From Leucoraja erinacea (taxonomy: Eukaryota), in assembly GCF_028641065.1 (NCBI RefSeq), contig NC_073392.1:24180001-24244000 (forward strand): a stretch of DNA of 64,000 nucleotides. The letters are read 5' to 3'. The notes under the pieces are model-generated. The model was not told where the DNA came from, made no database searches, and saw nothing but the letters and a program-made list of their open reading frames with translations. Each line of letters starts with the position of its first letter. Positions within the stretch are counted from its first letter, which is position 1. The translations under genes were made by a program, and so were the position numbers. This document shows, piece after piece, positions 1-64,000 of the stretch.

Positions 1-541
1 GACCTCTTTGCTCCTATACTCAACTCCTCTTGTTATGAAGGCCAACATGCCATTCGCTTTCTTCACTGCCTGCTGTAACTGCATGCTTACTTTCATTGAC
101 TGAACAAGGACCCCCAGATCCCGTTGTACTTCCCCTTTTCCCAACTTGACACCATTTAGATAATAATCTGCCTTCCTGTTTTTGCTACCAAAGTGGATAA
201 GCTCACATTTATCCACATTAAACTGCATCTGCCATGCATCTGCCCACTCACACAACCTGTCCAAGTCATCCTCCTCACAGTTCACACTGCCACCCAGCTT
301 TGTGTCATCTGCAAATTTGCTAATGTTACTGAATCCCTTCCTCTAAATCATTGATGTATATTGTAAATAGTTGCAGCCCCAGCACCGTGCCTTGCAGTAT
401 CCCTGCCATTCTGGAAGGGACCCGTTAATCCCTACTCTTTGTTTCCTGTCTTCCAACCAATTTTCTGTCCATGTCAGCACTCTACCCCCAATACCATGTG
501 CCCTAATTTTGCCCACTAACCTCCTATGTGGGACCTTATCA
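1..541 (-). mobile_element. CR1 LINE RT fragment
   Basis: Similar to 13680-14220 (gtcatctgcaaa, KFADD region). Confidence 0.8.
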
Positions 542-1499
542 AAAATGACCTCACCGACTGCACTGGGCTGAGGGGCTGCAACAGGACTGCAGTTGTGGTC
601 TTACTTCAACAACAGACGTACTGACAAAGGGGGTGCAGTGATAATCCACTTTGGCCATTCCTGAGATAGCAGGCTTGCTGAGGATGGATGGACTGGGCAC
701 TTGGACTGCCAGAGTTTAAAAAGGGAGGAGATTGTTGAAACATACAGCACTTCAGGCTGGGGAGTTGAGAATCAGAGGATGCTGCCTCAGGTGGGGAGGA
801 TAAATGTCTTCACTGACAAAGTGAATCATTGGAACATTGCTCTGTGAAGGCTGGCATCAACTTCATTCTAAACCAGCGTCACTGTGTTTTTGGCAACAGG
901 GCAAGCCCCAGGATAAGGGCATAGGTCACGGAAAGGATGTGGAGGTGGAAGATTAGTCATGACCTGGACAAATGGCAGAGCAAACCTGAAGAGCCTGGTA
1001 TCCTGCCCTGAAGTTTTCACTACAGAATACACTGACAGTACTCACAAATGTCTACAAACTCACCACCTGGACCTCGACTGTAGTCAAGGGCAACAGGCAC
1101 AAGTGAGCAGTAACTGAACGATACACAACTCCCTGGCCGCAGACCATTGTTGTTCTGGGACCAAGTCCTGGACCTCCCTCCCCATTCACCAGTGCCTCCG
1201 TCTGGTCACCACCACCACCACCCCGCCGCACAAACCAGCCGTCTCTTTATACCTGTCTGTTTGGCTGCATGCCTTGCAGCATCGGTGCCTCTTTTCCCTT
1301 TAATCACTCGATAATTCCGCGGAGAAGTTTGAGACTTCTGCGAATAATCAGCATTGATCCCGGCCTCTCGAAATGGTGTGATCAAATCAGGTGCTAAGCA
1401 CTTGGCCTAATATCAGAGAGTGACACTGAGCATTGTACTCAAACCTCCATACTCGCAGCAGTCTACACCCTCCAAAGCAAAAACACTTCCCATCCCCTC

Positions 1500-1870
1500 A
1501 GAGAACACTCCCTGATTTGCTCATCCTTTCCCACCCAACCCATCCCCTCCCTTAGTACTTTTCCCTGCAACCATAAGAGATGTAACACCTATCTTGACAT
1601 CCCCTTCCAGGACCCCAACTATCCTTCCAGGTGAGACAGAGGTTCACCTGCACCTTTTCCAACCTCATCTACTGCATCGAGAGTTCCCAATGTAGTCTCC
1701 GTTACATCGGCAAGACCTAGCACAGACTCAGTGACCGTTTTGCCAAACATTTGTGCTTGGTCTACCAAGGCCTGTTGGTTGCTACCAAATGACACCTCTT
1801 CCCATTTTGATCTTCTTGTCCAGGGCCTCTTCCATTCACAGAGTGATGCCACACAAGCAAGCTGGAGGGA
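1500..1870 (+). mobile_element. Penelope-like element GIY-YIG endonuclease remnant
   Basis: Translates FQVRQRFTCTFSNLIYCI...C...YIGKT*HRLSDRFAKH. Confidence 0.7.
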
Positions 1871-1874
1871 CAGC

Positions 1875-1916
<42 letters not shown>

Positions 1917-3604
1917 CCCCAGCACAGCCAGCCCCTCAGCCACCCAACCTCCTCAGGGAGATCATACACCCACCACACTCACTGTGAATCCAGTCTCAGG
2001 GTCCCAGGCCACATGACTGACGTGCCTGAGGAGAGATAAACTGATTAATGTCTAAACCACAGCCCCCAGGATAGTTGCTGTCTGACCCCACACAGCAGGG
2101 AACCGCCCTTATCAGAGACACCCACCACCCTGGCCACACTCTCATGTCGCTGCTACCATCGAGATGACGTTACATGAGCTGGAAAACCGTGACCTCCAGG
2201 TTCAAGAACAGCTTCTTAGCATCCATCAGGCTCTTAAAGACTGCACAATTTATTGTATCATTGATTACGTCCTGTGTGTTACTGTATTTATGGGCATGTT
2301 AAGCTGCAGCAAGTAACAATCTCACTGTCACACTCAACCCTCTTGACATTCTGAAGCCAAAGTGTAAGGGAGATGAAAGGAACTGCAGATGTAGCTTCAC
2401 AAATAAAAGACAAAGGTGACATTTTGGGTTGGGACATTGTGTGCGTCTCTGTCTCTGTCTCGTCTGAAGAAGGGTCCCCACCAGCAACATCACCTGTCCA
2501 TGTTCTCCAGAGATTTTGCCTATCCCATTAAGTTACTCCACCACTGTCTTTTTTTTTTGGAGTAGTGTTAACTTTGTGATTAAAGTCATTGACTACCTGG
2601 AGAATGGGTTTCGAACAACTGAGGGAACAGAGAGGAGAGGGAGAGAGTATCAATACCGCTCCCTTGGGCCAAGAGAAGTGATATACAAACGCAGAGCGGG
2701 ATTGCCTGCAAGAGCGTTGTCGATGAACCAGTGTTTACCCTGTTTACCAGTGCTCCCAGGTTTACACTGTGAAACAAACGTCTAGTCACTGGCCGTTTCA
2801 TAAAGTCTCCAGACTCGTTTCATCAGCAGGATGAGCCAAGGCCGAGAAACAGCACAGAAATAGGCCGCTCAGCCCACCGCGACGGTACTGACCAAACCAC
2901 ACGGTAACACGTGCTCTATCCCGTGCGGGACCCAGCGCTCCCATTGCACCGATAGAATCTCGATCTTCCCTCTACGCCCAACCCTCCCACCCAACACCAC
3001 CCCGCCTAACCCTCGCACCCCCGCCCAACCCTCACCACCCCCCACCACCATACCCCGCCCCGCCGCTCACTGGAATCCACTGGGCGCTCCGATTTCCAAC
3101 TTGGAGACTGAGGCACGGCGCCGAGCCGAGCGACGCCTGGAGGCGTCAGAGTCAGGAGAGCCCCTGGAGCTGGACACTACAACAGAGACAGTGGTCAATA
3201 CAACCAGCCCGGAGGCACCGACAGAATGCCGCCACTCCCGCACCGGACTTCCAACCCACAGGAGACTGGGCACCACACCCCACACCGGGCCTGGAAAGAC
3301 CGCTCCCCACTCCTCCCACTCACAGCGGCCAAGGCTCCCACCCAACACCTCCCATCACCGGGGCCCAGAGCCCGTACGGGAGCCTCGCGTACCACCGCTG
3401 TCCCCAGTGGACCCTCCCCGGGGGCCCTGCCCATGCCCACACTGCAGCCCACCCTCACTCCCAATACTCTTTCCCCACCCCCTCTCTTCCCCAACTCCCC
3501 CTAGGCCGCTACCATAACGGGCGAGCGCTTTGGCGAGAGCAATCTTCATCCCTCCCCGCTGGCCTAATGCTGCGCAGTTCAAAATTCCCACCTAAATCAC
3601 ATGG

Positions 3605-3712
3605 CACCCAGTCACTGATGACGTAGTGTCGACCAGCCAATCACTGACGACGTGGCATAGATCAGCCAATCATTAGTGAGGTAGCATCAACCATCCAATC
3701 ACTGATGACACA
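3605..3712. promoter_or_regulatory. Tandem CCAAT + TGACG(T) motif array, putative promoter
   Basis: Four units about 29 bp apart of cca(a/g)tca(c/t)t(g/a)..gacg. Confidence 0.4.
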
Positions 3713-3994
3713 CCAGGTCAGGCAGCATTTGTGACCAACATCCAGTTGCAACGTTTCGGGTTGGACCCTTCAGTCAGACTCGCCCAGACCTGAGTTTATT
3801 GTCACATGTGCAACCACCATCTGCAATTTCTTGTATCTTCTGGTGATTCAGCATTTACGAATCAGATCAAAGGAGCAGGCCCTTCTGCTCTCAATGTCGG
3901 TGCCCAACATATTGCCAAGACCAACTCTTATCTATCATCTACACATGCTCCCTATACCTCCATTCCCAGCAGATCAATCTAAAAGTCCCTTAAA

Positions 3995-4330
3995 CATAGA
4001 AAATGGTTGCAGGAGTAGGCCATTCGGCCCTTCGAGCCTGCACCGCTATTCAATATGATCATGCCTGATCATTCACTCAGTATCCTGTACCTGCCTTCTC
4101 TCCATACCCCCTAACTCCCTCTTAAATATAGCCTGTGAACTGGCCTCAACTACCTTCTGTGGCAGAGAATTCCAGAGATTCACCACTCTCTGCGTGAAAA
4201 ATGTTTTTCTCATCTCGGTCCTAAACGATTTCCCCTTATCCTTAAACTGTGACCCCTTGTTCTGGACTTCCCCAACATCGGGAACAATCTTCCTGCCTCT
4301 AGCCCGTCCAACACTTTAAGAATTGTGTAA
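3995..4330 (-). mobile_element. CR1 3' end
   Basis: catagaaa tail, then ggagtaggccattcggcccttcgagcctgcacc as in the other CR1 copies. Confidence 0.75.
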
Positions 4331-4934
4331 CCACTATCACACCACTATCTGCCTCCATCACCACCCCTGGTACCACGTACCAGCCCCCCGCCACACTGTG
4401 TAAAAAACCTTGCCCCGCACATTTCCTTTATACTTTGCCCATCTCACCTTAAAGCTATGTTCTCTAGTCTTTGGCATTATACCCTATGATCACATGATCA
4501 CATCCAATGCAGTGCTCGCTGGAAGGCCCGAATGGCCTACTCCTGCACATATTGTCTATGTAAAGACCACTCACATGCCGGTCATTCTTTCTTCTTCCTT
4601 TTGGTGGAAGATACAGAAGCTTGAAAACACGTACAACCACATTCAGGAGCAGCCTCTTCCTCGCTGCTGTCAGACTCGTGAATGGGCCACTCGTAAACTA
4701 ACAATGTATTCCGAATCTTCCAATCCTCCTCATTCCGACACTTGCACGTTATTATCTGCACTTTGCACGTGTAACACTATTTTCTGCACCCAGGTATTTT
4801 TCTCTTTGCGCTACCTGGTGTCGACGGGTATGTCATGATTGTATTATTTGACCATATCACGTATCAACATTGTTGGCTGTGGTGAACATGACATAACTAA
4901 CAAGGTGGCCAGGGCGCAGCTTGTCAATTGACCG

Positions 4935-7155
4935 ATGGCCTGGACGTGGTGTGACCCAGGGCGGCTGCCCGCACCCTACCCCGTCTATGCCGCTCTCTGT
5001 TTGCTGTCGCTCACCTCCGTGGGCCAGGACCTATCCCGCAAACCGACCACCCCGCCGCTAGTGGAAGGGCAGCCCTTCCAGGTCTACTGGAACGTGCCCA
5101 CGTCGCACTGCAGCACCCACAGAGGCGTCGACCTGCACTTGGACGACTTTGGTATTGTAACCAATAGAAATGAGAGGTTTCTTGGAGAGAAACTCACGAT
5201 ATTTTATTCTACGCGGTTGGGAATTTATCCAACTTATCATAGCGGGGATCCCGAAAATGGGGGGCTCCCCCAGAACATGAGCCTGGAGGAACACCTGCGT
5301 CAGGCCAGGATAGACATCGACAACTTTTTAGTCACGGACTACCAGGGGTTGGCGGTGATAGACTGGGAGGATTGGCGCCCCCTGTACGCAAGGAACTGGG
5401 GCTCCAAGAGAGTCTACCAGACAAAATCACAGGAGCTTGTCCGGGGGAGGAACCCCGATTGGAACCAAACCCATATCGAAGCTGAAGCTAAGAAGGAGTA
5501 TGAGAAGGCGGCTAAAATGTACATGATGTCTTCCCTGATGCTGGGCCAGTCGATGCGACCGAAGGCTTACTGGGGATTTTACCTCTTCCCGGATTGCTAC
5601 AACTACCACTTCAGGGAAGAGTTCCCCACGTACGACGGCCACTGCCCAGACATCGAGATCGAGCGTAACAATGAGCTGACGTGGATGTGGACTCAGAGCT
5701 CTGCCCTCTTCCCGTCCGTCTACCTAGAGGAGAAGATCAAGTCGGAGCGCGGTGAGCGCGGCAAACTCTACGCCAGATACCGTATACGGGAAGCCGTGCG
5801 TGTGGCTTTGCTGACCAAAGGGGAATATACTCCGCCCATCTTCCTCTACTGCCGCTCCCACTTCATCGACAGCACAACCCTCACGCCCCTCAATGAGGTG
5901 AGTAGAGGCCGTGCACCTGGTCATCATTCCCTTGCAACTCCATAGCCGCTGGTCCCCCCGCCCGCTCTGACGGTCACTGAGCGGAAACGTTGACTGTGTC
6001 TCACCCACCCTCCCAACAGTTGCACCACCTACATCCAACCCGGGCATCTCTCTCTCCTTCTCTCTCCCCCTTCCTCTCTTTCCTTCTCCCCCTCTCCCTC
6101 TTCACCCCTCTCCATCCTCCACCCCCTCCATCCCTCCCTCCCTCCCTCCCTCCCTCCCTCCCTCCCTCCCTCCCTCCCTCCCTCCCTCCCTCCTTCCCTC
6201 CCTCCCTCCCTCTCTTTCTCTCCAGTCGTCTTGGTGCGGCGCAGCGCTTGAATCGTCGCGGTGTGGAAAACCGGTGCTGGGACAAGGGATTCATACGGGT
6301 CAGCATGGCCATGATGGTCCGAATGGCGTCAGGTCCCGCCCCGGCCGCTGCTGACCCCACCCCGCGGTAAGCGGGGCCTTTGGGGCGGGGAGATCCGACC
6401 CGCAGCCGCCACCTGCTCCAACTTGCAGTTCGTTTGCAGATTGATCTGGTCCGCACTCTGGGCGAGAGCGCAGCGATGGGGGTGAGTGGAGCCATTCTGT
6501 GGGGGTCCACCGACTTCTCCAGAACCACGGTAAGCGCTCCCTTACTGTCCCTCCCACAATGCGGCGCTCCCTCACTGCCCCTTCCACCGTGCGGCGCTCC
6601 CTCAGTACAGCGTAACTCGCCGTCGGGACCAAGGGGGGCTGTGGGCCTGGGCTCGGGAGGGAGGGGTGTGGGTTTGGGGGGGGGGGGGGGGGGGGGAGAC
6701 GGATGACGAGGTTTCGCGGGTGATGCGGCGGTTAACTCTCCTGGTGCGCTCGGTGTTGCCAGGAAAACTGCCAGGCCGTGAAGGACCAGGTGCATAATGT
6801 GTTGGGGCCGTACATCCTGAACCTGACCGCGAGTGTACAGTTCTGCAGCCGGACGCTGTGCTCCAACCACGGCCGCTGCTACCGCCGCAACGCCGACGAG
6901 AATGTTTTCCTGCACTTGAACAGCAGGTCATTCCGCTTCGTGAAGCGCAATCGGCGCACTGACAAGGTTCGCATCAAGGGCCGGGCCAGTCTGTCGGACA
7001 GGAGGAATTACAGAGCCCACTTCCAGTGTCAGTGTTACTGGGGCTGGAACGGCACCCGATGCAGCCACCACAAAAGGTCCATCGACTCCTGCCGTGCCAA
7101 GACCTCCCCGCTCACACTTGTCCTCTTCCTGCTCCTGAGCCTTCTTCTCATATGA
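4935..7155 (+). CDS. Hyaluronidase (GH56) paralog A, HYAL1/HYAL3-like, intact; exons 4935-5897, 6440-6529, 6763-7155 (481 aa)
   Basis: Signal-peptide-like N-terminus, WNVPT..C, NGGLPQN, catalytic AVIDWEDWRP, WGFYLFPDCYNY; 90-nt middle exon (IDLVRTLGESAAMG..ILWG) with GT-AG sites; last exon has EGF-like Cys (CSRTLCSNHGRC, CQCY.GW.G..C) and a hydrophobic GPI-type tail; AATAAA near 7176. Confidence 0.9.
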
Positions 7156-7682
7156 TGGATGTAGTTCCTGTCCAAAATAAAAACAATTTCCTGAAACTCA
7201 CCCTGTTCACTTCACTTCTGTGTGTTTGGTCTTGTGGCACAGAGGCTCACTCACAACACAGATCTGGCCCTTCGGCCCACCGTCTCCACCTACCACACTT
7301 GTCAACACGAATCCCTCCCACCCGCACTGTGACTCCTCTGCCTTCACCACTCAAGAACGCGCAGAGGCCCCTGAAAAGTGGATTAGTGTGGGATTGATAC
7401 AGATTCCTTCGGATCCAAGTTCTGGCCAAAATGTTGCATCCAGGGGTGGAGCTGGTGCATAGAGAGAGATAGTGAGAGATAGATAGATAGTGAGAGAAAT
7501 AAGGAGAGACAGTCTGTGAAGGAGACAGAATGAGGGACAGAGAGAGAAGAGATTGAGATAGGTATAGACAGAGGACTAGACAATTCTGTCCAAAATACTG
7601 TGGTCACAGTGAAGATCAGATACCTTCCCCGAATATCCCTCATCCCTCGCCATTCCCTACCGTCTTCTCCTTCTCCCCCCCC

Positions 7683-7721
<39 letters not shown>

Positions 7722-8490
7722 TTGCTATCCCCTCTCCCTCACTCCTCATTCACCCCCGTCCTCGAGTCAGAACAGTGAGGGAGCGCCGCACAGTGGAAGG
7801 GTCAGTGCTGAGGGAGCGGCTCACTGTAGGTGTTGGTGACGGAGTTTATCGTGACCGGCGGCGTTCCTCCCCCTCACCCCGGCTCCGCAGCGCCCGGCCT
7901 CCGCCGCATCTCCGGATGAAGCGAGAGGCGCGCGCGAGTCGCGGGTGAGCGGAGCCGGGTGCCGGAAGTTGGCGGCTCGGCGGAGACAGGGCGCCGCCGC
8001 CGCAGCCCAGTGTGAGTGCAGAGAAATCGAGATCGGGGCTGCGGCCTAGTGTCACAGCGTCAGAAGGCAGTGGAGGCCGATTCATTGTATCCATTCAAAC
8101 GAGAGAGCCCTCAGGGCTAGCGGAATCAAGGGACACGGGGAGAAGGCAGGAACGTGGTACTGATTGTGGATGATCAGCCATTATCACACTGGTGCTGGCT
8201 CGAAGGGGCGAATGCCAACTGCTGCAGCATCTATTGTCTATGTATCTATGTAAGGATCACTCACATCCCGGTCATTCTCTTTTCTCCGTTTTGGTGGAAG
8301 ATACAGAAGCTTGAAAACACGTACAACCACATTCATCACACACACACGTACAACGACCTGGTGTCCACGGGTGTGTCATGATTGTACTCATGTCTGGTAT
8401 TATTTGACCATATCACGTATCAACATTGTTGGCTGTGGTGAACGTGACATAACTAACAAGGTGGCCAGGGCGCAGCTTGTCCAGTGACCG

Positions 8491-10004
8491 ATGGCCTGGA
8501 CGTGGTGTGACCGAGGGCGGCTGCCCGCACCCTACCCCGTCTATGCCGCCCTCTGTTTGCTGTCGCTCACCTCCGTGGGCCAGGGCCTATCCCGCAAACC
8601 GGCTGGTGAAAGGGCAGCCCTTCCCGGTCTACTGGAACATGCCCACGTCGCGCTGCAGCTCCCACAGACGCGTCGACCTGCACTTGGGCGACTTTGGTAT
8701 TGTAACCAATAGAAATGAGATGTTTATTGGAGAGAAACTCACGATATTTTATTCTGGGCGGTTGGGAATTTATCCAACTTATCATAGTGGGGATCCCGAA
8801 AATGGGGGGCTCCCCCAGAACATGAGCCTGGAGGACCACCTGCGACAGGCCAGGATAGACATCGACAACTTTTTAGCCAAGGACTACCAGGGGTTGGCGG
8901 TGATAGACTGGGAGGATTGGCGCCCACTGTACGCAAGGAACTGGGGCTCCAAGAGAGTCTACCAGACAAAATCACAGGAGCTTGTCCGGGGGAGGAACCT
9001 CTCTCTCTTTCTCTCCAGTTGTCTTGGTGCGGAGCAGCGCTTGAATCGTCACGGTGTGGAAAACCGGTGCTGGGACAAGGGATTCATACGGGTCAACATG
9101 GCCATGATAGTCCGAATGGCGTCAGGTCCCGCTCCGGCCGTTGTTGACCCCACCCCGGGGTAAGCGGGGCCTTTGGGTCGTGGAGATTCGACCCGCAGCC
9201 GCCACCTGCTCCAACTTGCAGTTCGTTTGCAGATTGATCTGGTCCGCACTCTGGGCGAGAGCGCAGCGATGGGGGTGAGTGGAGCCATTCTGTGGGGGTC
9301 CATCGACTTCTCCAGAACCACGGTAAGCGCTCCCTTACTACCCCTCCCACAGTGCGGCGCTCCCTCACTGCCCCTTCCACCGTGCGGCGCTCCCTCACTG
9401 CCCCTCCCACAGTGCGGCGCTCCCTCACTGCCCCTCCCACATTGCGACGCTCCCTCAGTACAGCGTAACTCGCCGTCGGGACCAGGGGGGCTGTGGGCCA
9501 GGGTTCGGGAGGGGTGTGGGGTGGGGGGGGGGGGGGGGGAGGGGAGAGGGGGTGCCGAGGTTTCGCGGGTGATGCGGCGGTTAACTCTCCTGGTGCGCTT
9601 GGTGTTGCCAGGAAAACTGCCAGGCCGTGAAGGACCAGGTGCATAATGTGTTGGGGCCGTACATCCTGAACCTGACCGCGAGTGTACGGTTCTGCAGCCG
9701 GACGCTGTGCTCCAACCACGGCCGCTGCTACCGCCGCAACGCCGACGAGGATGTTTTCCTGCACTTGAACAGCAAGTCGTTCCGCATCGTGAAGCGCAAA
9801 CGGCGCACCGACAACGTTTTCATCAAGGGCCGGCCCAGTCTGTCGGACAAGAGGAATTACAAAGCCCACTTCCAGTATCAGTGTTACCGGGGCTGGAACG
9901 GCACCCGATGCACCCGGTACAAAAAGCCCATCGACTCGTGCCGAGTCGAGACCTCCCCGCTCACACTTGTCCTTGTCCTGCTCCTGAGCCTTCTCCTCAT
10001 ATGA
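8491..10004 (+). pseudogene. Hyaluronidase paralog B, disrupted; exon 1 remnant 8491-9000, exons 9233-9322 and 9612-10004
   Basis: 11-nt frameshifting deletion near 8601 relative to copy D; about 750-bp deletion at about 9000 removes the 3' half of exon 1 and its donor and joins to intron-1 sequence; Cys->Tyr in FQYQCY. Confidence 0.85.
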
Positions 10005-10547
10005 TGGATGTAGTTCCTGTCCAAAATAAAAACAATATCCTGAAACTCTCCCTGTTCAATTCACTTCTGTGTGTTTGGTCTTGTGACACAGAGGCTCACT
10101 CATAACACAGATCTGGCCCATCGGCCCACCGTCTCCACCTACCACACTTGTCAACACCAATCCCACCCACCCGCACTGTGACTCCTCTGCCTTCACCACT
10201 CAAGAACGCGCAAAGGCTCCTGAAATGTAGGTGTTGCGGGGCAAATGGATTAGCGTGGGATTGATACAGATTCCTCCGCGTCCACGTTCTGGCCAGATTG
10301 TTGCATCCTCCCCCTCACCCCGGCTCCGCAGCGCCCGGCCTCCGCCGCCTCTCCGGATGAAGCGAGAGACGGGCGCGGGTCGCGGGTGAGCGGAGCCGGG
10401 TGCCGGGAGTTGGCGGCTCGGCGGAGACAGGCCGCCACCGCCGCAGCCCAGGGTGAGTGCAGGGAAATCGAGGTCGGGGCTGCGGCCTAGTGTCCGGCCG
10501 AATTCCACAAATTCATAGCGTCAGAAGGCAGTGGAGGCCGATTCATT

Positions 10548-11410
10548 GGATAGGAGGCAGCACCCGCTCCACAATAATTCAATGCAGGTACCTCGCTAGA
10601 GTTAGTTCTCAGCCCCCTCCTACTATACTCCCTGTTCACTCACGACAGTGCGGCCAAATTCAGCTCTAACTCCATCTACAAGTTTGCAGCCGACACCACT
10701 GTGGTGGGTAGACACAAAATGTTGGAGTAACTCAGCGGGTGAGGCAGCATCTATGGAGAGAAGGAATTGGCGACGTTTCGGGTCGAGACCCTTCTTCACC
10801 TGATCATGAACAAAGATGAGACGGAGAACTTAGTGACACGGTGTCACGACATCAACCTCCCCCACGATGTCAGCGAGAGAAAGGAGCTAGTTATTGACCA
10901 TGGGGAACTTGTCCCCGTCAGCACCAATGGTGACGTAGTGGAGGTGGTCGAGAGCTTCAAGTTCCCAGGTGTAAACATCACCAACAATCTGCCCAGGGAC
11001 AACCACATTGAGGCTACGGCCACGAAAGCACATCAACGCCTCTACTTCCTCGGGAGACCAAGGAGGTTCGGCACGTCTCCAACGTCCCTTCCCAACGTCA
11101 ACATGTGCATCGTATCGGGATGCATCACAGCTCGGTTTGGGAACTGCTCTGCCCAAGACCACAAGAAAGCGCTGAGAGTTGTGGATGTAGCCCAGTCCGT
11201 CACACAGACCAGACACCCCACCACCGACTCCATCTACGCTTCACGCTGCCTCGGGAAAGCAGCCAACATCATCAAGATCCACTCACACCCCGGTCATTCC
11301 CTCTTCTCCCATTTGGTAGAAGATGCAGAAGCTTGAAAACACGCACAACCACATTCAGGAGCAGCCTCTTACCCGCTGTTATCACACACTTGAATAGGGC
11401 TCACATAAAC
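10548..11410 (+). mobile_element. Degenerate Rex1-type LINE 3' part (paralogous copies at about 22095-23010 and 25945-26820)
   Basis: KFAADTTVVG, KELVID, KAHQRLYFL, WFGN.SAQD, IY.SRCL.KA..IIKD.SHPGH motifs; interrupted by a Penelope-derived repeat. Confidence 0.75.
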
Positions 11411-11659
11411 TAACAATGTTTTTTGAATCTTCCAATCTTCCTCATTCCGACTGTTGCACTTTATTCTCTGCACTTTGCACCTGTAACATTATTTTCTGCA
11501 CCCTGGTATTTTTCTCTTTGCGCTACCTGGTGTCCACGGGTATGTCATGATTATACTCAGGTCTGGTATTATTTGACCATATCACGTATCAACATTGTTG
11601 GCTGTGGTGAACGTGACATAACTAACAAGGTGGCCAGGGCCCAGCTTGTCCAGTGACCG

Positions 11660-14600
11660 ATGGCCTGGACGTGGTGTGACCCAGGGCGGCTGCCCGCACC
11701 CTACCCCATCTATGCCGCTCTCTGTTTGCTGTCGCTCACCTCCGTGGGCCAGGGCATTTTCCGCAAACCGGTCATGCCCCCGCTGGTGGAAGGGCAGCCC
11801 TTCCAGGTCTACTGGAACGTGCCCGCGGCGCGCTGCAGCTCCCACAGACGAATCAACCTGTACTTGGAACAATTTGGTATTGTAACCAACGAAAATGAGA
11901 GGTTTGTTGGAAAGCAAATCACGGTATTTTATGCTACGCGGTTCGGGCATTATCCTTATTATTACGACGAGGTTCCCGTAAATGGGGGGCTCCCCCAGAA
12001 CATGAGCCTGAGGGAACACCTGCGTCAGGCCAGGGCAGACATCCACAACTTCCTATCCAAGGACTACGCGGGGCTGGCGGTGATAGAATGGGTGTCGTGG
12101 CGCCCCCTGTACGCAAGGAACACGGGCTACAGGGAAGTCTACCAGACAAAATCAATGGAGCTTGTCCGGGGGAGGAACCCCCGATGGAATCAAAGCCAGG
12201 TCGAAGCTGAAGCTAAGAGGGATTTTGACCAGGCGGCTAGAATCTACATGAGCTCTTCCCTGAGGCTGGGCCAGTCGATGCGACCGAAGGCCCACTGGGG
12301 ATTCGCACTCTTCCCGGATTGCTACAACGGCAACTACGGGGAAGAGTTCCCCACGTACGACGGCCACTGCCCAGATATCGAGATCAAGCGCAACAATGAG
12401 CTGACGTGGATGTGGACTCGGAGCTCTGCCCTCTACCCGACCGTCTACCTGGAGGAGGCACTCCATTCGGAGCGCGGCAAACTTTACGCCAGATACCGGG
12501 TAAAGGAAGCCATGCGTGTGGCTTTGCTGACCAAAGAGGAATACGCTCCGCCCGTTTACATCTACTGCCGCTCCCACTACATGAACAGCAGAACCCTCAC
12601 GCCCCTCAAGGAGGTGAGTAGAGGCCGTGCACCTGGCCAGCGTTCCCTTGCAACTCCATAGCCGCCCCCCCCCCCCCCCCCCCCCCCCCCCCCGTCCGCT
12701 CTGATGGTCATTGAGCGGAAACGTTGATTACCCCCCCCCCCCCCCCTCACAGTTGTAGAGAGTAATGTCGTCCTCCGTCCCTCCCTCCCTCCCTCCCTCC
12801 CTCCCTTTCCCCCCCTCTCCCTCCTTCTCCCCACTCTCCCTCCCTCTCAATCTCCTCCTCTCCCTACCTCCCTCTCCCTCTCCCCACTCTCCCTCCCTCC
12901 CCCTCTCCCCATCTCCCTCTCCCCTCTCTCCCTCCCTCTCCCCCTCTCCATCTCCCCATCTCTCCCTCTCTCTCTTTCTCTCTCTCGTCGAGTCGGCCTC
13001 GTGTGGAGCAGCGCTCGAATCGTCGCGGTGTGGAAACCAGCAGGGCACTTGCGGGGACTAGGAATTCATAGAAACATAGAAACATAGAAACATAGAAATT
13101 AGGTGCAGGAGTAGGCCATTCGGCCCTTCGAGCCTGCACCGCCATTCAATATGATCATGGCTGATCATCCCAACTCAGTATCCCGTACCTGCCTTCTCTC
13201 CATACCCCCTGATCCCCTTAGCCACAAGGGCCACATCTAACTCCCTCTTAAATATAGCCAATGAACTGGCCTCAACTACCCTCTGTGGCAGAGAGTTCCA
13301 GAGATTCACCACTCTCTGTGTGAAAAAGTTCTTCTCATCTCGGTTTTAAAGGATTTCCCCTTTATCCTTAAGCTGTGACCCCTTGTCCTGGACTTCCCTA
13401 ACATCGGGAACAATCTTCCTGCATCTAGCCTGTCCAACCCCTTAAGAATTTTGTAAGTTTCTATAAGATCCCCTCTCAATCTTCTAAATTCTAGAGAGTA
13501 TAAACCAAGTCTATCCAGTCTTTCTTCATAAGACAGTCCTGACATCCCAGGAATCAGTCTGGTGAACCGTCTCTGCACTCCCTCTATGGCAATAATGTCC
13601 TTCCTCAGATTTGGAGACCAAAACTGTACGCAATACTCCAGGTGTGGTCTCACCAAGACCCTGTACAACTGCAGTAGAACCTCTCTGCTCCTATACTCAA
13701 ATCCTTTTGCAATGAAAGCTAACATACCATTCGCTTTCTTTGCTGCCTGCTGCACCTGCATGCCTACCTTCAATGACTGGTGTACCATGACACCCAGGTC
13801 TCGCTGCATCTCCCCCTTTCCCAATCGGCCACCATTTAGATAATAGTCTGCTTTCCTGTTTTTGCCACCAAAATGGATAACCTCACATTTATCCACATTA
13901 TACTGCATCTGCCAAACATTTGCCCACTCACCCAGCCTATCCAAGTCACCCTGCAGTCTCCTAGCATCCTCCTCACAGCTAACACTGCCCCCCAGCTTAG
14001 TGTCATCCGCAAACTTGGAGATATTGCCTTCAATTCCCTCATCCAGATCATTAATATATATTGTAAATAGCTGGGGTCCCAGTACTGAGCCTTGGGGTAC
14101 CCCACTAGTCACTGCCTGCCATTGTGAAAAGGACCCGTTTACTCCTACTCTTTGCTTCCTGTTTGCCAGCCAGTTCTCTATCCACATCAATACTGAACCC
14201 CCAATGCCTTGTGCTTTAATATTTAATATATAATAATACGGGTCAGCATGGCCGTGATGGGCCGAATGGCATGTTTCCGTGCTGTTCGTGTCTCTAACTG
14301 CGTGGGTCAACATCTGTATCACAGTCCCCACTGCCCACTGAGTCCACATCTGGCTACCTCAGAGAGCAGGACCGTGATGGGCCGAATGGCGTCAGGTCCC
14401 GCTCCGGTAGCTGCTGACCCCCCCCCCCCCCCCCCCCGGGGTAAGCGGAGCCGATGGGGCGGGGAGATCCGACCCGCAGCCGCCACCTGCTCCAACTTGC
14501 AGTTCGTTTGCAGATTGATCTGGTCCGCACTCTGGGCGAGAGCGCAGCGATGGGGGCGAGCGGAGCCATTCTGTGGGGGTCCGTCGACTTCTCCAGAACC

Positions 14601-14783
14601 ACGGTAAGCGCTCACTCACTGCCCCTCCCACAGCGCGGCGCTCCCTCACTGCCCCTCCCACCGCGCGGCGCTCCCTCAGCCCCTCCCACAGCGCGGCGCT
14701 CATTGTCACCGCCCCTCCCACTCGACGTCTCGACGTCGGGACAGGGGGTGGGGGGGCTGTGGGCCTGGGCTCGGGAGGGGTGT

Positions 14784-14817
<34 letters not shown>

Positions 14818-15292
14818 AGGGCGGCGGGGGAGTGGGATGCCGAGGTTTCGCGGATGGTGCGGCGGATAACTGTCCTGCTGCGCTCGTTGTTGGCAGGCAA
14901 GCTGCCTGTCCGTGCAGAAACAAGTGCAGAATGTGTTGGGGCCGTACATCCTGAACCTGACGGCGGCCGTGCGGACCTGCAGCTTAACACTGTGCGCCAA
15001 CCACGGCCGCTGCTTTCGCCGCAACGCCGAGGAGGATGTGTTCCTGCACTTGAACAGCAAGTCGTTCCGCATCCTGAAGCGCAGCAAGGCGGGCGGCGGC
15101 AAGGTTTCCATCAAGGGCCGGGCGAGTCTGTTGGACAAGAGGGATTACAAATCCCACTTCCAGTGTCAGTGTTACCGGGGCTGGAACGGCGTCCGATGCA
15201 GCCGCTACAGAAACCCCTCCGCGTCCTGTCGAGCCGAGACCTCCCCGCTCACACTTGTCCTCGTCCTGCTCCTGAGCCTTCTCCTCATATGA
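11660..15292 (+). CDS. Hyaluronidase-like paralog C, intact ORF but predicted non-catalytic; exons 11660-12613, 14514-14603, 14897-15292 (479 aa)
   Basis: Same exon structure and Cys pattern as A; catalytic DWE replaced by EWV (12086-12094), WGFY->WGFA, RNW->RNT; GT-AG sites intact; CR1 inserted in intron 1. Confidence 0.85.
13070..14238 (-). mobile_element. CR1-type LINE 3' fragment in intron 1 of copy C
   Basis: [31 protein letters not shown]; (catagaaa)n tail; interrupts ttcata|cgggtcagc, which is contiguous in copies A, B and D. Confidence 0.9.
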
Positions 15293-17513
15293 AGGCTGTA
15301 GTTCCTGTCGAAAATAAAGACAATTTCCTGAAACTCACCCTGTTGACTGTTGTTCACGCGTGTTTGGTCTTGTGGCACAGAGGCTCACTCACAGCACAGA
15401 TCTGGCCTTTCGGCCCACCATCTCCACCTGTCACACTTGTCAACACTGATCCCACCCACCCGCACTGTGACTTCTCTGCCTTCACCACTCACGAACGCGC
15501 AGAGGCTCCTGAAATGTAGGTGTTGCGGGGCAAGTGGATTAGGGTGGGATTGTTACGGGGCTGTGGGAGAGAGCGGGCAGTGGGATTAGTGTTGGATTGT
15601 TACGGGGCTGTGGGAGAGAGCGGGCAGTGGGATTAGTGTTGGATTGCTACAGTGCTGTGGATAGAGACGACACGAATTGAGGGTCTCTCAAGGTGCTGCT
15701 GTGCCGTACGTTCCGACAATATTGGCACAAAGCGCCCAGTGAAGAGCCGGGATGACCGAGGTGATGAGGGGGTTTCAGGGTGCTGCAAGACGTGGGAGGG
15801 TGGGACTTCCTGACACTCGGGATCAACGATGCCGACACTTCACCAAAACTACCCAGCGTCTACAGGTGTACGGTAGGGAGCACACTGACTGGTTGCATCA
15901 CAGCCTGGCTCAGTAACTCGAACGCCCAGGAATGAAGGATACTACAGAGAGTGGTGGACGCTGCCCGGTCCATCACTGGTACTGACTTCCCCACCATCGA
16001 AGGGATCTACAGGAGACGCTACCCCCTCTACAGGAACTGTACATTGGAAGTCGCAACTCTAGAGCCAATAAAATCATGGGAGACCCCGTTCCACCCCTGC
16101 AACGGACTGTTCCAGCTGCCACGGTCAGGCAAACGCCTCCGTGCCCATGCTGTGACAACGATGAGGTTGAGAAGGAGTTTCTTCCCAGAAGCCATTAGGA
16201 CTGTAAACTCCTACCTCACCAGGGACTAACTTTACTGTACCACTCTACTGCTTTTTTTTTTAATTGCTGTTTTTTTTCCCTTTTTCCTTCCTCCCACAAT
16301 ATGTAATATGTAAAAGAATATGTGATTCTGTTCCATTCTGTTTGTTGTTTGTTTGTTTTTTTGCACAATACGTGAGCATTGCCACTTTTCATTTCCCTGC
16401 ACATCTCGTATGTGTATGTGGCGAATAAACGTGACTTGCCTCAAAAAGGCAGCCAGCGTCATCACAGACCCACACCGCGCTGTCCACACTCAACTAATCG
16501 GATAGAAGGTACAGGAGCCTGAAAACCGTGACCTCCAGGTTCATGAACAGCTTCTTCCCAGCAACCATCAGGCTCTTTGAAACAGAAACATAGAAATAGG
16601 TGCAGGAGTAGGCCGTTCGGCCCTTCGACCCTGCACCGCCATTCAATATGATCATGGCTGATCATCCAACTCAGTATCGTGTACCTGCCTTCTCTCCATA
16701 CCCCCTGATCCCTTTAGCCACAAGGGCCACATCAAACTCCCTCTTAAATATAGGCCAATGAACTGGCCTCAACTACCTTCTGTGGCAGAGAATTCCACAG
16801 ATTCACCATTCTCTGTGTAAAAAATGATTTTCTCATCTCAGTCCTAAAAGACTTCCCCCTTATTCTTAAACATCACACGCCGCAGCACTCGTGAGCAAAG
16901 ATCCTAGAGGAGCAAGATAGACCACTCCTCGAAAAACGCGTAGTATGACGTGTGTGATCGTCGACGCCATTTTTCGAGGCATTTATTGGGCTTCCCCCAC
17001 ACTGTCATGGCGTCCTTATCTAAATTTCATCTCACTGCTCTGCTATCAAGTATTCTAATCGTAAATCTAAACGACCCGACCTGTCATTCTTTAGGTTCCC
17101 CAATAAAAAAGAAAGGTGAGAAAATATTTTTATTATTTTCAGTCGATATTCTGTCGTGAAAATGTTATTTTCTGTTCTCCCATCAACGGCCATTGGGAAA
17201 CTTGGTTTGTCGGTACATTAGAAAGTTATTAGACTTATTTTTAATAGTTCTTTACTCACCACAATAATAAAGACAATTTTAACACTTCTGTACGTTTTTG
17301 GTTTTGTTTTGTAAGGGATTAGTCTCCACAATATGGCCCGCGGACACATCAGGTCCAGTGACCAGGAGATTTTTCGAGCTCAGATTCAAGTCCGAGCATG
17401 GGCGGCTGTTACCCATTATATTCCTCGAACATAGGGACGTAGCAAACAACACTCACATACGTACAAGACATCACAAGCAAAGATCACAAGCCCGCCGTGA
17501 AGAAGGGTGCAAT

Positions 17514-17625
17514 CAAATATTATATAACTCTGCTCTATCACCTTTGGGTGCAATGGTGGGTCGGGGGGTTCGGTGGCGGCGGCCGCAATCAAAGATACTA
17601 GTGGAGCTCTGCTCTATAATCTTTG
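17514..17625. mobile_element. Two older TIR-TIR scars (17514-17546, 17590-17625)
   Basis: First is flanked by perfect ggtgcaat repeats; second (caaagatactagtggagctctgctctataatctttg) by gccgcaat/gtcggaat. Confidence 0.65.
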
Positions 17626-18299
17626 GTCGGAATGGGACGGCTGCGCGTTATAATGTGCTATCGTTCCACTCTCCCTCTCCCCCTTCTCCCTCTCCCCCTT
17701 GTCCCTGTCCCCTTCTCCCTCCCCCCTTCTCCCTGTCCCCTCCTTTCCCCTTCTCCCTCCCCCTTCTCCCTCTCCCCCCTTCTCCCTCTCTTCTCTCGAT
17801 CTCTCTCTCCCCTCCTCTCGCTCTCTCGCTCCCCTCTCTTCTCTCGATCTCTCTCTCTCTCTCTCTCTCTCTCCCCCTCTCTTCGCGATCTCCCTCCCTT
17901 CCCTCTCTCCCTCCCTTCCATCTCTCCCTCCCTTACCTCTTCGTGAGAGTTGGCAGCTCTGCTATGCCTTGGGTCCAAAAGAGGATAGATAGAAAATACT
18001 TAATGGTCTTTGTAAGAAGATTTTAATAAGCTCTTCTACATTTAAGGTAAATTGACATATTAGAGCCAAAACGCATTTTCAATATACAGGTCTCTCCACA
18101 CAACTGAAAACAATTGCATTTAAGTGATATATCATCCATTGTTCAGGCAAGTAGCACTAGGTTACAATAAACTTCTTACATATTCCAGGAATTCATCTCA
18201 TAAAAATGGGAGAGGCTTAAATGCATTGTAAAATTATAAATCCATGTTGACTTGGACTAATCCTTTTACTGCTATCCAATGCCCCATTATTACATCTTT

Positions 18300-19629
18300 A
18301 ATAATTGACTCCAGCATCTTTCACACCACCAAAGTCAGGCTAACTGGTCTGTAATTCCCCGTTTTCTCTCTCGCTCCTTTCTTGAAAAGTGGGATAGCAT
18401 TAGCTATCCTCCAATCCACAGGAACTGGTCGTAAATCTATTGATCGTTGGAAAATAATAGAAACATAGAAACATAGAAATTAGGTGCAGGAGTAGGCCAT
18501 TCGGCCCTTCGAGCCTGCAACGCCATTCAATATGATCATGGCTGATCATCCAACTCAGTATCCCGTACCTGCCTTCTCTCCATACCCTCTGATCCCCTTA
18601 GCCACAAGGGCCACATCTAACTCCCTCTTAAATATAGCCAATGAACTGGCCTCGACTACCCTCTGCGGCAGAGAGTTCCAGAGATTCACCACTCTCTATG
18701 TGAAAAAGGTTCTTCTCATCTCGGTTTTAAAGGATTTCCCCTTTATCCTTAAGCTGTGACCCCTTGTCCTGGACTTCCCTAACATCGGGAACAATCTTCC
18801 TGCATCTAGCCTGTCCAACCCCTTAAGAATTTTGTAAGTTTCTATAAGATACCCTCCCAATCTCCTAAATTCTAGAGAGTATAAACCAAATATATCCAGC
18901 CTTTCTTCATATGAAAGTCCTGACATCCCAGGAATCAGTGGTGAACCTTCTCTGCACTCCCTCTATGGCAATAATGTCCTTCCTCAGATTTGGAGACCAA
19001 AACTGTACGCAATACTCCAGGTGTGGTCTCACCAAGACCCTGTACAACTGCAGTAGAACCTCCCTGCTCCTATACTCAAATCCTTTCGCTATGAAAGCTA
19101 ACATACCATTCGCTTTCTTCACTGCCTGCTGCACCTGCATGCCTACTTTCAATGCCTGGTGTACCATGACACCCAGGTCTCGCTGCATCTCCCCTTTTCC
19201 TAGTCGGCCGCCATTTAGATAATAGTCTGCTTTCCTGTTTTTGCCACCAAAATGGATAACCTCACATTTATCCACATTATACTGCATCTGCCAAACATTA
19301 GCCCACTCACCCAGCCTATCCAAGTCACCTTGCAGTCTCCTAGCATCCTCCTCACAGCTAACACTGCCCCCCAGCTTAGTGTCATCCGCAAACTTGGAGA
19401 TATTGCCTTCAATTCCCTCATCCAGATCATTAATATATATTGTAAATAGCTTGGGTCCCAGTACTGAGCCTTGCGGTACCCCACTAGTCACTGCCTGCCT
19501 AATGAAGAACTCAACCATATTATGGTCACTCTTGCCCAAGGGGGCACGTACAACAAGATTGCTAACTAACCCGTCCTCATTACTCAATACCCAGTCTAAA
19601 ATAGCCTGCTCTCTCGTTGGTTCCTCTAC
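18300..19629 (-). mobile_element. CR1 LINE fragments nested in the DNA transposon
   Basis: Near-identical to 13070-14200; internal junction from endonuclease (SDHN) to RT near 19498. Confidence 0.85.
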
Positions 19630-19930
19630 NNNNNNNNNNNNNNNNNNNNNNNNNNNNNNNNNNNNNNNNNNNNNNNNNNNNNNNNNNNNNNNNNNNNNNN
19701 NNNNNNNNNNNNNNNNNNNNNNNNNNNNNNNNNNNNNNNNNNNNNNNNNNNNNNNNNNAAATGTATCCATATGNNNNNNNNNNNNNNNNNNNNNNNNNNN
19801 NNNNNNNNNNNNNNNNNNNNNNNNNNNNNNNNNNNNNNNNNNNNNNNNNNNNNNNNNNNNNNNNNNNNNNNNNNNNNNNNNNNNNNNNNNNNNNNNNNNN
19901 NNNNNNNNNNNNNNNNNNNNNNNNNNNNNN
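19630..19930. other. Assembly gaps (19630-19758 and 19774-19930)
   Basis: N runs around a 15-nt island. Confidence 0.99.
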
Positions 19931-20197
19931 CCTTTATGGTTTATGTATATCATCTTACAAGACAAATAAATTAATAGTGATTATTTAAATCAAAGTTGCT
20001 TCTGATCCATGAGAATAAACTTAACTATCTGTAACTTGCCTCTCACACACAGACACACATTCATATAAATATATATAATATGTATACGTTAAATTTAATT
20101 TTGTGCAGTGTGTGTTAAAGCAATACAATGCAAGGGAAACTACGCAAAGGAGGGGGCTGTTCCCGCTACAAGATACTCGAGGATCTTTGCTTTGGAT

Positions 20198-20228
20198 CAA
20201 AGATTATAGCGGAGCTCTATAATCTTTG
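20198..20228. mobile_element. 31-bp TIR-TIR transposon scar
   Basis: caaagattatagcggag+ctctataatctttg between perfect ctttggat repeats. Confidence 0.8.
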
Positions 20229-20979
20229 CTTTGGATCACAGCGGGTGGCATACCGGAAGTCGCATGTCGCACTAAAAAATGGCGGCCGTGACGTTCCGTC
20301 ACGTACTACACGCCAGCCCATTGAATTTCGAAGGAGTGGTCTATCTTGTTCCTCTAGGATCTTTGCTCGTGAGTAAGATAAGGCAGCGCCTTTATCACCT
20401 CAGGCAATTGAGGAAATTCAGAGTGTCTCCGAGGATCCTCCAGTGCTTCTACTCAGGGGCTGTGGAAAGCATCTTGTCCGGAAATATTACCATCTGGTTT
20501 GGGAACTGCTCTGCCCAGGACAAGAAGGCTCTGCAGAGAGTAGTGCGTTCGGCCGAATGCACTATGGGGACTTCACTCGCCCCCCTGCAGGAACTATACA
20601 TCAGGGGGTGCAGCTACAGAGCCAATAAAATCATGGGAGACCCCTTCCACCCCTGCAACGGACTGTTCCAGCTGATAGGTCAGGCAAACGCCTCCGTTGC
20701 CATGCTGTGAGAACGGAGAGGTTGAGAAGGAGTTTCTTCCCAGAGGCCATTCGGACTGTAAACTCCTATCTCACCAGGGACTAACTTTACTGAACGTTTT
20801 TCCTTCCGCCCACAATATTTAATATGTAAAAGAATATGTGATTCTGTTCCATTCTGTTTGTAGTTTGTTTGGTTGTTTGTTTGTTTGTCTTTTTGCACAA
20901 AGTCCGCGAGCATTGCCAATTTTCATTTCACTGCACATCTCGTATGTGTATGTGGCAAATAAACGTGACGACTTGACTT

Positions 20980-21785
20980 GACTCCAGTCCTTTTGTAATT
21001 TTATATGTTTCTATAAGATATCCCTTCATCCTTCTAAATTCCAGTGAATACAAGCCTAGTCTTTTCAATCTTTCCCCATATGACAGTTCCGCCATCCCAG
21101 GGATCAATCTCGTGAACCTACGCTGCACTGCCTCATCACAAGGATGTCCTTCCTCAAATTAGGAGACCAAAACTGTACACAATACTCCAGATGTGGTCCT
21201 ACCAGAGCCCTATACAACTGCAGAAGAACCTCTCTACCCCTATACTGAAATCGTCTTGCTATGAAGGCCAACATTCCATTAGCTTTCTTCACTGCCTGCT
21301 GTACCTGCACGCCAACTTACAGTGATTGGTGTACAAGGACACCCACGTCTCGCTGTACCTCCCCTTACCTAACCCTAACCCCATTGAGATAATAATCTGC
21401 CCCCTTGTTTTTGCCACCAAAGTGGATAACCTCACATTGATCTAAATTATACTGCATCTGCCACGCATCTGCCCACTCATTCAACCTATCCAGGTCATCC
21501 TGCAACCTCCTAACATCCTCTTCACAGTTCACACTGCCACCCAGCTTTGTGTCATCCGCAAACTTGCTAGTGTTGCTCCTAATTCCCTCTTCCAAATCAT
21601 TAATATATATGGTCAACAGTTGGGGCCCCAACACCGAGCCTTCCGGCACTCCACTCGCCACTGTCTGCCATTCTGAAAAGGACCCGTTCACTCCTACGCT
21701 TTGCTTCCTGTCTGCCAACCAATGTTCTATCCACGTCAACACCCAACCCCCAATACCATGTGCTCTACTTTTAGTCACCAGTCTA
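20980..21785 (-). mobile_element. CR1 LINE RT fragment
   Basis: [32 protein letters not shown]. Confidence 0.8.
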
Positions 21786-21844
21786 TGCTGGCCAAAGAGC
21801 AATATACTCCGGCCATCTTCCTCTAATGCCGCTCCCACTACATC
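21786..21844 (+). pseudogene. Short relic of a hyaluronidase exon-1 3' end
   Basis: tgctggccaaagagcaatatactccggccatcttcctctaatgccgctcccactacatc aligns by eye to LLTKGEYTPPIFLYCRSHFI of copies A/D, with an in-frame TAA. Confidence 0.65.
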
Positions 21845-23261
21845 TCCCGCAACAGGCTCCCCACCCACTCGGGACCGGGCCCCACACCCTGCACCCCACA
21901 CACACAGGGCACTGCATATCCCTGCATATAAAAGCCCCTTAAACACCACTATCTACCCCCATCACGATTCCGGCACCACGTTCACAGACACATGGCACAC
22001 ACACACACACACACACTCATAAACGCCCACACGCACACTCACGAACACACTCACACGCACACACAGAATCAGTCTCGCAGGGTTCAGCTTTGCTACAAGA
22101 TGTTCCTGACCTGGATACCACAATCAGTGAAGATAGGAGACAGCACCCGCTCCACAATAATTCAATGCAGGTACCTCGCTAGAGTTAGTTCTCAGCCCCC
22201 TCCTACTATACTCCCCTGTTCACTCACGACAGTGCGGCCAAATTCAGCTCTAACTCCATCTACAAGTTTGCAGCCGACACCACTGTGGTGGGTAGACACA
22301 AAATGTTGGAGTAACTCAGCGGGTGAGGCAGCATCTATGGAGAGAAGGAATTGGCGACGTTTCGGGTCGAGACCCTTCTTCACCTGATCATGAACAAAGA
22401 TGAGACGGACTTCAAGAAGGAGACGGAGAACTTAGTGACACGGTGTCAGGACATCAACCTCTCCCTTGATGTCAGCGAGAGAAAGGAGCTAGTTATTGAC
22501 CATGGGGAACTTGTCCCCGTCAGCACCAATGGTGACGTAGTGGAGATGGTCGAGAGCTTCCAGTTCCCAGGTGTAAACATCACCAACAATCTGCCCAGGA
22601 CCAATCACATTGAGGCTACGGCCACGAAAGCACATCAACGCCTCTACTGCCTCAGGAGACCAAGGAGGTTCGGCACGTCTCCAACGTCCCTTCCCAAAGT
22701 CAACAGGTGCATCGTATCGGGATGCATCACAGCTCGGTTTGGGAACAGCTCTGCCCAAGACCACAAGAAAGCGCTGAGAGTTATGGATGTAGCCCAGTCC
22801 GTCACACAGACCAGACACCCCACCACCGACTCCATCTACGCTTCACGCTGCCTCGGGAAAGCAGCCAACACCATCAAGATCCATTCACACCCCGGCCATT
22901 CCCTCTTCTCCCATTTGGTAGAAGATGCAGAAGCTTGAAAACACGCACAACCACATTCAGGAGCAGCCTCTTACCCGCTGTTATCACACACTTGAATAGG
23001 GCTCACATAAACTAACAATGTTTTTTGAATCTTCCAATCTTCCTCATTCCGCCTGTTGCACGTTATTCTTTGCACTTTGCACGTGTAACATTATTTTCTG
23101 CACCCTGGTATTTTTTTCATTCGTCTACCTGGTGTCCACGGGTATGTCATGATTGTACTCATGTCTGGTATTATTTGGCAATATCACGTATCAACATTGT
23201 TGGCTGTGGTGGACGTGACATAACTAACAAGGTGGCCAGGGCGCAGCTTGTCCAGTGACCG

Positions 23262-25398
23262 ATGGCCTGGACGTGGTGTGACCGAGGGCGGCTGCCCGCA
23301 CCCTACCCCGTCTATGCCGCCGTCTGTTTGTTGTCGCTCACCTCCGTGGGCCGGGGCCTATCCCGCAAACCGGCCATCCCGCCGCTAGTGAAAGGGCAGC
23401 CCTTCCAGGTCTACTGGAACGTGCCCACGTCGCGCTGCAGCACCCACAGAGGCGTCGACCTGCACTTGGGCGACTTTGGTATTGTAACCAATAGAAATGA
23501 GATGTTTATTGGAGAGAAACTCACGATATTTTATTCTACGCGGTTGGGAATTTATCCAACTTATCATAGTGGGGATCCCGAAAATGGGGGGCTCCCCCAG
23601 AACATGAGCTTGAAGGACCACCTGCGACAGGCCAGGGTAGACATCGACAACGTTTTAGCCACGGACTACCAGGGGTTGGCGGTGATAGACTGGGAGGATT
23701 GGCGCCCCCTGTACGCAAGGAACTGGGGCTCCAAGAGAGTCTACCAGACAAAATCACAGGAGCTTGTCCGGGGGAGGAACCCCGAATGGAACCAAACCCA
23801 TATCGAAGCTGAAGCTAAGAAGGAGTTTGACAAGGCGGCTAAAATGTACATGATGTCTTCCCTGAGGCTGGGCCAGTCGATGCGACCGAAGGCCTACTGG
23901 GGATTTTACCTCTTCCCGGATTGCTACAACTACCACTTCAGGGAAGAGTTCCCCACGTACGACGGCCACTGCCCAGACATCGAGATCAAGCGTAACAATG
24001 AGCTGACGTGGATGTGGACTCAGAGCTCTGCCCTCTTCCCGTCCGTCTACCTAGAGGAGAAGATCAAGTCGGAGCGCGGTCAGCGCGGCAAACTCTACGC
24101 CAGATACCGGATACGGGAAGCCGTGCGTGTGGCTTTGCTGACCAAAGGGAAATATACTCCGCCCATCTTCCTCTACTGCCGCTCCCACTTCATCGACAGC
24201 AAAACCCTCACGCCCCTCAATGAGGTGAGTAGAGGCCGTGCACCTGGTCATCATTCCCTTGCAATTCCATAGCCGCTGGTTCCCCCGCCCGCTCTGACGG
24301 TCACTGAGCGGAAACTTTGACTGTGTCTCCCCCACCCTCCCAACAGTTGCACCACCTACATCCAACCCGGGCATCTCGCTCTCCTTCTCTCTCCCCCTTC
24401 CTCTCTTTCCTTCTCCCCCTCTCCCTCTTCACCCCTCTCCATCCTCCGCTCCCTCCCTCCCTCCCTCTCCCTCTCTCTCTTTCTCTCCAGTCGTCTTGGT
24501 GTGGAGCAGCGCTTGAATCGTCGCGGTGTGGAAAACCGGTGCTGGGACAAGGGATTCATACGGGTCAGCATGGCCATGATAGTCCGAATGGCGTCAGGTC
24601 CCGCTCCGGCCGCTGCTGACCCCACCCCGGGGTAAGCGGGGCCTTTGGGTCGTGGAGATTCGACCCGCAGCCGCCACCTGCTCCAACTTGCGGTTCGTTT
24701 GCAGATTGATCTGGTCCGCACTCTGGGCGAGAGCGCAGCGATGGGGGTGAGTGGAGCCATTCTGTGGGGGTCCATCGACTTCTCCAGAACCACGGTAAGC
24801 GCTCCCTTACTACCCCCCCCCCCCCCTCTCCCACATTGCGACGCTCCCTCAGTACAGCGTAACTCGCCGCCGGGACCAGAGGGGGCTGTGGGCCAGGGCT
24901 CGGGAGGGGTGTGGGGTTGGGGGGGGGGGGGGGGGGGGAGACGGATGCCGAGGTTTCGCGGGTGATGCGGCGGTTAACTCTCCTGGTGCGCTCGGTGTTG
25001 CCAGGAAAACTGCCAGGCCGTGAAGGACCAGGTGCATAATGTGCTGGGGCCGTACATCCTGAACCTGACCGCGAGTGTACGGTTCTGCAGCCGGATGCTG
25101 TGCTCCAACCACGGCCGCTGCTACCGCCGCAACGCCGACGAGGATGTTTTCCTGCACTTGAACAGCAAGTCGTTCCACATCGTGAAGCGCAAACGGCGCA
25201 CGCGACAAAGTTTACATCAAGGGCCGGCCCAGTCTGTCGGACAAGAGGAATTACAAAGCCCACTTCCAGTGTCAGTGTTACCGGGGCTGGAACGGCACCC
25301 GATGCACCCGGTACAAAAAGCCCATCGACTCGTGCCGAGTCGAGACCTCCCCGCTCACACTTGTCCTCGTCCTGCTCCTGAGCCTTCTCCTCATATGA
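23262..25398 (+). CDS. Hyaluronidase paralog D (catalytic type); exons 23262-24224, 24705-24794, 25005-25398, with apparent +1 frameshift near 25202
   Basis: DWEDW motif intact, highly similar to A/B; last exon is 394 nt (cgcacgcgacaaa vs cgcaccgacaac in B), so either a pseudogene allele or an assembly indel. Confidence 0.8.
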
Positions 25399-27070
25399 TG
25401 GATGTAGTTCCTGTCCAAAATAAAAACAATATCCTGAAACTCTCCCTGTTCAATTCACTTCTGTGTGTTTGGTCTTGTGACACAGAGGCTCACTCATAAC
25501 ACAGATCTGGCCCATCGGCCCACCGTCTCCACCTACCACACTTGTCAACACCAATCCCACCCACCCGCACTGTGACTCCTCTGCCTTCACCACTCAAGAA
25601 CGCGCAGAGGCTCCTGAAATGTAGGTGTTGCGGGGCAAGTGGATTAGTGTGGGATTGATACAGATTCGTCCGGGTCCAAGTTCTGGCCAGATTGTTGCAT
25701 CCTCCCCCTCACCCCGGCTCCGCAGCGCCCGGCCTCCGCCGCCTCTCCGGATGAAGCGAGAGACGGGCGCGGGTCGCGGGTGAGCGGAGCCGGGTGCCGG
25801 GAGTTGGCGGCTCGGCGGAGACAGGCCGCCACCGCCGCAGCCCAGGGTGAGTGCAGGGAAATCGAGGTCGGGGCTGCGGCCTAGTGTCCGGCCGAATTCC
25901 ACAAATTCATAGCGTCAGAAGGCAGTGGAGGCCGATTCATTGGATAGGAGGCAGCACCCGCTCCACAATAATTCAATGCAGGTACCTCGCTAGAGTTAGT
26001 TCTCAGCCCCCCCTACTATATTCCCTGTTCACTCACGACAGTGCGGCCAAATTCAGCTCTAACTCCATCTACAAGTTTGCAGCCGACACCACTGTGGTGG
26101 GTAGACACAAAATGCTGGAGTAACTCAGCGGGTGAGGCAGCATCTATGGAGAGAAGGAATTGGCGACGTTTCGGGTCGAGACCCTTCTTCACCTGATCAT
26201 GAACAAAGATGAGACGGAGTTCAAGAAGGAAACGTAGAACTTAGTGACACGGTATCAGGACATCAACCTCCCCCACGATGTCAGCGAGAGAAAGGAGCTA
26301 GTTATTGACCATGGGGAACTTGTCCCCGTCAGCACCAATGGTGACGTAGTGGAGATGGTCGAGAGCTTCAAGTTCCCATGTGTAAACATCACCAACAATC
26401 TGCCCAGGGACAACCACATTGAGGCTACGGCCACGAAAGCACATCAACGCCTCTACTTCCTCGGGAGACCAAGGAGGTTCGGCACGTCTCCAACGTCCCT
26501 TCCCAACGTCAACAGGTGCATCGTATCGGGATGCATCACAGCTCGGTTTGGGAGCAGCTCTGCCCAAGACCACAAGAAATCACAGCGAATTGTGGATGTA
26601 GCCCAGTCCGTCACACAGACCCGACTCCCCACCAGCGACTCCATCTACGCTTCACGCTGCCTCGGGAAAGCAGCCAACATCATCAAGGACCACTCACACC
26701 CCGGTCATTCCCTCTTCTCCCATTTGGTAGAAGATGCAGAAGCTTGAAAACACGCACAACCACATTCAGGAGCAGCCTCTTACCCGCTGTTATCACACAC
26801 TTGAATAGGGCTCACATAAACTACCAATGTTTTTTGAATCTTCCAATCTTCCTCATTCCGACTGTTGCACTTTATTCTCTGCACTTTGCACCTGTAACAT
26901 TATTTTCTGCACCCTGGTATTTTTCTCTTTGCGCTACCTGGTGTCCACGGGTATGTCATGATTGTACTCAGGTCTGGTATTATTTGACCATATCACGTAT
27001 CAACATTGTTGGCTGTGGTGGACGTGACATAACTAACAAGGTGGCCAGGGCGCAGCTTGTCCAGTGACCG

Positions 27071-28512
27071 ATGGCCTGGACGTGGTGTGACCCAGGGCGG
27101 CTGCCCGCATCCTACCCCATCTATGCCGCTCTCTGTTTGCTGTCGCTCACCTCCGTGGGCCAGGGCATTTTCCGCAAACCGGTCATGCCCCCGCTGGTGG
27201 AAGGGCAGCCCTTCCAGGTCTACTGGAACGTGCCCACGTCGCGCTGCAGCACCCACAGACGCGTCAACCTGCACTTGAACGACTTTGGTATTATAACCAA
27301 TAGAAATGAGAGGTTTATTGGAGAGATAATCACGGTATTTTATTCTGAGCGGTTGGGGCATTATCCTTCTTATTACGACGAGGATCCCGAAAATGGGGGG
27401 CTCCCCCAGAACATGAGCCTGAAGGAACACCTGCGTCAGGCCAGGGTAGACATCCACAACTACCTATCCAAGGACTACGCGGGGATGGCGGTGATAGAGT
27501 GGGTGGATTGGCGCCCCCTGTACGCAAGGAACACGGGCGACAGGAAAGTCTACCAGACAAAATCAATGGAGCTTGTCCGGGGGAGGAACCCCCGATGGAA
27601 TCAAAGCCAGGTCGAAGCTGAAGCTAAGAGGGATTTTGACCAGGCGGCTAGAATCTACATGAGCTCTTCCCTGAGGCTGGGCCAGTCGATGCGACCGAAG
27701 GCCTACTGGGGATTCGCACTCTTCCCGGATTGCTACAACGGCAACTACGGGGAAGAGTTCCCCACGTACGACGGCCACTGCCCAGATATCGAGATCAAGC
27801 GCAACAATGAGCTGACGTGGATGTGGACTCAGAGCTCTGCCCTCTTCCCGTCCGTCTACCTGGAGGAGGCACTCCATTCGGAGCGCGGCAAACTCTACGC
27901 CAGATACCGGATAAAGGAAGCCATACGTGTGGCTTTGCTGACCAAAGAGGAATACGCTCCGCCCGTTTACATCTACTGCCGCTCCCACTACATAAACAGC
28001 AGAACCCTCACGCCCCTCAAGGAGGTGAGTAGAGGCCGTGCACCTGGCCAGCGTTCCCTTGCAACTCCATAGCCGCTGCCCCCCCCCCCCCCCCCCCCCG
28101 TCCGCTCTGATGGTCATTGAGCGGAAACGTTGATTACCCCCCCCCCCCTCACAGTTGTAGAGAGTAATGTCGTCCACCGTCCCTCCCTCCCTCCCTCCGT
28201 CCCTCCCTCCCTTTCCCCCCCTCTCCTCCTTCTCCCCACTCTCCATCCCTCTCCATCTCCCCCTCTCCCTCTCCCTCTCCCCTCTCTCCCTCCCTCTCCC
28301 CCTCTCCATCTCCCCATCTCTCCCTCTCTCTCTCTCTCTCTCGTCGAGTCGGCCTCGTGAGGAGCATGTTTCCGTGCATGTTCGTGTCTCTAACTGCGTG
28401 GGTCAACATCTGTATCACAGTCCCCACTGGCCACTGAGTCCACATCTGGCTACCTCAGACAGCAGGACCGTGATGGTCCGAATGGCGTCAGGTCCCGCTC
28501 CGGCCGTTGCTG

Positions 28513-28547
<35 letters not shown>

Positions 28548-29358
28548 GGTAAGCGGAGCCGATGGGGCGGGGAGATCCGACCCGCAGCCGCCACCTGCTC
28601 CAACTTGCAGTTCGTTTGCAGATTGATCTGGTCCGCACTCTGGGCGAGAGCGCAGCGATGGGGGCGAGCGGAGCCATTCTGTGGGGGGTCCATCGACTTC
28701 TCCCAAAACAAGGTAAGCGCTCCCTCACTGCCCCTCCCACAGTGCGGCGCTCCCTCACTGCCCCTCCCTCAGTGCGGCGCTCCCTCAGTACATCGTAACT
28801 CGACGTCGGGAGGGGGGGGGGGGGGGGGGGGGGCTGTGGGCCTGGGCTCGGGGGGGGTGTGGGGGGGGGGGGGGGGGGGGGGGGGAGGGGGGGGGGAGTG
28901 GGATGCCGAGGTTTCGCGGATGGTGCGGCGGATAACTGTCCTGCTGCGCTCGTTGTTGGCAGGCAAGCTGCCAGGCCGTGCACAAACAAGTGCAGAATGT
29001 GTTGGGGCCGTACATCCTGAACCTGACGGCGGCCGTGCGGAGCTGCAGCTTAACACTGTGCGCCAACCACGGCCGCTGCTTTCGCCGCAACGCCGAGGAG
29101 GATGTGTTCCTGCACTTGAACAGCAAGTCGTTCCGCATCCTGAAGCGCAGCAAGGCGGGCGGCGGCAAGGTTTACATCAAGGGCCGGGCGAGTCTGTTGG
29201 ACAAGAGGGATTACAAATCCCACTTCCAGTGTCAGTGTTACCGGGGCTGGAACGGCGTCCGATGCAGCCGCTACAGAAAGCCCTCCGCGTCCTGTCGAGC
29301 CGAGACCTCCCCGCTCACACTTGTCCTCGTCCTGCTCCTGAGCCTTCTCCTCATATGA
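27071..29358 (+). CDS. Hyaluronidase-like paralog E, predicted non-catalytic; exons 27071-28024, 28622-28712, 28963-29358
   Basis: EWVDW instead of DWEDW (27497-27505), WGFA, RNT; middle exon is 91 nt because of one extra G in a G-run at 28683-28688 (possible homopolymer error). Confidence 0.8.
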
Positions 29359-29619
29359 AGGCTGTACTTCCTGTCGAAAATAAAGACAATTTCCTGAAAC
29401 TCACCCTGTTGACTGTTGTTCACGCGTGTTTGGTCTTGTGGCACAGAGGCTCACTCACAGCACAGATCTGGCCTTTCGGCCCACCATCTCCACCTGTCAC
29501 ACTTGTCAACACTGATCCCACCCACCCGCACTGTGACTCCTCTGCCTTCACCACTCAAGAACGCGCAGAGGCTCCTGAAATGTAGGTGTTGCGGGGCAAA
29601 TGGATTAGGGTGGGGTTGA

Positions 29620-29950
29620 TGCAGGGCTGTGGGAGAGAGCGGGCAGTGGGATTAGTGTTGGATTGTTACGGGGCTGTGGGAGAGAGCGGGCAGTGGGATT
29701 AGTGTTGGATTGTTACGGGGCTGTGGGAGAGAGCGGGCAGTGGGATTAGCGTGGGTTAATGCAGGGGTGTGGGAGAGAGCGGGCAGTGGGATTAGCGTGG
29801 GGTTAATGCAGGGCTGTGGGAGAGAGCGGGCAGTGGGATTAGTGTGGGATTGTTACGGGGCTGTGGGAGAGAGCGGGCAGTGGGATTAGCGTGGGGTTAA
29901 TGCGGGGCTGTGGGAGAGAGCGGGCAGTGGGATTAGTGTGGGATTGCTAC
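29620..29950 (+). repeat. 47-bp minisatellite (7 copies; 2 copies at the paralogous site 15551-15650)
   Basis: ggggctgtgggagagagcgggcagtgggattagtgttggattgttac. Confidence 0.85.
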
Positions 29951-32439
29951 AGTGCTGTGGATAGAGACGACACGAATTGAGGGTCTCTCAAGGTGCTGCT
30001 GTGCCGTACGTTCCGATAATATTGGCACAAAGCGCCCAGTGAAGAGCCGGGATGACCGAGGTGATGAGGGGGTTTCAGGGTGCTGCAAGACGTGGGAGGG
30101 TGGGACTTCCTGACACTGGGGATGTTTGGGTGGGTTGAGATGGACCCGCTGTGCGGCTGCCGCGTGGACCAGCAGCAGCTCTGCAGGTCTTGGCCGGACA
30201 CCGTCATCAACGATGCCGACACTTCACCCAAACTACTCAGCGTCTACAGGTGTACGGTAGGGAGCACACTGACTGGTTGCATCACAGCCTGGCTCAGTAA
30301 CTTGAACGCCCAGGAATGAAGGATACTACAGAGAGTGGTGGACGCTGCCCGGTCCATCACTGGTACTGACTTCCCCACCATCGAAGGGATCTACGGGAGG
30401 CGCTACCCCCTCTACAGGAACTGTACATTGGAAGTTGCAACTCTAGAGCCAATAAAATCATGGGAGACCCTGTTCCAGCCCTGCAACGGACTGTTCCAGC
30501 TGCCACGGTCAGGCAAACGCCTCCGTGCCCATGCTGTGACAACGATAAGGTTGAGAAGGAGTTTCTTCCCAGAAGCCATTAGGACTGTAAACTCCTACCT
30601 CACCAGGGACTAACTTTACTGTACCACTCTACTGCTTTTTTCTTAATTGCTGTTTTTTTTCCTTTTTCCTTCCTCCCACAATATGTAATATGTAAAAGAA
30701 TATGTGATTCTGTTCCATTCTGGTTGTTGTTTGTTTGTTTTTTTGCACAATACGTGAGCATTGCCACTTTTCATTTCCCTGCACATCTCGTATGTGTATG
30801 TGGCGAATAAACGTGACTTGCCTCAAAAAGGCAGCCAGCATCATCACAGACCCACACCACGCTGTCCACACTCAACTAATCGGATAGAAGGTACAGGAGC
30901 CTGAAAACCGTGACCTCCAGGTTCATGAACAGCTTCTTCCTAGCAACCACCAGGCACTTTGAAACAGAAACATAGAAAATAGGTGCAGGAGTAGGCCATT
31001 CGGCCCTTCGAGCCTGCACCGCCATTCAATATGATCATGGCTGATCATCCAACTCAGTACCGTGTACCTGCCTTCTCTCCATACCCCCTGATCCCTTTAG
31101 CCACAAGGGCCACATCTAACTCCCTCTTAAATATAGCAAATGAACTGGCCTCAACTACCTTCTGTGGCAGAGAATTCCACAGATTCACCATTCTCTGTGT
31201 AAAAAAAGATTTTCTCATGTCGGTCCTAAAAGACTTCCCCCTTATCCTTAAACATCACACGCCGCAGCACTCGTGAGTAAGACAAGGCAGCGCCTTTACC
31301 ACCTCAGGCAATTGAGGAAATTCAGAGTGTCTCCGAGGATCCTCCAGTGCTTCTACTCAGGGGCTGTGGAAAGCATCTTGACTTGACTTGTTCTGGACTT
31401 CCCCAACATCGGGAATAATCTTCCTGCATCTAGCCTGTCCAACCCCTTAAGAATTTTGTACGTTTCTATAAGATCCCCCCTCAATCTTCTGAATTCTAGC
31501 GAGTACAAGCCGAGTCTATCCAGTCTTTCTTCATATGAAAGTCCTGCCATCCCAGGAATCAGTCTGGTGAACCTTCTCTGTACTCCCTCTATGGCAAGAA
31601 TGTCTTTCCTCAGATTAGGAGACCAAAACTGTACGCAATACTCCAGGTGTGGTCTCACCAAGACCCTGTACGACTGGTTGCACCACGCATTATTTATTAA
31701 TTTCTGGCATTACTGATTATTATATTTGTATCGGTGTGTTGTGTTCACTCGCTTGTTAAGTCAGGGAAGCAAGATTGGCATTGTTCCGTTGGCGGTGCAG
31801 ACGAGATTTCAACGGTCCCGACTGCAACGCCGCCTCTCCGGAGCTTGCGCTGACCAGCAGCCGTTCGTCACCATCAGCTGCTGCCGGCCCACGCTTCCTC
31901 TTCGCCGGGGTGGGGACACTGGCCTTTCCTTCCTGTCCTTTGTGCTCAGGCTGAGGCAGGCGAGCGCGATCGAGTCGTCAAATTTAAAAATTCCTCCGGG
32001 TCCAAGTTCTGGCCAAACAGTTGCATCTTGGGGTGGAGCTGGTGCAGAGAGAGGTAGTGAGAGAGAGACGGTGGAGATAGATAGTGAGAGACAGATAGAT
32101 AGATAGATAGTGAGGGAGAGATAGACAGAGGACTAGAGACAATGCTACAACCCACCCCAAATATCCCTGTGGTCACAGTGAAGTGCGGATACTCACCCAC
32201 CCCGAATATCCCTCATCCCTCGCCATTCCCTACCCTCTTCTCCTAAACACCCCCCCCACCCTCCACCCGCTATCCCCTAAACACCCCCCCCCCCACCCCC
32301 CCACCCGCTATCCCCTAAACACCCCCCCTCCCCCCACCCCCCCTCCCCCCACCCTCCACCCGCTATCCCCTCCCCCTCACTCCTCAACCCCCCGTCCTCG
32401 AGTCAGTACAGTGAGGGAGCGCCGCACAGTGGGGGGGGG

Positions 32440-32780
32440 GGGGGGGGTCGGTGCTGAGGGAGCGGCTCACGGTCTGTGCCGGAGGCGGGGTTTAACGTGA
32501 CCGGCGGCGCTCCTCCCCCTTCCCCCTCTCCCCGGCTCAGCAGCGCCCGGCCTCCGCCGCCTCTCCAGATGAAGCGAGAGACGGGCGCGGGTCGCGGGTG
32601 AGCGGAGACAGGCCGCCGCCGCCGCCGCAGCCCAGGGTGAGTGCAGAGAAATCGAGGTCGGGGCTGCGGCCTGGTGCCCGGCCGAGCCCGGGGCGGGTCC
32701 ACGTGACTTCCTCCGGCCACGGGATCTTGTGCTGGCCACTCGGCCCTTTTGTGTGCGGCTGGCCGTGGGGGTGAGTCGGC
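32440..32780 (+). promoter_or_regulatory. CpG-rich HYAL2 promoter / non-coding first exon
   Basis: GC box gggcgg, E-box ccacgtgac and ETS-like cttcc at 32690-32712; donor-like gtgagt at 32637 and 32771. Confidence 0.55.
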
Positions 32781-33154
32781 GGGGGTGGAGGAGCTCCGGG
32801 GGAGGATATCTGTCGGCCGCGGCCTGAGATCGGCCGAATGCCGGCGGATCGACCAGCGGCTGCGGGGGAAGGTCGGCCGGAGCCCGGCCAGAGGCGACAG
32901 GAGGTGGGGGTGACAGGACGGGGCGACAGGAGGGGGGGAGTAAGGGACGCGGGGGACCTTCAGTCTCAGCTCCCTGGATTACCAGACTCGAGGCAGACAC
33001 GGAGTGCTCGAGTAACTCAGTGGGTCAGGCAGCTTCTCTGGAGAAAATGGATAGCTGACGTTTCGGGCCGCGACCTTGTACACTGATTGTTGTTGGGGCG
33101 GGGTGGGAAGAAACCTGGGAGAAAGCGGGGTGGTGGGAGGGAGGGAATGAGAAG

Positions 33155-33194
<40 letters not shown>

Positions 33195-34309
33195 CAGACA
33201 GACAGACGCACACACACACACAGTGCTGGAGTAACTCAGCGGGTCAGGCAGCATCTCTGGAGAACATGGATAGCTGACATTGTCAGCTGACTTCTTCAGA
33301 CTGAAGTCAGGTTCAGAATTTTCGCCCTCTCCTCCTCACTCTCCATCCACCCGGGAGAGCACTCTCATCCCCGCAGAGCCCCCCCCCCCCCCCCGTCCCT
33401 CACCACCGCCCTGACCTCCATTTACTTATCACATCCCCGGTCTCCCTTGAGTCCTGAGCCGCAGCCGCCCATCCGCCCGCTGCAATTCGCTGGCTGGCGA
33501 TAAGCGCTTCCATGCCGCTGTGTCTTGCTCCACTTCCGCAGACGCTGCGCTTTCCTGTTGGGATTTGGTGCCTCGCGGAGGGTATTTTTGTCAAAAGTTT
33601 CACAGATTGTCTTTAAACGCCGGACGTTTGCTGCCCGCTCACTTCACCAGGTACCCGCTCCGTGAGCCGAGAAATCCCGGAACAGTGTCTGAGGGGCTGG
33701 AACGGAGAGTCCCCGCGGCCTGAAAGCCCCCCTCACCCCTCACCCTGGGGTAGGAATCGAGGGCAGTGCCGGGAGGAAAGTTTGTGGGAGAGGGAGTGAG
33801 ATTGGGTGGAGAAGGGGGAGAGAGACTCAGGGAATCAAGGAGGGGCGATGGGAGAGGAGGCGAGAGACGGGTGGGCGAGAGTCTGGGGGGGGGGGGGGGG
33901 AGAGAAGGTGGGGATGAGGTTTGGGAGACGGAGGTGGGAGGCAGGGTGGGCGCGGGGAGAGAGCGACAGGTGGAGAAGGGTGGGAAATGGAGGGAAGAAG
34001 AGGGGCGGGAGAAGGGAGAGGAACTGGGGATGGAGAGGAGGAGTAGGGGCAATGCGGGAGCCGTTGTGTGGATAGGGCAAATTAACTGGGTGCGAAGGAG
34101 GGGACGAGAGGGTGTGTGGAGGTGGGAGTAGGAGAAGGGAGCCGGGTGCGGGAGAGGGGTTGGGGAGCGCGGGAGGGAGGAGGAAGACGGTGGGTTGCGG
34201 GGCCCAGGCGGAATGAGCAGGGCTGAGCTCCGAGCCTTCAGTGACCGGGCTGCCGTTGTTGTGTTGCAGGGCGCGGAGCGGATCAGGCGGAGAGGCGGCT
34301 GTGATCGCC

Positions 34310-36272
34310 ATGGGTCAGCGGACTGCTCGCCTTGCCCGGACAGCCACCTGCGTCGTGGCCCTGTGGGCCGTTGCGGCCGGCAGCGCCCGGGAGCTGCGGC
34401 AGACGACGGCTTTCGCGGGGCAGCCGTTCATCACCGTGTGGAACGCGCCGACGCACGACTGCGACCGGTACTCGGTGCCGCTCGACCTCAGCCTCTTCGA
34501 CATGGTGGCCTCGCCCAACGAGGGTTTCTACGACCAGCAACTGACCATCTTCTACAAGGATCGGCTGGGCCAGTACCCGCACTACGCGGACGGCGGCCCG
34601 GTGCACGGCGGGGTCCCGCAGAACGCCAGCCTCCACCTGCATCTGGCGCAACTCGAGCGCGACGTGCAGCGCTACATGCGGTCGCGGGAGCGCGCAGGGC
34701 TAGCAGTGATTGACTGGGAGGAATGGCGGCCGCTATGGATCCGTAACTGGCAGGGGAAGCAGGTGTACCGGGACCGCTCGCTGGCGCTGGTGCAGGAGCA
34801 CCACTCGGACTGGGATGCTGCACAGCGAGCTCGCCAGGCTCAGTTTGAGTTCGAGCAGGCGGCGCGGAAGTTCATGATCAGCACCCTGCAGAGAGCGCGC
34901 AATAAGCGGCCCCGCAGCCTCTGGGGCTTCTACCTCTTCCCGGACTGTTACAACCACGGCTACGCGGGCGGCGCCGGCAACTATACCGGCCACTGCCCCG
35001 ACGTGGAGGTGTCGCGGAACGACCTGCTGGCGTGGCTGTGGGCCGGTAGCACCGCTCTCTACCCCTCCATCTACCTGGCGAGCTCCCTTCGCGGTACGCC
35101 TGCCGCCCGCAGCTTCGTGCGGTCCCGGTTGCGGGAGGCGCTGCGGGTGGCGCGCGAACACGGCCGCGAAGGGGCGCTCCCCGTCTTCGTGTACTCGCGT
35201 CCCAGCTACAGCCACACCACCGAGCTACTGACACAGGTGAGACGGGCCTGGGGCACCCAACTCCCGGCACCCACCGCCCGGGCACCCATCGCCCGGGCAC
35301 CCATCACCCGGGCACCCGTCACCCGGGCACCCATCACCCGGGCACCCATCACCCGGGCACCCATCACCCATCACCCGTCACCCGGGCACCCATCACCCGG
35401 GCACCCATCACCCGGGCACCCATCACCCGGGCACCCATCACCCGGGCACCCATCACCCATCACCCGTCACCCGGGCACCCATCACCCGGGCTCCCATCGC
35501 ACCGGGCACCCGTCACCCGGGCACCCATCTCCCACGCACCCATCACCCGTCACCCGGGCACCTATCACCCACGCACCCATCACCCACGCACCCATCACCC
35601 GGACACCCAGCACCCGGGCACCCATCGCCCGGGCACCCATCACCCGGGCACCCATCACCCGGGACACCCATCACCCGGGCAGTCATCACTCGGGGCACTC
35701 AACGCAGGGCGAAGGGGTGGTGCGGAATGTGGGGGGTAAACGAAAGTGTGGGGGAGGGGATGAGGCTGGGAGAGGGTGGGGAGGGGATAGTGTAAGTGGG
35801 GGGGTTTGTAGAGGGGAGCGTTCTCTGACCCACTCCTTCCTTCCTTCTGTGAGCAGCAAGACCTGGTCACCACGGTGGGGGAAACGGCCGCGCTGGGAGC
35901 CGCCGGCATCATCTTCTGGGGCGACACAGATTACAGCAACAGTGCGGTGAGAGTCAACACCCCTAAACCCCTCCTTCCACATCTCCCCCATCCTACCCCA
36001 ACCCCCAACCCCCCTCCTCCTCACATCCCTTCCGCCACATCCACTGCACCCCTCCCCCACCCATGACCTAACCCCTTCCTCCCCCACCCATGACCTCTCC
36101 CCAAACCCCTTTCCACCTCCCATCCGCCGCCTCCATATCCACCTCCCCTTCCCAGAATGGCGGATGGTTTGGGGACAGAGATGGTGTTCGTGTCGGGGTG
36201 GTTCAGGGATGATGATGTGGGTCACGGTCAGGTCGGGGTTGGAGAGTCCGGCTGGGTCGCGGGTCGCGTGAT

Positions 36273-36312
<40 letters not shown>

Positions 36313-37029
36313 CAGATGTCAAGATGGATTTGGGATCATGGTCGGGTTGGTGGTCGAGGGTTTGTTTGGGATCAGAGGTTGGTTGATTGAGGTTGGTGTG
36401 GGGGTAGAGGTCGGTTGGGGCTAGTGGTCAGGGTAGATTTGGGGTCAGGGGTCGGGTTGGGGTTAGATGTTAGGGTCGGGAGTCGGTTCAGTGTCGGGAG
36501 CCAGGTTGTTATTGAGGTCAGTTTGAGGGAGGGGGTCGGGTTGGGGTCAGGGGACAGATCGGGGTCAGGGGACAGATCGGGGTTAGAGGTCGGATCGGGG
36601 TCAGGGGTCGGGCTTCCATGGTCAACTCCGACCTCTGTGCCGCAGGAGCGCTGCCGGATGATGAGCGATTACCTGTCCGGGGACTTGGGCCGTTACCTGC
36701 TGAACGTCACCTCGGCGACCCGGCAGTGCAGCCGCTTCCTGTGCGCGGGCAACGGGCGCTGCGAGCGGAGGAACAGCGAGGCCGACACCTACCTACACCT
36801 GAGCCCCTACAGCTTCCGCATCGAGGCGGCGCCGGGCCCGGGAGGCGGGCTGCGGGTGACCGGCGTCCTCTCGCAGAGCGACAAGGCCGCGCTACAGCTG
36901 GACTTCCAGTGCCGCTGTTTCCATGGCTGGAGGGGCCAGCGCTGCGACGTGGGGACGAGCGGCGGCTCTCTCACCCTGCCCTCCGCCCTAGCCCCCATCA
37001 TCGCCCTCCTGCTCTCGCTCGCAATGTAG
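34310..37029 (+). CDS. HYAL2: Hyaluronidase-2; exons 34310-35236, 35857-35946, 36646-37029 (466 aa)
   Basis: WNAPTHDC, ASPNEGF, TIFYKDRLG, DWEEWRPLWIRNWQGKQVYR and QAQFEFE match HYAL2; 90-nt middle exon; GPI-type C-terminus; acceptor at 34269 implies a non-coding first exon. Confidence 0.9.
35265..35680 (+). repeat. 15-bp minisatellite (cccgggcacccatca)n in a HYAL2 intron
   Basis: Roughly 25 or more degenerate copies; translates as RAPIT / GHPSP. Confidence 0.9.
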
Positions 37030-38315
37030 AAGCGAGGACGCAGGCCCTCCCCCCTCTCACCCACCCACTCCCCTAGCACCCTCTCCCCGTCCTCTCCCCT
37101 CCCCCACCCCCCTCCATTCCCCTCCCACCCTCGCCACTACCCTCTCACCCTTTCCCCACCCTCACCTTCCTCCGGCCCCTTCTCTCCCCCCCTGGCCCTT
37201 TTCCATCCCCTCTCGCCATCTCCCTCTGACACCCCTCCCCACTCCCCTCCTGCCCCCTCCTGCTCTCCTTTCACTCCCCTCTGCCCCCTCTCTGTCCCCC
37301 CCGCCCCCCCCCCCCCCCCCGATCCGATCGAACCTCGTGTCAAGGACAGTATTTAAATATATTTGCAGCCAAAGATTACCGTGAAGTATCAGCGCCCGGC
37401 TGTGGATCTGTGGTCTAGGAGCATTGCTGCCCGGTGTCACGAGAGCCCGCGTTCCCCGGGGCACGCCCGCTCTCCCAAGAGCTGGCGCGGTGGATTGTCA
37501 ATTATTGTCAGTCAGTAAAGGTCGTTTCCTGGCGCCAAAGACACCGGGCTCGGTTATCGAGACCTGGCGGCGAAAAGGCGGCCGTTGCTGGGGACGGTCG
37601 CGGCTCGGAGTCGGTGGGGAGCGGGGTGCGGCTCCCGGTCTGACAATGAACAGCGTTCAACACGGCCACTGGTGTCAATGTCCGCCAGAGGAAGGTGTAC
37701 AGCCGGGTACAATAACAGTATTATAAATGTATTTGGCCGCATAGATACGAGAGAGGGAGACGGACATGGTGGAATAAATGGGACTAGAGCAGATAGGCAG
37801 CGGGGTCAGCAGGGGTGAGGTGGACCGAATGGCTCGTTTCAGTCTGTACCATTCTGACCGTCTCGCTCTGAATCAGACGTAAACCATAGGAAGCAGCGAG
37901 CGGAGTAATTCAGTGGGTCAGGCAGCGTCTGTGGAGGGAATGGACAGGAGGCGTTTGGGGTCGGGACCCTTCTCCAGACTGCAAGCCCCTCGCTCATTCC
38001 CATCCAATCTCATCTCACTGCATCTGAGCTTTACGAGCGACTTCTTAAATTCGTGACAAAAAGTGCTGGAGTAACTCAGCCGGTCAGGCAGCATCTCTGG
38101 AGAACATGGATAGGCGACCCTCCTTCAGTCTCGGATCCTGGCCCGAAACGTCACCTGCCCGACACGCGGAGTTTCTCCAGCATTTTGTGTCCCTTTGTGC
38201 ATTAACCAGCATCTGCACTTGTTTGTTTCCACTTCTTCAATTCTGGAACCTGCTCTTCGAGAAGATCTGAGGAACTGCCGCCCTCGGCGTCGTTTCGGCG
38301 CCCGGGAGTTTTGAC

Positions 38316-38334
38316 CAAAGATCTTAGATCTTTG
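38316..38334. mobile_element. 19-bp TIR-TIR transposon scar
   Basis: caaagatcttagatctttg between perfect gttttgac repeats. Confidence 0.75.
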
Positions 38335-39689
38335 GTTTTGACAAGAGCATCGATTTAAATCAAACACTGAACGCGAGGTCGTCACCTCGCCAGCGGATCC
38401 ATCTACACGCCAGCGAGTCAACGTTCAGCGATTCAGAGCTGGAGTCTGACGTTACAATAAATATTATTTACGCAGTTTTTGATTTAAGAATCCCAATTGG
38501 ACCTGGAACTGTAGCGGATGTCAATGTTAACTCGAAGGAAGGGATGTTTCTGCGCGAGTTTCCTCCACATCCCGTGCTGGTCCCTGTGAGAGACCCAGAG
38601 GAAGTGAGTGGCAGAATCTGAGAACATCATTTGTTAATGAGGACAATGTATTCATAATAAAGTTTTATTAATGAAGATAATATTTATAAACGCCACTTTT
38701 TTTCCTAAGCTGTCTCATAACCCGATAGTTTCAATCATTCGCCAGTGGCTTTTAACCAGAAACAGAACGTGAAGAGAACTCACTCAGCCGGTCCGACAGC
38801 ATTTGTTGGGGGCAGGTTTTATAATGTAATTCATCCAGTTCATCACACAGACCAGACTTCCCCCGATTGTAGAATCCATCAACACTTCATGCTGCCTCAG
38901 GAAAGCAGCCACATAATAAATGACCTGATTTATTGTGGCCTTTTCTCGCCTCCAGTTTATAGGGTGATTTCACCAAAGGTCAAATGAGCGTAGATCCCCC
39001 CTCACGTGACCGAAAATTTTAACTGGAGGACATCTCTCAGTTTGGTACATGTAAGTGAATGGGGAAACACGCACTTTCCCACCCGTTAAAAACATGGAAA
39101 ACGGCCGATTTTTGAGCTGAAATTTTCTGTGCTAGTCGGGGTGACCGTGAAGCACAGCGACCTAAATTTTCAGGCAAAAAAAAAGATAGAAAGTGAGGTA
39201 ATTACAAGAGGGAACTGAAGGTAGAAAGCGGCGGAAGTGAACAGCTGACAATTGCCGTGGTGATTTTAAGATCCAAAATATATCGGGAATTATCGCGTTT
39301 GCTCGCTGAATTTCATCAAAAGTAAGGCATTATTAACTTTCAGAGATGCTGCCAGACCCGCTGTGTCTGTCTTCATAATCAACGACCACTCACACCGCGG
39401 TCATTCCCTCCTCTCCCCTCTCCTGTCTGGCAGAAGGTGCAGAAGATTAAAAGCTTGCACCGCCAGATTCAGGAACGCCTTTTCTCTGGGGGCTGTGGGG
39501 GGAGTATGAAACCGCCAGGTCAGGGCGGCGCTGCAGCGGGCGGGTGGAGCCGCCAGGCCGGGTGTGGCGCTGTGGGGGATGTGTGGAACCGCCAGGGGAG
39601 TGTGAAGCTGCAGCGGGCGGTGGAGCCGCTAGACCGGGGGCGGCGCTGCAGCGGGCGGGTGGAGTAGGGGTGTGTGGAGCCGCCAGGCC

Positions 39690-39995
39690 CAAACACTGCT
39701 TGTGAGCCATTTAAAAAGAAATGATTTAAAAAACATTAAAAAAGACAATTACCAGAGTCAAATTTTATTCTTGACAAGAAGTATGAACTGACAGAATTAT
39801 GAATCTAACCCTATATCACACACACAAACTGTTGCCCCGCAACATTGATTACATTGCTGTCGGGTCGGGTCAGGTAGGCTCCGGTTACTAAAATGGGCGG
39901 GGGAAAAATGCCCAGGATTCCCTCCGTAGCGTACTACACGTCGGCGCATTGTATTCCGCAGGAGTAGCCCATCTTGCTCTGCTCTAAGATCTTTG
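39690..39995. mobile_element. Internally deleted member of the same CAAAGAT family
   Basis: TSD gccaggcc at 39682-39689 and 39996-40003; right end ggagtagcccatcttgctctgctctaagatctttg and subterminal gtactacacg resemble 20300-20365. Confidence 0.65.
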
Positions 39996-40410
39996 GCCAG
40001 GCCGGGGGCGGCGCTGCAGCGGGCGGGTGGAGCCGCCAGGCCGGGGGCGGCGCTGCAGCGGGCGGGTGGAGCCGCCAGGCCGGGGGCGGCGCTGCAGCGG
40101 GCGGGTGGAGCCGCCAGGCCGGGGGCGGCGCTGTAGCGGGCGGGTGGGCCGGAGGCCGGGGGCCAGGCGCGGGCGGGTGGAGCCGCCAGGCCGGGGGCGG
40201 CGCTGCAGCGGGCGGGTGGAGCCGCCAGGCCGGGGGCGGCGCTGCAGCGGGCGGGTGGAGCCGCCAGGCCGGGGGCGGCGCTGTAGCGGGCGGGTGGAGC
40301 CGCCAGGCCGGGGGCGGCGCTGCAGCGGGCGGGTGGAGCCGCCAGGCCGGGGGCGGCGCTAGCGGGCGGGTGGAGCCGCCAGGCCGGGGGCGGCGCTGTA
40401 GCGGTGGAGC
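39996..40410 (+). repeat. 39-bp GC-rich minisatellite just upstream of UQCRC1
   Basis: About 10 copies of gccaggccgggggcggcgctgcagcgggcgggtggagcc; further degenerate copies at 39510-39689. Confidence 0.9.
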
Positions 40411-40432
40411 CAGACCGGGCGGGTGAGGGAAG

Positions 40433-43400
40433 ATGGCGGCCGTGTACCGGGCGGGGGCGGCGCTGTTCAGGGCCGGCCGGGTGAGTGCGGGTACACGGGG
40501 GCTGGCGTTCGGTGGACCGGTCTCCGGGCCGCGGGGCAGCCCCGACTAGGGCGGACGGTAACGCGGGGGAATTCGGGCGGGAACCGGGTCAGCGGCTGCG
40601 GCCGGACACGGGAAGGTCAAACCGGCTGCGGGCGTTTAGTTGTCACCTACAATATTCTGCTGGACTGATGTAAGGAAAGAAATTCACTGTACGTTTGTAC
40701 TTTGCACATGTGACAATGAAAAGCATTAAAAAGATCAATTAATAACAGTGATACTAGGTGACCACAATGGCGCAAATCCGAAATCCGTAGTGTAATCAAA
40801 GACCAGTCCACCGAAGATCACAGTAGCTGAGGTTAGTGTTGTGCGGTGTTCAAGAGCCTGATGGGTTGTTCTCGAACCAGGAGGTCACGGTTTTCAGGCT
40901 CCTGTACCTTCTTCCCGATGGTAGCAGCGAGATGAGAGCGTGGCCAGGGTGGTGCGGGTCTGCGATGATGCCGGCTGCCTATTTGTGGAAGCGCCTCCTG
41001 TAGATCCCTTCGATGGTGGGAAAGTCAGTGCCTGTGATGGACCGGCCAGTGTCCACCATAAAGGTTTGTATCTGGCTGCACAATTTCACCCAATCCTTGA
41101 GCTGCGGGCTGGATGTGTGTTTACCAAACAGCGGGGAAACAGGCCCTCTCTCCGAACTCGTCCATACTAGTTCCATTGCCCTGCATTTGCCCCATAACCT
41201 GCTAAATCTTTTCTAATAATGTCCAAGCGTCCCACATATGTTGTCATTGGATTCCGTGCGTGGCCTGGTGTTACTGAACTCATTGCCATGTCTCTCATTC
41301 GTTTAGCCAGCTCTGCTGGGAGCTCACCGTGTACAGAGCACCCTCTCCTACGCTCAGACCATCGAGAATGTTCCAGAAACCAAGCTGACAACACTGGAAA
41401 ATGGGCTGCGTATTGCCACAGAGGAGTCTGACCAGCCCACCTGCACGGTGAGTGCTGCTGTTCCACCGCACGTGAGACACGGGCATCGGGGCCTGTGTAT
41501 TCCCCATCTCCCTCCCCCTCATTCCCCATATCCCTCCCCCTCACCCCCATGGAGTCCCCTTTTCCACTGCCCCTTCCCCCACTCACACTCTGCTCTCCCT
41601 GCCTTTCAGGTTGGTGTGTGGCTTGAGGTTGGGAGCCGTTACGAAACAGAGAACAATAACGGTGTTGGAAACTTCCTGGAGCACATGGTTCTGAAGGTAT
41701 GTGTTGCGGATGTCGTACCGCCTTGTGGGAAGCAAGTTTTTGAAGGATGAGGAGGGGACCTCTTTGAAACTTACCTAATAATGAAAAGCTGGGATCGAGT
41801 GGATGTGTAGAGGATGTTTCCACTAGTGGGAGAGTCCATGACCGGAGTTTATAGTCTCAGAATAAAAGGGCTTAGGAAGGATATAAAGAGGAAATTATTT
41901 AGTGAGAGAGTGGTGAATTTATTTAGTGAGAGGGTGGTGAGTGTGGCGAATTCATTGCCGCAGAAGGCTGTGAAGGCCAAGACAATGGATATTTTTAAGG
42001 AAGAGATTGATAGATTCTTGATTAGTACGGATATCAGGGGTTAAGGGCAGAAGGCAGGAGCATGGGGTTGAGAGGTAGTTCAGCCATGATTGAATGGTGG
42101 AATAGACTTGATGGGCCAAATAGCCTAATTCTGCTCTTATCACTTATGAAAGCCCACTGAGCAACGTTCGCCAAGGACAATCCTCCGGCATGATGGCAGG
42201 CTCACGCAAGTCATTGTTGCCCACTGCTGAGTGCAGTGATGGTAGGTGGCACTGGCAGGATATCAAGCCACATTCCCTCACTGCAAACTGGGATCCCCAG
42301 GATTGTCAGCTCCAGACTGGTTTTGGCTGGGTGCTGAGACTGAATGCAGTGGCTGGAGGCAGACCTCGGGCAGGGGAGGATGCATGGGCTTGGGACTCGG
42401 CCAGGCCATCCCATGGAATTGTTGGAGGGTTAGGATTAGTCCTCAGTGCCCTCCATCCACTCTACCGTCTCCAGTCATCACCCCTCCCCTCCTCCCCCCA
42501 ACTGCTCATCGGTGACAGTTCACCTGTCAGGGATCTCCTCTGCGCTGTCCACCTCCGTGTAGACCTGGGGCAACAAGGGCCAGGCAACGTCGCGTCACAA
42601 ACATGGCCACAATCACCACCCCCCTGTCCGCAGAGAGGAATCTCCTGCTGATGGTCGGCAATATTCCGTTCACTGAGACTCCACAGTCAGCGTTCTGCAA
42701 CTCACTACTAATCAGAAACCAAACTGGAAGCACCCACAGATATGGTCAGCAGCTGGGCATCCTGCATTTCTTCCATCGAACGTGTCCAAAGACAGGCAGC
42801 TCGATTTGTTATTAACACCTATGAGAGAGAGAAGCGAGTATCACCAAACTTCTGAATTCTCTGGAACCCTCTCCAAGACAGACGTGAAGCTCACCGTTTG
42901 ACCTGTTTTTACAAAATGTTAAATGGTCAGCTCGACATAGACTACAAGACCTACACCAAACCCAAACCAATTAGGAGCAGACGAGGGCATTCGATCCAAT
43001 TTGTGACCCCAGCTACTAATACAGCAATTTGTTCTTCCCCCGCACAATTAAAGCATGGAATAATCTCCACCCAACTATAGTTACCCAACCAGATGCAACT
43101 AAATTTAAAGTAGCTCTTTCTTCCCAATAACCCTTTCTGGCTTATTAACCCTTCACCATCTCCAGTTTAAATTCCATTTGGAATATTTTGGAGGACCAAG
43201 AAACCAAGAACTAAGGTACTGGCTCCAGATTCCAGCGTCTGCAGTTGCTCGTGTCTCCATTTCACTACGGTTACTTGTCCAGTCGACTCCAGCAGCACCT
43301 CCTCAGCCTGTGATCACTGCCCTGAGTAAGACAAGGACACCCCATGTATTGGAACCTGCTGCCTCCAATCTAGGGAGTGGAGTTTGCAGATTGAGGGGAT

Positions 43401-46400
43401 TGTGTTGGAGTAACCTCCGGCCATTTTGTAGCTGGTGCACACTGCAGCCACCGTGTGCTGGTGAATGTTGTTCCTGCTTTGCCCCAGATAAAGCGTTGCA
43501 TCTCTGTGACATTGTTGCAGCTGGACTCACCCTGGCAAGGGGAGAGTGTCCCTCACAGTCCTGACCTGAGCTACAGGTGGTGGAATGGCATCAGTGAATC
43601 AAGGATGTGTCAAGTATGTGAAAGCCGTGATACTCCAACACTAAGTGTGAACTGTTTGAGTGGGCGTTGCTGAACACAGAGGGTTGGTGTCAGGATGGAC
43701 AATGGAGACAGCAGAAACCATGCCAGGGATAGTGTTAGAACAAAGCCTGGGGCTCCTGAGTAACCGTCTGGAAACGCTGTCTGTTGTTGGTGTTCTCAGG
43801 GAACCAAGCGCCACCCGCACCTGGCCCTGGAGCGGGAGATTGCAAGCCGGGGGGCACACCTCAACGCCTACACCTCCCGTGAGCAGACTGCCTACTACAT
43901 GAAGACCCTGGCCAAGGACATGCCTACAGGTGCGGACACCCCCCTGCCTCAGTTAACATGTTTGCACGTTTAAACATGTCTGTATTTGGGTTTATGCCGT
44001 GCATGTATAGCAGTGTGAACAGTTTCTGTAAGATCTCACTGAAGCCACGCTGTGTCACTGCACACCATGTCCGTCGGTCCTACGCTCCCTTCACTCGTAT
44101 TTGCAACCGGGTTCTGCCTGGGACGTCTGGAAATGTTTGAACAATCACAAAATGATGAGAAGACAGAGAGTGCTGGAGCAATTTAGCAGGCCTGGCAGCA
44201 TTTCTGGATAACATGGATAGGTAACATTTCGGGTCGGGACCCTTCTTCAGACCTGAAGTGTCACCTATCCATGTTGTCCAAAGATGCTGTCTGATATGTT
44301 GAGTTACTCCAGCACTCCCTTCATTTGTAAACCCACATCTTCAGTTCCTTGTGCTGGTCTCCTGAGCAGTCCAATCCCATTGGTTGGGCTTGTCCTCATG
44401 GTTCAGCAGATGGGCCAAGGTTACTGATTACTGCAGTGAATGAGGGGCAGGGGCAGAATCAGTGCCAGGAGGCTGGCTGGCTGACCTGACCACACGGCTT
44501 GTTACATCCTTTGGTAAGTTAGCTCATCTGTTCGTCCTGGCATCGGTTAAACTAGTTGGACAGCTGATCTAACCAGTCAAACTACTAATCTTTGCCTGTA
44601 ATAATGCTTGCTAATTTCTAGGTACTGTCTCTGTTAAACTGGTAGCAACCTGATATTGCAGATGTTAAATTGACTATAGTCATTGTTGATCTTGTTACAG
44701 CCTGGTTACCATTGGTGTTACCTGGCTGCATGCTGTAGATTACTGCTGATCGCTGCTGGTCACTGTGCTGTAGGTCACTACTGGTCACTGCTGGTTACTT
44801 CTGGTAACCATCGTTGCTGATTACTGTCACTGGGTTATTGCTGGTTACTTGTTTACTGCGGGTTACTGGTGGTTGCAGGAGTAGTGACTGCTGCCTTGCC
44901 TGTCCTTCCCACAGCTGTGGAGCTCCTCAGTGAGCTGGTGCAGAACAGCTCGTTCTCGGAGGCTGACGTGGAGTCCGGCCGGCAGCTGGTGCTGCAAGAG
45001 ATGCAGGAGATGGAGAGCAGCCTGGAGGACGTGTCGTTCGATTACCTCCACGCCACCGCCTTCCAGGGAACCCCCCTCAGCTACACCGTGGTGGGACCCT
45101 CCAAGAACATCAAGTAAGCATCTGACCTTGTGTGACCTCTAGTCCCAGAGGGTCACAGCCACGTGCAGTAATTTCACAAAGCGGCAGTCGATTTGCCAAC
45201 GGCAGGGAGACTGGACGACTTGTGGCAAATGGATCTAGAGTAGATGGGCATTAGGGTCAGCATGGAGCAGGTGGGCTGAAGGGCCTGTTTCTGTGCTGTA
45301 GGATTCGGTGACTGAACAAACTGTGAATGGTGATGGTGACTGTATGTGAAAGAACCATTTGGGTGTAAAATAAATTATTATTCCATTTACTCTAGCTTCA
45401 GCCCATAAGAAGTGCGTATGGGCATTTATCAATGTCTTGTCTTCACTGTGCAGGATGTTGACTGCGTTAAAAGCTTGCCTTAAACATACCACTAACACAA
45501 GCATCCTTCTCCCCTGTCCAGGGATCTGAAGCGCAGCGATCTCCTGGAGTTTATGACTGGTCACTTCAAGGGTCCCCGAATCGTGCTGGCAGCCTCAGGA
45601 GGTGAGGATGTCATTCTGGTCCCAGGCATGGGGCTCGGGCGGTTCTGTGCACATCTGGATAAGGTGCTGAGGTTGAGGAGAGATTGCGGAGACTCAGCAG
45701 TGATGCAGGGATCAGCAGCTTCTGTTGTATGGGGCTGGAGCAGAGAGGGTTGGGGGAGGTGGGATTGTAGGGGTTGTTATCTGTGAGGGGTTCCGGTGAC
45801 TTGAGATCCTGATTCCAGTGGGTGAGGGTCAGCGATAGGGAACACATCTTGTATAATGTTGGTCAAAGGAACCCGACTCGCTGTCTTGTTCCAGCACCAA
45901 AAGTGATCCTGGACCTAGGAAAGGTCTATCAAACTGGCCCCAATCCACAGCTCTGCAAACCGCTTCCTGTCGAGTTCCCAGCTGCCGTTGCCACAGGCTC
46001 CTGGAGCCCACTCCAGGCCCCACCACTAAAAGTAAAACTGTTCCTGCCACTGCGAGCTCCTGTTCAAACTGGAATTGAATTGATTTGAAAGATACTGCAT
46101 GGAAACGGGCCCTTTGGCCCGCCGAGTCCACGCCAACCATCCATCACCCATTCACTCCAGTTCTAGTCTGAAGAAGGGTTTTGGCCTGAAACGTTGCCTA
46201 TTTCCTTCGCTCCATAGATGCTGCTGCATCCGCCGAGTTTCTCCAGCATTTTTGTGTACACTCTAGGTCTATGTTATCCCACTTTCTCATCCACTCCCTA
46301 CACACTAGGGGCTATTTATAGAGAGCTAATTAACCTACAAACCCGCACGTCTTTGGGATGGGGCAGTGGAGGGGGGGGATGTGGAGGGGGGTGATGTGGG

Positions 46401-49400
46401 TGGGGCAGTGGAGGGGGGTGATGTGGGTGGAGCAGTGGAGGGGGGTGATGTGGGTGGGGCAGTGGAGGGGGGTGATGTGGGTGGAGCAGTGGAGGGGGGT
46501 GATGTGGAGGGGGGGAGTGATGGCCGTACCTCGCGTGGAGTCAATAACGGTGACGCTTCCTCTCGACAGGCGTCCGGCACGAAGATGTGGTGGCTCTGGC
46601 TCGCCAGCATTTGTCAGGGATTCCCAGCACCTACGAGGACGATGCGATCCCTGTCCTGTCCCCCTGCCGCTTCACAGGCAGCCAGGTGAGTAACGGCCAC
46701 CAGCCGGCACCCAAACTAGCTGTCCTGTAGCTTGTGGTCAGATCTCCATCCCTGCTCCTCCACTGAATCGGTCAGCCATGATCAGCCCAGGAATTCCTGC
46801 ACGAACAAACACCAGATGCTGCGGGGAGCCCTGAAAGTTGTCTATAAAATTATGAGAGGGTAGGCTGTCAGAACCTTTCTCCCAAGATGGAAAAATGAAG
46901 GGTCTCAACCCGAAACGTCATCCATTCCTTCTCTCCAGAGATGCTGCCTGTCCCGCTGATGTTACTCCAGCTTTTTGTGTCTATCTTTGGAAAAATCAAA
47001 AATATTCAATTTCTCCCGTCACCTGACCTCTGGGAAAGACTTCATTCTCAATCCTCTGGGACAGGCTCCTGTTCCGACTGGCGAGTGGGTGAGGTTTCAG
47101 AGGTCACAGACAGAGTGGAAAGGGAAAGTAGGTACTGACAAGGAACTCCCCGGGAAGGACTAGGATGGGAATGATGGCTTGAATGGCCTGCTGTGCTGTA
47201 TGTTCCTACGATATTGGCACAAAGGGCAGCACTGATGAGCCAGGATGACTGAGGTGGGAGAGTGGGCATGTGGGGTAGGACCTCCTGACACTGGGGATGT
47301 TTGGGTGGGTTGAGATGGACCCGCTGTGCGGCTGCCGCGTGGACCAGCAGCAGCTCTGCAGGTCAACGATGCCGACACTTCACCTAAACTACCCAGCGTC
47401 TACAGGTGTACTACTGGGAGCACACTGACTGGTTGCATCATGGCCTGGGTCAGCAACTCGATTGTCCAGGAACGAAGGAGACTACAGAGAGTGGTGGACA
47501 CTGCCCGATCGATCACAGGTACTGACCTCCCCACCATCGAAGGGATCTACAGCACTGCCTTAAAAAGGGAGCCAGCATAATCATAGACCCACACCACTTG
47601 GGCCACACTCTCATCTCGCTGGTACCATCACGATGAAGGTACAGGAGCCTGAAAACCATGACCTCCAGGTTCAAGAGCAGCTTGTTCCCAGCAACCATCA
47701 GACTCTTGAACGCTGCACAACACTAACCTCAGCAACTGTGATCTTGTATGGACTGTGTCTTTGGTTGCACTACGGACTTTTCCACTATTATGGTTACCTA
47801 GTATTACGGCTATTAATTTATTGTATTATTGATTTTTATGTATTTATCTGTGTGTTATTTTGTTTGTTGGTCTGTTAAGCTGCAGTGAGTAATCTCATTG
47901 TTCAGTTGTTGTTACAGATGACAATGAAACACTGCTGCCTCTGCTTTGGTGTTTCAGATGCTGGTGCGGGACGATGCCATGCCGTTCGCACACATTGCGA
48001 TTGCGGTAGAGGGGGTGGGAGCCAACAACCCTGACATGATCCCACTCTCCATCGCCACCTCGCTGATTGGAAGCTGGGACCGCACGTACGGGGGTGGTGC
48101 GGTGAGTCTCTATCCTTCCCCCCTCGCCATTCTCTCTCTTCCTCTCCACCTCTATCCCCACTCACCTTCCCTCTATCTCCATCTCTATCNNNNNNNNNNN
48201 NNNNNNNNNNNNNNNNNNNNNNNNNNNNNNNNNNNNNNNNNNNNNNNNNNNNNNNNNNNNNNNNNNNNNNNNNNNNNNNNNNNNNNNNNNNNNNNNNNNN
48301 NNNNNNNNNNNNNNNNNNNNNNNNNNNNNNNNNNNNNNNNNNNNNNNNNNNNNNNGTCTCTCCCCATAGATGCTGTCTGACCTGCTGAGTGTTTCCCACA
48401 TTCTCTGTTTTTAATCACAGATTTCCAGATCTGGGATGTTTGCCTTTGGGTTGGTATCCTAATGTGACAGTGTTGTGTGTTGATTAATAATGGCAGATTC
48501 TTGGAACATGTTGTTGCTTATGGTATTAAAGACTTCATAAAGGTTATGCTGGAATTGGGGACAGTTTGCACATATGGATTTTCACAACTAGGTCATGATG
48601 GATGCATTTAATTTGTTTAATGTGGGAAGTCGGGGTTAGGCTAATAATGAGTGTCATCCCTATTTGTCCTTGAGAAGGGCAGATAAGACACCTTGAACCA
48701 CTGCAGTCCTTCTGGTGAAGTCCCAGGATTTAGGATTAGTGATAGATTTATAAATCAGTGTGGGGTGATCTGTGGGTGGTGGCCTTGATGGTAGAAGTTG
48801 TGAGTTTGCCAAGTACTTTCAGATTAATTGCTGCCCCTGCCCTGGGAGTGTGTGATGGGACAGTGCGGATGGAGCTTCATTGTGTGTCTGACCCTGGGAG
48901 TGTATGATGGGACGGTGTAGTGGAGGTTATTGACACATTTCTCCCTGCTGCGCAGAATCACTCGAGTCGATTGGCCCGTATTGCGGTTGAGAATAAGCTG
49001 GGTCACAGTTTCCGCTCGTTCAATACCTGCTACTCAGACACGGGTCTGTGGGGAATCCATCTGGTGTGTGATGGAATGAACATTGAGGACATGCTGCACT
49101 TTGCCCAGGATGAGTGGTGAGTGCCTGCTGAATCATAGCTCCCGAGATCGGTGAGCGATAGATGATGGGAGAACTGGAGTTGGGGTCTTCAGGTGGGCTT
49201 TGAATCCTCGGGAGGGGCGTTGGGGGGGGGGGGGGGTGGGAAGAAGGGATGGGGGAGCGGGGGCAGTGGTGGGGTGGGCAATATTGGAGTGTCCGTGGCA
49301 CAGCATGGGGGGAGAGTGGGCTTCAAGGGCCGTGCAGCCGCTCCTGCCTCGGTCCCTGGCCTGCTGGGGTCCCTGTCTTGCTGGAGCTCAATGCCTAATA

Positions 49401-50843
49401 CAGTTCCAGACTTGTTAAAGTTCCAAGCCTGCGGGGGCTGCCGGCCTGCTTGGGTTGCCAGTCTGTTGGAGACCCCGGCCTGCTGGGATTAGCGACTTGC
49501 TGGGTTGCCAGTCTGCTGGCGTTAGCGCCTGCCTTTTCTGTCTGCACAGGATGCGTCTCTGCACGAGTGTGACCGACAGCGAGGTGAACAGGGCCAAGAA
49601 CCTCCTCAAGACCCATCTGGTGGCTCAGCTGGACGGTGAGGAGAGGGAGTGTAGAAAGAACGCCGAGATTCCCCCCCAGTCCGCCTTTTTCTCCCACCTA
49701 CCAGCCTGGGATGCGCTCCGTCCGTCCGCATTTGCTCCGTCTCCCAACTGCCTTCCTCACCGCTCAAGGCCATCCTGTTCCCGCAGGGTGAAAGCACCAT
49801 TTCCACCATCCCACACTGCTCCCACTGTCCCCACCATCGAACGACTGCCCCTGTCCCTGATGCCCCTTGACACAATGGGCCTGTTGTTGCTTCCTCTGTA
49901 CACAGCTGCCCCTGTCACTGTGCTCCCCCTGTACAGCTGCCCTGTCCCTGCGCTCCCTCTACACAACTATACACAGCTGTCCCGTCCCTGTGCTCCCTCT
50001 GTATACAATTGTACACAGCTGCCTTTCTCCGCAGGGACCACACCAACGTGTGCGGAGATCGGGCAACAAGTGCTCAGTCACGGCCGACATGTCTCGCTGG
50101 CAGAGTGGAACTCCAGGATCGATGTAAGTATTTGTCATTTTTCAAATCCCAGAGCATCGTTTCCCTGGTGCTAAAACTTGCCCGAGGGTCCTGTCCACCA
50201 ATGGGGGACAGTTTGTGAGCCCGTGGACGGTGTCTGTATGTCCTGCTCCTCTCTGCCCGTTTCTCCTCTCACCCCCAGATTCTGCCTCCTATCCCAGTTT
50301 CTCCTCCTCAACCTCGGTTTCTCTCCCCCTCATGCCCAGTCTCTCTCACCCTCACCCCTGGTCTCTCGCTGCTGGTCTCTCACCCCCAGTTCTCTCCCCC
50401 CGCTGCAGGCTGTTGATGCGCAGGTCCTGCGGGAGGTGTGCACCCGCTACATCTACGACCAGTGTCCCGCTATCGGCGCCGTTGGTGAGTTCATGTTCCC
50501 ATCACTAATTCTCCCTGACCCTGCGCCCATCACTGACTGCTGGGCGTGGGGTCAGTGCATTGTCACCGTGATCAGGCGTGGGGTCAGTGTGGGCTCACCA
50601 TGGCTGAGCATGGGATCAGTGTGAGATTAATGTCCAGGTGTGGGGTCAGTTGCGGGATGTGTGGTCGGTGCCTGGTTGTGGGGAATAAAATGGCTGATGG
50701 TTGGCACGGATTAGATGGGCCAAACGGTGTCTCCCCATGCTGTATCACTGACATGCATCGATTGACTCTTCCCAACAGGCCCGATCGAACAACTGCCGGA
50801 CTACAACAGGATCAGAAGCGCCATGTACTGGCTGCGTCTGTGA
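40433..50843 (+). CDS. UQCRC1: Cytochrome b-c1 complex subunit 1 (core 1); exons 40433-40480, 41307-41447, 41610-41696, 43800-43929, 44915-45113, 45522-45601, 46570-46685, 47958-48101, 48956-49116, 49550-49635, 50035-50123, 50409-50484, 50779-50843 (473 aa)
   Basis: All 12 introns GT-AG and phase-compatible (1422 nt total); M16-peptidase motifs [20 protein letters not shown] (non-catalytic variant of HXXEH), [48 protein letters not shown]; YY1-like aagatggcggc at the ATG. Confidence 0.93.
42850..43211 (+). mobile_element. LINE 3' fragment (CR1/L2 group)
   Basis: [10 protein letters not shown]...RSRRGH...FFPRTI..WN.L-like C-terminus; accaagaa tandem tail. Confidence 0.55.
46360..46518 (+). 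repeat. 27-bp G-rich minisatellite in UQCRC1 intron 6
   Basis: gcagtggaggggggtgatgtgggtgg(g/a) repeated. Confidence 0.8.
48190..48355. other. Assembly gap in UQCRC1 intron 8
   Basis: N run next to a CT-rich repeat. Confidence 0.99.
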
Positions 50844-51537
50844 GCAGGGCGGGGGCGAAGACCCCCTCTCAGTCTGTCTCATTGTAACTGAACGGCGTGG
50901 AGCCCAGCTGTACAGAATGAATAATTAAAAGATAAATTAAACCAGACCACTGTCTGCGATAGTTTCTGCAGGGTGCGGAAAGCGTTGCTTCTCAGACGAC
51001 CAATGTACCTCTGAGTGAAGTCTCTGCGAAGGTCCCGCACGCTCCGTGTTTACCGACATGGAGCATCTTCGAGACCCACGGGCATGGGAATCCCAGCAGA
51101 CCAGGGACTTACTCGGTTACGACGACCAGAATGCAGCAGCATTTACTACGGAACAGAAACCGTGCCGTGTCTATCAGCAGGAGTCTGTGAACTCAAAGCG
51201 TCTGTGTTAGTGATCAATAGGCTCCCCTTCTCCCTGTGTGGGTAACGCCTCATCGCTCACAAGTTCTGATCTGGTCCGTGCAATTGAGGTTGATGCGGTG
51301 CAAGGTGTGCTTCCCGCTGGATGCACTGGGCAAATGTGATGTGGATCCTGCCTCTCCCACCCTTTCAGACTGAGCCCAGATGCTCCTGGGGTGAGGAAGG
51401 TTCTCCTCACTGGTCCTCCAATATTTCTACTGAAGAGGATTCATTAGGAGAGAATGAGCTAATCACGGACTGTTAGCATAGCTTTCTCTGTGGATGAAGT
51501 TCTATTGCCAGTGGAGGTTTGCCGGAATCTGTGCTGA

Positions 51538-52015
51538 GACATAGAAACATAGAAAATAGATGCAGGAGTAGGCCATTTGGCCCTTCGAGCCAGCACCGCC
51601 ATTCAAAATGATCATCCAAAATCAGTGCCGCTTTCCTGCTTTCTCCCCATATCCCTTGATTCCGTTAGGCCTAAGAGCTAAATCTAACTCTGTACAACAG
51701 CAGAAGGACCTCTTTACTCCTATACTCAACTATTCTTGTTATGAAGGCCAACATGCCACTCGCTTTCTTCACTGCCTGTTGTACCTGCATGCTTACTTTC
51801 AGTGACTGATGAACAAGGACCCCCAGATCCCATTGTACTTCCCCTTTTCCCAACTTGACACCAATAAGATAATAATCTGCCTTCCTGTTTTTGCCACCAA
51901 AGTGGATAACATCACATGTATCCACATTAAACTGCATCTGCCCACTCACCCAACCTGTCTAAGTCACCCTGCATCCTCATAGCATCCTCTTCACAGTTAC
52001 CCAGCTTTGTGTCAT
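51538..52015 (-). mobile_element. CR1 fragments
   Basis: catagaaa tail and MQFNVD.C.VIHFG motif. Confidence 0.7.
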
Positions 52016-52779
52016 TTAGGGTTGTCTATCAAGGGTTGAATGGAAATGCAGATGAGTTGGTTAGAATGTATTCAGATGACAAAAATAGCTGTGTGAACAG
52101 CTGTCACAATATACATAAAGATATTGATTGGATATGGATATGGGTGGAGATGTAGTTTATCCATGCAAGTGTGAGGTGTTGCACTTTGGGAGGTCAAATT
52201 TAAGGCCGAAGTGTAGATTTAATGGCAGCACACTTAACAGCATTGATGTGTACAGAGTGATCTTGGAGGTCCAAGTCCATAGCTCCAAGAAAATAGCAAC
52301 ACAAATAAGCTGTAACAAAGGCATATGGTACGCTTGCCTTCATTGGTTGGGGCATTGAGTATAAGAGTCAGGAAGTCAAGATGCAGCTCATAGGACTTTC
52401 TTTAGGCTGCATTGTGTGCAGATCTTGTCCCCCCATTAGGGGAAGGATGTGAGGGCTTTGGAGAGGTTACAAAAGAGGTTTACCAGAATGATGCCTGAAT
52501 TAAGGGGTATTAGCCATAAGGAGAGGTTGGCCAAATTTGGATTATTTCCTCTGGAGCATTGGAGGCTGAGGGGAGACCAGATATAAATTATTGTAATTGT
52601 GGTAGATATAATCTGCTCCAGGGACGAAACGTCAAACACTAGCTTTAAGGTGAGAGAAGCAAGTTTTTTTAAACAGGGTGGTAGAGTCCTGTAAGACGCT
52701 GCCAGGGGTGCTGTCAGAGACTGATACGATAGTGGTGTGTGTACAAGATCCTTTGGATAGGCGCATGGATATACAGCGA

Positions 52780-53375
52780 ATGTACAGAGTTGCAGTTGTA
52801 TGGGGCCCTAGTGAGACCACACTTGGAGTATTGTGTGCAGTTTTGGTCACCTAATTTGAGGAAGAACATTCTTGCTATTGAGGGAGTGCAGCGTAGGTTT
52901 ACAAGGTTAACTCCCAGGATGGCAGGACTGTCATATGCTGAGAGAATGGAGCGGCTGGGCTTATACACTCTGGAGTTTAGAAGGATGAGAGGGGACCTTA
53001 TTGAAACGTATAAGATTGTTAAGGGTTTGAACACGCTGGAGGCAGAAATCATGTTCCTGATGTTGGGAGAGTCCAGAACCAGAGGCCACAGTCTAAGAAT
53101 AAGGGGTAAGCCATTTAGAACGGAGACGAGGAAACACTTTTTCTCACAGAGAGTTGTGAGTCTGTGGAATTCTCTGCCTCAGAGGACGGTGGAGGCCGGT
53201 TCTCTGGATACTCTCAAGAGAGAGCTAGATATGGCTCTTAAAGGTAGCGGAGTCAGGGGATATGGGGAGAAGGCAGGAACGGGGTACTGATTGGGGATGA
53301 TCAGCCATGATCACATTGAATGGTGGTACTGGCTCGAAGGGCCGAATGGCCTACTCCTGCACCTATTGTCTATTG
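52780..53375 (+). mobile_element. CR1 LINE 3' fragment
   Basis: [15 protein letters not shown]...[12 protein letters not shown]...TRGHSL..WNSLP. Confidence 0.8.
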
Positions 53376-53734
53376 AATGGGGGGCGGATATCTAGCAACG
53401 GACATTGTGGGCCGAAGGTAGGCAAAAATGCTGGAGAAACTCAGTGGGTGAGGCAGCATCTATGGAGCGAAGGAAATTGGCAACGTTTCGGGTCGAGACC
53501 CTTCTTCAGACCGAAGGGTCTGTTCCCGTGCTGTATTGTTTTGTGTTCACCCTCATTGATGTTCCCCGGGTTCCCCTTCATGATGCGGGCCGAGGCTCTG
53601 CTCCCCGTACACTGGCAGCGACCTGCACAGCCTGCAGCAACTTTATTGAAGGAATGACAACAACGCGATGACTTTGTCTTCCTCAGTCAGACCCGAGCAG
53701 CGGCGGGTATGGGGCGCGAACTCACCGTCGCCCC

Positions 53735-53765
53735 CAAAGATCCTAGAGGAACTCTAGGATCTTTG
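53735..53765. mobile_element. 31-bp TIR-TIR transposon scar
   Basis: caaagatcctagaggaa+ctctaggatctttg between perfect gtcgcccc repeats. Confidence 0.8.
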
Positions 53766-53839
53766 GTCGCCCCGCTCATGAGCCGGCCGTGCATCACATG
53801 ACCCCACAGAGGCCCCGCTCATCAGGCCGCCCACGAGGG

Positions 53840-53991
53840 TGGAGTTGCGCGGCGCGGCCACATGTGGCAGCAGTGAGGACCGGCTGCTGCGCCGACCCCG
53901 TATCACGTGACCGCGCAGTGACGTAACACCGCTCACGTGGGGCGGGGCGGAGTCACGTGGGCGCCTGTTTGACGCTGATCCCGGGCGGGCA
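53840..53991 (+). promoter_or_regulatory. NDUFAF3 CpG promoter
   Basis: Three CACGTG E-boxes (53904, 53934, 53954), CRE-like tgacgtaa at 53919, GC boxes ggggcggggcgg near 53940. Confidence 0.65.
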
Positions 53992-56900
53992 ATGGCTGCG
54001 TTGCGCCTGTTTGTCAGCAGCTGCAGGCAGCTCGGCCTCAGCCCCACGGCGGCGGCGGGGCCGCTCCACACCCGCTTCAGGCGAGTCCCGGCTCCGCGGG
54101 CGGGTAGTCTGAGGGGTGAAAGGGCACGCAGGGTAGTTGGGGGGGAGGGGGGTTCAGCAAAGTGAGGAGGGGGCGGAGAGGTGAGTGGACCGGGCGTGAC
54201 AGGTCAGAGGGTTGAGCGGGTGGTGGGAATCAAAGGGTAGGTGAGGTCAGGGGTGAGAGAAGAGAGGGGCCTGTCCCACTTGGGCGTCATTTGCGAGTAA
54301 TTTACACGTCATGACGCCGGCGTGGCGCACGGCTCCCCAGGAATTTGGTTTGTACAAAATCTTTTTCGCGCCATCTGCGTGACGCGCAAATGACGCCCAA
54401 ATGGGACAGGCCATTAAGGATGGGATGATGAGTTAGGGAGGTTTGAGCCGAGAGAGGGTGGTGAGGGAGCGAGCGGGTAATGGGTGAGAGGGTGGGGAAA
54501 TGGGAGGGGTCAGGTGTGGTTGAGAGGATCAGAGTTATGAAGGTCAGGGGTTGTGAGGGTCAGGATTATAACGGTCAGGGGTTGTGACAGTCATGGATTA
54601 CGAGGGTCAGGGGTTGTGAGGAGCAGGAATTATGAGAGGCTAGAGTAGACGGATCCCTTTGACCACTTGCTCTCTCCTCAGGCCACCGTGTCGGGGTCAC
54701 AGGATGACCCCGTCGGACGACGAGCAGTACCAACGGACCACGGTCAGTGCCCTGGAGCGCAGCTCGCCGGATGCCCAGTACATCGAGGGCTACAGCAGGC
54801 ACGGCTTCACCATCAGTGGGAACCGGGTGATGGGCCCCTGCGCAGTCATCCCACAGGCCCTGCTGCAGTGGAATGTGAGTCTACTGTCTTGTCACCTGGC
54901 CTCGGTAAAGTAGGTAAAGGTGAGGGGAGCCTGTGTTGAGGGCGGAGCGGTAACTATGCCTCTGCACTAAATAACTGCACAGGTACAGCACGGAGACAGG
55001 CCCTTTGGCCCACCATGTTCATGCTGACCATCGTATTTGCCATCACTTCCACCATAGCACCTGCCTTGGGGTTTAAATGTTTGTCGAAACACTTAACAGT
55101 TGTGACAGTTTCTGCCTCCACCACCTCCTCAAGCAGTGCCCTCCAGATTGCTGGAGATAATGGTGGACCCACACCACCCTGGCCACATTCTCATCTTGCT
55201 ACCTTCATCGGGAAGAAGGCACAGGAGCCGGAAAACTGTGACCTCCAGCTTCTTGCCAGGATCCATCAGGCTCTTGAACACTGCACAACACTAACCTCAG
55301 CTCTACCTCAGCACTAAACCACTACGGTTTCGCACTACTATGGTTGTGTAGCATGAAAAAAATCAATAATAATTTATTATACCTTTAATTTTGTTTTTGT
55401 TGTGTTAATGTAACGGTGCGGCAAGAGTTGAGAGTATTTAATTGTTATCTGTGCTGGCAATGGAACAATGAAATTCTTACTTGCTGCAGCTTAATTGGCC
55501 CGTTATTGCAAAAACACACGGATAATTGTATAATAATCAACAATATAATAACAATAAACCATAGTAGTTTAAAACCAAAGTCCGTAGTGCAACCAAAGAC
55601 ACAGTCCATAGAAGATCATAGTTGCTGAGGTTAGTGCAGTTGTGCAGTCAAGAGCCTGGTGGTTGCTGGGATGAAGCTGTTCTTGAACCTGGAGGTCACG
55701 GTTTTCAGGCTCCTGCACCTTCTTCCCAGCACACAGCCAGGGGTGGAAGGGTGAAATACAGACACGGTGAGGGGTGGTGGGGGCAGGTATAAATGCAGTG
55801 TTTACATCTGAAAGGAAAGGATTTGGGGGATGTGGGAGAGGGTGCAACTGGGTAACTCGGCCCAGAGTTAGTGTGGTGACATTTGCAGTGTAAACATCTT
55901 TGAAAATGGTAGATCACCAGGTCTGGATAAAATCAGCCTGTCTCCCAGCTTGGTGACATGTCCTGACCAGTAAGATACGAACAATACAGGTAAGAGAGAT
56001 GAGCTGTGAGGAGAACTGGAGGGAGATAGGCTGCAGGTTAAAAGCAGGACGTTCAGGGTTGTAATCTGTGGATTACTCCCGATGCTGTGTGGTAGCGAGT
56101 ATAGGAAGATATGATAGCTGGGTGTGTGGCTCAGAAGCTGGTGCAGGAGGGAGGGTTTCATTGGGATCTCTTTGCAAGGAAGTTTGCTTGTGCTATTCTG
56201 GAGGGTTTAATCTTGTGAGGCAGAGGAAGAACATAGAGTGAATGGCTGGGACCTCAGCCATTCTCTCCAGAGGCCTGGAGTTCATAGCTCCCTGAAAGCA
56301 CAGCACGACACGGGTGGATAGTGTAGTGAGGAAGACACTGATAGTGAGGAAGGATAGTGAGTTTGCCTTCATGAGCCAAGTAACTCTGAACAAGAATTAG
56401 GCTTCATGTTGCAGCTGTGTTGGTTAAACCACACTTGGTGATTCACCATGATGTTGCCGGGAATGGTGGCTGTAGTTTCTCCAGAGAGATTGGACTGGCA
56501 GGGATTATTCTCACTGGAGAGTAAGAGGCTGAGGGGTTGGGTTGTGAAGAGCACACAGTCTCATAGCAGGGAAGCCCAGAACTAGAGGGCACAATGTTAA
56601 GGTGATAGGAAATAAATGCAAAGGAGATCTGAGAGGTAAGTTTTTCCACACAGGATGGCACGTGGAATGAGCTGCTAGAGGAGGCAGTGCTAGCAAATAC
56701 AATTGTGTTTAAGGGTGTTTGGACGGGTGTAGTGGGGTACAGGCATAAAGTGGCATATTTAATTAGTGTGGCCAGGCACCGTGTTGGTATGGATGAGATG
56801 GACCATAGGGCCTGTTGCTAAGAGTTTTGACTTCCCATTGGCAACAAGTGTGTATTAGTGTCAGAACAGCACTGGGATTGGTTGAGTGATCAAAATTGGC

Positions 56901-57821
56901 TATGAGCAGCCAGTAAAAAGAAGGCAAGGTGCAGTGAAGCAGCCTATTGGGAGCAGGCATGTGGAGGGGATGTGTGAGGCTTTGGTTCAGGAAGCTCCAG
57001 CAGGATGGCTGAGCAAGGCCTGAGTAGAGGGGGACAGGAGGTAAAGACACTCTCTCATGTGTCTGCTTGTTGTGCTTTTTTCTTCTTGGTTTTGTGCAGT
57101 AGTGATGGTAGGTAGAATTGTGCAATGTTCCTCCTGCCAGATGTGGGAAGTCAGGGGAACTGCTGGTAACCCTGGTGTCAGAGTTCGGGTGCTGTTCCAT
57201 GAGGATGTGGGCATTTGTTTGCGTTTGGCACATATCCCTCTAAACCTTTCTTATCTTTGTACCTGTCCGAATGCTGTTACATTACCCGCCACATCTACCT
57301 CCTCCGGCAGCTCGTTTCATACACCCACCACCCTCTGAGAAAAAAAAAAAAGCCCCTCTGGTTCCTATTAAATCTTGCCCCCCTCACCTTAAACTTATGT
57401 CCTCTGGTTCTTGATTCCCGTACACTGGATAAAATATTCTATACATTCACCCCATCTAATCCCCTCATGAATTTAGAAATATCTATCAGATCACCCCTCA
57501 GCCTCCTGCACTAACAGTCCCAGCCTCTCCAGACAACTCAATCCTGGTGAATTCAGTGGTTAATTGAGAGTCACATGACACACACTGTAAATGGATGGAT
57601 TGTAATCATGTGGTCTTTCTGTTGCCTGGTCAGCACGCAACAAAAACTTTTCACTGTCCCTCAGTGAACGTGAGAATAACCTAAACTGAGAATGAGATAT
57701 ATATATGCCATTTATTGTCACTATACATGTACAGTGAAAATGAAAGCTGCTCGTACTCAGTGCATACATACAATTTAGCACAAAAAACAAGAAACAGAAA
57801 AAACACAAAAAACAGAAAGAA

Positions 57822-57852
<31 letters not shown>

Positions 57853-60800
57853 TGGGGGCGGGAATAGGTGCACAATTTTCTGAGGCGCTACATACATATA
57901 TACATATATACAGATGGAAGTCCGTGTTGGGCAGTGAAGTCAGTGCATGTGTGAATTAGAATTAATAGTAGTTATAATTCTCGGAAAGCAACTATTCTTG
58001 AGTCTATTTGTCCTGGATTTGATGCACCTATAGCGCCTTCCAGAGGGCAGCAGGTCGAACAGTCCAAACGCAGGATGGGAGCTGTCTTTGATGATCTTCT
58101 TTGCCCTGCTAAGGCAGCGGGAGGTGTAGATGTCCATCAGGGAGGGGAGAGGGCAGCCAATGATCCTCTGCGCTGTCCTAGTTACCCTCTGAAGCCTCTC
58201 CCTGTCTGCCATGGTGCAGCTGCCATACCATGCTGTAATGCAGTATGTCAGCAGGTTCTCGATGGACGAGCGGTAGAAGGTCAGCAGCAGGTTAGAGTCC
58301 AGGTTGTGCTTCCTGAGGACCCTCAGGAAGTGCAGCCGCTGCTGAGCCTTCTTGATGACCGCTGTCGTGTTGTCCGTCCAGGAGATATCAGCAGCGATAT
58401 GGACGCCGAGAAACCGGAAGGTGTTGGCCCTCTCCACACACTCGCCGTTGATGTGTAGGGGGGCTAAGTCGTTGCTGTGCCTCCTGAAGTCGACAATGAG
58501 CTCTTTTGTTTTCCTGGTGTTCAGAGCCAGATTGTTTTCTGAGCACCAGGTTGTCAACTTCAGGACTTCCTCTCTGTAGGCTGCCTCGTCTTCCTTTGAA
58601 ATAAGTCCGACCACAGTAGTGTCATCAGCAAATTTGACGATGCGGTTGTTGTTGTGGGCCGGACTACAGTCGTAGGTGTAGAGACAGTATAAGAGGGGGC
58701 TTAGCACACAGCCCTGTGGGGAACCGGTACTCAACCTGCGAGTGGAGGAGAGGTGGGGGCCGAGTCTCACAGTCTGGGGCCGGTTGGTGAGGAAATCCTT
58801 TATCCAGGCACATGTGAGAGTGGGGAGGCCGAGAGTGACCAGTTTACCAATGAGAATGTCCGGAATGATTGTATTAAAGGCTGAACTAAAATCCACAAAG
58901 AGCATCCGGACGTAGCTCTGCCCCTGCTCCAGATGGCTCAGCACAGAGTGGAGAGCTACGGTAATGGCATCTTCTGTGGATCTGTTTTGGCGATAGGCGA
59001 ATTGGGGGGGGTCGAAGTCTGGTCGTAGATAGTCCTTGATGTGCTGGAGGACCAATCTCTCGAAGCACTTCGTGATTACCGGAGTGAGGGCCACAGGACG
59101 GTAGTCATTAAGGCTGGTGATGGGAGACTTCTTCGGCACAGGGACGATTGTGGCTGATTTTAGGCAGGACGGAATAACTGCCTGGTCCAGGGAGAGGTTG
59201 AAAATTCTGGTGAAGATGGCAGTGAGCTGGTGAACGCACGCTTTGAGCACCTTACCAGGTACTCCATCTGGGCCGGTAGCCTTCTTGGGGTTCACTGCCA
59301 GGAGCACCCGTCTGACATCGTGTTCCCTGACAGTGAGTGGAGTAGTACAGAAGCTAGGTGAGGGTGGAAACAGGGCTGTAGCAGGTGAGTGCTGCTGTTG
59401 TGATGTTTCAAAGCGGGAGAAGAAGCCATTTAGCTTTTCTGCCAGCGGCGCACTCAGGTCTTCTGACTTTGTGGCACAGCCTCTGTAGTTGGTAATGTCT
59501 TGTATACCCCGCCATACCTCCCGTGTATTATTGCTGGACAAGTGGGACTCTATGCTCCTCTTATGGTCCGCCTTGGCTTTTTTAATACCACTTTTCAGAT
59601 CGGCTCGAGCAGCCCTGTACAGAGCTCTGTCACCTGACCTGAAGGCAGCATCGTGGGCTCTGAGGAGTGTGCGGACCTGGCTGGACATCCAGGGTTTCTG
59701 GTTTGGGAAAACCCGTATGTTTTTGTCTACAGTCACATTTCCGATGCAGAACTTGATATAGTCCAGCACCGATTCTGTGAGAGTTTCCAGATCCTGGTGT
59801 TCGAATATGTCCCAGTTTGTCTGTGTAAAGCAGTCCTGTAGATTGGAGAGTGCATTTTCAGGCCAGGTTGTAACAGATCTTATGGTGGGCCTGGCACTGC
59901 GTCTGAGGGGGGTGTAGGCTGGAGAGAGCAGGAGGGAGAGATGATCTGACTGGCCGAGTTGGGGGAGGGGGATGGCTCTATACGCGTGCTTGATATTGGT
60001 GTAGACATGATCCAGCGTGTTCACCCCTCTAGTAGAACACTTGACATGTTGGTAGAATTTCGGCAGTACAGTCTTCAAGTTGGCCTTATTAAAGTCCCCT
60101 GCGATTATGCGAACACCTTCGGGGTGGTCCCGCTGCTGTTCGTTAATGAGGAGTGAGGTCGGAGATCACGGGCAAGGGTCAGGCTCGGGCTGGCAGAGTG
60201 AGGGTCATATGAAGGGCCAGGGTGGGTTGCGGGATGGGGGAAGGTGCTTTATTAACATGACTTCTGTCTGTGTCCAGGTCGGGAGTTACAGAGATGTCAG
60301 TGTGGACAGCCTAGCGTTGTTCTACTTGCTGGAACCCAAGATAGGTGAGGAGATAAACTTGGACTGTACAAATATGGCCAAATTTGTTTGGGTTAGAAGA
60401 TTTAATGGAATCGGGCATCTCTTACCCTTTGTTCAGACTCGTGCCCGACTGGACTTGTTGCAGAGCCTTGGTCGGCAGTGTTGTGGCCCGCTGCGGGCTG
60501 CAGAGCTGATCGCTGGGGGGTGTGCAGCGGGAAAGAGTTGCCTTGTGGAGGGGTGTAGCAATGTCACTGTGCCTTTTACTGGTTACAGAGTGAACCAGGG
60601 TCCCATTGTTCTGGATGGTCTGCCCTGATCATATTAAATGGCGGTGCTGGCTTGAAGGGCCAAATGGCCTACTCCTGCACCTATTTTCTGTTTCTCCCAG
60701 TGGGTGGAGAGTCAGAATCGTCCGACCCAACAGGCCCTTCAGCCCAACCCCATGCTGATCACACGGGTCTGAAGAAGGGTTTTGGCCCGAAACGTCACCT

Positions 60801-63399
60801 ATTTCCTTCGCTCCATAGATGCTGCTGCACCCGCTGAGTTTTCTCCAGCATTTTTGTGTACCTTTGATTTTCCAGCATCTGCAGTTCCTTCTTGAACCCC
60901 ATGCTGATCACAATGCCTTCCTGGACCGGTCCAATTTCCCCACATTTGGCCCAGATCCCTCTAAACCTTTCCTATCCACGTACCTGTCCAAATGTCTTTT
61001 AAATGTTGCTGTAGTAATACCTGCCTTAACTACCTCCTCTGGCAGCTCGTTCCATATACCCATCACCCTCTGATGAAAAAGTTGCTCCTCAGGCTCCTAT
61101 TAAATCTTTCCCCCTCACTTTAAACCTCTATCTGGTTCTTGAATCCCCCAGAGACTGGAAAGACTGTGGCTATTGACCCTAATCCATGTCCCTCATCATT
61201 GTATAAGCCCTCTATAAGATCACCCCTCAGCCTCCTGTGCTCTCAGTCTGTCCATCCTCTCATTATTGCTCCAGCCCTCCAGGCCTGGTAACATCTTTGC
61301 AAATTGTTTCTACATTCTCTCATCTCATCACACCCTTCCTGGAGCTGTGGACATACTCCCTGTGTGGTCTCACCAACGTCCTGTACAGCTGGACCATGAT
61401 GTCCAAACTCCTGTACTCAATGCCCAGACTGATAAAGTAAAGCATGCCTTCACTGCCTTGTTGACCCATGACCACTTGAGGGGCTTTGTCCCTGAAGCCT
61501 GCAGTTCCTCTGTTCTACAACACATCTCAGGCCTGTCATTCACTCTGCAACTACTGCCCTGCTTTAACATTCAGTGTGCATCAACTTGCATTTCTCAGTT
61601 AGATTCCATCTGCTACACCTTGGTCCTCTTTCCCACCTATTCTTTAAGTTAGTTTAGAGAAGCAGCGCAGAAACTGTCCGTTCAGCCCAGCAAGTCTGCG
61701 ACAACCAGCTATCACCCCATACACTAGCACAATCCTACACACTAGGGAGAATTTACAATTTTTATTGAAGCTAATTATCCTAGGAACCTGCACGTCTTTA
61801 GAGTGTGGGAGGAAATCAGAGCACCCGGAAAAAACCCCACGCGGTCACAGGGAGAACGTGTAAAATCCATAGACAGCACCTATAGTCAGGATCGAACCCG
61901 GTCTCTGGTGTAAGGCAGCAACTCTACTGCTGTGAACCTGTCCCATCCTACTTGTTCTTGTTGTAAATCTTAATATAGATGAGAAACCCAGTACAGATCA
62001 CTGCGACGTTCACTGGCCGCTGGCCTCCAACCCGAAAAACAACCAGAGTCCTTCCATTGAGCCCGTTTGGTCTCCGCATAACTTACCCTGGGCCCATGTT
62101 ATCCCACCTTCTGCACAGTGGGATTGACCTGGTAAAGTCCATGTAGACAATGCCCAGGGTCCTGCCCATACCCACGTGATCCCTCAGTCTACACTTTGTT
62201 GTAGCGAATGAAGTATTATATTTCTGTGAATGAGCTGCCTGTGTGAAGATTGGATGTTGTGGCTTCCGCGGACACTGTGAGATGTGTCCCTCAGGTACTG
62301 TCAGGGCCTGGTGGTGCCGGGGTTGTGGTTCACGGTAGCCTGTGGGTTGTACACTGGTGGTGGGCAGGAGTTGTACACTGGCGGTGGGCCTGGGGCTCTG
62401 TGTGGCTCCGATTCCCACTGTGCCCCATCTTGTGTTGCAGAGATCCTGGTGCTGGGACTCGGGGACCGGGTCCACCGGCTCGACCCCAACCTGCTGACAT
62501 TCATGAGGAGCAAGGGGATCGGTCTGGAGATCCTGGACACGGTGAGTGTCCCTCCCACACTGACCCTCACTGGGGGATGGGTCCCACCCACACACCGACC
62601 CTCACTGAGGGATGGGCCCCACACACACACACACACTGACCGTGACTGGGGAACGGGTCACACACACTGACCCTCACTGAGGGATGGGCCCCACACACAC
62701 ACACACTGACCGTCACTGGGGAACGGGTCACACACACTGACCCTCACTGGGGGATGGGTCCCACCCACACACTGACCCTCACTGGGGGGCGGGTACCATA
62801 GTCAGAACCTTTTCCCAGGGTGGAAATGCAAAGACTAGAGGGCATAGCTTAAACGTGAGAGGGACAAAGTTTAATGATGTGCAAGGCCATATTTTTTACA
62901 TTGTGAGTAGTGGGGGCAGGTACGATTGCGGTATTTAAATCGGCAGCGGATATGGAGGTGTGGATCATGTGCAGGCAGAAGAGATGAGTTTATCTTGGCA
63001 GTTCAATTTCTGATCTGTGGATAATGTTGTGTTGTGTGCTGTGCCCTGCCCGGCTCTGTAAATATTAAAGGCACAATGTGTTGGAGTAACTCAGCAGGTC
63101 AGGCAGCATCCCTGGGGGACATGAATGGGCAATGCTTTCGGTCAGGACCCTTTTTCGATCTGTCAGGAGAAGGAGGGTCCCAGCCCGAAACGTCACTCAT
63201 AATCTTTCTCCAGAGCTGCAGTTACTCCAGTTTGTGTCTATACTCTGTGAACAGCAGCATCTGCAGTTCCTTTATTACATTTCTGTTGATATTTGTGCCT
63301 CAGCCCAACGCTTGTGCGACCTTCAACTTCCTGACGAGTGAGCGACCGAGGATTGCTGCTGCCCTGATCCCGCCCGGTCTCCACTCGGACCAGCGCTAG
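53992..63399 (+). CDS. NDUFAF3: NADH:ubiquinone oxidoreductase complex assembly factor 3; exons 53992-54080, 54682-54874, 60278-60344, 62441-62541, 63304-63399 (181 aa)
   Basis: HRMTPSDDEQYQRT, YSRHGFTISGNRVMGPCAVIP..LLQWNV, SLALFYLLEPKIEILVLG, GIGLEILDTPNACATFNFL..E.R..AAALIPP; phases sum to 546 nt; intron 1 requires a GC donor; ATTAAA at 63442. Confidence 0.92.
54268..54412. mobile_element. MITE (possibly PIF/Harbinger-like) in NDUFAF3 intron 1
   Basis: About 28-bp TIRs ggcctgtcccacttgggcgtcatttgcg / cgcaaatgacgcccaaatgggacaggcc. Confidence 0.7.
57686..60150 (-). mobile_element. 5'-truncated Rex1/Babar-type LINE with an uninterrupted EN(C-terminal)-RT ORF (57940-60150)
   Basis: GDFN, LDHVY and SDH endonuclease motifs; KATGPDG, DYRPVALT, QFAYR..RST.DA, VDFSSAFNTI, PQGCVLSP and KFADD RT motifs; 3' UTR with AATAAA. 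Confidence 0.9.
60766..60799 (+). ncRNA. Minimal type I hammerhead ribozyme motif in a Penelope-derived repeat
   Basis: ggt-CTGAAGA-a-gggtt(tt)ggccc-GAAA-c-GTC-acc; related copies at 44219-44254(-), 53479-53512(-) and about 46165-46200(+). Confidence 0.6.
61735..61933 (-). mobile_element. tRNA-derived SINE (V-SINE/HE1-like)
   Basis: Minus strand has B-box ggttcgatcc followed by a V-domain-like gttctccctgtgaccgcgtgggg...ctcccacactc. Confidence 0.6.
62555..62790 (+). repeat. About 33-bp minisatellite in NDUFAF3 intron 4
   Basis: cacactgaccctcactggggga.gggtc repeated. Confidence 0.75.
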
Positions 63400-64000
63400 T
63401 GGTCTCTGCGACCACCAACGGCCCTCACCTTGTACACCATTATTAAACCGCCTCTACCCTGTGGCAACGCTGTTCTTGTCGCTGGGATTTGGGGCGGTTG
63501 ACCGTCCGTTGCTTCTGGGTCACGCCAGGCGGGTGGGGACGGGGTCCGACGCGACGTTCCTTTCTCCCCAACAGCAGCTGGTCTACTCCTGGTGGATGGT
63601 GTGGCCCAGGACATGGCTGCTGCAGTGTGGCCGTCTCCAGCGGACAGCTCCACCCCTGCCAGGCTCACCCTCTCCCCGCCCACCCTGCAGCGGGGCCTGT
63701 GCTGAGGGAAGGCACTGGTTGCTCCAGGGGGTTCCCACTCCACCCGCACTGTGCCCACCCCACACCGCCACAGAGAACACTGGGCCAAGGACAACAGCAA
63801 GGGCAGTGGGTGGGTGGGTGACAACGAGGAGAAGGGAGGGGGCGGCAGGCAGGAAGAGGAGAGGAGATGTGGGGGAGGAGAGAGGGTGGCGGAGGAAACA
63901 GGTGTAGGGAGGGGGAATGAGGAGAGGTGTTGGGGGTAGAGGAAGGAGGAGAGCTGGTTGGGAGAAGCCCAGCAGTGAGCCCAGAGGGGTAGTGGAGCCC

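What the first reader, a model, noticed from the sequence alone, without database searches (positions are those of the whole stretch)
11660..29358. Hyaluronidase pseudo-enzymes (C and E) paired with catalytic-type copies in a tandem array
Seen: copies C and E read AVIEWV(S/D)W where A, B, D and HYAL2 read AVIDWE(D/E)W. They also share WGFY->WGFA and RNW->RNT, yet keep the signal peptide, the Cys pattern, splice sites, EGF-like domain and hydrophobic tail. Known: in GH56 the Glu of D-W-E is the proton donor (human HYAL1 E131), and D129 and Y202 position the substrate acetamido group. Inference: the active-site residues are lost together while the frame and fold are preserved. This fits a selected, non-hydrolytic, GPI-anchored glycosaminoglycan-binding protein, analogous to GH18 chi-lectins, or a decoy/receptor (mammalian HYAL2 is the JSRV envelope receptor). 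The layout A - [B, C] - [D, E] - HYAL2 suggests an enzyme plus pseudo-enzyme module duplicated as a unit.
Basis: partly seen in the sequence, partly recalled or inferred. Interest (0 to 1): 0.85.

Follow-up and report, generated by a model that had tools for sequence, protein, structure and literature searches.

The report
Catalytically stripped skate hyaluronidase copies
Skates appear to have duplicated a hyaluronidase gene and kept a version whose cutting residues are gone but whose fold and anchor remain, and this version is changing unusually fast, which suggests a binding or decoy role rather than an enzyme.

Summary
The substitutions are real. C and E carry D129E, E131V, W141T and Y202A (HYAL1 numbering), plus a fifth pocket loss (Y to G, C residue 224). 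An intact 479-aa Amblyraja radiata orthologue shares all five, so this is neither a sequencing error nor a private lesion.

Corrections: as read, only A and C are intact. E and D each have a one-base insertion, and B is deleted. The array is not HYAL2-derived; it is a skate expansion of an elasmobranch HYAL2-linked gene whose shark and ray members keep D-W-E.

Overall dN/dS is about 0.9, but this is not plain drift. Conserved columns are spared, all 14 Cys are kept, and C versus E differ at 4.7% of non-synonymous sites against 2.5% non-coding (p=0.0005), peaking in the beta1-beta3 loops.

Best reading: a selected, non-hydrolytic, probably GPI-anchored GH56 protein with a remodelled pocket under diversifying selection. 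Its ligand and expression are untested. Three pocket aromatics are lost, so ordinary hyaluronan binding is doubtful. Inactive GH56 proteins are known from wasp venom, and an independent teleost clade turned up here. New variant of a known kind.

The parts
11660..12613 (+). Copy C exon 1 (signal segment, GH56 barrel beta1-beta7). Changed pocket codons: 12086 (D129E), 12092 (E131V), 12122 (W141T), 12305 (Y202A), 12329 (Y to G, C residue 224)
14514..14603 (+). Copy C exon 2 (90 nt, in frame, keeps the W321 equivalent)
14897..15292 (+). Copy C exon 3 (EGF-like Cys domain, hydrophobic tail, stop). Spliced C = 479 aa, intact
11825..11980 (+). Fast-evolving patch of C (residues 56-107, beta1-beta3 loops and hairpin): 11 of 28 C-derived amino-acid changes
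13070..14240 (-). LINE (reverse transcriptase) insertion in intron 1 of C, absent from E. The label CR1-like is recalled
27071..28024 (+). Copy E exon 1, same five pocket changes (27497, 27503, 27533, 27716, 27740)
28622..28712 (+). Copy E exon 2, 91 nt: one extra base in a G run (28683-28688), frameshift as read (real lesion or homopolymer error)
28963..29358 (+). Copy E exon 3 (98.5% identical to C)
4935..7155 (+). Copy A, catalytic type (DWED), intact, 481 aa; exons 4935-5897, 6440-6529, 6763-7155
8491..10004 (+). Copy B, catalytic-type pseudogene (11-nt deletion, 443-nt exon-1 deletion, Cys to Tyr)
23262..25398 (+). Copy D, catalytic type, +1 frameshift in exon 3 near 25200-25204 as read
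21783..21852 (+). 70-bp degenerate remnant of a sixth, catalytic-type exon 1
10306..10551 (+). CpG-rich copy of the segment 1.7 kb upstream of the HYAL2 ATG (32521-32685); further copies at 7865-8090 and 25700-25945. Possible captured promoter or first exon (inference)
19630..19930 (.). Two assembly gaps (N runs 19630-19758 and 19774-19930) between the two modules
34310..37029 (+). True HYAL2 orthologue (DWEE), intact, 466 aa; exons 34310-35236, 35857-35946, 36646-37029

Best explanation
C (with E and the Amblyraja orthologue P0001) encodes a non-hydrolytic GH56 protein kept by selection in skates. SHOWN: an elasmobranch hyaluronidase gene beside HYAL2, found as one D-W-E protein per species in the sharks and rays sampled, was duplicated in skates. 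One branch lost the acid (Glu to Val), changed the acetamido-positioning Asp to Glu, and replaced three aromatic walls of the -1/+1 pocket by Thr, Ala and Gly, while keeping the barrel, EGF-like domain, Cys and minus-side groove residues. Later a B+C block was duplicated to D+E. INFERRED: the protein is secreted and GPI-anchored, cannot run substrate-assisted hydrolysis, and works as a cell-surface binding protein whose widened groove and fast-changing beta1-beta3 rim hold a ligand that itself varies (a sulfated or otherwise bulkier glycan, or a glycoprotein of a parasite, microbe or gamete), not plain hyaluronan in the enzyme's pose. My odds: no canonical hydrolysis about 0.9; kept as a protein by selection about 0.8; the whole statement about 0.6.
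For: Five pocket changes shared by C, E and an intact 479-aa A. radiata protein. Background keeps D/E/W/Y in 119/120/117/119 of 125. A wasp GH56 double mutant at the same two acids lost all activity (PMC6892566, passages). Pocket membership of D110, E112, W122, Y183, Y191, Y230, Y277, W305 comes from PMC13080975 (passages and section 20); the mapping of W122 and Y191 rests on spacing from D110 and Y183, that of Y277 and W305 on approximate offset. Nine base changes fall in five of these eight codons against 1.3-1.9 expected on one lineage (P 1e-5 to 2e-4; 0.01-0.05 if counted as five events). Conserved columns are spared: C vs P0001 5 of 115 against 36 of 242 variable columns (p=0.0025), similar to the active pair A vs P0003 (4 of 115 against 42 of 242). 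AlphaFold model of P0001: pLDDT 90, best Foldseek hit 2pe4, TM 0.81/0.93. C vs E: about 50 non-synonymous to 5 synonymous differences (NG86 omega 2.9, p=0.009); non-synonymous 50/1064 against non-coding 102/4006 (p=0.0005), residues 46-135 26/205; M2a vs M1a p=0.0008; clustering of C-derived changes, permutation p=0.004.
Against: No expression, protein or binding data could be obtained. Gene-wide omega is 0.90, and the catalytic pair A-D also gives 1.0, so fast evolution is not special to the dead copies. Omega>1 on the C branch alone is not significant (p=0.12; C+E p=0.03). Gene conversion is visible (E residues 57, 61, 83 match A/D) and can inflate site tests on four sequences. The 46-135 window was chosen after seeing the data. 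Three of five copies are broken as read, including E. Only two skate species show the type. Signal peptide and GPI anchor rest on hydropathy only. The AlphaFold model was built on an alignment of mostly active homologues, so it says little about the pocket.
Confidence: 0.6

Rival explanations
1. Birth-and-death decay: the EWV type is a redundant duplicate that lost catalysis and is drifting under weak constraint, its frame kept for a while by chance and by gene conversion from active neighbours.
For: Gene-wide omega 0.9-1.1 in five of six pairs; M0 0.90, internal branch 0.70, not significantly below 1. B, D and E are broken as read and a sixth remnant exists. A LINE sits in C intron 1.
Against: Conserved columns change 3-5 times less than variable ones in the EWV clade. 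The five pocket residues are identical in two species, while conversion has not restored them. Pocket codons carry more changes than neutral decay predicts. C-E non-synonymous divergence exceeds non-coding divergence.
Confidence: 0.15
2. Chi-lectin-like hyaluronan or chondroitin binder: the protein keeps binding the ancestral substrate and acts as a receptor or as a brake on the active paralogue.
For: Minus-side and far-plus residues are kept: Y91, R148, R158, Y263, Y307, W339; net charge stays positive (+18 to +21). HYAL3 is described as a non-enzymatic regulator of HYAL1 (PMC12254123, passages).
Against: Three of six pocket aromatics are lost. An invariant ligand such as hyaluronan does not explain the excess of amino-acid change at the groove rim.
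Confidence: 0.17
3. Rewired enzyme: the new Glu at the 129 position reaches into the space left by Y202A and serves as acid or nucleophile on another glycan.
For: D129 became Glu rather than a neutral residue and is fixed in all three sequences; E uses GAG and C uses GAA, so the residue is kept while its codon varies. The groove is widened in a coordinated way.
Against: No second conserved acid: the residue after Val is S, D or E in C, E and P0001. No D-W-E-less active GH56 was seen in the papers read.
Confidence: 0.07
4. On copy number only: [B,C] and [D,E] are two haplotypes placed in tandem by the assembler, so C and E are divergent alleles of one gene (which would make the diversity balanced polymorphism).
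For: Assembly gaps lie between the modules; non-coding divergence is only 2.5% with a 270-bp identical stretch; three skate-array proteins, one of EWV type, were found for A. radiata.
Against: Module ends (8356-16898, 23127-31280) do not abut the gaps; about 5 kb between them is not duplicated; the sequence upstream of D matches that upstream of C and E, not of B.
Confidence: 0.12

Closest known systems
Vertebrate GH56 hyaluronidases (human HYAL1 PDB 2pe4, PH-20 PDB 9jub; Pfam PF01630)
   Same: Barrel plus EGF-like domain, Cys pattern, three coding exons like the neighbouring HYAL2; model TM 0.93 over 2pe4.
   Different: D129E, E131V, W141T, Y202A and a further Tyr to Gly; tandem array; omega near or above 1.
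Inactive vespid venom hyaluronidases Ves v 2b and VesT2b (PMC5075168, PMC6892566; passages read)
   Same: A GH56 paralogue lacking the catalytic acids, kept beside an active isoform.
   Different: Insect venom proteins of about 340 aa with the acids replaced by Asn in VesT2b; the skate protein is a vertebrate, EGF-bearing, probably GPI-anchored form with other substitutions and an independent origin.
Teleost GH56 clade found here (P0041-P0044, P0046, P0047: two Channa, Osmerus, Enoplosus, Genypterus, Lates; annotated as hyaluronidases)
   Same: Loss of D129 (6 of 6), E131 (5 of 6), W141, Y202; signal, EGF-like domain and hydrophobic tail kept in the full-length members.
   Different: Also loses R134, Y247 and R244-equivalent; has a long low-complexity stalk; old and divergent. 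A joint clade with the skate EWV type is rejected (AU p=0.002).
GH18 chi-lectins and heparanase 2 (recalled; HPSE2 seen only in the abstract of PMC12406646)
   Same: Glycosidase fold kept without catalysis, paired with an active paralogue.
   Different: Other families. Chi-lectins keep the aromatic groove and bind the ancestral substrate (recalled); here half the pocket aromatics are gone.
Mammalian HYAL2 as JSRV/ENTV receptor (PMC1262777, passages)
   Same: GPI-anchored GH56 used as a surface ligand-binding protein.
   Different: HYAL2 keeps D-W-E, has Ka/Ks 0.11-0.23 and no positive selection; the skate array is not HYAL2.

Membership tests
GH56 / PF01630 (fold family) | Profile match above the curated cut-off | tested here: met
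   C 345.7 bits, E 347.5 bits, cut-off 23.2
GH56 / PF01630 (fold family) | Distorted barrel plus EGF-like domain as in HYAL1 | tested here: met
   Model of the orthologue P0001, pLDDT 90; 2pe4 E 2e-44. C itself was not folded.
Active GH56 hyaluronidase | Catalytic Glu131 and Asp129 | tested here: not met
   Val and Glu in C, E, P0001
Active GH56 hyaluronidase | Tyr202, Tyr247, Trp321 positioning residues | tested here: not met
   Y202 is Ala; Y247 and W321 are kept
Active GH56 hyaluronidase | Hydrolysis of hyaluronan or chondroitin | not testable with these tools
   Needs recombinant protein
HYAL2 orthology group | Groups with vertebrate HYAL2 in a tree | tested here: not met
   Array groups with ray and shark 'hyaluronidase-4-like' proteins (SH-aLRT 97-99); the gene at 34310 is the one that groups with HYAL2 (quick trees, no bootstrap)
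HYAL6 group (holds the highly expressed stingray venom-gland transcript, PMC6315956 section 2.5) | Groups with fish hyal6 | tested here: not met
   Clupea, Hippoglossus and Dunckerocampus hyal6 form a separate clade. The Potamotrygon sequences themselves were not in my tree.
Selected pseudo-enzyme | Intact frame and fold constraints in more than one species | tested here: met
   C and P0001 intact; conserved columns spared, p=0.0025. E is frameshifted as read.
Selected pseudo-enzyme | Expression as spliced mRNA and protein | not testable with these tools
   No transcript data; the NCBI name of P0001 does not show expression
Chi-lectin-like substrate binder | Aromatic binding groove kept | tested here: inconclusive
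   3 of 6 pocket aromatics lost; Y91, Y263, Y307, W339, R148 kept
Chi-lectin-like substrate binder | Binds the ancestral glycan | not testable with these tools
   Needs binding assay
GPI-anchored surface protein | Signal peptide and C-terminal GPI signal | tested here: inconclusive
   Hydropathy peaks 2.0 (from residue 17) and 3.2 (from residue 467); no dedicated predictor was available

The most novel reading that the evidence does not exclude
Skates turned a hyaluronidase into a variable, non-catalytic cell-surface recognition protein (decoy or receptor in a parasite, microbe or gamete arms race), expressed from a promoter segment copied from HYAL2; and vertebrates have made GH56 pseudo-enzymes at least twice, with a widespread teleost clade mis-annotated as active hyaluronidases, so GH56 has its own unrecognised lectin-like branch in vertebrates.
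Probability: 0.22. Interest if true: 0.78.

Novelty: new variant of a known kind. Interest (0 to 1): 0.52.

Why it matters
Vertebrate hyaluronidases have long been suspected of non-enzymatic roles (HYAL2, HYAL3, PH-20), but those proteins keep the catalytic motif, so the roles are hard to separate from weak activity. A natural pair that is 74% identical, one with and one without the catalytic pocket (A and C; P0003 and P0001), makes the question directly testable: what does the GH56 fold do without hydrolysis? The excess of amino-acid change at the groove rim points to a varying ligand. Databases call these proteins, and a convergent teleost clade, hyaluronidases, which is probably wrong. It is not a new principle: pseudo-glycosidases are common and inactive GH56 proteins exist in wasp venom.

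Tried and rejected
Sequencing artefact for the motif: rejected, the same five changes are in two copies and in A. radiata. Descent from HYAL2, HYAL1 or HYAL6: not supported by two quick trees; the careful tree did not finish. Common origin with the teleost clade: rejected. Whole-tract gene conversion as the cause of the C-E excess: unlikely, since in residues 46-135 E is closer to C (2 synonymous differences) than to A (5); short conversions remain likely. Residue 132 as a substitute acid: it varies S/D/E. An EWV type outside skates: none in the 142 named proteins examined; a search focused on P0001 residues 120-240 returned only 4 skate proteins among 33 candidates; no other representative among the best 150 exceeded 49% identity. 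Only 120 of 1635 hits were listed, and only two other skate species appeared, so absence in Rhinoraja or other skates is not shown. One search printed an open 479-aa frame for E; this came from my off-by-one exon-3 start and was corrected. Fused gene predictions gave no synteny for the teleost clade. ESM Atlas returned only hyaluronidase clusters. Cluster membership of the skate proteins stayed unchecked, so I cannot say whether the second member of P0001's cluster is a paralogue or another species. The HYAL1 single-mutant paper was not held and a search for its mutants found nothing, so the effects of single E131, D129 and Y202 mutations rest on a summary sentence in PMC13080975 and on recall. 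Left out before counts: 17 unnamed hits unnamed representatives, and 13 fused proteins over 600 aa. No complex prediction was run, as no binding between copies is claimed. Metagenome and viral contig collections stayed unchecked. No supplements were read; Table S1 of PMC6315956 could bear on which stingray transcript is the orthologue.
Full report
Observation. A six-frame motif scan and direct reading found five related GH56 copies, A (4935-7155), B (8491-10004), C (11660-15292), D (23262-25398) and E (27071-29358), followed by a more distant gene at 34310-37029. C reads AVIEWVSW and E reads AVIEWVDW, both with RNT and WGFA. Alignment to human HYAL1 (2pe4) places the changes at D129, E131, W141 and Y202. 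With corrected exon ends, A (481 aa), C (479 aa) and the distant gene (466 aa) splice to intact frames with GT/AG sites. E has a 91-nt exon 2 (G6 where the others have G5), D has a 394-nt exon 3, and B has an 11-nt and a 443-nt deletion. E's extra base lies in a homopolymer and may be an assembly error; D's does not; B has several lesions and is very likely a true pseudogene (inference).

Origin of the array. The closest proteins are from the skate Amblyraja radiata (P0001 88% identical to C and 91% to E; P0002 and P0003 87-90% to A and D), then Rhinoraja, Hemitrygon and Narcine. The window is therefore from a skate (inference; species not determined). Two quick maximum-likelihood trees (82 and 49 rows, SH-aLRT only) put the array in a clade with one D-W-E protein each from Hemitrygon, Narcine and six sharks, apart from HYAL2, HYAL1 and hyal6; the gene at 34310 groups with HYAL2. 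Rhinoraja falls in an open fork with the A type and the C type, so the age of the duplication is unresolved. The highly expressed stingray venom-gland hyaluronidase was placed with HYAL6 (PMC6315956, passages and section 2.5), so this array is probably not its orthologue; those sequences were not in my trees. Self-alignment shows B+C duplicated to D+E at 92-97% identity, a sixth remnant at 21783-21852, and assembly gaps between the modules that do not coincide with the module ends.

The active site. P0001 is an intact 479-aa protein with EWVE, RNT and WGFA. Among 125 named background proteins, D129, E131, W141 and Y202 are kept in 119, 120, 117 and 119. A simulation study of a snake GH56 names six aromatic residues around subsites -1 to +1 plus the two acids (PMC13080975, passages and section 20). 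By spacing, five of these eight are changed in C, E and P0001: the four above and Tyr to Gly at C residue 224; Y263, Y307 and W339 are kept, as are Y91 and R148. The five codons carry nine base changes against 1.3-1.9 expected on one lineage (P 1e-5 to 2e-4), or P 0.01-0.05 if each codon is one event. This looks like remodelling more than decay. Replacing both acids abolished activity in a wasp enzyme (PMC6892566, passages), and Glu131 is the proton donor of HYAL1 (PMC11315327, passages). The AlphaFold model of P0001 is confident (pLDDT 90, pTM 0.87) and matches 2pe4 best; it was built on 61 mostly active homologues and gives no independent view of the pocket.

Selection. Gene-wide dN/dS is about 1 for five of six pairs among A, C, D and E (D and E read with X at the break) and 2.9 for C-E. 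My codon model gave M0 omega 0.90, with the same likelihood as IQ-TREE. Taken alone this meets the drift criterion. Three results go against drift. First, columns at least 90% conserved change far less than variable ones, in the dead clade as in the active one (C-P0001 5/115 against 36/242; A-P0003 4/115 against 42/242). Second, C-E non-synonymous divergence (50/1064) exceeds non-coding divergence between the modules (102/4006, p=0.0005), while synonymous divergence (5/370) does not. Third, a site model with a class above 1 fits better (omega 4.3, 16% of sites, p=0.0008), and 11 of 28 C-derived changes fall in residues 56-107 (permutation p=0.004), the region holding the beta3 loop and hairpin that lie near the catalytic Glu in HYAL1 (PMC11315327, passages). 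Against: four sequences only, signs of short gene conversion, a window chosen after the fact, omega on C alone not significantly above 1 (p=0.12), and an equally high gene-wide ratio in the catalytic pair A-D. The fast evolution is a property of the array, strongest in C and E.

How it most likely works. Shown: loss of the canonical catalytic set, a kept fold and termini, conservation in two skates, and mixed purifying and diversifying selection. Inferred: a secreted, GPI-anchored protein that binds without cutting. Because three pocket aromatics became small residues and the rim is diversifying, I favour a changed and variable ligand over plain hyaluronan (0.6 for the whole statement). Rivals: ordinary glycosaminoglycan lectin or regulator (0.17), decay (0.15), rewired enzyme (0.07); separately, C and E may be alleles (0.12). 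A CpG-rich 170-250-bp piece homologous to the region 1.7 kb upstream of HYAL2, with donor-like GTGAG sites, stands upstream of B, C and E. It may be a copied promoter or first exon; this is untested.

Comparison and novelty. Inactive GH56 paralogues are known from wasp venom (PMC5075168 and PMC6892566, passages). The only background exceptions at D129, E131 and Y202 were six teleost proteins that form one long-branched clade lacking D129, W141, Y202 and Y247; a joint clade with the skate type is rejected (AU p=0.002). Searches for a description of the skate genes or of a vertebrate GH56 pseudo-enzyme found none: 10 papers, 9 listed, none on this by title and abstract; 20 of 65 listed; 1 paper, on heparanases; abstract only; 0, recalled gene name; 0; 15 of 78 listed. 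These cover open-access text only. PMC12254123 and PMC1262777 were read as passages. I file it as a GH56-fold protein that is not an active hyaluronidase by sequence criteria, a new variant of a known kind.

Verdict. Interest 0.52; 0.78 if the arms-race recognition role and the parallel teleost clade hold up.

Noticed in passing
P0041-P0044, P0046, P0047 (teleosts): A teleost GH56 clade annotated as hyaluronidase lacks D129, W141, Y202, Y247 and mostly E131, and has a long low-complexity stalk before a hydrophobic tail: a probable second vertebrate pseudo-enzyme family. The nearest Atlas cluster has 88 chordate members.
   Followed up: partly
window 7865-8090, 10306-10551, 25700-25945 vs 32521-32685: CpG-rich segment from upstream of HYAL2, with two donor-like sites, copied in front of B, C and E; 10291-10560 and 25685-25954 are 100% identical. 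Copy A lacks the AG just before its ATG that B-E have.
   Followed up: partly
P0214, P0215, P0217, P0218, P0219, P0221, P0295 and shark P0205-P0213: Lungfish, caecilian, reptile, gar, bowfin, paddlefish and shark 'hyaluronidase-2/4-like' proteins form clades apart from HYAL1, HYAL2 and hyal6, several on contigs of the same length as HYAL1/2-type genes: possibly one unnamed vertebrate paralogue with no mammalian member in my sample. The trees leave it unresolved.
   Followed up: partly
window 21783-21852: 70-bp remnant of a further catalytic-type exon 1 with a stop, next to a LINE fragment.
   Followed up: yes
window 4935-7155 and 23262-25398: The catalytic-type copies also evolve fast (A-D omega 1.0; 37 of 45 amino-acid differences in variable columns) and share Y307F in the pocket.
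   Followed up: partly
window 41310-50620: Exons of a peptidase M16 family gene on the + strand (Pfam PF00675), probably UQCRC1-like (name recalled).
   Followed up: no
window 57943-60165 (-): Uninterrupted 741-aa LINE reverse-transcriptase frame (RVT_1 and ALKBH8_N matches), so a young element.
   Followed up: no
window 35240-35790 and 39930-40430: GC-rich tandem repeats: a short-unit array in HYAL2 intron 1 and an array of about 36-bp units downstream.
   Followed up: no
P0002, P0004: Database models of skate catalytic-type copies that read through the exon-1 donor or use a wrong last exon; whether these are mis-annotations or broken copies is open.
   Followed up: no

Follow-up and report, generated by a model that had tools for sequence, protein, structure and literature searches.

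Short TIR-to-TIR inserts in a skate genome as probable excision footprints of a P-superfamily transposon

In Drosophila, the sequenced junctions left by P elements consist of a TSD, up to 17 nt of one element end, up to 17 nt of the other and the second TSD, with 1-3 nt of microhomology or short inserts (PMC2895639). The 17-nt stagger is a signature of P transposase which, among the literature examined, has been documented only for the Drosophila enzyme. For the vertebrate relatives, the accessible portion of the human THAP9 paper gives neither a stagger nor a footprint, and that of the report on zebrafish zfTHAP9 describes excision without integration in assays, as well as larger flanking deletions in cells (PMC10983969). 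A different chemistry is used by the hAT superfamily, whose cleavage reaction closes the flanking DNA into hairpins (PMC5499845), so that no TIR stubs would be left behind.

Here, a window of 64,000 nucleotides from the skate Leucoraja erinacea (contig NC_073392.1, positions 24,180,001 to 24,244,000) has been analysed. It contains five short scars. With a probability of about 0.85, they arose through repair of the donor sites of a DNA transposon family that belongs to the P superfamily and comprises at least two TIR subtypes.

Five short inserts made of fused TIR ends

The five inserts measure 19-36 bp and consist of one TIR fused to another. Their coordinates and lengths, as given in a preliminary description of this DNA, were all confirmed, as were their TSDs, which match at 8/8 positions in scars 17514, 20198, 38316 and 53735 and at 6/8 in scar 17590. 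The architecture proposed there, CAAA(G)AT...CTTTG, needs a small correction at 17514, which starts with CAAATAT and ends with CCTTTG.

A scan restricted to CAAA...TTTG inserts that measure 10-60 bp and are flanked by an exact 8-bp TSD yielded four, against none in 200 of 200 dinucleotide shuffles; when up to two TSD mismatches were allowed, five were observed against a shuffle mean of 0.26 (maximum 3). An unbiased scan of the window, accepting any exact 8-bp direct repeat that flanks a 10-60 bp insert with a terminal inverted repeat of at least 4 bp, returned 20 matches, comprising the four exact-TSD scars, 15 from a single 39-bp tandem repeat near 40000, and one other. The five inserts are thus real, beyond chance. 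A 10-bp insert at 22410, also from the unbiased scan, is unrelated to the scars, and the CAAAGAT occurrences at 10811, 17478, 22395, 26204, 37370 and 44279, having no partner end or TSD, were taken as unrelated. Apart from the scars, the scan of the window for TIR ends found only the elements E1 and E2 and an extra arm at 20189, and no copies sized between 36 and 306 bp. No second flank copy, as expected of a paralogous empty site, was recognised from the positions of the TSD 8-mers for the five scars or E2.

Two of the scars, none of which is assigned to a strand, lie outside E1. The one at 53735..53765 (31 bp, TSD 8/8) combines 18 nt of the 3' end of E1 with 14 nt of its 5' end, overlapping by 1 nt. 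Its derivation from the ends of E1, already noted before, is borne out by a 31/31 match that can be split 17+14 or 18+13, the longer arm deriving from the 3' end. This scar sits in a CpG-rich region, with the likely start codon (53992) of a DUF498 gene about 230 bp downstream. The scar at 38316..38334 (19 bp, TSD 8/8), also at a CpG-rich site, has an E2-type TIR and arms of 13+9 nt with a 3-nt microhomology.

The parent elements and their superfamily

E1 (16896..20365, plus strand) is a P-type element of the non-autonomous kind. Its 34-bp TIRs agree at 33/34 positions and its TSD measures 8 bp; within it lie three of the scars and a THAP exon 1, together with an N gap and a piece of a LINE. 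The length of its TSD is confirmed by two copies of the 8-mer at E1 versus one at the empty paralogous site (31270..31277, plus strand), which lies within a duplicated block and is devoid of any scar. The ORF at 17283-17513 within E1 had no Pfam match when scanned within the longer segment 17283-17663, nor did the Atlas yield a meaningful match (recognition 1112).

The nesting of scars 17514, 17590 and 20198 within E1 went unmentioned in the preliminary description. The scar at 20198..20228 (31 bp, TSD 8/8), near the 3' end of E1, has arms of 18+15 nt with a 2-nt GC overlap. Its left TSD is adjoined by the extra TIR arm (20169..20189, minus strand; 14 nt, 13/14 to E1), which has no matching left TSD and is possibly a sixth scar, deleted on one side, from a double insertion. 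The scar at 17590..17625 (36 bp, TSD 6/8) exceeds 2x17, with arms of 18+20 nt that also share a 2-nt GC overlap, while that at 17514..17546 (33 bp, TSD 8/8) has a diverged TIR and arms of about 14+19 nt, 15+18 scoring equally. Both are about 75% alike and, judging from this resemblance, could be duplicates of each other. Lying inside E1, three of the five scars may be its cargo, and the earlier count of five local events in 64 kb reduces to two clearly local excisions (38316 and 53735). At least one of the internal scars probably rode in with E1: the TSD of 17590 has decayed although the host element keeps an intact one.

E2 (39690..39995, plus strand) is a deleted copy, 306 bp long, that is flanked by an 8-bp TSD. 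Its 3' end is intact, with a TIR that carries a 2-nt insertion relative to that of E1, and only CAAA is left of the other; the likely start codon of an M16-peptidase gene is found about 440 bp downstream. The three intact ends of E1 and E2 have a subterminal motif in common, at offsets that differ between 5' and 3' ends.

The earlier attribution of the parent family to the P superfamily stands, owing to the THAP exon of E1 and a homology chain that leads from it to an intact P-type catalytic core. The exon, at 17024..17116 (plus strand), lies near the 5' end of E1 and is the broken exon 1 of a P-type transposase with a THAP domain; a GT donor follows it, and the upstream ATG is in another frame. 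The exon is 90% identical to the start of the Pfam THAP domain in P0001 (XP_055522325, Leucoraja erinacea), and this domain is present in all six protein matches of the exon. Residues 217-252 of P0001 are in turn 86% identical to P0015, a protein with P HTH, RNase H N/C and GTP-binding domains whose sole PDB match is the Drosophila P transposase (6P5A, E 3e-43). In the alignment of these two proteins all three catalytic acids are conserved, as are seven of the eight GTP-site residues taken from PMC7776569, K400 being replaced by R. The HTH and the split RNase H with its GTP-binding insertion and DDE are hence features of relatives, reached through the P0001/P0010 to P0015 chain, and are absent from E1 and E2. 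The link between E1 and P0015 consists of overlaps of 30 and 36 aa via a chimeric gene model; on these alignments, membership of the E1 family in the P superfamily is supported.

Searches with the 31-aa exon alone gave no Pfam and no PDB match, the piece being too short and decayed, and its Atlas match is a lead only (0.80). The THAP exon 1 was the only match when the window was searched by tblastn with 10 relatives, with no later or catalytic exon found. PF12017 occurs in 4 of the 11 THAP relatives, in two of them above the cut-off. No protein named THAP9 appears among the 120 listed of the 377 relatives of P0015, most of which are unnamed, and the THAP9-type label of the preliminary description is not supported by this listing. 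Membership in the hAT superfamily was rejected, since the scars retain TIR stubs and intact TSDs and a Pfam scan found a hAT domain in none of the 15 relatives.

The palindromic target motif of P matched 29 of 56 positions across seven target sites versus 14.1 expected, a result reached in 1 of 20000 local draws. The hobo motif matched 25/56 on the same sites (p 0.0004), and because both fit, target preference was dropped as a discriminator between P and hAT. CpG observed/expected percentiles are 0.99 at 38316, 0.92 at E2, 0.94 at 53735 and 0.29 at the site of E1 itself. Three of the four insertions outside E1 thus lie in CpG-rich regions; given the low percentile of the E1 site, a promoter preference of the family is suggestive only.

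Junction structure and the origin of the scars

The reading of the inserts as excision footprints, put forward in the preliminary description, is upheld by an architecture that equals that of the sequenced Drosophila P junctions. Insertion by the transposase would create the 8-bp TSD. In excision, the two strands would be cut at staggered positions, one exactly where the element ends and its partner about 17-20 nt further in, within the TIR; each chromosome end would then carry TIR sequence as a long 3' overhang. The host would join these overhangs via 0-3 nt of microhomology, keeping both TSD copies and fusing two TIR stubs which, deprived of the inner TIR half and the subterminal motifs, would not be mobile themselves. 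For the scars internal to E1, a copy would first have inserted into a member of its own family and then have been excised again. E2 may be a related one-sided product, in which repair restored about 300 bp by copying on one side and only a stub survived on the other. The TSD length, the THAP exon, the family link and the arm composition are demonstrated; nick positions, repair pathway and timing are what we infer.

A strict ceiling of 17 nt, as formerly proposed, is not fully supported: the 36-bp scar 17590 has TIR matches of 18 and 20 nt and 17514 has a 19-nt arm, and the ceiling appears to lie at 17-20 nt. The arm maxima are 18, 14, 18, 15, 18, 20, 14, 19, 13 and 9 nt, with two arms counted as longer than 17 nt. 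Scar 17590 can be accommodated only by an arm of 18 nt or more, or by 2 nt of filler, and a 17+2+17 composition is possible. All ten arms end by 20 nt despite the 34-bp TIR (rough chance 0.002-0.007 under uniform junctions), and 1-3 nt of microhomology is possible at four of the five junctions.

These data bear on three other origins. Long TIRs could form a stem during replication, and slippage over a short microhomology would then drop the loop and leave the stem base, a transposase-independent "nearly precise" deletion known for bacterial Tn10. The microhomology allowed at 4/5 junctions and the lack of a transposase core in the window would agree with it, but the microhomologies are very short, a 34-bp stem gives no reason for 10/10 arms to end by 20 nt, and in 4/5 scars an arm ends at the boundary of an inner motif, a coincidence with a rough p of 0.003 if arms may range over 5-39 nt and of only 0.05 if they are already confined to 5-20 nt; such an origin is highly improbable. 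Abortive gap repair, in which a few TIR bases are copied from the sister chromatid after a flush-cutting excision and the ends are then joined, is very unlikely. Products of this type are the common outcome in Drosophila, and E2, with its 4 nt plus about 300 bp, resembles an aborted product; copying is nevertheless not expected to stop within 20 nt on both sides in five of five cases, and the overhangs of a P-type family pre-exist any copying.

The scars might also be independently mobile micro-MITEs consisting of TIR tips alone, as each has TIRs and an 8-bp TSD and two share a 17+14 layout. This is extremely improbable, for the five units in the window all differ in sequence, and they lack both the inner TIR half, which is contacted by the P HTH domain, and the subterminal motif of the three intact ends, whereas P transposase binds internal sites.

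Under excision by a P-superfamily transposase, the position of the inner nick can be considered further. The inner CAAGAT motif begins at position 18 in one TIR type or 20 in another, and the long arms end there, which suggests that the nick may be placed from inside the TIR. A tentative proposal, to which we give slightly less than even odds, is that in this vertebrate P family the internal CAAGAT, rather than distance from the end, sets the inner nick, with overhangs of 17-18 nt in the E1-type TIR and 19-20 nt where the spacer is 2 nt longer. The terminal AAGAT (positions 3-7) recurs at 19 or 21 in all three intact ends, so the inner motif, once nicking has taken place, could form base pairs with the transferred strand at its 3' end, much as in the fold-back helix seen in the Drosophila P transpososome. 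If this is true, a single element may be cut with unequal staggers at its two ends, and the scars would preserve, across the genome and for each subfamily, a fossil record of where the nick was made, in a vertebrate P family with both insertion and excision.

Significance and comparison with known transposons

Through natural scars, the behaviour of a vertebrate P family can be read in vivo, and existing skate genomes could supply thousands of them for counting. From such counts one could learn whether the stagger is constant or depends on the TIR sequence, and the survey would point to a vertebrate P transposase able to integrate. Where scars persist upstream of genes in CpG-rich DNA, each also leaves 27-44 bp of additional sequence beside the gene, counting the scar and the extra TSD copy.

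The hAT elements Hermes, hobo and Ac have the 8-bp TSD and an overlapping target preference in common with the skate family. As far as the accessible portion of its description extends, zebrafish Pdre2/zfTHAP9 is likewise a vertebrate P-like system, which has internally deleted copies and TSDs of 8 bp; the TIRs of Pdre2 measure 13 bp, differ in sequence and are accompanied by distant sub-TIRs, whereas the skate TIRs are 34 bp long, and, unlike the zfTHAP9 assays, the skate family provides genomic evidence for both insertion and excision (PMC10983969).

The Drosophila melanogaster P element has the same 8-bp TSD and a TIR of about 30 bp with a 3' terminal G (PMC7776569, PMC2895639). The skate family has P-type ends too, with a TIR of the 30-bp class (34 bp), a 3'-terminal G and internal subterminal sites that are putative binding sites. 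The THAP, HTH, RNase H and GTP-binding domains of Drosophila P are also found in relatives of the skate family, and both systems show two-stub footprints with short microhomology, a similar target motif and insertion in CpG-rich regions, the last for three of the four outside insertions of the skate family. However, the skate TIR differs in sequence, its arms reach 18-20 nt versus 17, and its scars are natural and fixed in a vertebrate, whereas the Drosophila ones are laboratory products. This comparison suggests that the long staggered cut of the P type is also used in a vertebrate, with slightly different lengths.

Recovery and anatomy of the inserts

The best explanation for five short inserts that are a real feature of the window is that they are P-type excision footprints, a reading to which we assign a probability of roughly 0.85. 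Each insert (scar) joins two retained stubs (arms) of a terminal inverted repeat (TIR). All five were recovered exactly at the positions and lengths proposed in the preliminary description: 17514 (33 bp), 17590 (36 bp) and 20198 (31 bp), which lie inside the non-autonomous P-type element E1 (16896-20365, +), 38316 (19 bp) and 53735 (31 bp). The target site duplication (TSD) is 8/8 in four of them and 6/8 at 17590. Four CAAA...TTTG inserts with an exact 8-bp TSD were observed versus none in 200 dinucleotide shuffles and, when two TSD mismatches were allowed, five versus a shuffle mean of 0.26 (200 dinucleotide shuffles). A motif-free scan yielded 20 candidates, comprising the 4 scars with an exact TSD, 15 hits from one 39-bp tandem repeat and 1 unrelated sequence. 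A TIR-start profile, which serves as a census and not as a test because it was trained on 12 of the same ends, gave 14 positions above 14 bits (the ten scar arms, two E1 ends, one end of E2, a deleted copy at 39690-39995, +, and an arm at 20189), while the remaining 14 listed positions all scored 11 bits or less.

Arm lengths were taken as the longest matches to three intact ends (both E1 ends and the E2 3' end). The scar at 53735 holds arms of 18+14 nt with an overlap of 1 and matches the E1 ends at 31/31 positions; those at 20198 (18+15) and 17590 (18+20) each overlap by 2, 17514 (14+19, tied with 15+18) shows no overlap, and 38316 (13+9) overlaps by 3. All ten arms stop by 20 nt although the E1 TIRs are 34 bp long (identity 33/34), a ceiling with p 0.002 under a crude uniform model, or 0.007 with 17514 and 17590 counted once. 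The target sites fit the P motif (PMC2577343) at 29/56 positions, with 14.1 expected; the hobo motif also fits them, at 25/56.

The transposase superfamily

E1 encodes a decayed THAP exon at 17024-17116. A search of 1.84 billion representatives with this exon returned six proteins, each carrying a THAP domain and led by P0001 (XP_055522325, Leucoraja erinacea; 90% identical); among the named relatives, skate proteins are the nearest to the transposon exon. The exon gave one weak lead in Atlas and, as a sole 31-aa query, no hits in Pfam or PDB. In P0001, a chimeric gene model combining THAP with TRIM-like domains, residues 217-252 share 86% identity with the start of P0015, a relative that the Amblyraja protein P0010 also resembles (74% identity across 102 residues). 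P0015 contains a P-element HTH, both RNase H parts and the GTP-binding insertion, and its only PDB match is the Drosophila P transposase (E 3e-43). For the residues listed in PMC7776569, D230, D303 and E531 are matched in this alignment, and 7/8 GTP-site residues are identical, K400 being replaced by R. None of the 15 relatives scanned showed a hAT domain, and no named THAP9 appears among the 120 matches listed of 377 P0015 relatives. No catalytic exon is left in the window, so P0015 is to be read as a relative and not as a proven partner. The P superfamily, as first proposed, is supported by the THAP exon in E1 and the homology chain from P0001 and P0010 to the P0015 core.

Downstream of the THAP exon, no correspondence to the relatives' exon 2 is seen in the E1 interior (17130-17500), nor was a match found for an ORF at 17283. 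In the Leucoraja gene models P0001, P0009 and P0014, THAP exons of the E1 family are fused to TRIM-like or coiled-coil host exons, through exon capture or as chimeras of the annotation. Proteins related to the THAP exon (P0003-P0006 and P0010-P0013) are found not only in skates but also in pipefish, moray eel, hagfish, sea urchin and octopus, P0003-P0006 being 66-73% identical to it over ~30 aa; horizontal transfer may account for so patchy a distribution among marine animals.

Local events and genomic setting

A duplicated block around 31270, when aligned with the E1 flanks, contains these flanks and the 8-mer once, with no scar. This single 8-mer fixes the TSD of E1 at 8 bp. The left flank of E1 differs from this paralog by ~4% (325 matches, 12 mismatches, 2 gaps), and the comparison suggests that E1 inserted after the block was duplicated; the empty paralog thereby offers a relative date for the insertion. 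The earlier count of five footprints in 64 kb holds for the scars present, but 17514, 17590 and 20198 are nested in E1, leaving 38316 and 53735 as the only two clearly local events. The scar at 17590 is probably older than the arrival of E1 and was carried in as cargo, since its TSD is 6/8 while that of E1 is perfect and the E1 flanks are ~4% off the paralog. It is ~75% alike to 17514, and the two could be old duplicates.

E2 is down to 4 nt at one end while ~300 bp survive at the other, a shape as expected for aborted gap repair; its TSD lies within a tandem repeat, which makes it weaker evidence. This one-sided element of 306 bp is embedded in a GC-rich 39-bp tandem repeat, a short way upstream of an M16-peptidase gene. 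An extra TIR arm (20169-20189) borders the left-hand TSD of scar 20198 and lacks a left TSD of its own; it may be the remnant of a double insertion at one target followed by one-sided deletion, double insertion being documented for P elements (PMC5932611). Three of the four insertions outside the E1 interior are in CpG-rich sites, whereas that of E1 is not.

The genes of the window are a tandem hyaluronidase cluster, the M16-peptidase gene (which we take to be UQCRC1-like) and a DUF498 gene (presumably NDUFAF3-like). The cluster (4932-37029) comprises several near-identical tandem copies and one divergent gene, and the copy at ~8450-10000 appears to carry an internal deletion. A LINE reverse-transcriptase ORF of 741 uninterrupted codons lies at 57940-60165 (-).

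Stagger length and known excision products

The arms are bounded, as first proposed, all at 20 nt or less, but a strict limit of 17 nt without filler cannot yield the 36 bp of 17590. A 17+2+17 arrangement with filler is possible for this scar, short inserts being common in Drosophila; the extra two bases in 17590 and 17514 are, however, the exact continuation of an E2-type TIR. Relative to E1, the E2 3' TIR carries a 2-nt insertion, so that the conserved inner CAAGAT begins at position 20 instead of 18, and the long arms end at this motif each time (17-18 nt in the E1 type, 19-20 nt in the E2 type). The inner nick might therefore be set from inside the TIR, at CAAGAT, a proposal that we hold tentatively and at somewhat less than even odds, because it depends on two possibly non-independent scars and all five can also be explained by a symmetric stagger of 18 nt. 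All three intact ends repeat the terminal AAGAT (positions 3-7) further in, at position 19 or 21, so that the 5' end which the nick creates on the non-transferred strand could base-pair with the transferred strand at its 3' end. Such a fold-back helix is described for the Drosophila P structure, in which the HTH touches the inner TIR half (PMC7776569).

Both the superfamily and this type of footprint are already known. In the literature screened by title and abstract start, a scope outside which lie most subscription papers, Repbase and Dfam, no skate P family or natural vertebrate P footprints are reported; the supplementary junction figures S5-S7 of PMC10983969 may affect the novelty of the skate scars. 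These scars constitute a natural, countable record of the nick position in a vertebrate P family, and perhaps of a stagger of 17-20 nt that is set by sequence. Drosophila P excision leaves 3' overhangs of 17 nt (PMC7776569); end-joining junctions sequenced there retain the TSD on both sides along with no more than 17 nt from either TIR, and show 1-3 nt of microhomology or small inserts (PMC2895639), while hAT enzymes form hairpins on the flanking DNA instead (PMC5499845).
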